Assembly (NCBI RefSeq): GCF_023055435.1
Contig: NW_025963857.1
Coordinates: 16,678,001 to 16,742,000, forward strand
Direction: 5' to 3'
DNA length: 64,000 bases
Source: Haliotis rufescens
Lineage: Eukaryota
Part shown: one piece after another, positions 1-64,000 of the stretch
Layout of the letters: each line of letters starts with the position of its first letter
How positions within the stretch are numbered: the stretch's first letter is position 1
The notes under the pieces: model-generated
The model's input: only the letters and a program-made list of their open reading frames with translations
What the model was told of the DNA's origin: nothing
Databases searched by the model: none
Made by a program: the position numbers and the translations under genes

Positions 1-513
1 TTTCTACTGTCTAAAATTCAGAGGTAGCCAAATGACTACCTTGAAAAATATCTTGTGGCGACTAAATTCTATTGCTACACATATATAGACACAAAAATAA
101 ATAACAGCTGATCGTGGGAAAACATGTCTGTTAATAATTGTACTCGCAAATAATGCCTCCTAAAGTCGACAATGAACCGAAATACATAAATATTAATGTA
201 ATTAGTATTTTATTTTAGCTGACAATGCTCATTGGATAAGCAAGGATATACCTATATAATCTAGAAACATAAATTGCATCATTGTTCGAGTCACACAAAT
301 TACAAAAACCATGCACAGTTTCCACAAATAAAAAAGTCCAACACTAATGCTATGACTTGTACATACTATAATAGTTATTGAATCAAAGATAATTTCAAAT
401 GCTTTTGGCTACCTACAATATTGCCTTGACTTCTTAATTTTACCACTGGCTACCTAGAAAAAAATACTTGTAGCTAGATGGCTACTTGGTGAAAATTTAA
501 ATTTTGAGGCCTG
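1..513. mobile_element. Right part of a hAT-like MITE (left end outside window)
   Basis: Ends ...aattttgaggcctg (reverse complement CAGGCCTCAAAATT, a hAT-like terminus); subterminal ggtagcc/ggctacc motifs occur in both orientations at 23-40 and 407-486. Confidence 0.4.
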
Positions 514-595
514 TATCGCCTCAGCCTGACAGGATCGTATAGGGATGGGCCACTCAATATTCTGTGATTCTACAGGGGTGGTGTATGGGAAGTAG

Positions 596-957
596 TAGGG
601 CTGGGACGGGTAACTCGGGTACTCGGGTCGGGTGGGTCCTGAGTAGGATCCGGTACCCACATGACTACCCGGACCCGTGGTTATTCATGTGACATACTGT
701 TCAATGACAATAACAATAAAACTCAATGGTTACACTACACATTTCTTTCTCACAATGCAGGCATTCGTTCTGACTTTTATATATGTATACATGATCAGAT
801 CGTTTTATATGAGTATCTGAGTAGTTTTTGCCAGGGCTGCATTAAAACATTTCCCATTCCGAGACCAACTCTTGAGACCTATAGCGGGTATCCGGGTAGG
901 GCCGGGTAATAGGGTGTCAGGTACCCGGGTAGTATATTTGGACTCGTCCCAGCTCTA
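596..957. mobile_element. hAT-superfamily MITE
   Basis: TIRs tagggctgggacg / cgtcccagctcta; 8-bp TSD ggaagtag (588-595) / ggaaatag (958-965); subterminal cgggta repeats. Confidence 0.8.
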
Positions 958-1232
958 GGAAATAGCTTTACAAAACAATTGGATGTATCCATGGTAACCC
1001 AAAGGAGAAACCATGGGAAAGTGACATTCATCACATATGTCGGCACCATACCGGTGCTCGTGGGTTTCACCAAGACCTGCATCACTCTTTAATGTAATGT
1101 AAATAACAATTTGTGGTAAGAATTGATTGTCTGGGTAGCAACATGAGCAAATATAGTAATACCCATAAAATATATTTAATGTTTTTTTATTGTTATCATT
1201 GAGATGGGATTCAGCAATGGGTGGAATTCAAG

Positions 1233-1493
1233 GAGTGAGTGAGCTGGGTTTAAACGCAGTATTCCAGTTACACCAGTGCATGTCAACTTGATGTGGGAGG
1301 AAAGCCTGAATTGATGCAGGTCTCAGATGTTTACCACTTTGGTGAAACCAATGAGCACAGGAATGCTGCTGACAAACGTGAAAACATAATCAAGGCAAAC
1401 CGGTATCTGAACCCACAATCATAGGTTCCAGGCATGCCCTAGGGACGCAACTCAGCACAGCAAATTGCGTCGCCTGACATGCCTTGGGACCCC
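1233..1493 (-). mobile_element. tRNA-derived SINE, family D
   Basis: Reverse complement aligns end to end with the + copy at 24442-24708 (head, gtttcaccaaagtggtaaac body, (ACTC)n tail). Confidence 0.7.
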
Positions 1494-1758
1494 TGAAGAT
1501 CTGTGGTAGAATAGGTCTTCAGCAACCCATGCTTGCTATAAAAGGCGCCTATGTTTGTTGGAAGAGGGAACTAACGGGATTGGGTGGTCAGGATCACTAG
1601 ACTTGGTTGATGCATGTCATTGTATCCCAATTACGTAGATCGATGCTCATTTTATCTAGCACTAGATTGTCTGGTCCGGACTCGATTATTTACAGACCGC
1701 CATCATATAGCTGGAATATTGCTGAGTGCGGCGTTAAACAACAAACAAACAAAACAAA
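1488..1758 (+). mobile_element. SINE family B (structured, non-tRNA head)
   Basis: gacccctgaagat...ggtcttcagcaacccatgcttg...gctggaatattgctgagtgcggcgttaaac(AAAC)n; more than 10 copies in the window. Confidence 0.85.
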
Positions 1759-2467
1759 AGAAAGCATGGCCGGGCCACCAATGGCCCCAGAATTGAAGGA
1801 TAACATAATGAGGCTGATTTCACTGATGCACCAATTCTGTGTTCAAAGTCTCCCATAAGATACAGGACACTTTTCCTTCTGTAAAAATAAGTATTGTTTC
1901 ACAATTTACCTGTACTTCAGACAGTTTATTGATTAGTGCTGACCAACATTTTTGCTGTGGTCCGTGAAGTGGATTATTTATTGTCATCTTGTATCAACTG
2001 GTGACGGCAGCATCTGTTAACCTTTCTTTATGGGATGTGTGTCACATCAGTCTGTGACTTTAGACAAGCCAGAGTCTTGTAACATTCTGTTCTGTTTAGT
2101 AAGCTCAGCTAATGACACAAAAGTGTATTGAAATGAAGAACAGGCTGGTAGACTCAAAACATTTTGCACAGATTGTCATGTCATGTGCTAAATATTGCAA
2201 CATTAGTAGTATTGAATCTCCTGTGTCCTGTGTTCCTGTTCTGTGAATTCTTGTCAAATATTAATTTTGATTACCGTATCTGTTCGTGTATAATACACAG
2301 TTTTCTCCATCATTTTTAGACTCCAAAATTATGACTTCATATTTCACTCTACTAATTGTTATCCCTTTTCCTCAGCCAAGTTGTAAATGTTTATGAATAT
2401 GTAATGTTTGAAAGTCAGGTACTTTCTGTGCAGTTCAGGGAATACCCAAACTGTTGTTTTATTTCAG

Positions 2468-2561
2468 TTTACTGCGCCGAGGAGAGGTACTACACGTGGA
2501 GCTGTTGTAGTTACAGTGTACAATACTTGAAGCCAACTCATGCTGAACACTCCGTCAGTGG
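2468..2561 (+). CDS. Penultimate exon of a 5'-incomplete gene; Cys/His (CHORD/BTK-like zinc-binding) motif protein
   Basis: Acceptor atttcag|, donor GG|gtaagg; reads YCAEERYYTWSCCSYSVQYLKPTHAEHSVSG; its phase-2 end joins in frame to the exon at 5148. Confidence 0.6.
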
Positions 2562-2611
2562 GTAAGGACCCCCCTTACTAATTCTCTTCACTGTCCTGGG
2601 ACCTGTTCCAG

Positions 2612-2718
2612 GGCCCCGTTCCACAAAGCGATCTTAGCGCTAAGATGATCGTAACTCACATACTTTAAAATAGGCTGAAGACAATCATAGCACTAAGGTT
2701 ACTTTGTGGAACGGGCCC
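2612..2718. mobile_element. PIF/Harbinger-like MITE nested in an older copy of the same family
   Basis: TIR ggccccgttccacaaag / ctttgtggaacgggccc; 3-bp TSD cag/cag; related copy at about 58877-58945. Confidence 0.7.
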
Positions 2719-3074
2719 CAGAAAGCTATCGTAAGGCTGAGATGATCTTATCTCCCAATCATAGCGCTATGATCACTCATCCTCGGTTATCCAGGGTATT
2801 ATATTTCCATTCTATTGTGTTAAATACCCTGGATCCATGTCTCACCATAGCCTCCTTGACACTAAAAAGCAGCCCAGTAGCTATCTTTTTTGCATTAATG
2901 TTCTGAGGGCGATGTTGACTTTTCCTCCAAAACAAAGCCATGAATGGGGATAGAGTAACGGTGACCGCATTTCGGGTTTCGGCAGCTTGGCTCTTAAGAG
3001 TTTCTAGGGCTTTGGTCCTACCCCAAACTGAAGCACATGTAACACATGTGGCGTCTCCTTAGGCATGTGACTGT

Positions 3075-3270
3075 TGGAAATGTGCCTCTGTTCACCCAGC
3101 AGTGAATACGTACCCAGTAGGATGACATGGTAATGTGGTTGTTACCTTCTAGCGCCTAACAGGCAGCCTGGGTTGTATACTCCCCTGGGAGCTGAGAATG
3201 ATTTTCGAGTGCACTCTGGTCCACTGACTGGGATAATAATAGCGTTTTGAGCATGCCCCTGAGTGGTGTG
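3075..3270 (+). mobile_element. Degenerate CORE-SINE-like element
   Basis: ctctgttcacccagcagtgaat..gtaccc core, tatactcccc block and agcgttttgagca tail; a related fragment lies at 23325-23435. Confidence 0.5.
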
Positions 3271-4298
3271 GAATATATATCATCACATAATGAAGAAATA
3301 ATATTCCAGATAATCAAAGATGCTGCTCTATATGGTTGCCTTGAGCGACTTGTTAAGGATCTTAAATTCTAAATGTGTGCTGGTGGGGTATAGGCAACAG
3401 AAACAGGTTCACTGCAATTATCTCCCTTGCCTCAAGAAGGTGCAAGCTCCTTCACAGCGCGTGACACCTTCGTTACACTCTCGGTAACATCGCTGCCACC
3501 AGTGTGGGCGCGGCCATTACAAGAATCTTGAAATTTGCCCTCTAACCCCAAATGCAGTAACGTTGATACTTTTGTTTATGTCTTTGGGGATGCTATCATA
3601 TTTCATTTTGAAAAGGTTTACGACTGACCATGTTTTCCAGATGAATTTACTTTGTTGTTTTAATAATCAGATTGGTTCGAGATTGCATACTAACGGAAAA
3701 TCAACCAACTTCTCCCTTACATTCTTATTATATCAACAACACGAATGATTTAATGAAACAGAAATTTAAATTGACAAACGAAGAAAGTAATTTAGCAGCG
3801 ATAAGTGTATTCGGCGTCATACGGGCGTCACTTGTTTGTAAACATAACGGTCATTCGATTGCGAGTTCAACTCCAAGCATGGTTGAGGCCACCTATTCAC
3901 AGTGGGGAGTTTTGACTGGTGGCAGCGATAGTATAGAGAACTCCGCAAACGGGCTATCGCTGTGAGGAGCTTGAAGGAGGCGGTCTAATATGGAAGTACT
4001 GTTTTTTGTCTATGGAATGACTCGGACTACACAAAATGTTTAAGTTCAAGTTACTGTATGCTTTCAAATTAATTCTGGCAATAATAAAAATATTGTCATT
4101 TAAGCAAATGTTATGTTCAGTTGTGATAATATCTAACAATGGAGTAATTAATCATCTTCCTTGTTCGTAGTTTTTTAGCGAAAAGGAATTTAGTGGTATG
4201 GAATTGTTTCTTGAAAATACCAACATGTGGCATGAGTGGCCATTTCATTTCATCATAGCCGTCATCCCCCGTCCCCCTTATTTTTGCGATAAATGTTG

Positions 4299-4299
<1 letters not shown>

Positions 4300-4352
<53 letters not shown>
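4300..4352. repeat. (CA)n microsatellite
   Basis: About 26 CA units. Confidence 0.98.
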
Positions 4353-4354
<2 letters not shown>

Positions 4355-4740
4355 TCGCAGTGTCATCTTTTCATGACCACTGGCCTCCCTTCCCTATAAT
4401 AAGTGACCTGTCCCTATAATTATGTATTACACCACATTATAGCTAAACTGGATAGAATTATCATTAAACCGCCCATTTGTTATCAGAAATGAGCGGGCCA
4501 CTGTAACTTGATAATGCCCTCATATTGCTTGACGACGGGCCATTATCACACCCGTTGTTAGGTGATGTCATATTGATGTTCAATAGTGACGTCATCTGGT
4601 TTGTTCTGTGACGTTTCCATATTTATAAAAGGGGGTCAGTGACATTAATTGTGTGTTGTTTGCAGTAAATGTTTCAAACCGATATTGTTGTTTATTTTTA
4701 TTTGATAACAAATTCTAGCTATAATAACTGTAACACTATT

Positions 4741-4848
4741 TTTCAGGGCATTATCATTTACAGAAGCCCTAGGTCTTTTCAACTGACCTCCTTTGTCGGG
4801 CAGTGAAAGGAAAAACCTCAGGCTTCTGTAAATGATAATGCCCTGAAA
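4741..4848. repeat. Perfect 28-bp inverted repeat, probably part of a non-autonomous DNA element
   Basis: tttcagggcattatcatttacagaagcc (4741-4768) / ggcttctgtaaatgataatgccctgaaa (4821-4848). Confidence 0.85.
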
Positions 4849-5147
4849 TATAGCATTTCCCTTTTAATAATCAATGTCTACATATGAGTTCTACTCCAAC
4901 ACATTTAGGTGATGTATCTGAATGAATGAGATGTTATGAATGAGTTCATACACTAAAAACATCTACTATATCTACACTTCTCCATTGTCAGAAGGTTTCC
5001 TCCAAAACTCAAGGATAATTTAAATCCTAGAGTGGAAGCATTCTTGTACATGTTGTAAACCCTATTTGTTTGTGTCGGCTGCGTAATACATGTTATATTT
5101 CAAGAATACGGTTTTATGTTGCATAAAATAATATTTTATTTTTGCAG

Positions 5148-5253
5148 ATGCACTGAGGGCCAGCATGTTTGGCGCCCTCATCTGAAGGCATCAAGGGGAG
5201 ACAAATCGGAGAACAAACATTGGAACCAGGTTCTCAGGAGCTATAAACATTAA
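5148..5253 (+). CDS. Terminal coding exon of the Cys/His-motif gene
   Basis: Acceptor ttttatttttgcag|; the spliced frame gives (G)CTEGQHVWRPHLKASRGDKSENKHWNQVLRSYKH*, completing WSCC-x17-GCxxGxH. Confidence 0.6.
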
Positions 5254-5339
5254 AATGAATCAGAACATAAATGGTCAATTGCCTGAGCTGCAAACCGGGC
5301 CTTGGAGGTAGTGTGATCCATGGCCACACTGAAGGACAG

Positions 5340-5450
5340 GGGGCCCAGGTGGCCCAGTGGTGTAGACGCTGCAATTTGCTGTGCAGAGTTGTGTCCCATG
5401 GGCACACCAGGTACCTAAGATCATGTGTTTGAATCCTGGCCACACTGAAG
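5340..5450 (+). mobile_element. Degenerate head of SINE family D
   Basis: gtggcccagtgg...gcaatttgctgtgc..gagttg...tttgaatcct matches the heads at 24442 and 1493(-). Confidence 0.55.
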
Positions 5451-6017
5451 AGCAGACTTTTGACTGTGAGAAGCTGAAATATATGCACATCTGTTATCAG
5501 TGTTGTAAAACTCTCGTACATCCTACTTGCTACTGGTGGATCCAGATGGGGGATGCTGTTGTGCCCCCCGTCATTCAGACACCCTACATATTTTGTGTGC
5601 ACTCGGCCAAGTGACTTGGTGACATGGGTAATCTATGCACCCCCACCTTTTTTTCAAAATCCAGGATCTGCCTCTGCTTGAACTGTAGAGAGCTTGGGTA
5701 GAGCTGATTCCTATATGGAATAGTGAGTACATACCCGGTGTGCACTTATCGGGTGATCTGCATCTGTTTGATTGTGCTGTTCGTGTTGGGGGCTGAGGAA
5801 TAGGTAGTGCTGGGCATAGTCAAAGGTCACTCTACGTACTGTCGAATTTGAAGAGGTTTAAATTTAGATAGGACCTTCTCCCAAATTCAGGTCATTATTG
5901 AGTCCATCTTTCGTTGGTTTCACCAAAGTCGTCATATGTTGAGTCCATGTACGCTTATCAGAGGGGAACAAAGTATGTGATCTGGACTACCAGTTGTCAG
6001 ACTTCAATTTTTGCGAA

Positions 6018-6110
6018 AGGCTGGGTGGCTGAGTTGGTTAGATCGCTGACTCTATGTGCTGGCAATTAGGTGCCTCACTCTGTGTAGGTACAAATCCTAA
6101 TTGGGACTCA
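6018..6110 (+). mobile_element. Decayed tRNA-like SINE head
   Basis: A-box-like tggctgagttgg and B-box-like ggtacaaatcct; no complete cloverleaf. Confidence 0.4.
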
Positions 6111-6275
6111 ACCCCCAAAAGTACTAGTATTTGTACCTTACTAAGAAAGTGTTATCCCAAATATAACATTTCACTGACATATGTTCATGGTATTGTATTT
6201 CATGTTGAATGACTGTTATATGTACATGTGTTATGACTTATTTTTAGAGGTTTTAAACTATTACATTCATGTACA

Positions 6276-6281
6276 AATAAA
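6276..6281 (+). terminator. Candidate polyadenylation signal of the first gene
   Basis: AATAAA about 1 kb after the stop at 5253, followed by GT-rich sequence. Confidence 0.4.
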
Positions 6282-6384
6282 ACCTGTTGTTACCATGGTT
6301 ACAGTATGCATGAGTTTGTTTTTGGCATGCAGGGGTGAGAGGTCACTTTGGGAAAATCTTTGTAGATATCGTCCTCAAATGCCA

Positions 6385-7340
6385 CAGTGGAGACCCAGAT
6401 ATGACATGACCCCAGCAGCCTATGATTAGCTTCATGGGGTCGGGTGGTAAGGATCCAAGACTTGGTTCCGTGTCATCTACCCTGACAGCGTGGAGACCCA
6501 GATATGACCCCAGCAGCCTATGATTGGCTCCAGGGGGTCAGGATCCATGACATGGCTCTGTGTCATCTACCCTGACAGCGTGGAGACCCAGATGTAACAT
6601 GACACCAGCAGCCTATGATTGGCTCCAGGGGGGTCAGGATCCATGACATGGCTCTGTGTCATCTACCCTTACAGTGTGGAGACCCAGATATGACATGTAC
6701 CCCAGCAGCCTATGATTGGCTCCAGGGGGTCAGGATCCATGACTTGGTTCCGTGCCATCTACCCTGACAAGGGGGTCAGGTGGTAAGGATCCAAGACTTG
6801 GTTCCGTGTCATCTACCCTGACAGCGTGGAGACCCAGATATGACCCCAGCAGCCTATGATTGGCTCCAGGGGTCAGGATCCAAGACTTGGTTCCGTGTCA
6901 TCTACCCTGACAGCGTGGAGACCCAGATGTAACATGACACCAGCAGCCTATGATTGGCCCCAGGGGGGTCAGGATCCATGACATGGCTCTGTGTCATCTA
7001 CCCTTACAGTGTGGAGACCCAGATATGACATGTACCCCAGCAGCCTATGATTGGCTCCAGGGGGTCAGGATCCATGACTTGGTTCCGTGCCATCTACCCT
7101 GACAAGGGGGTCGGGTGGTAAGGATCCAAGACTTGGTTCCGTGTCATCTACCCTGACAGCGTGGAGACCCAGATATGACATGTCACCAGCAGCCTATGAT
7201 TGGCTCCAGGGGTCAGGATCCATGACTTGGTTCTGTGTCATCGTCCCCTAGACAGTGTGAGACATTACTGACCCAGACTATTATTCACAGGCGACATAGC
7301 TGGAATAGTGTTTAATATGCGTTAAACAACATTCACTCAC
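6385..7340 (+). repeat. Minisatellite (about 85-95 bp unit, about 10 copies) formed inside a degenerate family-B SINE
   Basis: Unit gtggagacccagatatgacatgaccccagcagcctatgattggctccagggggtcaggatccatgacttggttccgtgtcatctaccctgacagc; the array runs into a family-B 3' tail at 7270-7340. Confidence 0.9.
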
Positions 7341-7603
7341 CCGACAAGGTTGTAACAACAAAATCTAGCACATATTTATTTCAATTTCTACACCCCCTTG
7401 GGGACTTTAGATAGTTGGTGCTCTGTGACCATGTCTTTGATTATCCAGTGTGTTATGTCTTCTGATTGGCACAAAACTGACATCAACTAGCCAATTTAAG
7501 TGGGGCGTTGCTCATACTATGAACCACTGGTTTGTCGGTTGAAGGCTTGATTATTTAGTGTTCGTGATATAAATATATCTGGAAATCTACAACGACTTTT
7601 ACA

Positions 7604-7879
7604 GGACCCGTGAAGATTCCGAGGTAGAATAGATTTTCAGCAACACATACTTGCCGTAAAAGGCGACTATGCTTGTCCTAAAAGGCCACTAACGGGATCG
7701 GTTTGTCAAGCTCGCTGACCTGGTTGATACAGGTCATCGATTCCAATTGCGTGGATCGATGCTCATGATGTCAATCACTGGATTGTCTAATCCAGACTCG
7801 ATTATTTTACTGACCGCCGTCATATAGCTGGAATATTGCTGAGTGCGGCGTTAAACAACAAGCAAACAAGCAACAAAAA
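7604..7879 (+). mobile_element. Full-length SINE family B with 13-bp TSD
   Basis: TSD aacgacttttaca at 7591-7603 and 7880-7892 defines both ends. Confidence 0.92.
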
Positions 7880-8127
7880 AACGACTTTTACACAACATTC
7901 AATCACCAATCATGACTTGGTCCATGCGTGTCGTATCTTTCGTGCATGTCATATTGATTTTACTAAACGAGTGTTGGAATTTTTGTGTTTCCAGGGCAAG
8001 CGAGAGGGTAATACACGAGCTCTCACACGAGTTTCGTGAAATCAGTACGAGATACAAGCGAGTGTTATTATTTCTTAATTACAGATTATTTCTTAAACCT
8101 TATGTGCTCCCCCATTGGAAACAAGAC

Positions 8128-8440
8128 CGCCTCCGTGGTCAAGTGGTAGAGAGCCTGCCCGGAGAGCGGAAGGTCTTGGTTTATACCAAAAGATGTTAAA
8201 AGATGGTACTTGTTATCTTGCCAGGCGCTCGGCTATTACAAGGACTGGTCGGCTTGGAGTCAGTATACTGTGTCTGAGTAGGGTATTCCTGTTAAACAGC
8301 GGCATGGCATCTTAGTGAGCAAGAACTATAAAACCGGCATTAGTCCGGACTAGTCACACACACGTGCATGCACGTCGCTATATAAGTGCAATAATTTTGA
8401 ACACAACCTTAAACGGAATTTCACCTCACCTTACCTCACA
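8128..8440 (+). mobile_element. tRNA-derived SINE family C (MetaSINE-like core)
   Basis: tRNA-like head, ataccaaaaga..aaaagatggtacttg core, aggactggtcggct..agtcagtatactgtg body, (CACCT)n tail. Confidence 0.75.
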
Positions 8441-9768
8441 TGCAAGTGGTGTTGGGCAGCCATGTGGTTAAGGCGTTAGGTCATACCGAAGATATATAAT
8501 GTGCGAAGCCCATTCATCTTGTCTCCTCTCCGTGGCTGAAATATTACTGGTAGTATACCCAAATATATATCACATCTTAGCAAGTTCGTCTATTATTATT
8601 TATTATTTTATTATGCATGTGCGATAGATCCAACACGGAGACAGTCATATCACAGGGGGTGTAATAACCAGACCCATATTACACCCCTTGCCGGACTGAT
8701 ATGGCTTGTCAATGCATTTTGAATGGGCGATCGAGATCAGCCCGGTTGGTAAGAAATTAGAGTTACGTCCCTTAGTGCGTCGTCTGCTCGTCTGCCCAGC
8801 TCGGTTTCCCGTGACAATGACTTCCAAACAAGGAGAAATGTTTTGCATTCACTTGCAAATAGATACATTTTACAACCTCTAACTACAGGCCAATTGACAG
8901 CGATAAGCTCACACACAGGTAAGAACTGACCATTTGCGCTTAAACGTAAGTTTATAGGATAGTTGTGAGAAGGATGCTACCGCCTTCATACTTTTTAACG
9001 TTCCTGAGTCAGGCATACAGTTTTGCGAAAGAAATATTGTTTTTTCACTATTTACCTATCATTTTCACGGTTAATTTAAAACAGTCGCTATATGGCTGAA
9101 ATAATGCCGATGCGACGTTAAAATTTAACTCGCTCACTAATTGAAAACCGATCCAAATCAATAGTGTGATCGTCCTCCATGGTTCTGTTTATCACTGATC
9201 CCTGTGAGTTAGTTGTTTTGAACATGATTTCATCTCAACATATCGTGACATCAGATTAATATGGAAGAAATTCCCAAGTAACACAGATCGTTTATTACCT
9301 TTCGTGAGTGAGTGAGTATGGTTTTACACCGCTGTTGGTAATATTCCAGCAATATCGCGGCGGGGTACAGCAGAAATAAAATTAACATTTACCTTATGTG
9401 AAACCCAGGAGCGTGAGAATGGTGCTGACAGACGAAAAATCCTAATCGGTGCGAATCTGGGATTCTTACCTACAATCAACCAACCCAGTTACTATCTAGG
9501 TTTGTCAGCACCAATCCCGTGCTCACATAGTTGGAAACGACTACACATGCCTTTGGCGTTGAACAACAAGAAGAAAACTTGTTATGGTAAAAAAAATACT
9601 GATGGAAATGAATAAGGGAACAAGTTTTAGACACCGTAAAATGATATCCTATCATCAGTTACCAGCCTTGTTTACCAAATACGCGTTGGAAACAATGCAC
9701 ACACAAACATCTCAACATTTGATTATGACGTGTTGAATTTGTATACGCGCTATTTCAAATGTACTGAC

Positions 9769-10005
9769 CCTGTCTGGCGCTCGGCATTAAGGGCTAAAAC
9801 AAGGACTGGTCGGCTCGAAGTCAGTATACTGTGTCTGAGTGGGGTATTCATGTTAAACTGCGGCATGGTATCTCAGTGAGCTAGCACTATAAATCGGCAT
9901 CAGTCCGGACTAGAACAGGCAGCCACACACACACGTGCATGCATGCACGTCGCTATAGAAGTGCAATAATCTTGGACGCGACGTTAAACCCAATTTCACC
10001 TCACC
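9769..10005 (+). mobile_element. 5'-truncated SINE family C with TSD
   Basis: TSD tcaaatgt(a/t)ctgac at 9755-9768 and 10006-10019. Confidence 0.85.
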
Positions 10006-10330
10006 TCAAATGTTCTGACAGTATAGCTTACTTCCCTTTATTTTTCATTGTTCCTTATTCGTTTCCATCAGTATATTAAGCTTTGTAAATGATTCTTTTA
10101 ACAACTTATATTGTGGAAATGTGGTTTATTATTTCACAAAGGCGCTATTTGTTCGAATGCAGTTTCAAATTAATTTTCACCACTGCAGTATAATGAATAT
10201 TACACTACACAGTATTAATATTCTAGTCACGTGGATAAACTGAAGCATCATAACATTCTTTAACGTTAAGATCTCTTGGTTTTCCTTCTAGGATTCCATA
10301 CTTGGTTAAATGCAAACCGTTACCTGTAAC

Positions 10331-10503
10331 GACCGGGTTAGACTTGGTCTTCAGCAACCCACGCTTGTCGTAAGAGGCAACTAACGGGATCGGGTGGTCA
10401 GACTCGATGCTCATGATGTCAATCACTGGATTGTCTGGTCCAGAGTTGATTATTCACAGACCGCCGTCATATAGCTGGAATGAGTGCGGCGTTAAACACC
10501 AAA
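10331..10503 (+). mobile_element. SINE family B, internally deleted
   Basis: Head and tail match family B; about 50 bp of the middle is missing. Confidence 0.8.
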
Positions 10504-11772
10504 CGCGAAGTACTTGAATTTTTGTGCGAACAAGTCAAGTTTACGGGTGATACAACAAACAGCGAGTCCACTGCGTTCTGTGCATAGATGTCGACAACTA
10601 TATTCGCGCTGGTAACACGTTTGGGTTTTGTCGTAATCCAGAATCAAATCACCTTTCACATCCTGCTGCTTTCAGTCGATTAATACTTTGACATTTATTG
10701 CCGTTTTCCAATGGATTATATCCTCTGACAAATGCATTTACATTTACAGCTCATCAACTGCAATCGTGATGTAACACACACGTCTGTGTACTCTGATGTC
10801 TGAGAGTGAGTGAGTGAGTGAGTATGGTTTTACGCCGCTTTTAGCAATATTCCAGCAATATCACGGCTAGGGACATCAGAAATGATGTGTGAGAGCGAAC
10901 ACACTCTGACACTGAACAGCCCGTTCCTAAATTCCAGAGAAATTGCATTACCAAATTCTTCTCATTTAGTTATCTTAAGCATCCTTATATATGCTTGTTG
11001 TATCCCCACCACCCACCCCTACAATCTCCGCTACCCTGCCATGAAGACCTGCCATGAAGACCTGCCATGAAGCACTGATCCGAATAAATGTTTGAAACAA
11101 GAAACCCAATCTGTTTATATTACCTTGCAAAACAAAACTATTTACGGCGAGTTTGAAAACCTCGTTAAATGGATCTCCTTCAACTCGATATTGTTAACTC
11201 CGCTTGTCTCGAATTACGGACAACTCTATAGTTAAGGACTATATAACTTTGTCTCAACAGGATCACTATCCGCACTTTGGTCTACCGACATTACGATTGT
11301 CTCGAATTACGGACAGTTTAATATATAAAGACCATGTACCATGTGCAGAATCATAATCAGTATTTTCAATGGCGATACTACACTTGTCCCGAGAGATGGA
11401 TTACTCGACAGACAAAGAGGATGTAACGTCGTCCCCGCAATACCATCACCATCTTCCCGAGGCAAAAGTGCCCACTAGCCTATATCAAAGTCTAGTTTTC
11501 ACCTAGTTATAGGCTAGTGAGAACTCCGCTTGTCTGGAAGTACTGATAACTCGTCGTTAAAGATGGAAGTAATGAATGTATCACACGTGAAGCACATTTC
11601 TGATGTCCCCTTTGTGATATCGCTTGAAAAGCGGCGTAAAACAATACTCACTCGCACTCTTCTTAAAAGTCCTTTCAGTGAAGGCAGCGTGGTGTTGTTC
11701 CCTTTGTGCTCTTGTTCAATGACTCGCCGTTCTAATGCTGCAGCTTGCTGACAAGTTTTACATTGCTTCCCT

Positions 11773-12085
11773 GACCCATGATGATCCGGGCTAGAATAGG
11801 CCTTCAGCAACCAATGCTTGCCGTAAAAGGCGACAGAGGCGACAGAGGCGACTAACGGGATCGGGTGGTCAGGCTCGCTGACTTGGTTGATGCATGTCAT
11901 CGTATCCCAATTTCGTGGATAGATTAATTTATTCTCAACAAACCACCCGATGTATACCATAGCAGTTGTTAAAACCTGTTTGCCAAGGTGGAGTATTCAC
12001 TGGATTGTCTGGTTCAGACTCGATTATTTACAGACCGCCGTCATATAGATGGAATATTGCTGAGTGCGGCGTTAAACAACAACCA
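11773..12085 (+). mobile_element. SINE family B with an internal insertion (about 11920-11995)
   Basis: Family-B head and tail. Confidence 0.85.
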
Positions 12086-13157
12086 ACTTGCATTTTCCCT
12101 TCCGGAGTAATGCAATTATACAACACATATAACTTGGGCAGCATGAGTTATGCGCGCACCGCATTCAGTGCTAAAATCAAATCTGCGTCTGGCTATGGAA
12201 GCTGCCTTGCCTTTCACAACCTTAGCAAGCTTAACCCTGTGGTAGACACAAACAAACATCGCTTCACTACTGCCTTGCCATGTCTTGTTCGCCAATGGTT
12301 CCACCGTCAAATGTTGACGCGTCTTCTATAATAGGCATACTCTGGCTGCAGTGGTATCTGCTGTTTTCTATCTCTGAGAGTAACGATATGAACTCCACAG
12401 TAATCAGGCCCGTACAGTATTGTTCCACTCTCTCCATCCAGAGAGAGAGAGAGAGAGAGAGCACATGTTGGAATTTAGAATTTTGATATGTTTAGATTTT
12501 AAAATATGTGCCTCCTGAAGATTTTGAATCAGTGCCATTGATGACAATGGTCCAAAAGTAACTGAGGCGACGTAAAATATTAGCTTCAATTAGGCTACAT
12601 ACGTTACCAGGATTAAAAATATAATCACTTATCTAATTAATGCAGCACATAAGCTCCGAACGTAGATGTATTTACTTCTTAATTGCACGATCGCTCTAGT
12701 TATGTGTTTCAAGATTTGCCAGCACCATCCATTACCAACAACAAGCTGAAACGCCCTTATGTGACTTAAAAAACTGTTCAAAGCGGCGTTAAACCAAACT
12801 CACCCACTCGCTCTAACAGATGCCACCAATACTGCACAGGTAACCGCTTACCGGCTAAAGGCTAAGATAATTATCTATAATCGTTGTCGGTAATTGAGTG
12901 AATTGGGTTTAGAGGCCCGTCAATGATATTACTGGAACATACAGCGAACTTAGCTTAATGTTTGAGAACAGAGCAAAGTGACAAAGGAAACTCACGAGAA
13001 CAGATATGGTACCTTCAAACGAAGGATCGTGATTAATGACAATCTGGATTCGAGCGCACAATCAGTGAATCCTGGTACAGTTAAGGAACGTAAAACTGCT
13101 AAACGAATTGCGGCGAATTGGTGTCAGTGATGGCAAACAGAGGACGGATGTCTTTAT

Positions 13158-13735
13158 CGACGTTGATCTGCCTCTTTGAATCACGGGAACTCGTCCTTTC
13201 TGTTTTCACGGACGTTGATCCACCTCTGTGAATACCAGACACTCGTCCATTCTGTTGTCACGAACGTTGATCCATATATGTGAATACCAAAAACTCGTTC
13301 ATTCTGTTGTCACGGACGTTGATCCATATATGTAAATACCAGACGCTCGTCCATTCTGTTGTCACGGACGTTGATCCATATATGTAAATACCAGACGCTC
13401 GTCCATTCTGTTGTGTCGGACGTTGATCCATATATATGTGAATACCAGACGTTTGTCCATTCTGTTGTGTCGGACGTTGATCCATATATGTGAATACCAG
13501 ACGTTTGTTCATTCTGTTGTCACGGACGTTGATCCATATATGTGAATACCATACACTCGTCCATTCTGTTGTGTCGGACGTTGATCCATATATGTGAATG
13601 CCAGACGCTCGTCCATTCTGTTGTGTCGGACGTTGATCCATGTATGCGAATACCAGACGTTTGTCCATTCTGTTGTGTCGGACGTTGATCCATATATGTG
13701 AATACCGGACACGCGTCCATGCTGTTGTCACGGAC
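13158..13735. repeat. 52-bp minisatellite, about 11 copies
   Basis: Unit ggacgttgatccatatatgtgaataccagacgctcgtccattctgttgtcac. Confidence 0.95.
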
Positions 13736-14019
13736 AATCCATCATCTGTTCTGATTCCTTGGTTTGATTGCACGCGACCCACGTGTGCGCATTGGTTTCG
13801 CCAAAGAGGGAAACGTTAACGACAGCGTCACGTCGGTTCCCTTGCTCCAATATTCAACTGACATGCCGGGATATAACTGAAATACTGTGCGGGCGTTAAA
13901 TCTCACGCGCTCGCTCACTTTCCCTATATGTTCTAGTTCTACCATGTGCACGTCCTCAATGGTCTAAATCTGTTCATCATCGACGTTGATCTATCCAACA
14001 CGAAAACCAGACACTCGCC

Positions 14020-14490
14020 CCCTCCATGGCCTATAGGGCGTCTGCCCAGAGAGCGGAAGGTCGGTGTTTCGATACCCGATCGCGTCATACCAAAAGACGT
14101 TAAAAAGATGGCACTTGTTGTTACCGTGCCTGGCCCCAAAGGGTGATAAAACAATTACTTTTCGCCTCGCAGTCAGAATATGTGCCTGTGTGTTAAACTG
14201 CGGCCTGGTGTGTAAGTGGGCTAGCACTATAAAACACACGCACACGCACATGCATAGTGCAATAATCTTCAACGCGACGTTAAACCCAATTTTGGGGCGT
14301 TCGGGTAGCCTAGTGGTTAAAGCGTTCGCTCGTCACGCCGAAGACCTGGGTTCGATTCCCGACATGGGTACAATGTGTGAAGCCAATTTCTGGTGTCCCC
14401 CGCCGTGATATTGCTGGGATATTGCTAAATGCGGCGTAAAATCAAACTCACTCACTCACTCACTAAACCCAATTTTAACTCACCTCACCT
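14020..14490 (+). mobile_element. SINE family C hosting a nested family-A SINE
   Basis: tRNA-like head, Meta-like core, tail split by the insertion. Confidence 0.8.
14294..14463 (+). mobile_element. tRNA-derived SINE family A, nested
   Basis: A box gtagcctagtgg, B box ggttcgattccc, (ACTC)n tail; 13-bp TSD taaacccaatttt at 14281-14293 and 14464-14476. Confidence 0.92.
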
Positions 14491-17400
14491 CCTCTCCGTT
14501 GCCACGGACGTCGAGCCACATCTTTATTAATACCAGGCACTATTCTGTCTTCAATTTTGTCTCACCTGGCACGCGTTATTATACAACTTTGGACCAAACG
14601 GCTTACACATATCACTTCTGAGGAAATGCCAGCACACTATTTTCGTAAGAGAGACCACATTTCCCACTTGAGGTACGAGTATCTGCCTACATGCTATCAT
14701 CCACAGTGTTAAACCTGTCCTATTTGCAGCCTACAGTTTGTATCGAGTTCACCACAGGTTATAGTTAATCCACAGAAACATGCAAAGGTTTGCTGTAAAT
14801 TCTTTGATATGCTGATAAGCCCGAGTCCGGTGTTTTCACGAAGTCTCCACACCGTATATAGAGAGGCGTTTAAACTGTAACCTCGTTAGACTGGACCTTG
14901 TTAATCTGGAAACCCTGCCTATTAGAGGGTGACTGTTTTGTATGTCTATATACGTAAATTAATCCTTATTCGTAACCCGATAATGCTTGTTTGTTTGTTT
15001 ATTTGTTTTTATCGCCGCACTCAGCAATATACTCAGCATATAACTATATTACGGCGGGCTGTAAATACTTGAGCGTTTAAACCGGCAGATTTCATTTTAT
15101 GTAGTATCGTCCGGATTAATGAGGTTTAACTATAACTCCATCGAAAAACAAAAACAAAACTCCTTTACATGAAGACGGGTTAGATTGTGATATATTTAAA
15201 TATTCTCATGAATTTATATTTGTAAGTGTTGGTTTTGAGAAGATAATTAACTATGTAAAAGGGCCTTAATATGAATATCAGTCCGCGTGGGTATGTTTGT
15301 TTGTTGATTCCGCCTACTTTAACTGGCACTATGAAGAAAGTGCACTCAGTGTATATTGCCACTGTGTTACTCGCTATTACAGAGCTGTGCTTTGGATGTT
15401 ACTCATCGGCTGTCGGTACAGGACTGTTTAGAGCGTCCCATCGTCTTGTAGACGGTCCGAGTTCGAGACCAAACATGGATCAAAGGTATTTGGGGTGACC
15501 CTTTGCGTGATACTGCTTCAGCGGTTTTAAGAACGTATATTATTCACTCACTCACTCACTCACTCACTCACTCGCCCTGTTATTAGCCTCAGTGTTGCCT
15601 CACCGAATCATGTAAACATCGGCATCAATTATCATAAAACACAACTTCAGTCAACCCTAAATAAGGGAGAACATTATTCCTATATATCTCAGTATTATAT
15701 TCATATCATCAATGCTTCAAGAATCAAGATATATACACCAAATCTATAAGCTGATCATATCACTGCCTCTACTGCTTATCAGTTATCACACTTTACAAAA
15801 ACAAAAGTGTTACTTAATTGAATAAGATATAGGTTATTTCTTTATTTAAGTTTGGGATTAATACTAAACAATTAAAACATCGGAACATATTTGACTCCGA
15901 GACATGATAATGACAACAATATTACATCCATTGGTATATAATATGGTTTCTTCAGAGGTATATCAGGTTACAGTCTGACTCGCGCGACATCAGCACTGGC
16001 ACCTTGTTGGATGGTACACGCTCAGTGGTGCTATATGTCATCGTGGCACCAGTATGGTAAACGCCCGCCCAGGTTCTGCAGTCTTGCATTTTGTTCGAAC
16101 CAATGCGCTTGTGAGTGACTACAGCACACAAGTATACACACTGTAAGCAATAACCTGCCGTTACCCACCCTCTCCTGAAATATCCGTCCTTGACGCGGGC
16201 TTGCTTCACCATTTATAGGCAGGTGAGAGACACACTTGAAGAATCTGCCGGTCGGAACCATTATGGCAGCGAGGGGTGTCAGGTTAATATCAAGTGCTCC
16301 ATAACAGCGGGCTGCTAAAATTTAACGATACAAACGTTTTTTGATTATTTTTTGGTTTTGAATGGTTTAATGTTCTTTAAACCAAACATATGTGCATTTT
16401 GGCTTATAATATTGTTTTTGAGTTAAATTTGATATTTTTAACTTTCTACCCCTTAAGATAGACTGGTCCCACATGACGGTATATTCGACTGTAGTCTACG
16501 GCTGTACACTGCCTGCTAGATTTCCCTCCAGTCCTCCTAAGCTGTAACTTTGGTCGTGGATTTTCGATCTATTTCGAATTAGGCGACCTAGAAAAGTAAG
16601 TAAAATTATTTTCTTATGTTGTATAATTAACTCATTTGTGAGACTACGTGTGTAACGATAATGGTACAAATTGCCGAATAAGCAATATTTATTTACATCA
16701 ATATGCAAATGAGGAATATTGGATTTACCTGTAATACGGACGTTTTTCACCTGGAAACACCTGACCAGGTATCGACCGACAATCTTGACGCAGGAATCGG
16801 TTACCATGGAAAGGTCGTGATATTTCTGAGCCACTGTTATGCCAGATGTATTAGAAACTTGAGTCCACCTCTCAATACTGGGCCCCGCGCATGTACGTAA
16901 GACCATAGGCTACCTCATGTGTGCCGGTACTAAGAAAAAACCTGTCCGTACGCAAGCTTTATAGGAGAATCATTTTTAGCAAGTCTTCACTGTCGTGGGA
17001 GAAGTGGTCTAAGCCATAGTCTAGAACCACTCCAACCTTTTTCATCAGCCTGTTTTCGTTTTAGATTCTCACGACAGTGATTTATAGATAAGTTTTAAAA
17101 AAACACTTAAAATGAAGCTCTCTCCTGTCTGGAACAACTATGCGTATTTGAAGAATCCGCAGACTTTTCAACAAGTTGCAGTTCAAAATGCCCTTGACGA
17201 GGCTGAAGAGAGGGTAGGTGGTGTGATAACTTCGTTATGTCACGGGTAGCCATTTTGAATTTGATTCAAGCTTGCGCAATCGTGTAAATCTGCTCCGGGT
17301 GTAACAGTTGTAGGTAATGATGAAGTACACTTTGTTAAAGCGATGCTATTATTAGATTCCCAACCTGATACGGCTGACTTTTTCACCTTCAGCCATTGTT

Positions 17401-19215
17401 TATGTTTCATAAGGGGATGTTTTTTGATGGGAAGGTCCAACATGGACGGCTATTTTGGCGTTGTGGCATCCGCTTTCCAAACATTACACTGAAAAGAAAA
17501 GGTTAAGACAATGACTTCTTCAAACATCCTATCCATGGAACGATTTTCAAGATTTGTGCAAGTTTGATACACCTGTACATACCAGACAATAACATTTTCC
17601 TCCGTAGGTATATATAGGTAAGGCTGGTACGTGACGGTGTTACTGATTCACCGCAGTGTTATTGTCTGGTATGTATACCATTGCCATGTCGACATGCAAG
17701 CTGGACACAGAGACCGATACGAACACAGACCCATCCTTCCTATACAGTAGGGAAATGGAATATATGGACATCGATTTGAAGGAATATTGCCTTCTTAAAT
17801 GGCCTCCACGAGAGGATTCGTTTAGTTTGGCATTTACCCCTCGCTGACTCAGCATGGATTCTTGGAAGGCCACCAGGTTTCTGCTAACTCGTAGGTGAAG
17901 CAACTATTTGTTTTTTCCTCCAAATTTCTGGCGCAAACAAGAACAAACAAACTTTCTCCAGCAAAATAAGTCAGAGCGGTTTCACGGTTATTTACTCATC
18001 ATGGATATTTTTGTCAACTTTGGAACAAATAGGCGATTTTTTTGTCTCATAGTTATAACGGGTCATTAATCCTTGGTATTGAACGCTTAAACATGAAAAC
18101 ATTCATAAACCATTTCTATGATATAGATGGACTATGGTTGTGTGTACGCTGGTTCTTTGTGTTCCGATTTGCAAACATGGATCCAATTAAGAATATCTTC
18201 ATGTAATTAATTAATGGTTTTAAACAATGAACAGGTGAGGCTCAGCGGGTAGCTATGACTAAGAGGAGGTTCTTCGCCCCCGGCTACTCAGTGGTAAGAT
18301 TCACAGCATTCAACTAACACACGGCCACCGCCATTTGTTTCGCCAGAAGACACTTGGCAGCCATATTGGAATTTCTGACAACTGCTTTATTTAGTAACTC
18401 CAAAAAAGTTATGTAGTCCTACCACCGGGCATAGACTATTTTCTGGATTTTGGTGATGATATTGAGTTGTCAGATGTTCCAGGATATTTATATTGTTCTG
18501 CAGCTTTGTACAACTTTTGTTGCGACATGCTTTACATATTCAGAGAACGGGGCACTGTTACATGCATCAATCTTTGTGCTACGAGTTTTGTATCTCCCAT
18601 CATTTAACATAGACTTGTAATAGTCGAAGCGCAAAGAACGTTTCGTTTTGTGGAACGAAGATCCTGTCTCCTTTTTCTCACACAACATACGCATGTTGTC
18701 TAACTGTCTAACTGAATTTAATTGAATGTTACGATCGTAAATGTGTATGTGCAAAATATGCTTAGGTACTGGGTTTAATTAAAATGGCCTATGACAACGA
18801 CCTACGTCACTAAGTGAAATGTATCTGACGTCCACTACGTGTCCTCAAGGTTATAAACGCATTTGATATCAAACACATATATTCTTTAATAGCTGTTCCC
18901 TTATTTATTTTTTCAGTATGTCAGTACTAATCAGTGATAAATGCATGAACAAGCAATCTCACGCGTACAACTTTCTGTGTGTATTTGAATCTCTATCTTT
19001 TGAATTGCTAATGTAACATAGTTTACTAACACCTGGTGTCATCATTGATTATCAATGATCCATTCATATTATTGGCACCGCCAGTTTGCCTTTTACGCCC
19101 AATGGAATCTGTGTTGGTGGAAAATCGAGACCTGTATGCTTTGGCGTTGACGTTTTATATCTAGATCACATAATAAGGGAAGCGAGATAATGTGATCTCA
19201 GAATAAGGTACTTCC

Positions 19216-19371
19216 NNNNNNNNNNNNNNNNNNNNNNNNNNNNNNNNNNNNNNNNNNNNNNNNNNNNNNNNNNNNNNNNNNNNNNNNNNNNNNNNNNNNN
19301 NNNNNNNNNNNNNNNNNNNNNNNNNNNNNNNNNNNNNNNNNNNNNNNNNNNNNNNNNNNNNNNNNNNNNNN
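19216..19371. other. Assembly gap
   Basis: 156 N. Confidence 1.
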
Positions 19372-21666
19372 TGGATTCTATTCCACATTTAACGGTGGAA
19401 TAGTTTGGTGTAGACAAATGCAACCTGTCTGATAGACCTAGGTTCCCACATATGGGTACACTTCCCGATTCTCGTTTTCCCCGTTATAGTGTGCAAGCGG
19501 TGTTCAACTACACTCACTCACCCGAGGGGAATAACTGACTTGAACTCCATGTAATTCCCCGAACACTCATTTGCTTAGATTGCAGGAACAGTTCTGTTGT
19601 TTGTCAAACATTTTTCTCGGTCATGTTGTCCGATCAACTTTAGTTCTCGTTACTGAAGTAATTACATTCCCCCTTTACCCTACAACCCTTCCTCCATCCC
19701 CCTCCCGCCCATATTTGAAACATAGCCTGTTGTGTCAGTGGCCTGTGCCAAGAGTGCCAAATACCTACAATGCAAGTACCAAGTTGCCATGGAAACCTAT
19801 GAAGATAAGAACGTAGCGTTCTAGATCTTCCGTCATGTTTTCCTCAGATGCGCCAAAGATAACAAATCCAAGGATCACACTGCAACACTTGGTGCATTTT
19901 GTTGCATATTAGTGCATTTGGATTAAAAATTATTTTTTTTAAATGAGGGTCCAAATCTGTATTTATCATGGAAGTTCCTCCACTCTGATATGATAACGTG
20001 GGTGTGTTCGCAAGAATCCCCGTGAGTCAGGGTTGCTGGTTCGGTACCTGTAGGCGCACTGTGGCGTAAGACCGATAACTCTATCTGTATATAGGCTGTG
20101 TGTGGGTGGGTATGTGTGTGCTAATGCAAGGGCAATCTTGTCATGGTGGATGTAATGTATAAAATGGAGCTCAACCGCCAATAATGATACCAAACGGAAA
20201 CCTTTGTACTTTACCTGTATAAAGTTCATACATTTTTTAGATTTGACGGACAACGTGTAAGATATTAACTGATTTAAATACTGTATATCTATTATTAAAT
20301 TTTGTATTAAACTTAAACTAATTCATTATTTAGTTCAACATAACTTATGTAATTATGTTTATTGCAAAGTATACCTATTTCGCAGATTATAACTTCTTGT
20401 TTCTTTAAATTCCATTGCTGTTTGAAGTACATGTTTTCAATATGGTATTTAACAAAAACACAAACTGTACATTTTGAGAGATACGTTAAAATAAATAAAT
20501 TGTACTGGTGACGTGTGCAATGGAATTCCACTGAGACGTATTTAAGTCACGTGGTACTTAAGGTCTTCCAGCCATTTGGTATGACCAGATGTCTATCTTT
20601 AAAGTAGCATGCTACTTGTGAGAAGTCAAGTGATAGGTTAAATTACCACCGAATGTCTTTCAGCCTTAAACACCAAAAAATGTGTATTGGAAAAGTTAAC
20701 ATCGCGCATACAGCATATAGACATAGAGTTCTTTCAAGTACAAAGTACCGTATCCTAAATAGTAACAGCCTAGCTGGAGCTCGGGCCTACCAACCCCCGC
20801 AGTTGTTTATGAGCAGGAAGAATTGTTCCTGCATATGCGGCCGAGTCTATGTCAATATAGCTTTCCGAATGGCTCTCACATATGCGGCCGAGGCTATGCC
20901 TATATATACCTATACCTTCACTCGTGTTGTGTGAGCCAGTGAATGCCAGTGGGTTGACGCGATGCACTGATACCGGCTCAAGATACTCATATATCTGTCA
21001 CTGCCGCATTTCACTGTCTCTCCGTTATTAGAACCAGAGCAGCAAATATTCTTACCTGAAGGACGAATAGAGATATGCAATTCTTGCGCGGGGGAATGTG
21101 TGACAACATAAGAACACATGCAGACACTTCACATCCGGTATATGGGAAAACGGTAACATTGAACACCAAGCCGAATGTGCAGCAAGGCAATTTCTCTCGG
21201 ATGGAGAGTGACATAAAATAAGAATAACTGTAGATTTAGTTATCTGGCCACTAAAAATGCTGTCATAGTGTAATTCTTGCTTTTTAAAACATGACAAGTC
21301 CGTATGGAATCTCCATGCAAGCATATATATGGAATTGGACAGGGCTAGGGGAAATCACAGACTAAAGTCCAGTCCATGAAATCCCTTTCTCTTTGAAATC
21401 CTTTGTTTAGAAAAATATAAAAAAAACATTCTGTATAATTATTTTACCTCATGGTGAATAATTACATATCGTATCGGCGTATCTCAGGTAACATCGGCAT
21501 GTTTCCTTGATCATAACGTTAGCAATATTTTTTAATAAGGAAATAGTTCCACAATCAACTTTTAATAGATGGATTAATTTGATAATGGATTAGGAGATAC
21601 CAGGTCTTGTATATATTTTCGGTGTAGGTTTGGACACGTGTAGGTCTTCTCCATGTGACAATGGAG

Positions 21667-21784
21667 ATCGGGTATTTGTAGACTGAGCCAGATTGAACTG
21701 TTGGATATCGGGTATTTATAGACTGAACCAGATTGAACTGTTGGATATCGGGTATTTATAGACTGAACCAGATTGAACTGTTGG
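21667..21784. repeat. 40-bp tandem repeat, 3 copies
   Basis: Unit atcgggtatttatagactgaaccagattgaactgttggat. Confidence 0.92.
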
Positions 21785-21994
21785 CGGTGACTAAAGTGGG
21801 CGTTTAATGATCTGGTCCAAACTTGAATAGACGCAAGCCGGTTTCTCAATAACCCACTAAAACGATACACAGCACATACACTTAGGTAGATATACATATA
21901 TCCCCAATCTGCTGAAATCATTATGTTGGGCTTACTTTGGGGAGAGACAGTGAAAGATGTAAAGAAATGGTAGTCTTTGAGTCATTTTGATTGC

Positions 21995-22150
21995 GGGCAG
22001 TGGGTGGCCTAATGATTAAAGCATTCGCTAGTCACACCGAAGACAAAGGTTCGATTCCTCGCATGGGTTGTATTTGTGAAGTCCATTGCTGTACCCGCTA
22101 GAATATGCCTGAAGTATTGCCGAACGCGGCGTAAAACCGCACTCACTCAC
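21995..22150 (+). mobile_element. SINE family A, diverged
   Basis: Matches 14294-14463. Other diverged copies or fragments lie near 8455, 10805(-), 11590, 26697, 33845, 53130 and 56660. Confidence 0.75.
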
Positions 22151-23024
22151 CCTGTTTGTGTAGTGTGACTCATCCCTTGTTCTTGTCGCATTGTTTCCCA
22201 TCATTTTTGAGAAACAGTAACAGCTCCCATATGCCATGTTTCCACTTCAAATCGAGGTTTATCTCAGACATGTAGTCGCGGTGCAATCAATTAACATGGA
22301 GCTAAACAAAACTGCACCAACTGCATATTTCTTTAAATAGCTAACATTCCATTTGTCTGATAAAACTAAGCATTCCCTCACTGAGAGCTCAGAACGTGTG
22401 TAGCCCTCGTATGGTGCGCACAGGGAAGGTAAAAAAAAAACATGGATACTGAAACTTCCGATCCGAGGGACTTGAGATTGAAAAAGGTACGTCTTGCAAA
22501 TCTGCATATATACGACTCCTGCCAACTCTCATTCGTCAACACTCGGAAGTTTCCGTTTACTGCAACGGACCTGTCCGGTTGACACGGCAGCATGCCAAGC
22601 ACCTTTGAACTTTGTTAAGGATTTATTTAAGCGATGAAACTGAGGAAAACTTTATTTTACTGATTGGAGATAACGTGGAAACGTCACTGAGAACTGTTTA
22701 CCTTAAAAGGTAACACCTTGGTGAACTGTCTGTGTTTGGAATAAGTAAATAGGAAATAAGTAAAATATCACAGCACTGGCAGTATATTTGGTCAAGAAGT
22801 CAAAAGGAGAGCAATAGAGAAAGTTCCGTAAGAACTTGGCGAAACTAATTCAGGTCGACGTATGATTTGTCTTCGCTAAGTTGCTCAGGTTGTGAAAGGC
22901 AAGGCAGCTTCCTTAGCCAGACGCAGACTTTGTTTTCGCACTGAATGCAGTGACCGCATAACCCATGCTGTCCAAGTTATATATGCATTGTTTTAATGCA
23001 TTACTCAGGAAGGGAAAATCCAAG

Positions 23025-23246
23025 TTTGTTTGTTGTTTAACGTCGCACTCAGCAATATTCCAGCTTTATGACGGCGGTCTGGACCAGACAATCCAGTGAC
23101 TTGCATCATGAGCATCGATTTACGCAATTGGGATACGATGACATGCACCAATCAAGTCAGCGAGCCTGACCACGCATCTCGTTAGTCTGCTCTCGCGACA
23201 AGCATGCGTTGCTGAAGACCTATTCTATCCCGGATCTTCACGGGTA
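23025..23246 (-). mobile_element. SINE family B
   Basis: Reverse complement of the family-B consensus; head ends ...cggatcttcacgggt. Confidence 0.88.
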
Positions 23247-24238
23247 GTGAAATGCAAGTGAAAACTTCTGGATTATCAAGGTTCCGGATTAACGAATTTG
23301 ATACAGAGTAATATCCCTTTGCAACAATGTATACTCCCCATGAACCGGGTGCACACTGATCCAATGATCGGGGTTAGCGCTTTGAGCACGCACCTTGTAT
23401 ATGGAGTCTAGCGCAAAAGAAGTACATATTATTTATGTCGCCCAGCAAGTGGGATTCCAGACTTTCTCTTCATGATAATATTATTTTGTATTCTATTTTC
23501 ATGCAGTTAATATGTTAATACAGTTATGGTTATGGTATTAATTGCAGAAAAATGTAGTTGATATAATCCCCCTACATTTTAGGTGTTAGCTCAGTTGAAA
23601 GAATTTCAGTAATTGGCTCCCACATCAAATCGATACGCGTGTCCTCCGTCGTGGAGTATTGCTAAAAGCGGCGTAAAACCATATTCACTCACTCACTCTT
23701 CTTGGCAATTCCAAATGGAAAAAAGGGCGAGTCAATCACTCAGTCACGATACCTCGTACCACAGAACTTAAACTAATCACAAGAACAAGAATGCAAAGAT
23801 ATGATACTGCACAGATGGTGATGAGCCGTACATGCTTTTCTGACGGAGCTGTACCGAAGAACCATCTGCGTGTTATCATAAGCATATCGGGTGGTATGCA
23901 ATCAGCGGCATACACTGCTAAGACTGGTCGTTGGCTGTTGCTGTGTGTTTGCCAAGGTGTTGATCCCATTAAGTCATCAACAGTCTCCGGATAGACTGGT
24001 ACGTTTATTACAATAGTGTACACATGTGTGTTGATATTTCTTGTAAACATGTTTGTAAATGGAGCCATCTTACTAGTGAAGGTCACAGTTGTGTGTTGTT
24101 CATTGGGACCTGCTGTTTACATTAATCTTCTTTCGAGATACTGTTTTCCTGTTACCAAATCTATGATGCTGAAATATAATTACTGGATATCAGTTTACCT
24201 GTAGTGAATGTTGTCTCAGGTAAAGAATACAGATGCTA

Positions 24239-24365
24239 TACTACTCAAAAGAAGTTAAGGATCACCCGATTCTTTCATATTGGTAAAGTTAATCTGTCAT
24301 GGCATGAGAGATTAACTATAGTAATATGAAAGAATCAGGTGATCCTTAACTTCTTTTAAGTAGTA
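24239..24365. mobile_element. Tc1/mariner-type MITE (about 130 bp)
   Basis: About 40-bp TIR tactactcaaaagaagttaaggatcacccgattctttcatatt and its complement, TA flanks; relatives at 30204-30295, 38343-38457 and 62113-62238. Confidence 0.8.
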
Positions 24366-24441
24366 TATTTTTACATTCATCTTAAAATACCTAATAATGT
24401 GAACCTGTTTGCATCAGTGTCCCGACACCCTTACACCAGTC

Positions 24442-24708
24442 GGGGCACAGGTGGCCCGGCCATCTAAGGCGCCGCAATATTCCGTGAAGTTGCGTAACTT
24501 GGGCACGTCAGAAACCTATGATCGTGGGTTCAAATCCCGGTTCGCCCCGATTATGTTTGTTAGCACCATACCCGTGGTTTCACCAATGTGGTAAACGTCT
24601 GAGACATGCATCGCTTCGGGCTTTATTCCCTCATTAACCTGACACGCCGCGATAAAACTGGTATATTGTTCAAAGCTGCGTTAAACTCAGCTCACTCACT
24701 CTCACTCT
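24442..24708 (+). mobile_element. SINE family D (tRNA-Leu-like head)
   Basis: gtggcc..tctaaggcgc A-box region, cgtgggttcaaatccc B box, shared 3' tail and (ACTC)n. Confidence 0.75.
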
Positions 24709-25421
24709 TCCAACGCGTAAGCATAATAAGCAGGTGCCATATTAATCAGATCGATTCATGTAAACCAGATCCAGACCTGATAGAAGTCTGTTTTGATCTG
24801 GGTGATTTAAGTTCAGGTATCATGATTTGCTGAGCTGTTTGGCTGTGCTGACGAGTGGCACGGAGGCGCCGATAGTTCTCCTTGTGGCTACATGTAACAC
24901 TCCCGCGCACATACGTCCTTCCTGTCTGCACAGCTTACCACACTCGGCCAGAAGCCAATCCGACAACAGGTGCCCTCCCGCCAGCCCGCCAGCCCGCCAG
25001 CTCGGCGGTGGAAGCTGTGGGGAGATTGATACATTCAGTTACATCAGAGACCATATAATAGATTATATGGTCTCTAGTTACATCATGAATGTTGTGTTGT
25101 CTGAAGTACATAGTTAACCTTGACAATAAATTAGCTTGTGTAGATGAATTTGTGGATTTCAGTTTTGTCTGGTGGTCTGGTGTCTTGTGACAGAGATAGG
25201 ATTAGTGACACCCATGACTTTTAACTTACTTCCTAACTGATGTAATTAGCCATACCTTACCTAACCATCTTTTTGTAGACAAATTAGATTGTATTGCGGG
25301 TGCCACTGGTGCAAACACATGCTTACACTTTCCGCCTGGTGTCATCACTGGTTTTTGGTGTCGTACATTCATATAATGTCACTTCATAATTCTCTGGCAT
25401 TGACGTTTTATAATTTGAATA

Positions 25422-25596
25422 CAGTAAACTACGGTTATAACGAACTCAAAGGGACTACTAATTTTAGTTCGTTATAACCGTAATTCGTTATAAGCATATA
25501 GACAGTAAAGCTACAGCAAGTAGTCGGGACTAAAAAGTTAGTTCGTTATATCCGTTAGTTCGTTATAAGCGTGTTCGTTATAACCGTAGTTTACTG
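25422..25596. mobile_element. pogo/Tigger-like MITE
   Basis: Perfect 24-bp TIR cagtaaactacggttataacgaac, TA TSD, internal ttcgttata repeats. Confidence 0.88.
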
Positions 25597-25741
25597 TACC
25601 AGTGAATTTCTTGTTTAAACATGATGTTTGTTAACGTTAACACCGGGTATTAACAGCAGGGAGAAGTTGCTGTATTTGGACAAGGTGCATCGTTATTGAT
25701 AGTCGTGAAGAAGGTGTTCAACGTGTTCATTGCACTGTTCC

Positions 25742-25982
25742 ACCCGTAAGATCCGGGTTAGAATCGGTCTTGAGCAGCCCATACCTGTCGTAAGAGGCGA
25801 CTAACGGCATCGGGGGTCTGGCTCGCTGACTTGGTTGATGCATGTCATCGTATCCCAGTTGCGTAGGTTGATGCTCATGGTGTAAATCACTGGACTGTCT
25901 GGTCCAGACTGGATTATTTACAGGCTGCCGTCATATAGCTGGAATATTTCTGAGTGCGGCGTTAAACAACAAACAAACAAAC
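25742..25982 (+). mobile_element. SINE family B
   Basis: Full head-to-tail match with a single hairpin module. Confidence 0.88.
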
Positions 25983-28476
25983 TTAATGTAATTGATTTCA
26001 CATGATGCTAAACTTTGAACACACAACCTACGTAATTGAGCTGCCACTAAAACCACCCCTTCCAACATGTCCAAATGGAAGGAAATCTCAAAAACTCTCG
26101 TCCCCCACATACAGCTGGAATATTGATGATCGCGGCGTTAAACAAAAAAACCAACTAACATTTTGCTGTTCGATTTGATGTGATTTTATATAGAGATATA
26201 TACATATCCTTACTCTGGTCCGAAAGTTTTATTACATGTGTGAGTTAAGGTTTCCATAGCCAAGTTCAGACAAGGTTCACTCGGGTATTGGGCAGTAATG
26301 GAGAGTTACAACATGAGCTTATGTTGGCAAGAATGCCCCCGGTTGCACATCACTAACGGTACAGAGCTTAAACCAGACGGCGTGAACCTACCTAGACAGA
26401 TTAAGTAACACCCTTCTGTAATTGGGGTCATTTAGCGAACGCTAACTGTTCCCTGAAGACGTTGGTGGCTGATATATCACTTGTATTACAAATACTGCGT
26501 TGATATATGATTAAAACTGTTCATTATTTTCTAGTCGTAGCCTGAATGCATTAGTTTTAGCTTTGCTTCATCTACGAAAAAATTAATGCTTTAGTTTATA
26601 TTTCCATTCGTTTTGTATGAAGTTGTAATATGGTGGTATCAGTGTTTGCAATTTGCTCAGAAAAGCGTACAAAGTCAGGTTTGCTCGTCTTATTTGGGGC
26701 GGCGAGGTAGCTAAGTGGTTAAGCGTTCGCTCGTCACGCCTAAGACGGGTTTGTTTCCAACTTAGGAATAACACATGATGCCCCCGCCATGATAAGTATG
26801 GACTATTTCTAAAAGTGACGTAAAACATCGTTCATTCTCTTCTTTGGTGAAGCATTATTCTCTTCTTTGGTGAAGCATTATAAGTCTTCTTTATAACATT
26901 ACATCATGGGGAGTGAATTATGTATGCAGATATAGACTCGTCCTTGTAATGGAAGGAACGGGAACTGAAACTCGAGGGTCCTGAGGACCAGAAGCCCGCA
27001 TCAGAGGATGCACATCACAGTAGGATACTCGTGTCTTGTAATGAAGAAGGGTTCCATCTTGGCATTTTGGCAAATTTGCCGGTTCCTCTCTGACCTGTGC
27101 AAAACCCCACAGAGCTGATGTGAAGTGTCTTGGACCTTGAAAAGTCCTTGAGAATATACTAGTAAGCAAATGCATAGACTATTATTGACGTCTCTTTCAA
27201 GTTCTTCTTGGCGGTCTTCAGGTAGATTATGCCCCATCAACTGCCTATAATGAAGTTATATGTGTATAGGAGAATATGTTTCTCTACAGCATACCTGTTT
27301 TTGTTACTGGTTCTGCGTCCGAGCTTGAAACGAGATACAGGTGCGCTTCACAGATAATATATAGGTGGTTACTCGTATGGGGGAGGCTTGGTGTTGAGAG
27401 TGAAGCTGACGCTGCCATGGAAACTGTATTTTCTGTTACAGGGTAATGGGTTGAAGGTGACAAGATTGCAATGTTTTGGTTAAGCTAATTCAATGTATAT
27501 GTGGTAAAATGATATTTGGGCCGAATATGCATTGATATTCAGTTAGCAATAATCGGCCAGGTAATACGTTTTAGCACAAGTATTCGAACGATAAACAACA
27601 TTATTGTTCTCGTTCATACGGGAAATCACGTATTAAATTCAGTAGCAGTTTATGAGACTGGGCGATGTTACGTGGCAAAAGTAATGTAACCAAATATGTA
27701 ATGAATATGAACAAACGATTGAGGAAGGGATTGATTGTGATTTTCAATAACGGCCAATAATTCACAATGAAAGTCTAATTTATTGTCTCTGATGACGTGT
27801 ATTACACGCATGTATGACAGAACACTGTATAGATATGTCACAATCTGTAATTGTAATCTCAAAAATCTGCAGACCTCTAAATTGCAAAATACTACCATCC
27901 CCCTTTACTTTACTAACTGGCGCCAAATGTGTTTCTTTTTCTGTATATACAATGTATAGACATACAATAACAACATTATCGTTGTCATGGTTCCAAGGGC
28001 TGTTCAATGACAATTGGATTCTTTCATGTGCCAGAATGGGCTCATTGTGTACAAGCAGTCTGTATACAGTTACATGGTTTATCTAAGTCGAGGTAACCAG
28101 TTCTTATCAGCCAAGCTTCCATTGCGCCCACATCAACGATAAATGTAACGTATGATACGTGGTAAAACAGACATAATATGTTCCTATGTTATATTCCCCT
28201 GGCAATTACCATCGCAGTGCACGCTGCTGACAAACATGGATACTGCGTTACGTGTTGCCCTTGGCGGAGTTCCAAACTGATAATGAGGACTTTGTAGTCA
28301 AGGTTTCCTGCTTGGGAGACACCTACCTCAACAGGACTCTGATAAAGTATCAAGAGTTTAAGATAACTGATTCAACAGCTTAGATTTGGAAACAACTTTT
28401 TTAGATTTAGAAACCGCTAGAAACAGTCGGGTGCGTGAAATGAAGACCGAGTAAGCTTAAGAGTCCCTATCTCTGA

Positions 28477-29420
28477 GTTATAGAAGCTGATATTTTATAG
28501 TTATAGAATCGGACATCCGGGAGTTATAGAATCGGACATCTGGGAGTTATAGATCGGACATCTGGAAGTTATAGAATCGGGCATCTGGGAGTTATAGAAT
28601 TGGACATCTGGGAGTTATAGAAATCGGACATCTTGAAGTTATAGAATGGGACATCTAGGAGTTATAGAAATCTGACATCTGGGAGTTATAGTATCGGATA
28701 TCTAGGAAATACAGAAATGGACAGCTAGAAATTATAGAATCGGACATCTGGTAGTTATAGAATTGGACATCTGGGAGTTACAGAATCAGACATCCAGGAA
28801 TTATAGAATCGGACATCTAGGGATTATAGAATCGGACATCTAGAAGTTATAGAAATCGGACATCTTGAAGTTATAGAATGGGACATCTAGGAATTATAGA
28901 AATCGGACATCTGGTAGTTATAGAATTGGACATCTGGGAGTTACAGAATCAGACATCTAGGAATTATAGAATCGGACATCTAGGAATTATAGAATCGGAC
29001 ATCTTGGAGTTATAGAATCGGAGATCTAGGAGATATATAATTGGATATCTGGGAGATATAGAATCTGATATCTGGGAATTACAGAATCAGACATTTAGGA
29101 ATTATAGAATCGGACATCTAGGGATTATAGAATCGGACATCTTGAAGTTATAGAATGGGACATCTAGGAATTATAGAAATCGGACATCTGGTAGTTATAG
29201 AATTGGACATCTGGGAGTTACAGAATCAGACATTTAGGAATTATAGAATCGGACATCTAGGAATTATAGAATCGGACATCTTGGAGTTATAGAATCGGAG
29301 ATCTAGGAGATATATAATTGGATATCTGGGAGATATAGAATCTGATATCTGGGAATTACAGAATCAGACATCTAGGAGTCACAGAATCGGACGTCCAGGA
29401 TTTATTGAATCGGACATAAA
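28477..29420. repeat. 23-bp minisatellite, about 40 copies
   Basis: Unit gttatagaatcggacatctggga. Confidence 0.95.
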
Positions 29421-30330
29421 CCCGGGATAGGGGTTATAGAATACCTCGGATTTATTGAATGGTACATAACGAGCAGTCATAGAAGCATATATCTAAGATT
29501 TATAGATTCCGATATCAGTTATTATTTATTGTTATAATATTCTGTTGTTAAAGAATCTGATATTTTGTGGTGATACAATCTGGTATCCAGTAGTTATACA
29601 GTTGGGTAACTAGGCGAATTGGGTACATATGGGTTACATAATTGGATTTATTTGCACTATAGAACTGAATATATAGGAATGGTATAATGTGATATATATT
29701 AATAACAGTTCTACGATCGTGTTTACAAACTAAGTTCTGACTGTGTATTTCTGACAGCAAATGAATTAAACATCGCAAGGTTCCTTCCTATCAAAATAAT
29801 ATCAAAGTTGGCGTACTTGATGATTCGTTTCCATATCGTTAAAATATTTATATGTTTTGGAGAGCATTTTCCGCCAAAATATGTCAAAGGTTCCATGTCT
29901 AAATAACATCTTACCGCGCTTGTGATATCTCTAAATTTGTTTTAGTGCATCTGCCACAGCCTGTGAGTAATGGTGCATGTTGGTGCACTGAGTAAACAAC
30001 GCGTGGTTTGTTTACTCTCAAAGCTTACATCAGTACCTGCTCTGACAATATCAAACATGCAGGTGGTGGACCTAGATAAAGCATAGTTGTTTCAAGGTGG
30101 TTCAGATGGTCGGTACTTAAAGACTACATACACGATGCCACTGATTTACTACAGTGAGGTGAGGTGAAATGGGGTTTAACGTCGAGTCCAAGATTACGTG
30201 TGTGTACTCCAAAGAAGTTAAAGAACACCCGAGTTTGACTGATTAACTATAGTAATGTGAAAGAATCGGATGTTCTTTAACCTTTTCAGTAGTATATATT
30301 AATTATGTCGTGAAGTAACAGATGGTCATG

Positions 30331-30567
30331 CTGTCTGGCGCTCAGCATTAAGGGGCTAAAACAAGGACTGATCGGCTCGGAGTCAGTATACTGTTTCTGA
30401 GTGGGGTATTCATGTTAAACTGCGGCATGGTATCTCAGTGAGCTAGCACTATAAATCGGCATCAGTCCGGACTAGTACAAGCAGCCACACAAACACACAC
30501 ACGTACATGCGTGTCTCTATGTAAGTGCAATAATCTTGGACGCGACGTTAAACCCCATTTCACCTCC
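30331..30567 (+). mobile_element. 5'-truncated SINE family C with TSD
   Basis: 12-bp TSD cagatggtcatg at 30319-30330 and 30568-30579. Confidence 0.88.
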
Positions 30568-31819
30568 CAGATGGTCATGATCGCGGTACGCCCAATGTTA
30601 AACCTGGGAAAATGTGCATATGAAGTGTAAATATATATATTTATTTAAGCGGTGGTTCCTACAAGCTACTTGTTGATGCCTCATGAAGATCCGACATTGA
30701 TGGTCTTCAGCAACCATGCTTTCGTAAATGGCGACAAAGGGCCATGTAGCTGTAATAATTCATGAGTGCGTTAAACAACAAACACACTTGTGTTGATGAT
30801 ACAAGAGAGAGCATGTACATCCCCTGTGTATCTTTGTTAGACCTCCAGATACCACATGAGTCTGGATTAGCTCCTGCTGAAGCATTTCATCATTAACCCG
30901 AATCTGTTATATGTTCATGTTCGCACATGCTTCCAAGTGCACCAATAATATCTGTTTTTCACTATAGATCCTGTGCAACAGGTGAAGTTGCTTTGTAAAG
31001 AGCAAACGCATGGATCCATTGCATGGATCAGTCTTCACTTTGGCCAATGTGGTACTAATTGATTCGTAATAGATAAGTGTTATTAAGTGCTGATTCAACC
31101 TTACATTCTTGCAATAAGCCAAGCGGTACACTATCCTATCAGTTTCATTCATGATACAAACATGTAATTTGGTAAGTTCTCTGCAACTAGGAGCGTTATA
31201 CTGTGTAATGCAGGTGCTTTCCCTGTAACATTCAGCCGTTCCTGGGAACATTTATCGCAAAGGTTACACAAGCTGGAGATGTAACAACATAAACGTTTGC
31301 ATACACTTTTTACAAACTGAATACAAATGTGATACTCTGGACTGTGTTAGTTTTACAAAGGCATTTCAGGTCTCATATATTAAAGGTTACCCAAATCTCA
31401 TGGTTGAACGTCTGAGATATATTGCTGTCTATATGCCATAGAGATAGTGTTTGCCGCATTGCTGCAAAATCACTATAGCCCCCGGATCATCCACAGAACT
31501 AGAATCGGCCAAGGACGGGCGTTGGGAACAGCTAATGACCCCGGCTGCCATATCTCTTGTGATAACAATTAACATAGGCCGTTGCCAAGGCCTTGTAGTC
31601 ATTTTTATAGACACAGATCCAACCAGCCTGTTTGTCAGACAAGTTAGTTTACCAGACTTTGTTTAAAATTGTATCTAGGAAAGTATCATTTTCGCGATCT
31701 TATATAACCACTTCGCAGGGAGCGCGAGATCGGACAGGTGTGTTTCAAGATTGGCAATCTGCCTAGACGACTTGCGACACGGGCTGTAAGGGAGACCTGT
31801 GTCAGATCCGACATCGACG

Positions 31820-31960
31820 GACGTGATTGGTCTGCCAGTTGCAAGTCAGTCTTGATTCTCTGCCAATGCCAAGTGGGCCCGATGCAGGATAATGTCAGCT
31901 GCAATAGGTTATTGGAATATTATAAACAAGAGGCGGACCTTACACCGGGAGCTGGGTCTT
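31820..31960 (+). promoter_or_regulatory. Candidate core promoter of the large gene
   Basis: CCAAT boxes (attgg about 31826, ccaat 31863), E-box cagctg 31896, TATAAA 31921, followed by a UTR-like segment with possible donors near 32070 and 32099. Confidence 0.4.
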
Positions 31961-33424
31961 AAACTATCCTTTCCAGCTCCGCTAGGTTCTTTAAGACCAG
32001 CTTTTGCGTTGTAGACTGTTCACAAAGAAGCTGTTCTGCTTTACAAGGAGGTGTTTTCGTCCTTTCAAGGTGGATTATAAGTTTTGAACTGCTTTTAGGT
32101 AATTATAACACATTTGTTCATATTGATTCATATAAACTATTTTATAATGTTGACATGTGATTGAAGAACTTGTTTTTAATCAAAAAGTTATTTCTATGAG
32201 CGCTTTTTAATTTTTCCAATAATCTTGCAAAGCAAATGTGAACCCGTATTTCTTGAAGAGATCTGATCTAAGTTGTATCATATTTACATTTTTATTTTTT
32301 TACCTTATGTCTCGATTGTGTTAATACCGATAGGAGAGAAAACTAATTCTGTGCAGAATAAACTTAATGACGTCATATTTAACTTTGAAAATCGCTATCT
32401 GAACTTGTCTTAAAGTTAAGTTTAGAAATAAAATATGAAAATCATGGTAAATATGAATGAATAATGTCAAATTAAACCCCATTCTCTTAATGGCCATGCT
32501 TATTCATTATCCATGAATATATATTCATATCATAGATGTATTTAATATGAATCACTGCAACAAACTTCATAACCAAACAAAACGTCGACCGAGACCGGCA
32601 AGGACAAGTGTACATTCAACGGCAAGGTGTTTGCAGGTGAATAACTTCTTAAACACAATGGTTTCATGTCTGATATCACATGGCAACCTAAAAGAAACCC
32701 AGCTCTTTCCCCTGATTCCTGCATTAGAAGCAGATGGGCATTGACCTTAACAGCGCCATCTGCTTCGTGCTCTGACGTCAATGTTGTCGTCACTACTCAG
32801 AGAATGTTCTGATACAGGTAGTTCTATGTCTCTGTTGGTTGGGCGATATTTACTGACAGTGCATGAAGGGAGACCTTTCCATTTCATTTCATTATTTCAC
32901 AGAGGCTTAAAAGCAAATACTACGTAACTAGACAATGGATTGATTAATATCTGTGCATATCAGATGCAGTGCTTACGATAATCAATTTAAATCAAATTCA
33001 GATATGGTTTCGTTCCTCGAATTTCCCTTTTTTTTTGCAGTGGTGGTCAGTTCAAATTATTATATTCACCCCGATGATGACGTTCATAACGGAGACACTT
33101 ATTCCGAACTGACTTATATTACGAATTTTTTTTTGGTCCCGTCCATTTGCTGTATATAGGCTGTTTTGTGCCTACGGTTATAAGGAACTAAAACTCGTGG
33201 CCCTCTTAGTTCGTTTTTTTCCATTCTCTTGGGCTTCCCCAAAGTGGTAAACGTGTACCACATTTGCACCTTCAGCTGCCACGTCGTGGTATACTCTCCA
33301 AACTTGTGTTTAACCAACCCAAGGAAGCTTTATATATATTGTTTACCATTAAACTTTCCTTAGACCACTGGACAATCCTTTGGATACAGGATCGCCTGTG
33401 GTAGAACATCGTAGACACGGGAGC

Positions 33425-33446
33425 ATGCTCTTCATGGAGCGGGATG
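33425..33446 (+). CDS. Putative first coding exon of the large Ser/Pro/Tyr/Arg-rich gene (MLFMERD)
   Basis: Acceptor ctttccttag| at 33363, ATG at 33425, GC donor G|gcaagt; phase 1 fits the next exon. Confidence 0.4.
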
Positions 33447-34023
33447 GCAAGTGCGGACTCTGAGAATGATTCACCAGATGAAGCTGTGCTAGGCTTTGAA
33501 AAACTACTTTGCAGATACTTAAAGTATTTATGGATTGAGTTAGTCAGTTACCTCTGTTTATCTTTACGCCAGGTACAGCGTCGCCGTCATGATGTTACAG
33601 TTCCTTAGATGCTAGGCTTAGTCTCTGAAAATATTGAATTTTGATAGAAACAAACAACTCCATTTAACCATGAAAAGAAGCCCTGTAAGATGGAAATACT
33701 GAACTTGCTTCATTTATAAGTATAGTTTTACAGTAAGTGCTGGGCGTAAGGGAAAATAATATGATTCGGGGACTGTGACACAGACTATTTTGATGCTTGA
33801 TCATTAGTTTGTCGGACGCTCAGTGCACACTATGATACAAGATTTGTGGAGTAACCTGGCGGTTAAAGTGTTGGCTCGTCACACCAAAGACCGCGTTCGA
33901 ATCCCAACAAAGGTCCAACATGGGAAGTCCATCGTTTGTGTCATCCGCCGTTATATGACTAGAGTAATGCAGGGTAAAACTTCACTCGTTCGCTTATTTG
34001 GCCATGAATTCTAAACCTAACCA

Positions 34024-34183
34024 GGGTGGTGGGGTAGCCTAGTAGTTAAAGCGTCGCTCATCACGCCGAAGACCCGGGTTCGATTCCCCACATGGGTACA
34101 ATGTGTGAAGCCCATTTCTGATGTCCCCCACCGTGATATTGCTGGAATATTGCTAAAAGCGGCGTAAAACAATACTCACCCAC
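34024..34183 (+). mobile_element. SINE family A
   Basis: Near-consensus copy. Confidence 0.9.
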
Positions 34184-34824
34184 TAAACATGTCATCGTGG
34201 AAAGTTCGTTTAATTCAACTCACTTATGCTGCCCTACTAGGAAGAATCACGTGTGTGCAGGACTTTGCCAGTGCATAGATCTACGAGACACAAATACCTG
34301 AGTGATAAGACCATTTGGCGTAACACTAGATCCCTTGGCTTGAAACATGAGACAGTTTAAATTTAGCCGTTTACTCAGTTTGCCATAACTTAAGTTTCAT
34401 TTGTCTACTCGTTGCGCGTAACAACAACAGTTGCAGCAGAATCGCCGTACGCTGAAGAGAGTGGATATATTTATACCCGCTGATTACCTAGACATTGCAT
34501 TTGGGGAATAGTTTGGGACGCGTCGACATTTCACCAACTCTCGTTTCTTCCTAGGGACTATCTAGACATGGTTAACAGCTGCACCCTTTATGGCTCGACA
34601 CACACTCATTGGTATCCCGAACGTCGAGACTGAAATGGTCATGATGTGATTATCGAATGCAACACTGGACGGATATGCTCATCCCTTAGTACCCTACATT
34701 CTTCAGTTTCGTATGTCCGTGTGTGGGCTACACAGATCTTTTTTTTTAAGAAGACATATCTCTGACCGGACACCCCACCTAGTGGCAGATATATATGTCA
34801 TATTGAATATCATGTTCATTTTCA

Positions 34825-35065
34825 GAAGCGATTCAGGGTTAGAATTGTCCGCAGCAACCCATGCTGGTCGTAGAGGCGACCAAATGGATCGGGTTGTTTG
34901 ACTCGGTGCCATGGTTGACATCGTGTCATTGTAGCCGAGAGCGTGGAACTGGACGAAAAGTATCAGTCACTGGATTGTTTGGTCCAGACTCGATTATTAC
35001 ACAGGCCGCCGTCATATTGCTATAATATTGTTGACTGCGGCGATTAACAACAGACAAACAAGCAA
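34825..35065 (+). mobile_element. SINE family B, older subfamily
   Basis: Diverged head with tggtcg/cgacca stem; typical tail. Confidence 0.75.
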
Positions 35066-35677
35066 AACCGAATTTTCCCAAGAAAACACCGAACTTAACA
35101 TCATTAAAATGTAATAAATACTTAATACAGTTCAATATCCTTGAACTCCAAAATTCGTCATAATTCAGCATAATTAAACGATCGAATTCCGGAAAGCAAC
35201 GTTTCCACGAAAATAGTCCAGATTACTAATAGAGAGCAGGGAGTGTTTATGTGTATATGTAAGTCCAGACTATCGAGGTTCAAATGTACACAGTGTCGCG
35301 CGTGCGGTTATTCCACAGAAACAACATGTGGCGTGGCCTTGGAAGTTGCTAGAATACACACAGTAATTCCTTCAAGTTCCGCTTTGCACTTTCAGTCTCT
35401 GATTCACTGATAAGACTATGGTCTATCTGTATGTAATTTTTCTCGGTTTGGGCTGATGCGCTCTTTGCCAGTCTGAGAGGTTAATAATAGCCCCTTGTTA
35501 TTGTGTACACGGAGGTGCTTCTTCAAGTCTTTATATGTACCGTGTTCGTCGCTGAAGGCACAGCCACAGATGTTACATGCTAACCTTGGAGCCCAAAATG
35601 CTGAATAGAAATACATGTCAAGATCCATTAAATCAAGCCACTTTGCCTGCAAACTTTATCTTTATCATTAGTATGTT

Positions 35678-35932
35678 TCTTGTTTAACGCCGCACTTAGC
35701 AATATTCCAGCTATACGACGGCGGTCTTTAAATAATCGAGTTTGGACCAGACATTCCAGGGATTTACATCATTGGCATAGATCCACGCAATTGAGATACG
35801 ATGACATGCATCAACCAAGTCAGCGAGTCTGACCACCCGATCCCTTAGGTCGCCTCTGATGACAAGCCTAGTCGCTTTTTACGGCAAGCACGGGTTGCTG
35901 AAGACCAGTTCTACCCCGAATCTTCACAGGTC
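35678..35932 (-). mobile_element. SINE family B
   Basis: Reverse complement match with a duplicated hairpin module. Confidence 0.88.
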
Positions 35933-36344
35933 GCCAATGGTAGGCGAAAGAGGATGTTTTGTATATTATAGGTTAGCTGATGTTGAAGCTATTCTGTAAG
36001 AACGATGTGAACAGAGATTCTTTCGCAATTAATATTTTAATTAAAAATGACTATTGCAATTGGTATTTTATTCTCTTATGACCATATCCCACTTCAATGT
36101 AATGAAATGCTGTGAAATATCTTTAAATATGTAATGCCTATCAAACAATTTATCTTTAAATATTGTTGATAGGAGACTATATAAATACCTTTTTACATAG
36201 ATCATATCAAATAAGTAATATCTCTGCAGTAGGCAACCAGAAACACCATGCACAATGGGGAGGAGGGGGCACATTTGAATTTTCGTAGGTAAAATATTAA
36301 GTGTATAAGAAGATTGTTATCACAGAAATAGCTTTGCTATAAAG

Positions 36345-36403
36345 ATGTTTATCTCGCTCTAACGCGGAGGTATTCTACGAGTCTACGTCAGAAGTCCTCT
36401 GAA
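36345..36403 (+). CDS. Putative exon of the large gene ((D)VYLALTRRYSTSLRQKSSE)
   Basis: Weak acceptor gctataaag|, donor GAA|gtacgc; phase 1 to 0 bridges 33446 and 39270. Confidence 0.4.
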
Positions 36404-37155
36404 GTACGCTCTTGCTTTATCTACCTATCCGTTTCCATGGCAACCTTACAAGCGCGCGTTCGTGGAGCTCTTCTCCTATCTATCACTGTATTGAGATGAG
36501 CGCAGCTAAATTAGGCTCTTCCTGTATGGGTGCTGTGTTTCTAGGAGGAATGCGGCGTGTGTCAGGGGTATCGGGTTTCATCCCACTCCAGCTTCGCACG
36601 TGGGTCTTGCCACATTCTGACGGATTCCGGAATGGAGATTCTGGATTGAAAAACTCAGACCGGTTTCAAAAGATTAGTGATGACTTTGAGGTTCATGTCA
36701 GAAAAAATATTTTTTATTTTGGGGGAACGAAAGTATTTTGAAAAAAAATAGTTGTATATTATATTAATCCATTGATTCATACTTTAGGATAGGGTGAATA
36801 AAGATACTGTATCACCTCAACATTCCAGAGTAGAAATATATTTCCTACATACATGTCTGTGTCGAAATTATATGTGATGACAAGTTACATTTTGTATACA
36901 CCTGCAGTCCAAAATATACAACGTAATGTGTTTTTTAAAGAAGCTACACCCAAATTTATATTATGCTTTAGTCATTAAAGAGGGACCATTGTCAACAATA
37001 TGGATCTCATTTCTCATTTCCTGTAAATGTCTAAACATCGTCACTTGTACCATGTTATCAGGGAAATCATTAAATGATTGATCAGCATAAAAAAAACTTG
37101 TTCACACACACACACACGCACGCACGCACGCACGCACGCACTTAACCTGAAGCAG

Positions 37156-37878
37156 GATGTGGTTATAGATATCATATTAGTTATATGGGCGGTTAGATGG
37201 ACCATTGGTTCCATGCCCTTAATATGTTAACTGCCTGATGTGGTTATAAATATCATATTAGTTATGTGGGCGGTTAGATAGACCATTGGTTCCATGCCCG
37301 TACCTGCCTGATGTGGTTATAAATATCATATTAGTTATATGGGCGGTTAGATAGACCGTTGGTTCCATGCCCCTCATATGTTAACTGCCTGATGTGATTA
37401 TAAATATCATATTAGTTATATGGTCGGTTAGATGGACCATTGGTTCCATGCCCCTGATATGTTAACTGCCTGATGTGGTTATAAATATCATATTAGTTAT
37501 GTGGGCGGTTAGATGGACCATTGGTTCCATGCCCCTGATATGTTAACTGCCTGATGTGGTTATAAATATCATATTAGTTATATGGGCGGTTAGATGGACC
37601 ATTGGTTCCATGCCCCTGATATGTTAACTACCTGATGTGGTTATAAATATCATATTAGTTATGTGGGCGGTTAGATGGACCATTGGTTCCATGCCCCTGA
37701 TATGTTAACTGCCTGATGTGGTTATAAATATCATATTAGTTATATGGGCGGATAGATGGACCATTAGTTTCATGCCCCTAATATGTTAACTGCCTGATGT
37801 GGTTATAAATATCATATTAGTTATATGGTCGGTTAGATGGACCATTGGTTCCATGCCCCTAATATGTTAACTGCCTGA
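37156..37878. repeat. 81-bp minisatellite, about 9 copies, running into the 3' half of a family-A SINE
   Basis: Unit tgatgtggttataaatatcatattagttatatgggcggttagatggaccattggttccatgcccctgatatgttaactgcc. Confidence 0.95.
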
Positions 37879-38879
37879 ACCCCATTTTTGGTGTCCCCGC
37901 CGTAAATATGCTGGAATGTTACCAAAAACAGGTTCAAACTCTACTCGAAAACTCACTCCCTCACATTCCAACTTCCGCCTGCCACGCACACTCCACAGCT
38001 GTACGACAAGACCTGTGAATAGTTGTACCGAATCTGCTCAGTCAGCAAATGTTGCTGCAGTGCCAGAGATTCCTCTGACATAGTTGCCCTCGCGCAGACC
38101 GTTTACTGCCGTTGCTGATTACGGAAGTGTATATGGTGTTGCTGCAAAGATGTGTTGAGAAAATACAGTTTGTTTGTCACCTTGGCGGCCTTTTCACTGT
38201 TGTAATTATATTTCATAAGAATTTGCAATATTGGGGCGATGGTGGTGATGGAGTTGATGCGATCGGTTGTTTGGGAAGAAATACTATCATATGTTTCATC
38301 AAAAACAAGAAATTGTTCTCCCGACAAAAGTGAAAACAATGTATACTACTCAAAGGAACAAAAGAAGGATGTGTGTTGCAATGCCCACCAGCCATAACCG
38401 ATTGATTGTAGTTATATGAAAAAATAACGAATGTTCCTTAACACCTATGAGTAGTATCGATTGTTCGGTTCATCTTTTCACAAAAGAAAATTGCGTATTT
38501 GGCGAAGTGACCGAAACAGTATTCGGTTTCTAAATATTAAATGGTGGGTCCCCTTTGACTTTGAATATGATGTGCATTAGGTGCACAGTTGTGATGAACA
38601 TTCCAAACGCGTGTGGGCTTGTTAACGATAGAAACCTACCCAGAGGCAGCCAACAAAGAGGAGATAACTGGGAACACATTCTTGGAGGTCGCTGTGTTCC
38701 ATGCATTTGAAACTAAACACTAATTGAATTAAAAGAAACTATTTATTAATACGTTAACCTACTAATTAAAGTCTGATATCACCTACATTAATTGAAAATA
38801 ATCTCATTGCAAAGGTATATCGCATAAAACAGACATCTGTTTTTATGAGTTAATGCTTTAATGTATACAATGTATACAA

Positions 38880-39269
38880 TTACCTGTTCTTGGGTATAAC
38901 ATCTATACTCTAACCCCTGTATTACCTGGGTATACCCGCCTATTATAACCCATGTGTTACCTGTTCCTGGGTATACACGCAAGTACTATAACACCTTTAT
39001 TATCTGTTCCTGGGTGTACCGGCCTACTATAACACCCTTTATTATCTGTTCCTGGGTATACCCGTCTACTATAGCCTATGTATTACCTGTTCCTGGGTAT
39101 ACACGCAGGCACTATAAGCCCTGTATTACCTGGTTCCTGGGTATACACGCAGGCACTTTAACCCCTGTATTACCTGTTCCTGGGTATACACGCAGGCACT
39201 ATAACCCCTGTATTACCTGGTTCCTGGGTATACACGCAGGCGCTAAAACCAATGTATTACCTGTTTCAG
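38880..39269. repeat. About 43-bp minisatellite, about 9 copies, abutting an exon
   Basis: Unit tattacctgttcctgggtatacacgcaggcactataacccctg. Confidence 0.9.
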
Positions 39270-39378
39270 AGCACAAGGGGCCACTCCGTTCTGCGCAGAG
39301 GGACGTTCGGTGCCTACCCTAGACGTGTGTACAGCGACGCCTTTGCCCCTGAGTATATACCACGCAGGCTTGGATACG
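39270..39378 (+). CDS. Exon of the large gene (STRGHSVLRRGTFGAYPRRVYSDAFAPEYIPRRLGY)
   Basis: Acceptor cctgtttcag|, donor G|gtaaat; phase 0 to 1; composition matches the big exon. Confidence 0.7.
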
Positions 39379-40167
39379 GTAAATAAAAAGCGACAAAACC
39401 CTTTCCATAATAACAAGAAATCTCTGCTAAAAACGAAAGTTCACTGTACCACTTCGACTGTAGCAATAGCATCGTTCTGGATCCACGTGTGAGCTACCGA
39501 GAATATAAATTTAAAAAAATCACTTTCGTGTGCCTTCCCTTTGGGACCGACCATTTGGGGTGAGGGGAATTTGGGATTTTGTATGGAGGTTAGATATTTT
39601 TTTAGTTACAGATATATATTTTTTAATCAAGACCATGAGTCTTATTTTTAAATAAGAAAGAAAAATACTTTTTTGTGACTACCAATGTCATTTTTTTTTC
39701 AAAAGCATTTGCAGGACAATTTCATTTTTGGGGAAAAAATAGTAAGTCTTGTCAAGAACGTGTCATCAACAAAGGATACTGATAGATGCATTCGACACAC
39801 AGCAATCAATAAGTCTACTCAGACAGTATCAGTATGAATCCATATTGAACGTGACTTTCAGATTGCGCTATTTAATGGGCAGTCGTGACCTCACATTAAT
39901 CTTTCTCAATATCAAATAATATACCGAACTTCTTTTGTCATAAAAAACAGTTTTTCGGAAAAACATCGGCCGTCATGATGTATGAACTTTGTGCGGAGGA
40001 ATCTTGCGTTATGCAGGGCTTGCAGTGCTGCACTACTTTATTTATTTCTGGGGAATCTTGTAGGTAACGGAATGAGTCGAGTGGAGCTGAATGTTATGTT
40101 TTTTGCAAACAAATTTCAACTGTCATGAAAATGTTTTTGACATCTTAATAAAACAATCTGTATTCAG

Positions 40168-40313
40168 AGAGCACATCAGAGGAGTACGCTCTTGGCAGTG
40201 CCGTCACTAACGCCACATCATATTCTGACGCTTCCCTGTACGACACTTACGACACTGCCAACAGGTCACGAGGGCGGGACCAGACTCTTCTGCAAAACGC
40301 CACAGCAGCCATC
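40168..40313 (+). CDS. Exon of the large gene ((E)STSEEYALG...LLQNATAAI)
   Basis: Acceptor tgtattcag|, donor ATC|gtgagt; phase 1 to 0; open frame. Confidence 0.75.
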
Positions 40314-42134
40314 GTGAGTTACCTCCCTTTATCCGCCATTTTCCTACACTGCCAATTTCAACATTCTTGTCGCCATTGAAAAACGATTTCACATTGATGC
40401 TTTTGGGTTAAGAATGTTTGAACCGAGTTTTGAAGAGACACAAAGCGTGTGGTGCTTACACAGTAGCGAGGCACTTCTTCAACAGCTTCTAGGCTTCATG
40501 TGGACTAGAAATATTACAAGATATTGTTTTACAGTCCATATTATAAAATGTGTACCACCTTTACTTCAATGAAGAATATATTTGAATGGGATTCTAAAGC
40601 TTATGAAACAACGACAAAAATAACGAAAGGAAACAAAAATAGCTAGTATGTCGGTTATAATAATTATCTCATAATTCATTTTATATTCCAAAGTGAATCT
40701 TGAAACTTTGTACTTTGCCTTCAATGTTTATTTGATTATTTAGATCATTGTAATATATGAAATGATTTTGAATCCAGATTTAGTTTTTACAGTTTGTGAT
40801 TTTGTATTGTTCTTATTCACCATGATTTGTGTACAGGGCTGTGCCCGGTTGATGTGTTCATGCCGTGGGTCTTCCCCTTACATACATGAAACTTCTTATC
40901 TGAAAATTAACTTTCATTTTTATCATTTAATCCTCAATGACATCAATCTGGAGTATAGAGGACTCAGGTAATTTCCGTGAACACTACGTGAAGTTATATT
41001 TCGATAGTCAATCAATAACATGTGAGAATGATTTTTAATCATATAGTATCCCAACCAGAAGGAGTGTGCGTGATCCCATGACTCCCCGAATAAACTCCAT
41101 AACATTCCGTTTCAGATACATGCTTTACGTTCCATATTTTTATGAATATTATTGCAGTAATTACAAAAATGCAACTATATATGTAAGTGGTATATCTTTT
41201 TTTTTACATATTTCTCATTTAAAGGTTCTTTATGTTGTGTATGACAAAATATATATATAAGTTAACACAGTCATGTTGTCGTTAGATATATAGTCTATGA
41301 ATATTACAATGTTGTCTGTAGATATTTTGAATGATTGATCTGAAACGAAATTTATAACATGGTGCACAGTCCCTATTCCTTTAGCACATATATTGGTAAT
41401 TCATCATATTCTGGCTTGTCGATATAATAATCTACTGCATGGTCTTTGTGTTTCGATAGTACAATGAAGACGAATAGCGATGACTATTAGAATTTGAGTA
41501 TTTGCAGAAACGGGGTTAAAACGCCATTAATTTAAATCAACAACATCTTTGGTGACCAATATTATTACTGAATGCATTGATGATTTTAAATCTAAAACGT
41601 CAACGCCAAAGAATAATTAGTTTCAATTATTTGCCGAAACGGATTTCATTGGGCGTTAAAGGTCAAATTATATAAATGGATCACTAAAAATCAGTGATGA
41701 CAACAGGTGCTCGCGAAAGCATGTTTTGCCCTACCCAACACCTGCGTTTCTGCAAATCCTTTAGACTTATGCCAGATGATATTCCTCATCTTTAACATCA
41801 TCGACATTATCAATAGGCACTGGCGAACACACATACACACACACGTCATTTGTACCGTCATGTGTTACAAGATCATGCCATTCTGGGCCAAGGTAACTGT
41901 TCCATACAAGTAGCCATATTCCGTCCTATAGTCTTTTTTGTCGCATATCCAATAACCTCATTAGACACTACAACCTACAACCCAATGCTTCTCATGTTTT
42001 ATTTATGTAGATAGTGATTTTCCTTTGATTTGCCCTTAGTCCAACTAGTTCCATCACCCAGACCATACATTCTATATAATTTAGACCAGAGCAAAGTAAG
42101 TTGTATCTAAGGTGTCCCTTCACTATTCATGCAG

Positions 42135-43946
42135 CCCCCGTCGACAAACTCGCCGCTGATGGCCTCGCCTAGCCGGACAGCCAGCGCCCTTCCCGGGAGG
42201 CGTTTTCTATCACGACCTATCACTCGTTCCTTCTCCCCCGACATTGATGACACGCCGGTGTCATCCAGTAAGACAAGTTACTCACTCCCCACCTCACACC
42301 TTCAAGCCAGCGCACCTCCTCGACCAAATGTAACTCCCACCGTCAGTAAATACGCCAGGAACAGTAGTTTAGGCAACACCGCCAGTAGGATAGCCTCTCT
42401 CAAAAGCACTTATGATAGCAGTTCTTCCGGTGTGTTGCCAGACAGTTCATCCACTCGGCTTCTAGGAGGGTACATTCCTCGCACTTTGTACCGTTCTGGA
42501 TCTCCCTTAGGTAGTGGGACGACGACTCCCCTTTATCAATCGCCATATCTAGGCTCGAAGAGGCCTACCTACAAATTAGCATTTGATAGTGGATCTACCA
42601 CTCCCACATACAGACCATCAGCATATACAGAGACCACAAAGCTGCTCGGAGGGTATGTGTCACCCAGATTTGCCTACAGGACAGTCAGTGTGTCGCCATA
42701 TGCTAGTGGCACACAGTCTCCCGTGTACCCGTCCTACAGTTCCCGACCTGGAACACGGCTACTAAGTGGGTACATCCCTTCCAGACGCCTGACATTGTCG
42801 CCATCAGTGTCACCGTATGCTAGCGGCACGCAGACCCCCGTCACATACACAGCTGGGACCCCTCTGACTACATATGACAATTATTATGTGAATGAACCTG
42901 ATTACCCAGAACTGACCACCACGAGACGTCGGCCAAAGGTCTTGGGGACCAAGATACGAGTTGGTAACTATATGGACAGACTTAGAAGAAAGCGGGCAGG
43001 GCAAAGGGGATCATCAAAGTACTGGCCTTACTATGACGTAGACGACATCACGTCAGAGGCAGGGGATGTCCTCAGTGAGACGGAATCTATACCAGATTAC
43101 TATGGTACAGCCAATGCTACCCACTGGGACGATGAAGAAGCTGCTGGGGGAAGGTACATAAGTTACCTGGATAATGGGGATGACAGTTACATGGACGAGC
43201 CTGATGAGTATGTACCCTTCAAACCGAGAAGAAGGCTTGAATCTCCCGGAGTTCTAGAACTAGCCCCCTATGAGAACACCCCTCCTGCACCAGAGCTCCC
43301 ACTTGTATCCACACTCCCATATCTTCCCAAAATCAGCTCAGATATTGGTTCAAAGGGAAGTGATTTGTATTTGAATTCCATTGTGTCATCATCCGCTGCT
43401 CGTGCAAGGACCGCTTTCAAAAACAATGGCTTTGGCAACTATGATAATGCTAGCTTAGTGCTAAGCGTGGAAGGAGATGTGGTGTCCCCCAATACCGGCG
43501 GCCGATATGGATTTAAATACTACCACCCACCAGTCCCACTTGTAGGCAGAGGATTGGGAACAAGCGTACTTGGCCTTCCCTCGCCAAGTTCCTCGATAGT
43601 GGACAGTTTCTTTGGGACCTATGTGAACAAGCTGCGAGATATTCGTGCCGATTTCCGCAGCAGACTTGATAGTAGGGTTTCACCTAGAACGGTACCATCT
43701 GCATACAGAGAGATTGGAACTTACACTCCTAGCAAGCCGACAGATAACTTCCTCCCGTACACATCCTTCAGAAAACGCCTTCAGGGGGGCACAACACAAC
43801 GTGTTGACGTCATTGAGCTTCCTGTCAGCGAGCGTGTGTTGCCCTCGGAGACGCTGTCTCTCACTTTACCTGAAACGGCATCTGCGAATGACAAGGACAA
43901 ACGTGACAGTTATAAGCTTACTGTTCTTGATAAGATCAAAATCAAG
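42135..43946 (+). CDS. Giant 1812-nt exon: Ser/Pro/Tyr/Arg-rich, likely disordered region of an uncharacterised protein
   Basis: Lies within the 627-aa ORF; acceptor cactattcatgcag|, donor AAG|gtaatg; phase 0-0. Confidence 0.9.
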
Positions 43947-44500
43947 GTAATGTGTTCTGCCCGTAGTCTAGCCAAGCCTATGGACATGCTCTGTCTCCCC
44001 TTCTGCTCCTAGTGAATGGCTGGCTGATGCTTCACCCAATGTAGTGGCTATTCCGGTTCTTTCTCTTACTTGCTAGTTCCTGTGTATGACTCTGGCTGCT
44101 AAGTGGATGCTAACGGTTTTAACCTACTCTCCTAGATAGAGGAGAGCTGCGCGCATTACATCTCCCCTCAGACAGGTGTGTTGCTAACTAGGAATAAACC
44201 AACTAACTAGGCTTACATTCTTTCCTCCCTACTCACAAGCACTGACATCAGTAGAAAGGCTGGTCTGGCACTAAATGACGGTGGGTTGCCTGAATGCTAA
44301 CTAGATACCGGTTAAGAACATGAAGGAACACCAATCAATCTTGATGAACACGGTTTCATCAAAAAACAAATTCTAAAAAACAACCAGGTCCAAACTCCCA
44401 AGCTTCACTAGGTTTGTAGATTATGTAGACCATCTTTAATTTGCAGCTCTTGTGTTTTTTCCACTCCTTCCATGATCTTTGTGCCCTCCCTTCCTCGCAG

Positions 44501-44950
44501 GTATCCAGTGAGGCATACGCTACACCCAAGTCTTCTGTCGCAGCGAGAAGGGTTGCACGAAAAACCAACCAACAAACTGCCAAACCACAAGCCAAACCTA
44601 TCCTATACCGGAATGAGGTAGCTAGCTATCCTTACGCATCAGTTCCCGCCTACTATACGCCTAGACCTAGAGTCGTTCTAATTCAAGTCGCAGGTCCGGG
44701 GAGTGGGTATTACGTGCTACCCGTTGGTCCTCGGGTGCGCGCCCCAGAGTACGTTGCTGACAGAGAGCCACGCTCTTCGAATGTTGTTAAAGAGTATGGG
44801 CGACAACCTGTCGTGGTTCGGGAGCGAACAGTGGCTTCCTCTGTTTTCACATATTATGCCACACCAAAACGCGCGAAAGTTCCTCCTCGCTATCGACTCC
44901 GCTCACTGTGGCCTGCATATGCCACTTATAGAAAACCAAGAAGAGCAAAG
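44501..44950 (+). CDS. 450-nt cassette exon (basic, Tyr/Pro/Arg/Val-rich)
   Basis: Acceptor ccctcccttcctcgcag|, donor AAG|gtgacg; phase 0-0; lies within the 180-aa ORF. Confidence 0.75.
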
Positions 44951-45849
44951 GTGACGTGTAGTTACTGTTTGGCTGTTCCTTAGTTCAGTTCGTTCGCTGT
45001 TGGGTTATATTTGGCAAGCATATTTGAGTTCATGCTATCATTGGTTCCCGTAGTATCCTCGGAACGTCAAAACCCTATTCAAAATTTGTGCACAAGAGAA
45101 CCCTTGCTCTTTTTACACGGCTTCCCGTAGGATCATAACTGCTTCCGCTTTTGTCACAATAATGGTTCAGCTTCCGCCCAATAACAAATATTCGCATATG
45201 TTGGCATTACTTACATCATGTTGAAGCTTGCATTCTTCAAGGGTTAAACTATTGAACAGCCAGTGGCATATGCTGCTCTTTCTCTACTAATGCCACGTGG
45301 CATGCGACAATTGGCTAAACTGTTACTGTCCTTCATGTTCTTAATATTACAGCCAGACTTGGATTCGTTCATGCTAATGCTTGATCCTTTTTACAGTTCA
45401 TTGTTTTCAGCGTAGTAATCAATTCACCCAGCATGCCATTTTCAAGATGGCCGCCACCTTTGGTACTTACAGCATTGTTGGCATGTGGAGCGGACATGAG
45501 GAGACCGCATGGACTATAAGTTACAAGTCAGGTGACCCTTCAAGGGTGGCTATCTGACTTCTCTGACAGACCGGTCGTTGATCCTAAAACTCACATTTAA
45601 TTTTAGATCTGGCGTTTTACAGTTCCACTAAACATCCAACATCTAAACGTGTCAACGAGAGAAGTCTGCATGTTTCCCATTAAGGCACCTACTTGTAGCA
45701 TGTCAGTTCGTGTGACAGCGTTAGTCGTTGTGTATTTAACACCATTAGCTTGGGTATGCCTCACCCGCCTGTGTCACTAACATACATCAGCCAGCCTCTT
45801 TGTCAGAATGCTTCTGTATGAACGTACTGTTTCTTGCACTTGTTTTCAG

Positions 45850-45861
45850 TGTCTTGATAAG
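45850..45861 (+). CDS. Candidate 12-nt microexon (CLDK)
   Basis: tttcttgcacttgttttcag|tgtcttgataag|gtaata; branch-like cactaac at 45775-45781; phase 0-0. Confidence 0.5.
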
Positions 45862-46452
45862 GTAATACGTCTGTATAACAACTTTGGTATATTTAAAGTG
45901 TACATCAGCAGTAATGAAGAACTGAAGTATTTGATTATAATGATTCAATCTTAAAACGTATTTATAGCATTAATATTTTAATTTTGTTCCGTTATTTTGT
46001 TGATTAATACATCATTTTTGTAAGATTTTAAAAGAAAAATGTACCATTTAACCAATTTTGTACACCTTTATTTTTGTTCACCGGGTGAGGCATTTCCTTG
46101 TAGACACTGGGTCACAGTAATACGAAGAAAACTTGCCATCAGCAGTCTCGATGTCTCACTACATCCATAACTGTACATATCACTAGCTTTGGTTGTGATA
46201 AACATAGTGTCATATCCGAAATCATTGATGGTGCCCCAAACACAAATTTATGAATATTAAAGTGATTCTTCTGGGAGTTCAAAATAACATAAGATTTATA
46301 TATTAATCGCCCAATCTGCAGTTACTCCTTTGTCAACTCATTCAACGGATATAAGGTACACGTTAAGAACTTGGTGAAACTAACCTGCTTTAACCATTAC
46401 ATTAAGGATGTTTTGATCTCGTTTGGATATTGAAACTTTCATGGCCTTAAAG

Positions 46453-46620
46453 TGAGTGAGTGAGGGAGTATGGTTTTACGCCGCTTTTAGCAATATTCCA
46501 GCAACATCACGGCGGGGGACACCAGAAATGGGCTTCACACATTGTACCCATGTCGGGAATCGAACCCGGGTCTTCAGCGTGACGAGCGAACGCTTTAACC
46601 ACTAGGCTACCCGACCGCCC
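46453..46620 (-). mobile_element. Young intronic SINE family A
   Basis: 8-bp TSD ccttaaag at 46445-46452 and 46621-46628. Confidence 0.93.
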
Positions 46621-46942
46621 CCTTAAAGCACATTCTACATGTACATAGTGACAATCATTCCACGTATGCCACTCAACGTTTGTTGGGGATAGTCTACTAC
46701 CCTAAGTTCCACCAATCTGATAATGCATATGTTCCATGTATGCTACTCAACGTTTGATAGGGATAGTCTACTATTCTTAGACACCAAACTGATTAGGTAA
46801 ACGGTATGACATATATCCGTATCACAAGTTGAGTAGTATATATGTCCTCATTCCTACGACTGCGCCTTGGTGTCAAGTTTTCAACACTGCTGTGGCCCAC
46901 CTTATCCTGCCTTGAAATTTCATTCATTTGCTTTTCATACAG

Positions 46943-47044
46943 GCGGCAATTGTTGCAAGCAAAGTTGAAGTTGAGCCCAGGAGGAAAAGGCCACGTTCTA
47001 AGTTCGCCGCAGACAAATTGCGAACCACTCGTGCAAGAGGCGAG
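46943..47044 (+). CDS. Exon (AAIVASKVEVEPRRKRPRSKFAADKLRTTRARGE)
   Basis: Acceptor cttttcatacag|, donor GAG|gtaaaa; phase 0-0. Confidence 0.8.
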
Positions 47045-48826
47045 GTAAAAACCCGTCCATTTGTAAGTGTGACCTTGGACGCCGGCGACCTTGGAGCCGA
47101 AAGGTCACGTGATGCATGGTCTTTGACACGATTGGTTGAAGGAACTGCCAGTAGATAATAGACGTTTCTGTTCTTATTTAATATGAATATTGAAAGTAGT
47201 AAATAAGAATAGAAATGGCGTGTATTTTGGTTATCGTTACGTGAATTGTTTTAGTCAGCGATGTAAAGAGCAAGTAAAATATACCCAGTTTATTATATAA
47301 GAGAACATATGGTTGTTCTGTGAAAACCCTCCAGTCGAAACGTGCATGTACCTAAAGATTTCTGCTTTGACAATTGGCTTATTCACTCCTTGATGTGACA
47401 CTGCACAGCACAATCAAAACCAAAGATTAGTTCATGAAAAAAATGTAGTTCCTTGCGAAGTATAAAGCCTTAACTTTTGACTGGCTAACACAAACCATGC
47501 CCTCTGATCTTCCAACACAGGTTTCACATATAGTCAAGGACGTAATTGACTTCAATCAATGAATAACAAAAATAATTATTCCCATTTTGAGGAAAATTTT
47601 ACAAATGGAGATCAGTTCATGTAGGAATAATGATGTATGTTCCATATAATATATTATATATCCATATAGTTTTGTTAGAAGGCTTTCTGTAATTATTTGG
47701 TTTATGGATACGCCGACCCACATTTCACACATGGGGTATGAAACTACCGCCTGTTTTCTTCCCACACAGCATGTTGCCTCGTTTACGTAATGAAAACAGT
47801 GTCAAAGTTGGCCAATTGGGGGGAGAGGTAACCCTTTCACTCGACCTTTCCTTGTTTTCATCTTTATGGAGATCACTTATTAAGAATATCTTCTTGAAAA
47901 TATTTGGGGTGAAATGTCTGTAAACCAAGAATTAGAGCAAGGCTTTGCACTCGTCTAGAAGTAGTAATTTGGCACGTGTGTTGCAACGTGAACCTTAATG
48001 TTCAAATATCTTGATTTCAACAGTTACCTCAATTAGAACTGAGGGAAAGTCCAAACAAACTGGATCAAAGTTTAGATCTCCCTCAATTGAGACGGTCGTT
48101 GTTTCTGCAGGTATGTTGAAACAAATGTAAAGCATGTCCCATATATTACTTCCATAGTTACCGTTCAGTTCGTGACACAATCACCTCGTGAATAGCATCC
48201 CCAGTCCACTGCATCTCCCACCACGTCCCAATTAATTACCTTCAAAATAGATTACCGAGAACCCAGTGTGTCAATAACAAGCTGTGTACGAAACATTCTA
48301 ATCAATGAAGGCCACATTCAATAACACCTCTGCAGTGGTCTCTTCTCTCTGTCTCACGAATCATGTCTTTAAGAACAAGCACTCAACAAGCACTGAACAA
48401 GCCAAAGATTAGATGACATTTAAAATGGTTTTGAGATCATTATGGTCACTGTTGGGTTTTCAGGAGTAAACCTTTAAAATAAAAGCGACAAAACCCTTTC
48501 CATAACCAAAAGAATATATGCTAAAAGCAGAGCTCATTTACGATTCCGACGATATGAAACTATGACTGTAAGAAACGGGATATAAGAATGAATAAATTCG
48601 GAAAATATAACAAACAAGTTATGTTTTTATGTTCTATTTGTTTATGTGCTTATTAGTGGTCATGACATTCATTTCTTTCACATCTTCTTCCTCGTTATCC
48701 AATCAACATATGCAATCCTACAGGCAGTTCCTTCTCAATCATTATGTCTGAATTTGCACTGTCATGTGACAAGATACCTTCACCTCGCCGAGTCAGCACA
48801 TACGCACCGACTGTATTATGTTTCAG

Positions 48827-48880
48827 GAAAGTGTGTACCCCCAGGTGACCTCTGGACTCTCCGCCTCTAGACCACCACTG
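48827..48880 (+). CDS. 54-nt exon (ESVYPQVTSGLSASRPPL)
   Basis: Acceptor tgtttcag|, donor CTG|gtatgt; phase 0-0. Confidence 0.65.
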
Positions 48881-50359
48881 GTATGTCCCTTTCAATGTGT
48901 GTTTATCCATTCATGACGCATATGTCAATATCATGTTACCATTTAAAAAGATTTCTTTGAAAAGTAATTGCAAATTTGAAGGGTTTTTTTTAAAGAGCAC
49001 GAGTGAGTAAATATTAGTTTAAGCCGTATCAGAACTATTGCACTACTCGCGGCAATTTTTAAAGAAAGAAGTGTTCAATGAATTTTAACTTTGGTGATGA
49101 TGATGTTAGAAAATTTACGAGTGCTTCGGGTGGAACCGATTTTGCACTTGCATTTATAACGATCTGTACTCATATTTATATGGAATCATATTAATGAAGA
49201 TCTGAAATCATATGCCTGTACTTTCTCATGGAAATCTTATGTAACTCTGTATCTAAATCAAGAGTAACATATTGTATTATTTTCACTTTGAATAGTATTA
49301 CCCTTGATGTGTTATTTTTCACATCCTTGTGACTATCGCGGTGTTAAAGCATACTTATAACACTTGTCTTACAGATATATACATGATATAATACATACAT
49401 CCTGAAATGTTAGCTTTAATTTCTATAACAAAAATTCTATAACAAGCAAAATACACATTTTACTCAATTAAATACACACAATGGAACAACATTTTAGTGC
49501 CTTATCATGACATAAACCCTCTAGTCATCACTTGTTTTTCTGTGCCTATACGTACAGACGTTTGTGTCTAATGCCAAGCTGCGACTCAATAGTATTAGCT
49601 GGTGTTGTATACTTGAAATGGCGTGACTTTTCAGAGATACGATGACCTATCAGGGGCGGTGAGGAAATAGCGTATGATCTGGGCTTGATGTGGACACTAG
49701 TATGACTATAGTGGCATATTTGACATCTATGAGGGACCGAGCATTTCATATTCTGGGCTGGGATTTTTGTGTGAGACAGAATGTTCTTAAAATTCAACTC
49801 TTCAAAACATACAATGTTTCGTCTAATTGAAAGAACCAAACACTTGTTTGGACAAAAAATAATATTTTCGACAATTTTCGAGATATATTCCTAGAATGTC
49901 AAATGTTCCCCCCTTACATGACCTCAGTGGAAACTTTGTGCTAGTGGGTTCGGATTTTACCTTATCCCTGCAGTTTTATTGGTACAATCTTGAACTCAGT
50001 CGAGCATCCACTATCATGTACACGTGTCAAATCTTGCCTCTCCTCCCCATGTAACCAACAATAGCCGTTTGTTCCTCGTGTCCTGCTAGACAGCCTGAGA
50101 TAGGTCTCCAAAGACACTTTGAACCTTAACTCCAAATTGTATACGTAACCAAACATTTATCTGATTCGCACGACCACGAGTTACAGCATAGTATTGTGAT
50201 GAGCCCGAGTTACAAATAACAAAGATTTACGCGTGGTTTCCCTGTTCAATCACAAGTGCCATGGGATTGTGATCTACCCTGCATTCGTGGAAGTTTCAAG
50301 GCTAATATGGGTGAACGTTGCCCTGAGTTTGGATCTTGATCAGGCTATGTCTTTTTCAG

Positions 50360-50377
50360 CGCACCCCGAGGGCAATG
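50360..50377 (+). CDS. Candidate 18-nt microexon (RTPRAM)
   Basis: Acceptor gtctttttcag|, donor ATG|gtaggt; phase 0-0. Confidence 0.55.
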
Positions 50378-51681
50378 GTAGGTATTGGCGTTCAGAACTA
50401 TAATTACCTTTAAGCACAAAATCAGCATCTTGGTTCTACGTTTGCACTCAAAATGCACGGTCTTCGCGTATCCTGCGAGGGCTATCAGCAAGGGGACAGT
50501 ACAACGCCAAGTGGAGAATCTTTAAGACTGTGGAATTTAATATTTGACTTCCCAAAGAACCGATATCGGCACCAGGATCTGTGGGCTTAATTATCTGTGG
50601 TTGTGCCTAGACTCAACATGAATATATCTGAGGGAATAAAGGATCTACTTCAAAGATATTTTATGCCAAAGAGCATTGTTATAAGGCTGATTTACTGGTC
50701 ATCCAACTTTAATTTAATTCCATATATTAATTTTCCACAGCAATATTTTGAGAATTTTAATGACAATTATCGTGTATGGTAATATTTATATTTTTCAATG
50801 ATAATCATGCCACACCCAATGAACAAGGAAGAGAACAGAAATATATCAGATCCGCTGAGGCAATAATGGTAACAAGATGTCGACCTTACCACGTGACATG
50901 GATGACGACAATCGTGCATTTTGAGTGTGCGCCTGGCGTTGGTATTTCTGAGCAGCACTGTCCACCCGGACATTGTCCTTTCCTGTTCTACTCATCTTGT
51001 TTATTTACTCATGTATGTCGCTTAGCAACGCTCTTTCTACAGCGCTTCTTTGTTGTTGAAAATTGCATTAAGGTGAGGTAACAAAATAAACATATATAAG
51101 GACTATTTGAAACAAATACTTCTGTATTGACATCCTTAAAAAAAACGTGTACCGTACGAACTGTGTAATATTCTCTTTCAGCACGTGCTCTACGTGTCTG
51201 GCGTCATCTTTTCTATTATCACTCGTGTGATACATAACATTATTTTACTTTTTCCTATCTGGAACTCTTGTTTGCAAATAACTAATACAAACAACACATT
51301 ACATACATTATGTTCCCCATATTTGTTATGATGCATTTTAGAAATACTGATTTGGGTCCCCAGGCAAATTATGTTATATTTGGGAGATTGGTTAGTTCGG
51401 GTTATTTCAATATCAAAGAAAACAAATTACGTTGTTCCAATCGCTTTGCACTCCATCTCTTAAAACTCATTCATATAAGATAACTTTGTGAAGATCTCTC
51501 TGAATGTATCAAAATTGGGTGAAACCCTTCCCCCAAAATAAAACAAAACCTTCACACGTTGGCAAACCATAAAAAGTGAACACGTCACACGAATACACCA
51601 CTAACACGCACGTGCTAAGCGAGATACATACCCGGATATCGAGTTACCCGTATGTACTTACCGTCTTCCTCCTCCCACCAG

Positions 51682-51756
51682 CCCCTCCCATCAGACAGGC
51701 GGGCTATTCGAGATGTGGAGGGATTCACCAAACCTAGGAACCTTCTGTCGTGGCAG
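51682..51756 (+). CDS. Exon (PLPSDRRAIRDVEGFTKPRNLLSWQ)
   Basis: Acceptor tcttcctcctcccaccag|, donor CAG|gtgcgt; phase 0-0. Confidence 0.8.
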
Positions 51757-52712
51757 GTGCGTCTTAAGGTGTTGATGATGCCAATTCTTTGGTTCGGAGT
51801 GTGCATGGGATCATCTCCACGCAACCCTGGGAGGATGGGGCTAGCATAAGGACAGAGAGGGTTGACATTGGCATTTATTACGTTGATAAGTGATTTGGGG
51901 GCAATAATGTTACTAAGTTCTGGACGTATTTCGTTATCAGTTAAAATCACATTTTCCTGAAAATTCGAAGTCCAGATTTGTTCATAATGAAATAATATTT
52001 GTTGTCACTTCAAAAAAATTGATACGATTGACTAATTTCATGATTTTGACATGCTACTTCATGTTCCGAGCTCAACCCAAACTGAAAATATGCGAAACGT
52101 ACGACCAACTTAACACGGCTCCATTCTATCAGGTTTGTGTGGATAGTTTGAAAATATCAAATCACGCCTCAATGACATCCTAATCATTATAAATAAAATC
52201 TGTTCCAAATATTGTTATCACGGCACTTTGGTCCTTTCAGGACAAAAATGCACACTTCTACTCGAGCGCTGTCTGGTACAGCGTAAAGCATTGATTTACA
52301 CAGGCGTATGATTTATATCACCAAGTCATATCTTCTATCTGCATCAAAGCCTTCCAACTTATTATTTGCTCATACAGTGTAGGTTGTTTCTTTGTACAAC
52401 AACAACAAAACACATAACAAGTAACATAGCTTCAGCGCTCATCTAATACTTCTATCTGCGCTCAGCATATAACAATAGCAGCTTGTTTTGCTTAAGCTTT
52501 ACTCATCAATTATTACTGTTATCTTTCTGTTTCAGCAAATCACACTTTAATTTCACAATGCTTGGCTACATGTTCATTATATTATGGCCTTGAAAATTAT
52601 TGTTATGTTTTACATTAATATGTTTTTTCATTGAACTTTCTGAATTTGCATGAATATTGTCTATCTTCTGTTGCATGTATGACAGAACACACTGAAGTAT
52701 AAAGAGCAATTA

Positions 52713-52970
52713 CAGTCGAGCATCGGTATCTGGAACCCCGTTATCTGGATTGCACCGATATGTCAAATCTAAACTCCGGTCACGGCCGTCGCACTATAAA
52801 TTCGAGATAAAAATACATTGCTCTATCCCAAAACTTGGACTTTACTATACATTTTTTACTTTACTATAGAATTTCAGAAACAATTTTATCTGTAAATTTT
52901 CTAATTCAATTTGAATGCGTATTCAAAGGTCTAAGTACAGCACGGAAGAAGGTCTTATCGAGTTCAACGG
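52713..52970. mobile_element. Degenerate pogo/Tigger-like MITE
   Basis: ta|cagtcgagcatcggtatctggaac start; similar decayed elements lie near 14875-15130, 55800-55955 and 63580-63730. Confidence 0.5.
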
Positions 52971-53929
52971 AAATCAATCTGTTCTAATTCTACACTGTAC
53001 TGATTTGAGAGACTGAAATCTATGATACGTCTGCCCCCATAACCGAAGCCCAAAGGAGACAAATAGAGCGAATGGTATAATGTAGCAATGCCAAATACAC
53101 GTTGATACTATATTTATACTATACACCAGGTTGGGTGGTGGAGCAGTCACGCGGTTAACACGTTCGTCGAAGACACAGGTTCGATTTCTCAATAAGAAAC
53201 AATGTGTACACCCATTTTTGGTGCCATGATACTGCTGCATATTGCTTAAAGCGCGCTAAAAACCACGTTCACGCATTTGTGCAAGTCGGCGATGCATAGA
53301 TCATATTGTTCTCTCCATGAAGTTAATTCCGTTGCCCCAGCTTACAGATGACAAATGGGACTCCTTCCAATGGTATTGGTAAGATGACATGACACCTCCT
53401 GCTTCCCGGACATTGTACAGTACTAACATAGATCAAATACTGCCCAGTGTGGAGTGTGTAGTCTGTCCGTACATCCCCGAGTCTGTGTACGAGCTTCTGT
53501 GTACGAACATATAATAGAAGGGTCGACCAGATTTGTTTGTTGAGGTTCAAAAAATTATTTTCAATAACTTTGGTATTGCGAATTCTGTGTCCTCTTCCCA
53601 CCGACAATCTATAGCACGGTTCTTGCATGCAATGTAGCTAGCTTAGAGGTTTTCTCAATTTGTTTATACTGACACGTGTATTCCAGCTATTGACTTTCTT
53701 TGAAAGTGTCACTGTGATATCAATGTTTACCTTAGTACAAAGTAACTTGATACAAAGGTTTGTACTATAATGACTGAAACATGAGAGCATAACGTGTAGA
53801 CTTCATCAGATAAGGTCAGTCTTGATATACATACAAGATTATTAACGGATTACGAAATGCTTGAATCATTGTAAAATTAAATGTGTTCAAAGTCACATTG
53901 TTGGATGGTCGTGATTTATTAACTCTTGC

Positions 53930-54194
53930 ACCCGTGAAGATCCGGGGTGGAATAGGTCTTCAGCAACCCATATGCATGTCGTAAAAGGCGACTTTGCTTG
54001 TCGTAAGAGACGACTAACGGGGTCGGGTGGACAGGCTCGCTGACTTGGTTGATGCATGTCATCGTATCCCAATTTAGTGGATCGATGCTATTGATGTCAA
54101 TCACTGGATTGTCTGGTATAGACTCGATTATTTACAGACCGCCGTCATATTTGGAATTTTGCTGAGTGCGGCGTTAAACAACAAACAATCAAAC
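53930..54194 (+). mobile_element. Intronic SINE family B
   Basis: Near-consensus full-length copy. Confidence 0.9.
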
Positions 54195-54281
54195 AGTGGA
54201 CTCTGCTTTTCCCTGAGATTATAATAATGGAAAGGATTTTGTCGCCACAATTCCTTATTAAGTAACCAATAATCTCCACAG

Positions 54282-54487
54282 TACCGTCTGGAGTCCCGTA
54301 TGGACCCCGCTGACCTTATCTACAAACCAGGATCGTTCTCGCGCATGCGAGAGCAGGTACGTGACGCCCATGACAAGATGGACCGCCACCGTCAACTGCT
54401 TGACCGCTACTTGACCGACAGTGGCCCAACCCGAGACATACAGGGAAGCGTTCAGCGTAAGATGGAGGAGCTGGAGCGTCGTGACCC
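54282..54487 (+). CDS. Exon encoding a helical/coiled-coil segment (YRLESRMDPADLIYKPGSFSRMREQVRDAHDKMDRHRQLLDRYL...MEELERRD)
   Basis: Acceptor atctccacag|, donor CC|gtatgt; phase 0 to 2; GC-rich coding-like composition. Confidence 0.85.
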
Positions 54488-55691
54488 GTATGTACCCATT
54501 ACGTCACTTCCTGTTTACGTTCTGACAAAAGTTACCTCCCTTGCAGTTTTTTTTCATGTTAAATTTAGATACAATCTGTAATATTCGACATGAATCCATT
54601 GGTGTATTTTCCCATTGAAGACTGAACTGAATATCAGCGTATATGTATACTTGTATTATAATTGTTTATGCTCAAGGGAGGTAACTAAGATACATTCATG
54701 TTTAGCCAAACGAGTTTTGTATTCAGATTTTGAACATAAAACTGATTTAAATGTTAAAATGTAAAATCACCGCTCACGTTAATGTTGAGAACAGAGTATA
54801 CTATTTTACTATCACGAGATAAGATACCGAAATTCGTTTGTATAAACAGTGTGCATGCTCTTTTCTGGTTTTACATTGACCTTTCGCCTGTGTGGTGCAT
54901 GCTTTACCTATAATGCTTGTAAAATTTTCTTATTTATAATTTGGAATTCATATATATTAGATCACTATTGTAAATTCAGTTAAATGTTTTTATCTTGCAT
55001 GCTTATATGGAAAAAAATATTTCAAATAAAATCAAGTTTTGAGAATTTCTGAAAGTCTTTGCCTTAGTAAGTAGCTTGTAGTCTCTTACTTTTTTCCGTT
55101 CAAAGAATATTTTTCACCTCCTCTCTATACCTCTCGCACCAGTCTCCACACTTTTTGCAAGTCTATACATTTAGTTTTCACTTGTTTCAGTTCAAGGCTA
55201 GTAATATCGTTATTGTTTGGTTAACTTTTATTCCTAACCCACACTAGAAAACGTTCTTCACGTTCACATTACTAACACAAGGATTCTACTTTAACGATGT
55301 TAAAGCTGTACTAAATGTTGATTAATCGTAATTTGTTATAAGATTAAACTTTGCTTTACTTATCGTTTACATTTTCAAGTATTTCATGTTTCGCCTAGCA
55401 GACTTAAACGCGCTTATCAATATGTTTGCAACTCACCTTGAACTAGAACAAACACGTAAGCGCAGCCGTTAAGCACAAGTGTTTTTGTGACTTAACCGGT
55501 TCTTAGTTTCCCTTTGCTGTGTGCTTAACCTATGCTTATGTTGAGAGCTTCCGAAACGTTTCATGAAGAAACGTTGCTTTTGCGGAAAGCAAGCCTAACT
55601 CTCGGCGGCATACAGTGTTGAGGTCATATGGCAATGGTGCATCGTGCTTTCAGAATGTTTAAATTTTTTTCTGACTTTTAAGTTCTTACAG

Positions 55692-55752
55692 GGGCCCGGT
55701 GAGTGTCAGCAGCGATCGCCTGTCGGTATACAAACCCCCTCCCCGTGTGGTC
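55692..55752 (+). CDS. Exon ((P)GPVSVSSDRLSVYKPPPRVV)
   Basis: Acceptor ttcttacag|, donor GTC|gtaagt; phase 2 to 0 fits both neighbours. Confidence 0.8.
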
Positions 55753-57652
55753 GTAAGTTTTGCTTCTAGTTCAACTAACCTGGCACACTAAACACTCAAT
55801 ATTGTGAAACCTCGTTATTCCGTGCGGGAGCGTTCCCTCTGAAATCATCAGGATTTTCACATTAACGAATCGTTGATACGTAGCAAGACACTTAGTTTTA
55901 TACACATCAGCGTTCACTGCAGTAACAGGGTCCGGACTAGCGAGGTCTCACTGTATCACAATATGCTTCATTGAAATATGTAAGTGAAAGGTTACGTTAA
56001 TGATCTACACGTCCGATCAACCAAGATTTAGATTTTCTTTCATCCCGTATTACGAATTTTGGAATATTTTGAGTACGTTTTTTTAAATACCTTTCATAGT
56101 TATTTTGTCTAGATTGTCATACTTATTTATTCACAGTTTTCAAATTGGTAAACAAATGTTTAATATATAATTTAGACACATTATACATTTATATGGATTA
56201 TTTGCATTGGGAAGAGGTAAGGACTGCATGTGAATCTATAACTGTGTGTGTGGATTAACAATTGATAGCGACATCCTTTCACTTAATCGTAAGTTTTTCA
56301 AAGATTTATTATGCTATTAATTCTAAGAACAAATCGCAGATCACATATGTTTATGGTGCACACAACCGAACACAATCCGAATACTTATTTCGATATATAC
56401 CCTTATTTTTATTCCCACTATCAGTTTGACCATTTCCAATATCCATAGTAGACGCTTCCCCTTAATAAACAATTCTTGTCATGGAAATAGCGTTAATATT
56501 CTTCCAAATAAAACAGGAGTCTAAAGGAATATTGGAACTTTGTCGAAATATTTTGTCCATCGTAGCCAAGGAAAGAAAATAAAGACAACATTCTTTTCAA
56601 CTCATAGAAATCAAAGGGGTGGATGCTTTCGACGTAAAACCACCTCCTAGTCGTGATATCGGGGTGGGGTACCCAAGTGGTAATAACAGGGTCACGCAGG
56701 AGCCCCGGGTTCGATTCCCAACATGACATCAACAAATCCCATTCTTGATATTCCGGGAACAAAAACGATTGTCAAACTTGGGGGATATTTTTCATTTTAC
56801 ATTTTCACTGATGCCCATAAAATAATATATATTTATTTGGAAGGGGTTCCGAGTTAAACTGGAGGGATAGATCAGTGTCCATTGTAAATCCAGCCTATCG
56901 TTATGTATGCCGGATAACACCTATCTTGACGACCATGACAAGTATTGTATGATATACACACTATCCTGTTTGCAGTTGGGCGTGGCACTTTAGTTTACAC
57001 TATATATATATATATATATTGACTGTTGTGATATAAACAATATAAATATGTATCGTTTGAAGAGTTTTAGCGCCTAGGGTAGTGCACATATATACATTAG
57101 CATTTGTGCTTTCCACCAACTTTTAAATATTCAACGTTACAAGAAGTAAACTTCAATATGTACATTTATCAAAACGTTGTTTGGAATCTATCAAACTTAT
57201 TGCATGCTGTGGTTTCATGTCAATTTTGTTAAATGCTTTAAATATTCTACTGTTTCCTAACGAGTTCATCACATAGTACTGTTACAGTAACATTCTTTAT
57301 TGTTTTAACCGTTGTTGCTTCTTGAGTTCAGCCCAGTTTTTTTGCACTAACGTCAGCTTTCTGCAATTAAATCTACGAGTATCAAACAAATCAGGGAACT
57401 GAACTGGGGCACAACAAGGGGTTACAAAAACTGCCGTCATCCACTGTCATCTCAAGGACTTTCCTCATATTTCCTTAAAGCCTTTACAACTTTCCACCAG
57501 CGGTGTGATTTTGTTTTTGTAACATATTCTTTACAAATATGCATGGGTTCCATAAACGTCCTTGACATTGACAGTTGATTTCCGAGTTTCTGGAACACGT
57601 TATGACGTCATCAAAAGGATATGACGTCACATATTGTGCTATACCTTGACAG

Positions 57653-57763
57653 AGCCAATACGGTATGCCCCCAAAACAGCCCGTCTCCGAACTGAGGAGG
57701 AGATTGAGGCGCACAGTGTGTAGGAGCAGAGGCGAGCCCAACTATTACAGAGACCGGGAGTAA
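57653..57763 (+). CDS. Terminal coding exon (SQYGMPPKQPVSELRRRLRRTVCRSRGEPNYYRDRE*)
   Basis: Acceptor ataccttgacag|, phase 0, TAA at 57761-57763. Confidence 0.8.
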   Translation, partial: SQYGMPPKQPVSELRRRLRRTVCRSRGEPNYYRDRE

Positions 57764-57963
57764 AGTCGCGTGCAACACGTGTCTAGTCCCCTCGGGAGGG
57801 TAGGTATCCATGGCAACGGACGGGCTTGCAGTGAAAAAGACCTTACCAGTGGTGTCCCTCCAAATATACAAACCTTTGCACCCACCGGTTTCCCGCAACA
57901 TTTTGCACAATGAGTGCTCCCCTGTACAGATAGATATCAAATCCGTATTTGTGTACTGATATA

Positions 57964-58135
57964 GGACCCCGTGGGGATTCCGGGTTAGACTAGTCCCCCA
58001 GCAACCTCTGCTGGTCGTAAAGGGGGACCAAATCGATCGGGGGGACAGGCTTGGTGACTTGGTTGATTGAGTGTTATCGTACCCCGACGGCGTGGGACGT
58101 TGTTCATAATATCAATAACTGGTTCACCTGGTCCT
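57964..58135 (+). mobile_element. Diverged SINE family B with compensatory stem changes
   Basis: ggaccccgtggggattccgggttagactagtcccccagcaacc... Confidence 0.75.
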
Positions 58136-60127
58136 GACCTCCCGAATTCGAACTATTCAAATTATTTGCTACCCATCAACCCCAAACCCTGGTCAGAAAT
58201 TACATACGTTTCTCGCCATTGTCCTCGTGTAAGACCCTAACATACTGAATCAAATCCAGTGGTGGTTCAAAAACAAATCTGCAAATTGCTTCGCTGCTTG
58301 GTAGTGGGCAAAATGCAGTGAAGCGAATGTACAAACGACACACTGGGTATGAACCGATATTATAGTTCCAAAGCTTCCATTTTCATTTGACACCAAACGT
58401 TTAACTTCCGATATACGGCCGCCATGATAGCTGTCGTCAAGGTAAGCGGATTAATTAAGGCGACGGTAAGAAGTATTGGTGACTTTCATACCTGATGCGT
58501 CGTTTATTCACCCTGTTCTTATATCTATCCTAACCTGGTGACTGACACAGTTCCGCTGTTGTTTGTGCTCCCATTGCATGACGGTCCCTTGGTGTTACGA
58601 GTAATGGCCACGTGTCGCGGTCACGTGTCGTGCTGGTGGCCAATCAGTGGAGTATTTCAAATTTCTGCAGTAAGATAACTTTTTGAATCACTTCCTCACT
58701 TTCTGAATGATTATAATTTGTAAGCTGTTTTTATACTTATTGCCATATTACTTTGATAATATTTGATCGTAATGATAAGAGACCATTTTTTCTATGTATA
58801 TATTATCTTTGAAAGATATTGGAAAGAATATCACTTCGTATCCACCAGTAAAAAATCTGAAAAATATCATATATTGGGCCCAATTCACAAAGTGATCGTT
58901 GCGTTACTCAAAAAACGTATGATCGTTAAGTGAAACGGGGCTCAGTATATTACGGTTGTTAAAGATTTTGTTATATGCAATGGAAAACCATACAGAAATT
59001 AGCATGTTCAGACGGCTTTCCCCCGATTTTATGTTTCTTATATGTCTTTACTTCCATTTTCAGAAGAAGTATTAGAGTGAAGTAGGGCATCCCAGTCAAG
59101 TCGGTGTCTGGTCCTGGAGTATGCCAGACGACGTTACAATCATTGAAGCATCGATTGGAGATTTTGTACATTTTGTTTCGATTAGAAAAGCTTTTCTTCC
59201 GGTTTTGGTACAGATATTTTAACTATCCCACGTTACGGCGTATGCTTCATGGTGACTTTGTTGAACGCGTCTCACTCTGCGCTCGCATTTCAGCATCTTT
59301 TGCTGAAACAGTGTCTTACGCTGAAACAGAATCTTATGCTGAAACAGTATAAAATGAGGCCATAAAGCGCGCACTTACTGTATATGTGTATGTCCAAACT
59401 GTTGACAAAATTAAGGGATATTTCATATTTGTTATTTATTTGCATATATTTATTTAAAGGCTAATTTAAGGCATTTGGTTGTTATAACAAGTGTTATATT
59501 CGCAACAGCTTGGCATAAAAAAGGGTTTGGAAATCAACCGAGGGAAGAAACCGATTCACGTGTGATTTAATATTCCTCACTGCCATTACGATTTTTACCC
59601 CGATATATTTTCTTCCATTGTACATAAATTGATATATACCATTAATTAGTAACAGCTCAGAATAACTACCCAAAGGAAAGACAAACGACAACGGCCACAC
59701 CGGAATATACTTCTTCATTGAGGGTTCATTTTGCAAGTCTGGAAATCTAAATCGCTGTGAACTGGCTCCAGTTTATATGGAGGCCCAAACTGGTTTCACA
59801 AAAACTTCAAACTGCCTCACAAACCAGTTTCGGTTCGAGTGTGGCCACGCCTGATATTTGGCAAAGTGACGGGAGAAAACGTGCTGAAAAGACTGAAAAG
59901 CGTTTACTAAAAAGTGTTAAAGAAAATTTGAAAATATTTACTTCAGATTTTCAAGTCCTTTCATTGCTGTACAGAACGGACTATGAGGCTTTAAGAGCGG
60001 TGTGTTGTTCTGTGTGTTAAAGTATATATGGTCCCTCTAGCGCCATTGTTGAAACAGCTCTTGTAATTAAAGACTTCATTAAACTACCCGCCATTCGAGT
60101 CATGTCTTTATTCCTTTCAAGGAGTTT

Positions 60128-60346
60128 TTGTTTGTTTGTCTGTTTGTTGTTAACGCCGCACTCAGCAATATTCAGTTATATAACGGCGGTCTGTACCTGA
60201 AACCTAGTGATTGACATCATGAACATCGGTCTACGCAATTGGAATACCATTCATGCATCAACCAAGTCGGCGAGCCTGACCATACGATACATTTAGTCGC
60301 CTCTTACAACAAGCGGAAGACCAATTCTGATCCGGATTTTCACGGG
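60128..60346 (-). mobile_element. SINE family B
   Basis: Reverse complement match; flanking ttc(a/g)aggagtt TSD-like repeat. Confidence 0.85.
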
Positions 60347-60785
60347 TTTCGAGGAGTTACTTGAGTTATCATAAGTAGATAACCTCGTGGGGGCCATTGT
60401 TAGAATTCGACCCCACAAAACTATCGCTTGACGACAATGTGATTTAAATGGTCAGGCCCTATGATTTGGTTGATTGTGTCACCGTATCCGACGGCGTGAG
60501 TTTTGCATGTGTTTGTGATGGGTGTCACCGGTGCAGCAGGATACGCTCACCATTTCGCGAACACTTGTTATCAGAAAGACAGTTTATTCAGTCGGAAAGG
60601 TCATATGGCCCACAGTACTGTTCAGTTTTAACATACATGAAGTCAACGTGATCTTGAACATAGCATGGTATATTTTCACCTTAGTCTGAACACATGTATT
60701 AAATACACTGCTAAAGATTTGATAACATCTTCATTGTTGGAATTCAACAAATTGATCATTAATTGATTGTCTTTGGGTGTAATGC

Positions 60786-61190
60786 CTAAATTAGATAGAA
60801 ACTTTGATCTGCACGTTTTATTTTTTCACATATAAAAAGAACATGAAACTCGTCTTGGTTGGTACAGTTAGTACATATACAATTTACAAAATCACTACCC
60901 TTGGTTCTACGACACTTATTGACATGGAAGATTCTCAATTTACAAAGAGCTCTTAATGGAGATTTATCTTGTAATACAGTTTTAAAAAATCTTGTTGTAA
61001 CAATGATTTGATACCAGAATAATGCTTGAGAAAGTATGAAGAGGAAACTTGTTGATGCCAGTTTTGCTGAATTTAATCTAATAATCTTTGTATTTAAAGC
61101 TAGTTTTTCATTACCGATGTCTTGTGCGATCCATTCAAAGGAAAATCCAGAATTAAATAATATGCTTCTTACACCAATTGGATAGTGATT
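60786..61190 (-). mobile_element. Decayed 3' end of a non-LTR retrotransposon ORF2 (RTE-X/CR1-group-like)
   Basis: VRSILFNSGFSFEWIAQDIGN...RALCKLR...CTNC-DEFHVLFIC: CCHC knuckle region typical of LINE ORF2 C-termini, internally deleted. Confidence 0.7.
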
Positions 61191-62112
61191 TATAAGCACA
61201 TGCATATGATGTAGTCGGAATGGTACCATGGACTCTTCTTGGGGATTTTTTTATGATTATAGAAATGGTTTTGTCGCTATTATCATAATATCTGTCAGTG
61301 AGTTGTCTGGCCCACATTTGATTGTTTACAGGCCGCCGTGATATAGACTGCGTAAAACAACAGCCACGTTAAGAGATGGTGTACGCTTCTGCGCGTAGTA
61401 TACGTCTCGGATTACCCTGGATCTTTAGGGATTCAAGAGTTTGCGGCAATGTCATCGTGGGATTGAATCCCATATTATCCCCAATTATGATCCTCAGTTT
61501 ATCTAAGGCGACGCATTATTTCGTCCCTTGGGTGTGACACGATCCTGTGATCGCGGGAACTGACTTGGTTCGTCAGACCATACCGTGGGTTTCACCAGAT
61601 GGTAAACGTCGAAGACCTGCATCACTCCGACACTAAGCTAGCTGACGTGCCAGGATATACCTGAAAACATGACTCTACCCAATGATCAAACTGATGTGAC
61701 ATGCTCAAAGGGGATATGTTATCATGACTGACGGTCGGGGATTTTATGAGAGCTTCCAGCAATGCTGATTGTGCAAAAAGGCGATCCTCGGGCAAATACG
61801 AATTAAATTATACAAGAATCTAATGTAAATCAATAATTCCAAAACATCAAGTAATTGTTACTAGTACGGCAGCAAAACCAGTATTTTGACATCATGTATT
61901 ACAGAATCGTGCAGACTTGTATCAGTGACAACATAAGCTAAACACAGGTCGTATTGATCTAGAAGCCAGGTCAGGGACATAAAGTCTGTCATCATGTGCT
62001 CGCGTATGTCATACACGGCAACGCCGTAAGCTTATGGACACCGACGTTGACAACGACAACTCTGTTCGACAACTGCCATTTAAACATTACACTATTAACC
62101 CTACAGGTAGTA

Positions 62113-62238
62113 CACTACTCAAAACAATTTAAAGAACACCCACAATTAGAAAGCTGTGTTTAGCAATACCCACCAGCCGTGACAGATGGCATAGTCATAT
62201 GAAGAATTCGGGTGTTCTTTAACTTCTTTTGAGTAGTA
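62113..62238. mobile_element. Tc1/mariner-type MITE just upstream of a TATA box
   Basis: TIR cactactcaaaa / ttttgagtagta, TA flanks; same family as 24239-24365. Confidence 0.7.
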
Positions 62239-62269
62239 TATATAGGTTGACACCTCATGCTCACGGTAC

Positions 62270-62299
62270 TATATATAACCACACAGAAAACAGTCATTC
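62270..62299 (+). promoter_or_regulatory. TATA box and Inr of the 112-aa gene
   Basis: TATATATAA at 62270-62278; TCATTC (Inr-like) at 62294-62299; ATG at 62326. Confidence 0.6.
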
Positions 62300-62325
62300 C
62301 TTACTAAATCCTAACAGAGAACCAC

Positions 62326-62664
62326 ATGTTCAACATCTGTCTTGCGACGTCGACTTCAACAGCAACTACTACTATGATGCCCACACTCACGTTGCTGAAG
62401 CTGCAATTGGCGTTGGTCGAGACTGAAAGCAGACTCAACCGCGCATGTGACCAAATATATCTCCTGGACGCTAGACTGGACGACATACAACATCGCCGCG
62501 ACATCGCCAACAGCAGACCCACCTTCCGATATAACCTTCTACTCCGGCAGAGGGTAACGGAGGGCATACGGAACACGTACTACGAGTACGCATGGAAGAA
62601 GGCTGAAGAAATAGCCCTCCTCAAGTACCAGATCGGAAAAGTTGAACAAAGACTTTCTTCGTAA
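62326..62664 (+). CDS. Intronless 112-aa uncharacterised helical/coiled-coil protein
   Basis: GC-rich ORF in AT-rich surroundings, core promoter upstream, heptad-like L/I spacing. The motif RAC.QI..L...FRYNL.LR....EG.RN.YYEYA resembles an uncharacterised molluscan family (recalled, not searched). Confidence 0.8.
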   Translation: MFNICLATSTSTATTTMMPTLTLLKLQLALVETESRLNRACDQIYLLDARLDDIQHRRDIANSRPTFRYNLLLRQRVTEGIRNTYYEYAWKKAEEIALLKYQIGKVEQRLSS

Positions 62665-64000
62665 ACATGAGTTCATGTTAATTCATTCTTAATTTCAAAG
62701 GCCCTTATGAGGGCCAACAAATCCATGAAAGAAAATTTGAAAACAGATAAAATACCATATTCTTGGTTCTGTTTTAATTACTAGATTTACCTATATGTAA
62801 TATAATTACATAAGGAACGGGTGTTTTTCCTTTCCACTGAATGTGGTGCCACTTCCAACAACATAAACATCAAAGGAGCCCACACGGGAAGACAACAAAC
62901 ATTTGACTTTCATGAATAAGAAAGGGCCTTATTATGTTGGGTGTGTTTTTATTATTTTTACAAAATGACATTTCTGACATACCTTTTTTTCTTTTTTTAT
63001 TCCTTCAACCAACCGAACTTGGAGCTGATATATGTTTTTACAGTGCTTTAAAGGTAGGCCTTATTGTAAATATAAATTGTCTGTCTCGATTATCCACCGT
63101 AACAAATTCCATTTGGCGTAAAAGGCAAAATATCTGTGAAAATTATATGAATGGACCACTGGAATTTAGTGATGACGCCAGGTGTTCGCGAAAAGGGTAA
63201 GCATGTCCTTAAAAAAACCATGTATAAGCAAGTATGCGGAATTGCTCTTTCTGATTATGTAGTGGTATCATTCATCATTTTCATAAATATCACAATAACG
63301 CATTTTCACTTATGGCTATAAAGGTTCGTCAGAACATCTTTGAAAAAGCGTTTTCTTGTTCTTCACGGAGTAGTTCGTTTAAAAACGATGCTTTTCTGTC
63401 AATACATGTTAAAAACAATCATTTGTTTGTCATTACTATGATATTAACTTTAATGTGGAAATCTTTGTTAGGCATTACTCAGGAAAACAAATGTCCCTAT
63501 GAAAAGTCGTCTCATATTCGTTAGAGAGAGAGTACGTTTAAACCATTCTCGGCTACATAATATCGAGTGAAGCACTATGTACACTCGAATTCCGTTGTCT
63601 CGAACTCGGATGTGTCGAAGCCCCGGTCGTGTCGAGATCACAGTCCGGCCCGGGCAAATGCTTTCTGAATTTATCACTATTTTATCCCGGATGTGTTGAA
63701 TTTTCGACTGTTTCGAACTAAATCTATAGGCGCAAGCGTTGAAAATACGTCAATGGTGAGTCTAACCTAGGTATTGTGGCAGACAGAGAAAGTGCGAACT
63801 ATTACAATGTATGCATATGACTTCATGGCATATCATTAAAATATAGTTACGAAATATTGTATTCACAGCTACCTTGGATATATATGTGTTATGCTTTCCC
63901 AATATTCACGCTTACTCAATTTCGGACATATTCAATACGTCAACGCCAGAGCGTAATCAGGCAGGGTTATTCGTCGAAACAGATTCCATAGGGCATAAGA

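What the first reader, a model, noticed from the sequence alone, without database searches (positions are those of the whole stretch)
33425..57763. Unannotated-type gene built from a run of phase-0 cassette exons, 12 nt to 1812 nt
Hand splicing gives a continuous frame of about 1,070 aa from 12 exons, most invisible in the ORF track. Every exon from 42135 to 51756 is phase 0-0 (1812, 450, 102, 54, 18, 75 nt, plus candidates of 36, 12 and 30 nt). Any subset keeps frame, giving isoforms from about 300 to about 1,100 aa that share the C-terminus KPRNLLSWQ|YRLESR...MDRHRQLLDRYL...SELRRRLRRTVCRSRGEPNYY. Inference: a length-tunable disordered protein. The Tyr/Pro/Ser/Arg composition recalls invertebrate thick-filament accessory proteins (myofilin, flightin, miniparamyosin N-terminus), so it may be an undescribed molluscan muscle filament protein.
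Basis: partly seen in the sequence, partly recalled or inferred. Interest (0 to 1): 0.75.

Follow-up and report, generated by a model that had tools for sequence, protein, structure and literature searches.

The report
Unnamed splice-tuned mollusc muscle protein
This abalone gene is spliced from in-frame cassette exons, including a giant exon kept across molluscs, into short and long forms of a basic, predicted mostly unfolded protein of no named family, whose snail and slug counterparts are plentiful in muscle-rich tissue and which likely sits on the contractile filaments.

Summary
The gene is real but already annotated: Haliotis rufescens LOC124137947, 'uncharacterized', isoforms numbered to at least X27. 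All eight coding exons from 42135 to 51756 are phase 0-0. Spliced contigs from four studies skip the 1812-nt exon, implying a main form of about 320-340 aa, pI above 10. The family spans gastropods, Mytilus and Octopus, with weaker relatives including a tapeworm protein; the giant exon sits at the same place across molluscs. No Pfam, PDB or fold match. Short forms are abundant in slug mantle and snail ampulla proteomes and unlisted in a snail haemocyte proteome. The Rbfox motif is the most strand-biased intronic hexamer. Myofilin is the nearest language-model neighbour (0.85, lead only), but its profile does not match. Best reading: an undescribed myofilament accessory protein working like myofilin or flightin; filament binding is inferred, not shown.

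The parts
17112..17213 (+). alternative first coding exon 1a (34 aa, ends phase 0)
   Evidence: start of 14 of 15 Haliotis isoforms mapped
18255..18293 (+). alternative first coding exon 1b (13 aa)
   Evidence: sequence, open frame; matching N-termini in H. rubra X8, Gigantopelta X4, Patella, Pomacea, Octopus
22442..22486 (+). alternative first coding exon 1c (15 aa)
   Evidence: RefSeq isoform X7
39270..39378 (+). exon 2 (109 nt, phase 0-1)
40168..40313 (+). exon 3 (146 nt, phase 1-0), conserved N-terminal helix
42135..43946 (+). giant cassette exon (1812 nt, 604 aa, Ser/Pro/Thr/Tyr/Arg-rich, phase 0-0) with a conserved helix-hairpin-helix block
   Evidence: 12 of 12 RefSeq isoforms seen; skipped by joint 40313>44501 in 4 of 4 runs; conserved columns; model
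44501..44950 (+). cassette exon with two donors: 117 nt (ends 44617) or 450 nt (ends 44950), both phase 0-0
   Evidence: joints in 3 of 4 and 2 of 4 runs; in 0 of 12 RefSeq isoforms seen; short form matched in Pomacea, Patella, Arion, Octopus
46943..47044 (+). 102-nt exon, basic helix, phase 0-0
48024..48110 (+).
   Evidence: 9 of 12 isoforms; skipped by joint 47044>48827
48827..48880 (+). 54-nt exon, phase 0-0
49635..49658 (+).
   Evidence: 8 of 12 isoforms
50360..50377 (+). 18-nt microexon
   Evidence: 9 of 12 isoforms
51682..51756 (+). 75-nt cassette exon
   Evidence: 9 of 12 isoforms; joints in 2 and 3 of 4 runs
54282..54487 (+). 206-nt exon, central conserved helix, the family's best-kept motif
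   Evidence: 100% identity to RefSeq; near-invariant columns
55683..55752 (+). frame-restoring exon with two acceptors and two donors (7, 16, 61 or 70 nt)
   Evidence: all four forms among isoforms mapped; 7-nt form in a contig of run X8; frame breaks without it
57653..57763 (+). main last coding exon with the conserved C-terminal basic helix
59064..59075 (+). alternative last exon (3 residues and stop) that removes the C-terminal helix
   Evidence: 5 of 12 isoforms; located
44951..57652 (+). introns with sense-strand excess of TGCATG (Rbfox motif)
   Evidence: 13 sense, 1 antisense; first of 452 hexamers ranked

Best explanation
The gene makes, by in-frame exon choice, short and long forms of a strongly basic protein that is predicted to be separate helices joined by unfolded linkers, and this protein likely binds along the myosin-paramyosin filaments of mollusc muscle as a structural accessory in the manner of insect myofilin or flightin. 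Shown: exon phases, exon skipping, conservation of three short motifs and of the giant exon across molluscs, translation of short forms in slug and snail tissue that contains muscle. Inferred: the three conserved helices (exon 3, the 206-nt exon, the last exon) fold on binding an acidic coiled-coil rod; phase-0 cassettes, probably under Rbfox-type control, add or drop binding blocks and phosphorylation sites to suit the fibre type; the giant exon gives a rarer long form with an extra docking module.
For: Arion mantle ('muscle and skin'; top proteins paramyosin, myosin, actin): the 247-aa form has 321 spectral matches and lies in 11 2-DE spots, and two more family forms have unique peptides; in the one part read of 21 of that table only 1 of 94 other rows exceeds 321. 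Pomacea ampulla (holds muscle cells): isoforms X11 and X10 found in 2 of 3 and 3 of 3 samples, emPAI 1.1-1.3 and 0.43-0.57, the latter beside myosin heavy chain 1.62-1.73 and paramyosin 2.09. The Biomphalaria orthologue's id is not among 1,221 haemocyte proteins listed with LOC names. pI 10.1-10.5 for short forms; isolated helices, pTM 0.26, like myofilin, of which only about 20% is ordered (PMC9820631 passages). Myofilin clusters are the top three named neighbours by features for the short form (0.85, 0.83, 0.80). TGCATG bias.
Against: No localisation, binding or pure-muscle data. Both positive tissues are mixed; tissues of the laid runs are unknown. In the ampulla data myosin heavy chain rises about 30-fold and paramyosin about 10-fold between conditions while this protein falls, tracking calponin and myophilin instead, which is not what a tightly co-extracted thick-filament protein should do, though extraction may differ. 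Atlas scores are under 0.9, reached by shuffled proteins a third of the time at 0.8, share 155 of 256 features (below the usual 170), and only 5 of ten named hits agree. No myofilin profile match. Rbfox acts in neurons as well as muscle (recalled). Spectral counts are inflated by peptides shared among isoforms.
Confidence: 0.45

Rival explanations
1. A muscle protein of the thin filament, dense body or attachment plaque: a basic, helix-and-linker scaffold that binds actin, tropomyosin or alpha-actinin, with troponin-T-like microexon tuning.
For: Same proteome evidence; in the ampulla it varies with calponin and myophilin rather than myosin or paramyosin; basic pI suits actin binding (inference).
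Against: No calponin, WH2, PDZ, LIM or troponin profile match; best PDB sequence hit, Spire WH2 region, is E 0.26.
Confidence: 0.25
2. A neural or general cytoskeletal scaffold whose giant exon acts like the giant exons of ankyrin or tau (recalled), present in muscle-rich samples through nerves or connective cells.
For: Giant exon plus microexons and Rbfox motifs are also neural hallmarks (recalled); the ampulla list includes neuropeptides.
Against: Abundance among the top of a mantle proteome is high for a nerve-only protein; not listed in haemocytes, so not a housekeeping protein.
Confidence: 0.17
3. A skin, ciliary or sperm structural protein (microtubule-inner-protein or SPATA6 style), abundant in mantle through the epithelium.
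For: Mantle sample includes skin; SPATA6 cluster appears at 0.75-0.80 in the Atlas; four of ten listed Foldseek rows plus one more are doublet-microtubule chains.
Against: Those rows have E 4-9; no SPATA6 profile match; found in the internal ampulla too.
Confidence: 0.1

Closest known systems
Myofilin (Pfam PF15929; insect thick-filament protein)
   Same: Small to mid-size, mostly disordered, short conserved blocks, several isoforms (PMC9820631 and PMC11509062 passages); nearest named neighbour by language-model features.
   Different: No profile match; no conserved N-terminal LKG domain in the alignments; conserved motifs are N-proximal, central and C-terminal; a 604-aa giant exon; known members are molluscan or unnamed, not arthropod.
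Flightin
   Same: Basic-looking phosphoprotein style accessory of invertebrate thick filaments; many 2-DE spots here are compatible with phosphorylation.
   Different: No WYR-type profile match in Pfam scans; flightin is about 20 kDa.
Miniparamyosin and catchin/myorod (recalled; catchin cited in PMC5963113)
   Same: Invertebrate thick-filament proteins with a unique non-helical head made by alternative exon use.
   Different: They carry a long myosin or paramyosin coiled-coil rod from the same gene; this gene has none.
Troponin T cassette microexons; titin PEVK and ankyrin giant exons (recalled)
   Same: Runs of symmetric exons or one giant exon that tune length and charge by tissue.
   Different: No sequence or fold relation found.

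Membership tests
Myofilin | match to Pfam PF15929 | tested here: not met
   0 of 6, 0 of 13 (E up to 10), 0 of 60 (E up to 0.1; 60 of the 144 hits) and 0 of 6 family proteins
Myofilin | conserved N-terminal LKG domain of about 35 residues (PMC9820631) | tested here: not met
   no such conserved column set in alignments A1-A3; N-termini come from three different exons. A direct profile-profile test was not possible: no tool gave myofilin sequences
Myofilin | similar features by protein language model | tested here: inconclusive
   0.85/0.83/0.80 for the short form, 0.75 for the C-terminal part; all under 0.9
Myofilin / flightin (works like) | located among myosin tails of the thick filament, about one per myosin | not testable with these tools
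   only whole-tissue proteomes seen
Flightin | WYR domain | tested here: not met
   no Pfam family at threshold in any scan; no PDB sequence match
Miniparamyosin / catchin | myosin-tail coiled-coil rod encoded by the paramyosin or myosin gene | tested here: not met
   no Myosin_tail match; longest predicted helix about 50 residues
SPATA6 | Pfam PF14909 domain | tested here: not met
any solved fold | significant structural match | tested here: inconclusive
   low-confidence models; Foldseek none at E 0.001; VIA best Z 5.6, generic single helices

The most novel reading that the evidence does not exclude
This is the founding member of an overlooked, abundant spiralian myofilament protein family, the mollusc and flatworm counterpart (possibly a deep homologue) of myofilin, in which a giant-exon switch kept since the snail-bivalve-cephalopod split helps set thick-filament architecture in different fibre types such as striated, oblique and catch muscle.
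Probability: 0.2. Interest if true: 0.78.

Novelty: new variant of a known kind. Interest (0 to 1): 0.52.

Why it matters
Molluscan muscles have unusually varied thick filaments and catch, and their known parts list is short (myosin, paramyosin, twitchin, catchin; recalled, and PMC5963113 passages). An abundant, unnamed, conserved protein with fibre-tunable isoforms would be a missing component that can be tested at once: antibodies or peptides from the constant exons, isoform-specific PCR for the giant exon, and unassigned density in molluscan filament maps. It also corrects the annotation: the form best supported by contigs (giant exon out, 117-nt exon in) is not among the 12 H. rufescens RefSeq isoforms I could see.

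Tried and rejected
No whole genome held. No run was on record as RNA; spliced joints show RNA in the four laid. Contig depth is a poor level measure, so the 7- to 28-fold gap between the skipping joint and giant-exon contigs is a hint only; in X1 and X8 the giant-exon contig runs unspliced to 44530 at the depth of nearby introns, so it may be precursor. Pfam: nothing at threshold; three weak rows among 60 (DUF3810, CDI, cwf18) rejected. PDB sequence: 2, 3 and 0 rows at E up to 10, none significant. Fold searches gave nothing. The UniRef name 'Enkurin domain-containing' on the Mesocestoides hit has no Pfam support. QKI/How, MBNL, CELF, PTB and Nova motifs showed no convincing enrichment over 15 regions by 8 motifs, a few at p 0.015-0.05; MEF2/CArG/TEAD-like sites near the first exons are at chance level. 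Gene ids or short motifs in main texts: 0 papers. Supplements without a hit: PMC12328594, PMC9712504 (one file unreadable and 'paramyosin' absent too, so uninformative), PMC7024357 unreadable. Earlier scan findings: none. A counted cross-species table of which cassette each homologue carries was not made; that claim rests on reading. No complex prediction was sent (no partner sequence at hand; filaments suit it poorly).
Full report
What is there. The window is red abalone DNA: the exon at 54282 is 100% identical to RefSeq 'uncharacterized protein LOC124137947' of Haliotis rufescens, with orthologues in H. asinina, H. rubra and Gigantopelta aegis. The cluster has 42 members, 15 were listed (12 H. 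rufescens, 855-971 aa, numbered up to X27; 3 H. cracherodii). Mapping these 15 on the window gives the exon map in 'parts'. The gene starts at 17112 or 22442, with a third first exon at 18255 seen in relatives, not at 33425: that ATG exon has a single donor in phase 2 and exon 2 begins in phase 0.

Phases and skipping. Eight exons from 42135 to 51756 are phase 0-0. Among the 12 H. rufescens isoforms the 87, 24, 18 and 75-nt exons are present in 9, 8, 9 and 9; the 1812, 102 and 54-nt exons in 12; the 450/117 exon in 0. Contigs of four runs from four studies, laid on 38100-58050, show GT..AG joints: 40313>44501, skipping the giant exon, in 4 of 4; an inner donor at 44617 in 3 of 4 and the 450-nt donor in 2 of 4; 47044>48827 in 4 of 4; 48880>51682 in 2 of 4; 51756>54282 in 3 of 4; and the 7-nt microexon in X8 (15 joints shown, 340 not). 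The skipping contigs have depth 2425, 845, 177 and 87 against 85, 45, 26 and 9 for giant-exon contigs; the tool warns that contig depth is a poor level measure. In X9 and X11 the giant-exon contig stops at the donor with 30 further letters; in X1 and X8 it reads on into the intron. Chaining the strongest joints (connectivity inferred) gives 321-342 aa, 37-39 kDa, pI 10.1-10.4; the 450-nt form 432 aa; the theoretical range is 172-1,125 aa. After the 206-nt exon a 7-, 16-, 61- or 70-nt exon restores the frame, and an alternative last exon at 59064 drops the C-terminal helix in 5 of 12 isoforms.

Family. A search for shorter relatives gave 13 proteins, from Pomacea, Patella, Arion, Candidula and Octopus among others. 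A profile found 144 proteins at E 0.001, 74 at 1e-10 and 32 at 1e-30 among 1.84 billion. Of 10 looked up, two carried a species: Mytilus and, weakly (E 9e-8), the tapeworm Mesocestoides; most distant hits are unnamed, so the range beyond molluscs is a lead. Three motifs persist: a helix in exon 3, a central helix in the 206-nt exon and a C-terminal basic helix; in 50 aligned proteins five columns of the last two are at least 90% conserved. The giant exon is inserted at the same point and ends at the same motif in 21 aligned long forms, named ones from Haliotis, Gigantopelta, Patella, Littorina, Pomacea, Biomphalaria, Physella and Babylonia, and unnamed ones that share the Mytilus N-terminus or resemble the Octopus protein; five columns inside its residues 565-590 are invariant. 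By reading, short forms of Pomacea, Patella, Arion, Octopus and Mytilus carry the small exon in its place, Patella X7 and Babylonia X3 an extended version like the 450-nt form, and P0070 and P0082 carry giant and small together, so the two are not strictly exclusive. I did not make a counted table of this.

Structure. AlphaFold2 gives the short form isolated helices, pTM 0.26, and the long form pLDDT under 50 for 638 of 928 residues, with a tentative helix-hairpin-helix at 527-632 in the giant exon. Pfam, PDB sequence and fold searches found nothing significant. The Atlas puts three myofilin clusters first among named neighbours of the short form, at 0.85, 0.83 and 0.80, with SPATA6 at 0.80: a lead below the tool's own threshold.

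Where it is made. In the slug mantle proteome (PMC4795696; passages, supplement hits, and part 17 of 21 of table S4 read) three proteins verified here as family members are identified; the 247-aa form has 321 matches and 11 gel spots, and seven more rows hit the same run of Aplysia isoforms (not verified by sequence) with 20-470 matches; 1 of the 94 other rows in that part exceeds 321. The authors describe the mantle as muscle and skin and do not discuss these entries in the passages seen. In the Pomacea ampulla proteome (PMC8533556; passages, section 3.2, part 1 of table S1 and hits) isoform X11 is at emPAI 1.3, 1.1, 0 in controls and X10 at 0.57, 0.43, 0.43 in treated snails; myosin heavy chain goes from about 0.05 to 1.7 and paramyosin from 0.2 to 2.1 over the same contrast, so the protein does not track them. 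The Biomphalaria orthologue id is not in a 1,221-protein haemocyte list that uses such ids (PMC6281880, supplement search only). In introns 44951-57652, with exons and two repeat copies masked, TGCATG (Rbfox site, recalled) occurs 13 times in sense and once in antisense, the most biased of 452 hexamers; outside the gene it is 9 to 9.

How it most likely works. Shown: symmetric cassettes, regulated-looking skipping, translation of several short forms, deep conservation of motifs and of the giant exon. Inferred: a basic, fold-on-binding accessory of muscle filaments, most likely the thick filament, using three constant helices to grip acidic coiled-coil rods while cassettes add or remove binding blocks. 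I put about 0.7 on a muscle myofilament role of some kind, 0.45 on the thick filament. It works like myofilin or flightin on this reading, but is not a member by any sequence test run; myofilin's defining N-terminal domain (PMC9820631 passages) is not seen, and its own function is undefined (PMC11509062 passages).

Novelty. The gene model is public and machine-annotated; no paper in the library names any of 13 gene or protein ids or five short motifs in its main text (one search found no abalone proteomics paper using such ids). Subscription papers and most supplements, including those of preprints, were not searched and may hold tissue data. Verdict: real, partly mis-drawn, an undescribed conserved family with a striking splice design and a plausible but unproven muscle-filament role; interest 0.52.

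Noticed in passing
window 47770-47827: AG/GT-bounded 58-nt stretch with an ATG at its second base, in frame with the downstream phase-0 exons; could be an internal start for a very short isoform, as Octopus has 133-163-aa forms with their own N-terminus. No isoform or listed joint supports it.
   Followed up: partly
window 45850-45861: 12-nt AG/GT-bounded candidate microexon, phase 0-0; in 0 of 12 RefSeq isoforms and skipped by the listed joints.
   Followed up: partly
window 38944-39265: 43-bp tandem repeat (7.5 copies) running up to the acceptor of exon 2, with decoy AG sites in several copies.
   Followed up: no
window 43947-44500 and other introns to 57774: Long unspliced contigs cover introns in X1 and X8 (for example 42135-44530, 48851-51567, 54459-57774); intron retention, precursor RNA or DNA. 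Retention after the giant exon would stop the frame at 44012.
   Followed up: partly
window 62308-62664: 118-aa open frame with coiled-coil look downstream of the gene; only a sub-threshold Pfam row.
   Followed up: partly
window 28499-29417, 37156-37878, 13190-13735, 6387-7263: Minisatellites of 23, 81, 52 and about 96/335 bp period; many short interspersed repeat copies, two of which (46450-46620, 53930-54195) draw most laid contigs.
   Followed up: no
P0083 and P0217; P0099, P0103, P0104, P0106, P0112, P0113, P0121: Babylonia has two genes of the family; several unnamed short relatives keep the first and last motifs but lack the central helix, suggesting paralogues.
   Followed up: no
P0007 versus P0008 (Gigantopelta): Isoform X7 lacks about 220 residues from the middle of the giant-exon region: splicing within the giant exon, or a split giant exon in that species.
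   Followed up: no

What the first reader, a model, noticed from the sequence alone, without database searches (positions are those of the whole stretch)
53930..54021. SINE family B starts with a covarying pseudoknot instead of a tRNA head: candidate self-cleaving or processing RNA
Seen: near-full-length copies (1488, 7604, 11773, 23246-, 25742, 35932-, 53930, 60346-) start at almost the same point, acccgtgaag. The TSD at 7591/7880 shows nothing lies upstream, and I see no Pol III A/B boxes. The first ~90 nt pair as A(cccgt) B(gaagatc) C(gggtt) B'(ggtcttc) C'(aaccc) D(gtcg/cgac) taa A'(acggg), an H-type pseudoknot plus hairpin closed by a long-range stem. Established: R2 and RTE retrotransposons use 5' HDV-like or twister ribozymes to cut themselves out of read-through transcripts. 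Inference: this domain does the same job for a promoterless SINE. The stem order and the CUAA linker before the closing stem recall the HDV P2/P3/P1.1/P4 core without P1, but I cannot match it to a known ribozyme consensus.
Basis: partly seen in the sequence, partly recalled or inferred. Interest (0 to 1): 0.85.

Follow-up and report, generated by a model that had tools for sequence, protein, structure and literature searches.

The report
SINE with a folded LINE-derived head
This is one copy of a very abundant short retroposon whose first 72-95 bases are not a tRNA but a conserved, cloverleaf-like module that also occurs at LINE 5' ends; such 'LP-SINEs' were described in molluscs in 2016, and nothing yet shows that the module cuts itself.

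Summary
The observation largely holds. Window 53929-54196 is a full copy of a ~265-bp retroposon that makes up about 4% of a random 200-kb sample of this genome. Its copies start within 1-2 nt of the same base, target-site duplications abut that start, and no tRNA-like sequence or A/B box lies in the head.

The head folds as a four-way junction: a closing stem and three hairpins. Compensatory changes support the closing stem, stem B and the third hairpin. The signal is strong on a model-fitted alignment and only marginal on a structure-blind one. The proposed pseudoknot is three conserved G-C pairs with no covariation. The HDV comparison fails on topology, and no Rfam ribozyme matches.

The kind is not new. 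Matetovici et al. 2016 (PMC4758252) described 'LP-SINEs' in Haliotis, Littorina, oysters and scallops, whose first ~70 bp equal the 5' end of Nimb/I and RTE LINE 5' UTRs. They proposed a promoter role and already compared it with the L1Tc Pr77 promoter/ribozyme.

I found the same module in about 25 places on metagenome contigs from other hosts. One heads a two-ORF endonuclease/RT LINE. Promoter or RNA cleavage remains untested. First readers of this scan flagged the same head at least nine times elsewhere in this genome.

The parts
53929..54196 (+). Full-length copy of SINE family B, young subfamily (about 90% identical to the family consensus)
53930..53935 (+). Closing stem A, 5' strand (ACCCGT). 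The G that usually precedes it is C at 53929 in this copy
53936..53942 (+). Stem B, 5' strand (GAAGATC)
53943..53954 (+). 12-nt loop of stem B. Its core GGKTAGAAT is nearly invariant across organisms. The GGG is the proposed pseudoknot partner
53955..53961 (+). Stem B, 3' strand (GGTCTTC)
53962..53977 (+). Second hairpin (AGCA / loop with ACCC / TGCT). This copy has a 2-nt insertion in it
53978..53992 (+). Third hairpin, first copy (GTCG ... CGAC)
54000..54014 (+). Third hairpin, second copy, made by a 23-nt tandem duplication that older copies lack
54017..54024 (+). Closing stem A, 3' strand (ACGGGGTC; ACGGGATC with a bulged A in the consensus)
54025..54138 (+). Body of the SINE, of unknown origin. 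It is shared by diverged subfamilies that carry changed heads
54139..54173 (+). LINE-type 3' stem-loop (CCGCCG ... CGGCG around GGAAT[AT]TTGCT). The genome's tRNA-derived SINE family A has the same one
54174..54196 (+). Tail: TTAAAC followed by (AAAC/AACA) repeats
7606..7869 (+). Another full copy, flanked by the 13-bp TSD AACGACTTTTACA at 7591-7603 and 7880-7892, with 2 nt (GG) between the TSD and ACCCG
57968..58139 (+). Copy of a diverged subfamily. Stem B reads GGGGATT / GTCCCCC, a compensatory change relative to the main family
30670..30790 (+). Miniature relative (~115 bp) that keeps only the head and the 3' tail, with a likely TSD
1489..1753 (+). Full copy
11774..12086 (+). Full copy with an internal insertion of about 58 bp
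23024..23245 (-). Copy with the short (unduplicated) head
25743..25982 (+). Copy with the short head (GGGTT loop)
35669..35931 (-). Full copy
60135..60347 (-). Older copy with an internal deletion in the head

Best explanation
The element is an 'LP-SINE', which can also be called a bipartite non-autonomous LINE derivative. It is a non-coding retroposon built from three parts: (i) a ~72-nt module that elsewhere sits at the extreme 5' end of LINE 5' UTRs, (ii) a body of unknown origin, and (iii) a LINE-type 3' stem-loop with an (AAAC)n tail.

A LINE reverse transcriptase that recognises the tail copies it in trans. This step is inferred; the genome's tRNA-derived SINE carries the same tail.

The head is not a Pol III promoter. 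On the sense RNA it folds into a four-way junction: a 7-bp closing stem formed by the first and last bases, a 7-bp stem with a conserved 12-nt loop, and two short hairpins. Its role is to give the transcript an exact 5' end that every new copy inherits.

My preferred mechanism, which is inferred and not shown, is the published one. The module is the LINE's own 5'-terminal initiation/promoter unit for RNA polymerase II, and the RNA fold serves the transcript afterwards, in stability or protein binding. Defining the 5' end by RNA cleavage remains a live alternative.
For: Retroposon nature: TSDs, a sharp 5' end and a repeat tail. Family B covers about 4% of 200 kb of randomly chosen genome, about 3x10^5 copies or fragments by extrapolation.

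Tail shared with a classical tRNA-SINE that has perfect A and B boxes.

No tRNA or Pol III signature in the head.

The same module occurs in at least 25 places on metagenome contigs from other hosts. On L158 it lies at the start of the contig, about 800 nt upstream of ORF1, followed by an ORF2 with Exo_endo_phos and RVT_1 domains. That LINE has 20 runs of four or more T, the first 262 nt into the contig, so Pol III cannot be the module's common polymerase.

Literature: LP-SINEs of Haliotis, Littorina, Ostrea, Saccostrea and pectinids share their first ~70 bp with the 5' ends of Nimb-17_LMi, I-3_DR and RTE-9_CPB and share tails with tRNA SINEs. A promoter role was proposed (PMC4758252).

Fold: the energy-minimum structure is the four-way junction. 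Compensatory pairs: stem B GAAGAUC/GGUCUUC, GGGGAUU/GGUCCCC, GGGGACC/GGUCCUC; closing stem CCCGU/ACGGG, CUCGU/ACGAG, CUCGU/AUGAG, CCAU/AUGG; third hairpin GUCG/CGAC, GUCA/UGAC, GUCU/AGAC. G-U pairs outnumber A-C pairs 76 to 25 in the cross-organism alignment, which fits the sense strand.

The duplicated hairpin in the most successful subfamily fits a modular binding or promoter element better than a compact catalytic core.
Against: The Pol II promoter role is not tested anywhere.

There is no initiator-like motif at +1. The only TCAG(T/C) lies at +31 to +35, where initiation would lose the first 33 nt.

Compensatory changes point to selection on RNA, which a DNA promoter does not need.

The module's portability between LINE clades and phyla would be easier for an RNA that acts by itself or through a universal host enzyme.

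The homology of this head to the published LP head could not be checked base by base, because the figures and Repbase are not held.

Covariation is only marginal on the structure-blind alignment, and the fold's z-scores are weak.
Confidence: 0.6

Rival explanations
1. One reading: the head is a self-cleaving ribozyme of an undescribed class. It cuts at its own 5' edge and so frees LINE and SINE RNAs from read-through transcripts.
For: The module sits exactly at the 5' end and is conserved as both structure and sequence. It is portable between LINE clades. In RTE-9_CPB it occupies the place where other RTE families are predicted to have HDV-like ribozymes. The LINE clades that spawn 5'+3' non-autonomous derivatives are largely those with 5' ribozymes (PMC5786205). 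Unpaired nucleotides are the most conserved positions.
Against: No Rfam ribozyme matches. The HDV topology is excluded. The presumed cut site lies at the outer end of a 7-bp closing helix, far from the conserved loops in the secondary structure. The junction tolerates a 23-nt insertion in the dominant subfamily. The pseudoknot is unsupported. No class is known with this architecture.
Confidence: 0.15
2. The head is a processing signal read by a host nuclease. One possibility is a tRNA-sized four-way junction whose 7-bp closing stem is cut at its 5' end by RNase P. Another is a structure that stalls a 5'-3' exonuclease.
For: The ancestral head is 72 nt: a 7-bp terminal stem closing a four-way junction, with a possible loop-loop contact (GGG with CCC). 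The position of the 5' end relative to the stem matches the geometry of pre-tRNA processing (established knowledge, not tested here). The machinery is universal, which would explain the portability.
Against: The tRNA covariance model and ARAGORN do not recognise it. The linker lengths are the mirror image of a tRNA's: the closing stem runs straight into arm 1, not arm 3. Small-RNA libraries, which capture 5'-phosphate ends, show no pile-up at +1, though coverage is very low. RNase Z-type cutting after the stem would remove the head, yet copies keep it.
Confidence: 0.1
3. The head is a cis-acting RNA element for the retrotransposition machinery or for RNA survival. It might be a 5' protein-binding motif like that of R2, needed for second-strand steps, or a protective 5' structure. 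The 5' end itself would be set by something else.
For: Selection acts on the sense-strand RNA. Loops are invariant, as is typical of protein-binding sites. Duplication of one hairpin is tolerated or favoured. A deletion derivative keeps just the head and the tail.
Against: The module is shared by LINEs of different clades (Nimb/I and RTE), whose proteins differ. This reading does not explain why the module is always strictly terminal.
Confidence: 0.12
4. The head is a strongly diverged tRNA-derived (or other small-RNA-derived) Pol III head.
For: The loop sequence GGTTAGAAT resembles the B box GGTTCGAAT. GAAGATCCGGG matches GAAGACCCGGG of family A. The consensus has no run of four T.
Against: The B-box match at +17 has 4 mismatches, including the essential C. 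There is no A box. The similarity to family A is not significant: 140 of 2000 shuffles score as high. No Rfam small-RNA family matches. The same module heads a LINE full of T runs.
Confidence: 0.03

Closest known systems
LP-SINEs (Matetovici et al. 2016, Genome Biol Evol 8:253; PMC4758252): Lsa_2, Hdi_LP/Hmi_LP, Oco/Oed_LP, Sgl_LP, pectinid MESC SINEs
   Same: Short, TSD-flanked, non-coding retroposons of molluscs with tandem-repeat tails. They have no tRNA head. Their first ~70 bp are shared with the 5' end of LINE 5' UTRs. Body or tail is shared with tRNA-derived SINEs of the same genome.
   Different: Identity with the published head sequence could not be checked here. The paper did not analyse the head's RNA fold.
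Pr77 of trypanosomatid L1Tc/NARTc and ingi/RIME
   Same: A ~77-nt 5'-terminal module shared by autonomous LINEs and their short non-autonomous partners, and conserved where the rest of the elements differs.
   Different: Pr77 has demonstrated Pol II promoter activity and HDV-like ribozyme activity (as cited in PMC4758252). The present module has neither shown, has no sequence or topological likeness to HDV-type folds, and occurs in animals.
HDV-like ribozymes at the 5' ends of R2, RTE and other LINEs (Eickbush & Eickbush 2010; Ruminski et al. 2011, as cited in PMC5786205)
   Same: A structured RNA at the exact 5' end of non-LTR retrotransposons. The whole module stays in the downstream product.
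   Different: HDV-type folds are nested double pseudoknots in which +1 to +7 form P1 with the strand that follows P3. Here +1 to +7 form the outermost closing stem of a four-way junction. There are no Rfam hits.
Bipartite non-autonomous LINEs (Kojima 2018, PMC5786205)
   Same: Elements made of a LINE 5' end and a LINE 3' end without ORFs, probably transcribed by Pol II.
   Different: Family B has a body of unknown origin between head and tail. The head and tail may come from different LINEs; this was not resolved.
SINEU (Kojima 2015, PMC4494074)
   Same: SINEs whose non-tRNA head is also found at the 5' end of a LINE family (Tx1).
   Different: SINEU heads are U1/U2 snRNA sequences. This head matches no known small RNA.

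Membership tests
LP-SINE | Short non-coding retroposon with variable TSDs and a 3' simple-repeat tail | tested here: met
   TSDs of 7-14 bp in 21 of 58 copies, an (AAAC)n tail, ~265 bp
LP-SINE | Head not derived from tRNA, 5S or 7SL; no A/B boxes | tested here: met
LP-SINE | First ~70 bp also found at the 5' end of a LINE 5' UTR | tested here: met
   On L158 (a metagenome contig) head positions 14-75 lie at the contig start, followed by ORF1 and an endonuclease/RT ORF2. This could not be tested for a LINE of this genome because no more genome DNA could be fetched
LP-SINE | Sequence homology to the 5' 68 bp of Nimb-17_LMi / I-3_DR / RTE-9_CPB | not testable with these tools
   Repbase sequences and the paper's figures and supplements are not held
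LP-SINE | Body or tail shared with tRNA-derived SINEs of the same genome | tested here: met
   The 3' stem-loop is shared with family A
HDV-like ribozyme | Nested double pseudoknot: P1 formed by +1 to +7 with the strand directly after P3, and P2 closing over P4 | tested here: not met
   The only complement of nt 1-7 is the last strand of the domain (54017-54024). The complement of nt 8-14 lies upstream of it, at 53955-53961
HDV-like ribozyme | Match to Rfam HDV-type models | tested here: not met
   No hit at E<=10 on three heads. These models are known to be insensitive
Any self-cleaving ribozyme | Site-specific self-scission | not testable with these tools
   Needs an in-vitro transcription and cleavage assay
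Hammerhead / twister / twister-sister / pistol / hatchet / hairpin / hovlinc | Match to the family's covariance model | tested here: not met
tRNA-derived SINE (SINE2) | tRNA-like head with an A box and a B box 30-60 bp apart | tested here: not met
   Family A in the same genome meets it with 0 mismatches
   Three G-C pairs are conserved with only one-sided changes, the fourth pair is unpaired in 26 of 36 sequences, and the young subfamily has a mismatch

The most novel reading that the evidence does not exclude
The ~72-nt four-way-junction module is a new class of 5'-end-defining RNA, either a self-cleaving ribozyme or a tRNA-sized substrate for a host nuclease. It has been passed between LINE clades (Nimb/I, RTE) and many SINE families across animal phyla, and it lets promoterless retroposons be cut out of any host transcript.
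Probability: 0.2. Interest if true: 0.85.

Novelty: new member of a known kind. Interest (0 to 1): 0.42.

Why it matters
SINEs are defined by Pol III heads taken from small RNAs. LP-SINEs are the exception, and what their head does has been an open question since 2016.

This family makes up about 4% of a 1.3-Gb genome, so whatever the head does is very effective. That turns 'promoter or ribozyme?' into a short list of bench tests.

If the module proved catalytic or nuclease-guiding, it would be a new and widespread way for non-LTR retrotransposons to define their 5' ends. If it is a promoter, it is a compact internal promoter that works across phyla.

Tried and rejected
- **Rfam.** Gathering thresholds on the whole window, and E<=10 on three heads, gave only chance hits.
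- **tRNA origin.** ARAGORN found nothing. The local similarity between the head and the tRNA part of family A is not significant.
- **Pol III boxes.** None are usable.
- **Alternative pairing GAUCC/GGAUC**, suggested by RNAalifold. It is no better supported than stem A.
- **RNAalifold on a MAFFT alignment of decayed copies.** It gave a weak, different consensus of -1.9 kcal/mol. I put this down to misalignment and neutral decay.
- **RNA evidence.** Only size-selected small-RNA raw reads exist for this species. They gave 6, 114 and 15 reads on the element and no sense 5' pile-up. This says nothing about a 265-nt RNA or about 5'-OH ends. The contig runs may be DNA.
- **Finding the LINE in this genome.** I did not try to get round this. 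No LINE ORF lies downstream of any head in the 358 kb held. Fragments related to the L158 LINE occur in L013 and L006.
- **Viral-contig scan with the head pattern.** It gave four hits, which I did not inspect.
- **Full-text search for head sequence strings.** No paper holds them.
- **Bacterial promoter/terminator scan.** Irrelevant to this genome.

Full report
**What is at the coordinates**

Window 53929-54196 (+) is a full-length copy of a ~265-bp interspersed repeat. BLAST and a profile search find 18 pieces of it in the window.

The whole genome (1.33 Gb) gave over 6000 first-look candidates. In 200 kb taken at arbitrary places the family covers 4.0%, with 46 hits, 18 of them with the head. 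That extrapolates to roughly 3x10^5 copies and fragments.

**The 5' end**

Across the window and 49 other stretches, 46 of 182 profile hits begin at model position 1 and 19 at position 2. Flanks show no similarity.

The base before ACCCG is G in 41 of 58 two-ended copies. Exact TSDs of 7-14 bp were found for 21 copies: 12 end one base before ACCCG and 6 end two bases before it. So the element starts G-ACCCGUG, with 0-1 extra base at the junction. Assembly contigs of a public run lose similarity to the element at exactly these three positions (table 7).

**Anatomy**

Older copies lack a 23-nt tandem duplication that the abundant young subfamily, including the 53930 copy, carries. The ancestral head is therefore 72 nt:
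- G1-U7 pair with 65-72 (ACGGG-A-UC, with one bulged A).
- 8-14 (GAAGAUC) pair with 27-33 (GGUCUUC) around a 12-nt loop, CGGGUUAGAAUA.
- 34-46 form AGCA/UGCU around ACCCA.
- 48-62 form GUCG/CGAC around UAAGAGG.

The minimum-energy fold of a consensus-like copy is exactly this four-way junction, at -19.7 kcal/mol. It is no more stable than shuffled sequence (z = -0.44). The young form gives z = -1.9.

After the head come a body of unknown origin and a 3' stem-loop (CCGCCG...CGGCG) with TTAAAC and (AAAC)n. Forty-three profile hits start only at this tail. They belong to a classical tRNA-derived SINE, family A, which has perfect A and B boxes and carries the same stem-loop. Both families therefore presumably use the same LINE reverse transcriptase; this is inferred.

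**Not a Pol III head, and not a known RNA**

Rfam at gathering thresholds finds only the tRNA part of a family A copy. At E<=10 nothing real matches three different heads, and ARAGORN finds nothing.

There is no A box in the head. The B-box-like GGKTAGAAT in the loop has 4 mismatches, including the essential C, and the best B-box match lies at +149. Similarity to the tRNA part of family A is not significant (140 of 2000 shuffles).

**It is a known kind**

Matetovici et al. [quoted passage not shown] Their first ~70 bp are shared with the 5' end of the 5' UTRs of Nimb-17_LMi, I-3_DR and RTE-9_CPB, and they share body or tail with tRNA SINEs.

The authors suggest that the fragment is a promoter, possibly for Pol II. 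They stress that this is untested, and they point to the L1Tc/ingi 77-nt promoter/ribozyme as a parallel. They did not analyse the head's fold.

Kojima 2018 (PMC5786205) notes that LINE clades yielding 5'+3' non-autonomous derivatives are largely the clades with 5' ribozymes.

I could not compare sequences with the paper, because its figures, its supplements and Repbase are not held. The match rests on features alone.

**Independent support for the LINE link**

A scan of metagenome contigs with the conserved core (GGKTAGAAT-NN-GTCYYCAG) returned 120 stretches. About 20 of them carry the whole head, recognisable by the following ...CAGUACCC..CUUGUCGUAAGAGGCGAC....

Model R1 found 27 heads on these contigs. 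One of them, L158, has the head at the contig start (model positions 14-75). It is followed by about 740 nt of UTR, a 411-aa ORF1 and an ORF2 with Exo_endo_phos and RVT_1 domains. That LINE has 20 runs of four or more T, so Pol III cannot be what the module serves in general.

Fragments 34-37% identical to this ORF2 occur in this genome, in L013 and L006. A RNase H-bearing LINE is abundant in this genome. Earlier first-reader notes say that one does (s1-807621, s1-818218, s1-818227); these are unverified.

**Covariation**

Individual copies are decaying pseudogenes, so only differences between source lineages are informative. Such differences exist:
- Stem B reads GAAGAUC/GGUCUUC in the main family, GGGGAUU/GGUCCCC in L003:1989 (the related window 57966 copy has AGUCCCC on the 3' side), and GGGGACC/GGUCCUC, GGGGAUC/GGUCCUC and GAGGAAC/GGUCCUC in other hosts.
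- The closing stem reads CCCGU/ACGGG, CUCGU/ACGAG, CUCGU/AUGAG, CCAU/AUGG and UCCC/GGGA.
- The third hairpin reads GUCG/CGAC, GUCA/UGAC and GUCU/AGAC.

On the model-fitted alignment of the 27 foreign heads, 80.1% of cells pair against 72.0 +/- 1.1 in shuffles. The covariation score is 0.249 against 0.156 (0 of 500 shuffles), and slid controls give 0.03-0.09. That alignment leans towards the structure.

On a structure-blind MAFFT alignment of 36 heads the excess is marginal: 68.4% against 67.0% (36 of 500), and a score of 0.218 against 0.197 (23 of 500). Pair 11-32 of stem B still shows GC 13, AU 10, GU 5.

G-U pairs outnumber A-C pairs 76 to 25 in the foreign set, as expected for the sense strand.

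I read the four helices as probably real, with stem B and hairpin 3 the best supported.

Both sides are simply conserved, the fourth pair is usually unpaired, and the young subfamily has a G-A mismatch there.

**Function**

The module is strictly terminal, portable and selected as RNA. That fits three kinds of role: an initiation module, a cleavage module, or a cis-acting binding element.

Against HDV: the strand complementary to nt 1-7 is the last one of the domain, so the fold is a closed junction and not a nested double pseudoknot.

Against a compact ribozyme: the cut site would lie at the far end of a 7-bp helix, and the dominant subfamily carries a 23-nt insertion in the junction.

Against a simple DNA promoter: there are compensatory changes, and there is no initiator motif at +1.

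RNA data did not help. The only raw reads are size-selected small-RNA libraries with 6 to 114 reads on the element and no sense start at +1.

I therefore file the element as an LP-SINE. I take the published Pol II initiation-module reading as the most likely mechanism, with moderate confidence. I keep cleavage, whether by the RNA itself or by a host nuclease, at about one chance in four overall.

**Limits**

The organism was not identified.

Noticed in passing
window 14299-14460 (+); also 34128, 10867(-), 26106: tRNA-derived SINE 'family A', with perfect A and B boxes and an (ACTC)n tail. Its 3' stem-loop is the same as family B's, so the two families probably share a LINE partner. There are 31 tail-only hits in 200 kb of random genome.
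   Followed up: partly
window 30670-30790 (+): A ~115-bp miniature element made only of a family B-like head (stem B, hairpins) and the 3' tail, with a likely TSD (CTTGTTGATG / CTTGTGTTGATG). This suggests that head plus tail is the minimal mobile unit.
   Followed up: partly
L011:1672-1702 (-), i.e. consensus positions ~172-202 of family B: A discrete antisense small RNA of about 31 nt (63 reads in run X20, 9 in X21, all beginning at 1702), piRNA-like. It is the only abundant small RNA on the element.
   Followed up: no
G000:C578:2298360-2327821, C579:4466-25300, C2:11420661-11458591, C598:1456450-1469545: RNase H (PF00075) matches of one LINE-like element recur on one strand at 6.3-6.9 kb (rarely 5.5-8.5 kb) spacing. 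That pattern looks like tandem arrays of a LINE rather than dispersed copies.
   Followed up: no
L044:1400-1880 (-), L024:2100-2780 (-): Other non-coding families in this genome carry a diverged version of the same head (GGGGAUU...CGUCCCC, then CAGUACCACAU). In L044 a different body of ~480 bp follows, containing a B-box-like GGGATTCGAAC and a related tail. From memory, and not checked, the Drosophila I factor starts with CAGTACCAC, which would match the second half of this head.
   Followed up: no
L013:13-1512 (-) and L013:1501-1765 (-): A family B copy with an 11-bp TSD sits inside the N-terminal part of a LINE ORF2. That ORF2 is 34-37% identical to the ORF2 of the head-bearing metagenome LINE L158.
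   Followed up: partly
L051, L068, L113, L127, L128 (metagenome contigs OBLZ..., OCZB..., PEAW...): Host-derived contigs in public metagenome assemblies carry two or three copies each of head-bearing short repeats. The PEAW contigs (L113, L161) hold a close relative of family B, including part of its body. The hosts are unidentified.
   Followed up: partly
window 11924-11997: About 58 bp of unrelated sequence is inserted inside the family B copy at 11774-12086.
   Followed up: no

Follow-up and report, generated by a model that had tools for sequence, protein, structure and literature searches.

Family-B copies in the window

The window, that is, the whole analyzed stretch of 64,000 nt, is repeat-rich, animal-type DNA with a GC content of about 40%. 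It contains 12 clear heads and one decayed relative of a SINE of approximately 250 bp, herein referred to as family B. Copies of this family measure 174-249 bp between anchors and are characterized by CAAA-type tandem-repeat tails and by target-site duplication, a clear case of which was found in one of the nine copies examined. This duplication of 13 bp flanks the 7605 copy and places the start of the element at GGA+CCCG. Loose ends and contig ends accumulate at the homologous start site, 53930.

Heads of the main subfamily, B1, were found as covariance-model matches on the forward (+) strand at 1488-1583, 7605-7700, 10319-10393, 11773-11864, 25741-25813, and 53929-54026 and on the reverse (-) strand at 23173-23246, 35839-35932, and 60284-60348, the last with an internal deletion. 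An additional match, at 30678-30746 (+), is the decayed B1 head of an internally deleted copy. In the heads starting at 1488, 7605, 35839, and 53929, a hairpin designated D is duplicated in tandem as a 22-nt unit, and the first unit usually has GCCG instead of GTCG.

Two clear heads belong to a diverged subfamily. The first of them, at 57964, is described in detail below. The second, at 34820-34892 (+; the 34822 or 34825 copy), is decayed in its 5' part, is followed by a full body and tail as far as about 35070, and scored 50.9 bits with a model whose training set included it. The heavily decayed relative at 60382-60456 (+; the 60383 copy), with 11.3 bits and an E-value of 0.24, is not significant alone. 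Its head retains four G-C pairs in stem S2, while S1, P2, and D are broken, and its body has words in common with the 57964 copy. The body after this head (60456-60642) has high depth in the DNA runs and does not resemble the family-B tail; it probably belongs to a different element of greater length whose head is related.

Other repeats were also observed in the window. The family-B copies 11773 (+) and 23247 (-) have about 30 nt in common past their tails (12075-12120 and 22980-23030), which suggests 3' transduction or a shared target repeat. A second SINE family (14299-14464, 22002-22159, and 33849-34192) has a (CACT)n tail with a core related to the tail of family B but a tRNA-derived head (Rfam RF00005); because of these related 3' tails, both families probably use the same LINE partner. 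Tandem arrays are located at 28446-29453, 13089-13804, 37066-37959, 6380-7247, and 38942-39241, with units of 23, 52, 81, about 95/54, and 43-44 nt, respectively.

The head at 57964

All parts of the 57964 copy lie on the + strand. Its 5' end, GGAC (57964-57967), was placed from the sequence and from the 7605 duplication and stands three or four bases before the first paired strand. The 5' strand of stem S1, CCCG (57968-57971), pairs with CGGG (57981-57984), both being assigned by local-pairing covariation. Between them are L1 (57972), a lone conserved U in the first pseudoknot, and the 5' strand of stem S2, which was called stem B in the original prediction (57973-57980; GGGGA here and GAAGA in B1, with one extra base). 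L3 (57985-57992) ends in the conserved AGAAUW, which is AGACUA in this copy, with one departure; since most searches required AGAAT, part of its invariance results from their design. The 3' strand of S2, GTCCCCC with one extra C, follows at 57993-57999. The 5' strand of P2, N-G-Y (here AGC, 58000-58002), pairs with G-C-K (here GCT, 58010-58012), and the loop between them contains the 5' strand of P3 (58005-58008), decayed in this copy; the strands of S2, P2, and P3 were assigned by covariation. Hairpin D (58013-58029), read from the sequence, has the closing pair G58013-C58029, a stem GTCG/GGAC with a G-G break, and the loop TAAAGGG, the usual loop being UAARAGG. It is followed by an AA linker and the 3' strand of P3 (58030-58036), in which C58034 is private to this copy, since G accounts for 4709 of 5368 depth units (X1) and 11925 of 14178 (X5) at this position. 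The remaining SINE body (58037-58140) has no recognized tail, and BLAST alignments to other copies end near 58138-58142. The bin of the 57964 copy has a depth of 14,669 and 43,683 in the two DNA runs, compared with about 12-80 for most unique bins; although this depth is no copy number, it shows that the copy has many relatives.

According to the original prediction, this head differs from its relatives by compensatory changes in two stems. The letters on which the prediction relied are exact: GGGGA (57973-57977) faces TCCCC (57994-57998), with GAAGA/TCTTC in B1; hairpin D has TGGTC (58012-58016) and GACCA (58026-58030); the 34825 copy has TGGTCG (34865-34870) with CGACCA (34877-34882); and the 60383 copy has TGGGG (60388-60392) with CCCCA (60411-60415). 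The reading of these letters in hairpin D needs correction in two respects. First, the change from U-U to G-C at its base is present, but it is a gained pair and not a compensation, as the conserved state of this position is U-U. U-U was kept in all eight true copies found with the position left free, the position is unpaired in 30 of 34 alignment rows, with U-U in most, and the G-C pair is special to the diverged subfamily. Second, the inner part of the proposed tggtc/gacca pairing holds, but the outermost pair probably does not, as T58012 belongs to P2 opposite A58000. The words quoted for hairpin D end just before a broken pair, G58017 opposite G58025, which is G-C in B1. The observation was exact to the letter but selective: disruptive changes in the same copy, namely the broken 3' stem P3, AGACT in place of AGAAT, and the extra base in each strand of stem B, were passed over.

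The 57964 copy represents an ancient insertion, by now decayed in part, from a diverged subfamily, and its G-C at two pairs of stem B is inherited. By descent, GGGG/CCCC is common to the 57964 and 60383 copies and the closing G-C to the 57964 and 34822 copies. The presence of GGGG/CCCC in the 60383 copy, which shares body words with the 57964 copy, suggests that it is a subfamily state. The 34822 copy likely adds a C-G pair at position 2 of stem B if one G has been lost. In total, no more than about three or four of the double changes in the three copies are independent, and several disruptive changes stand beside them. In minimum-energy folding of the single strand, the 57964 head was no better than its shuffles (z 0.25), and z was below -2 in only two of the eight heads folded; a weak signal of this kind is expected for pseudoknots. 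The window alone is weak evidence for selection on structure, whereas the cross-taxon set described below is strong.

Covariation of the head fold

An 18-letter word from hairpin D matched 9 viral and 13 GTDB stretches, 7 of each having AGAAT upstream. A metagenome scan with AGAATW, YGCKT, and D fixed resulted in 73 loci. The pooled set contains 95 anchored copies, which form 35 families by single linkage at 68%. The unpaired motifs and hairpin D were fixed by the searches, and S1, S2, P2, and P3 were not.

The order of parts in the head is the 5' strand of S1, a U, the 5' strand of S2, the 3' strand of S1, L3 ending in AGAAUW, the 3' strand of S2, the 5' strand of P2, a loop with the 5' strand of P3, the 3' strand of P2, a U, hairpin D, UAA, and the 3' strand of P3. 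The fold predicted from covariation for the head of approximately 72 nt, an H-type pseudoknot directly followed by a second pseudoknot and including a conserved hairpin, is well supported. Across copies, L3 tolerates inserted hairpins, and the duplicated hairpin D of B1 may be tolerated as an insertion into the P2 loop, like the longer loops of L014, L021, L029, and L085. Stem B turns out to be an arm of the H-type pseudoknot, and the second pseudoknot, P2/P3, had been missed.

Selection on RNA structure, as originally proposed for stem B, is borne out by comparison of pairing within and between the 35 families. The score of S2 (7 bp) with its own partner was 5.83, compared with 4.91 +/- 0.10 for swapped partners, a value reached in 0 of 20,000 swaps. 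This score was at least 6 in 21 of 35 families, and all four Watson-Crick types are present. A U stands directly before S2 in 25 of 32 families. Local pairing of S1 scored 3.67 against 3.17 when swapped (0/20,000; 23 of 35 families parsed and 12 dropped). For P3, the scores were 3.26 and 2.60 (0/20,000), or 3.00 and 2.35 in the 23 of 35 families that could be parsed (0/20,000). Two crosswise, long-range alternatives, between the 5' CCCG and the strand after UAA and between the loop GGGTT and AACCC, look perfect in B1 but are at chance level across families, with 9,781 and 5,298 of 20,000 swaps.

The first pair of P2 (N-K) is formed in 29 of 32 families, 3 families without an anchor being dropped, against 16.3 expected (0/20,000). 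Among copies, it is formed in 68 of 83 and unpaired in 15, with 12 dropped, and the mutual information is 0.76; the metagenome pattern admitted only G or T as K, whereas N was free. In the 34 alignment rows, this pair is A-U in 17, C-G in 10, U-G in 3, G-U in 2, and U-A in 1. Since A-U and C-G are each found both among viruses and among retroelements, and U-A in scallop copies and L274, the change at P2 arose more than once. The scallop copies, read after P2 had been proposed, show U-A as a fourth pair type, as does L274. The third pair is U-G in 24 of 32 families and would be C-A on the other strand; such frequent U-G pairs indicate that the sense strand is the working one.

Hairpin D, fixed in the first searches, was later freed with a covariance model. 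With this model, 28 matches at E <= 1 were obtained from five bins, including D stems CTCG/CGAG, GATG/CATC, and CTCT/AGAG. Once these diverged copies were added, double changes were found at all four inner pairs, and structural selection in hairpin D, also proposed originally, is thus upheld. In a MAFFT alignment of 34 hand-chosen rows, not fitted to the fold, both partners change in 10 of 12 pairs, and the covariation score of 0.329 was reached by none of 500 shuffles and none of six slides. The pairing of P3 is present in no more than 60% of the alignment cells, partly because of its variable offset. The swap and shuffle controls ignore relatedness, and the six C-G rows of D are related. The S2 swap test outside the original sample, based on 10 related copies of the 28 matches, was not significant (1,851/20,000). 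No Rfam match was found for the head in the window at the gathering threshold or in 17 loci at E <= 1.

Occurrence in retroelements and viruses

Family B is most likely an LP-SINE, a known kind of element, and probably that of abalone (Hdi_LP/Hmi_LP), as judged from the head and the length. In PMC4758252, LP-SINEs are described from abalone, oysters, periwinkle, and scallops, with a LINE-derived head of approximately 70 bp termed the 'Nimb-17 homology', which is shared with Nimb-17_LMi, I-3_DR, and RTE-9_CPB. This span corresponds in size to the conserved part of family B, and the 255 bp given for Hdi_LP in the supplement are close to the approximately 250 bp found here. Further common features are the lack of a tRNA head, the target-site duplication, and the tandem-repeat tail, the 57964 copy being tailless. 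The scallop head copies printed in supplementary Figure S2 under the 'Nimb-17 homology' label carry the same motif, as read by eye. The head was proposed there as a promoter, with a call for experiments; the available text gives no structure for it and names no viruses, whereas a covarying fold and viral copies are described here. In a literature search of main texts, words of hairpin D were absent, and only PMC4758252 names the LP head. Neither the fold nor its link to viruses had been described before in the papers reached by this search, which did not extend to supplements, most subscription papers, and repeat-database reports. The head is apparently an undescribed, widespread structured RNA.

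The original prediction was concerned with family-B heads; its structural part holds for them, but the motif is not specific to this family. In animal-type DNA, copies stand at the 5' ends of LINEs and SINEs; others lie in the 3' UTRs of RNA viruses and in one contig of a large DNA virus. After the head, an ORF with an APE domain was found in four of eight ORFs scanned (one above the Pfam cut-off), and in L036 a motif pair precedes an APE ORF. The flanking sequences of the copies diverge at S1, and the boundary bases are not conserved. A complete two-ORF LINE with a head was observed in a scaffold of a bacterial symbiont (L288; G003:C4:518908-524609), where the head is followed by an ORF of 521 aa and then by an APE-RT-RNase H ORF of 1238 aa. 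This arrangement fits an I/Nimb-type LINE, and its presence in the symbiont scaffold is probably host contamination. Two more heads were observed shortly before long ORFs without RT. In L289 (59-3004, -), the ORF product has 982 aa and carries a TatD DNase domain at its C-terminus; in L290 (115-3792, -), it has 1226 aa and resembles hypothetical proteins from molluscs and cnidarians. The motif also forms tandem arrays, which were found in L075 (12-494, five units of about 110 nt) and in L091 (353-1000, three adjacent units of 74 nt and a fourth apart).

A bacterial origin of the GTDB matches was considered and rejected, and these matches are read as animal contamination. The bins G001 and G002 (behind L016 and L012), labeled Sedimenticola, contain at least 150 and 66 long RT ORFs, respectively; their contigs are short, and both appear to be bins of retrotransposons from an animal host. 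L014 and L021 are located at contig ends; by eye, L014 lies beside simple repeats and L021 cuts a kinase-like gene.

Six RNA-virus-type contigs carry the motif, two of them being nearly identical there. In all six, it is found on the coding strand downstream of the last stop codon, at a distance of 25-119 nt from this codon and 27-119 nt before the contig end. RdRP was found in three of these contigs and capsid in four. The L100 viral contig has a tandem pair of motifs that differ by an A-U to G-C swap in S2. In view of their distinct stems, their fixed position, and this tandem pair, the viral copies appear to be genuine and not chimeras. In a DNA-virus contig of 212 kb (L104, 7984-8045), the motif is located between two ORFs; its first pseudoknot and hairpin D look intact, and P3 is weak. 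Viral and GTDB contigs had no match to patterns close to family B, and the phage collection had no match. A viral scan with the middle pairs of D free resulted in 21 loci, of which 7 were known and 14 had no upstream fold. A looser scan of GTDB and viral contigs gave 133 matches, 8 of them with AGAAT upstream, all already known.

Possible functions of the head

The viral copies are placed like xrRNAs in all six contigs: on the coding strand, in the 3' UTR just after the last ORF, and sometimes in tandem. Tandem copies are typical of xrRNAs. As described in PMC12397905 and PMC10520033, xrRNAs are compact pseudoknotted RNAs of a size similar to the head, usually located in viral 3' UTRs, where they leave a short 3' RNA. 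The strand order differs, as the head has a 5' H-type pseudoknot followed by a second pseudoknot with an inserted hairpin; moreover, xrRNAs are viral, whereas the head is also found in cellular retroelements. Membership in the known xrRNA classes was rejected. Classes 1-2 have a three-way junction and a double pseudoknot threading the 5' end, and the head has consecutive pseudoknots, a long-range pairing of its 5' strand at chance level, and no Rfam match. Class 3, as described in PMC12397905, has a stem-loop P1/P2 with a pseudoknot that joins an apical loop to the 3' end, and in the head the first loop pairs directly after L3. The words given for the coremin xrRNA in PMC10520033 (a 4-bp hairpin with a YGAD/YGNNAD loop, a spacer, and a second hairpin) are not in the motif. 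Failing such structural tests lowers the case for membership in a known xrRNA or ribozyme class, not for functional resemblance.

The reading tentatively preferred here is that the head is a sense-strand, xrRNA-like putative block to 5'-to-3' exoribonucleases, which would set and protect the 5' end of the element. In retroelements, the trimming of a read-through or decapped transcript would stop at the base of S1. The element RNAs would thereby obtain 5' ends that are all alike and serve as a stable template in target-primed reverse transcription, and selection would favor SINE masters that keep the fold. In viruses, a short 3' RNA without coding function would remain. The 5' boundary bases are not conserved, which is easier to reconcile with a mechanical block than with a site of cleavage. 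Two small-RNA runs gave 1 and 16 reads, with no read start at any head.

Certain features argue against such a block: the topology differs from those of xrRNA classes 1-3 and coremin, and the near-invariance of the D stem, the UAARAGG loop, and UAA goes beyond the needs of an xrRNA and resembles that of a catalytic or binding core. The head could represent a new class of self-cleaving ribozyme, cutting just 5' of S1 and freeing the element RNA from a read-through transcript, a somewhat unlikely possibility. The sharp 5' boundary at S1, the many near-invariant unpaired bases, the ribozyme-sized double pseudoknot, and the tandem arrays with periods of 74 and approximately 110 nt (L091 and L075) are consistent with a ribozyme. 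The nested order of HDV-type ribozymes is not present in the head. There is precedent for ribozymes at the equivalent position of other non-LTR elements (PMC8501958 and PMC4758252): the twister T-variants of Perere-3 and the HDV-like Pr77/L1TcRz of L1Tc and ingi are, like the head, RNAs of approximately 70-80 nt at the exact 5' end, shared between different elements, adjoining a target-site duplication, and with a double pseudoknot. The head, in contrast, is also present in RNA-virus 3' UTRs, where a cut 5' of the motif would presumably sever the 3' end of the genome. The boundary has no conserved base, and cores and strand order of known classes were absent by Rfam. The twister, HDV-like, hammerhead, pistol, hatchet, and twister-sister classes had no match in the window (gathering threshold) or in 17 loci (E <= 1). 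Parses as hammerhead, HDV-like, twister, pistol, and hatchet, made by eye, were likewise rejected. The twister words printed in PMC8501958 are absent from the head, and the permuted ribozymes described in PMC10085705 are other than this head.

An unlikely explanation is a cap-independent translation element, or one recruiting ribosomes or initiation factors, acting like an IRES in LINEs and as a 3' enhancer in uncapped RNA viruses; SINEs would retain it as a means of access to nascent LINE protein. The head lies 37 to about 340 nt before long ORFs in retroelement-type contigs and is also found in viral 3' UTRs, and its invariant loop would suit binding of a protein or rRNA. The exact start of insertions at S1 would be left unexplained, tandem arrays without an ORF exist, and according to PMC12397905, 3' enhancers are specific to plant viruses.

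It is improbable that the head is primarily an internal DNA-level LINE promoter, as proposed for LP-SINEs, with the RNA fold being secondary. The 5'-terminal position, the replacement of tRNA heads in SINEs, and the dual promoter and ribozyme role known for L1Tc (PMC4758252) are in agreement with a promoter, which would predict neither covariation in five stems, with U-G pairs specific to one strand, nor copies in the 3' UTRs of RNA viruses; in addition, the scallop head stands upstream of a tRNA-derived region. More improbable still is a binding site for the reverse transcriptase of the element or for a viral polymerase, acting in 5' junction formation or replication. The motif is terminal in both kinds of elements and is retained by non-autonomous SINEs, but unrelated polymerases, LINE RT and several RdRP lineages, would need to read one fold, and the motif is also found between two genes of the large DNA-virus contig. 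Finally, the few double changes, the disruptive ones, and the z of 0.25 in the window would allow its paired changes to be chance products of neutral divergence, but this is very improbable, and for the motif as a whole it is refuted by covariation of the same stems across 35 families.

The exoribonuclease block is favored because it covers four facts: the RNA-level fold, the start of insertions at S1, the retention by non-coding SINEs, and the presence in viral 3' UTRs. The translation element, the promoter, and the polymerase site are less favored, as each leaves one of these facts unexplained. On the whole, we consider it fairly probable that one undescribed double-pseudoknot module has moved among animal LINEs and SINEs, RNA viruses that are not related to one another, and a large virus with a DNA genome, and that it represents either a new structural class of exonuclease-blocking RNA, encoded here by cellular retroelements, or a new self-cleaving class; in both cases, it would be an RNA that makes a 5' end without a promoter of its own.

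The covariation gives a specific fold with single-pair predictions, by which a promoter, a ribozyme, and a nuclease block can be separated in vitro. If a block to Xrn1 or self-cleavage proves true, the head would be a new compact RNA class and possibly a tool for stabilizing or processing RNA ends. Its presence in RNA-virus 3' UTRs links the heads of retroelements to viral RNA elements and points to an exchange of structured modules. For the retroelements themselves, the finding bears on how LINEs and SINEs without a tRNA head obtain a defined, stable 5' end.
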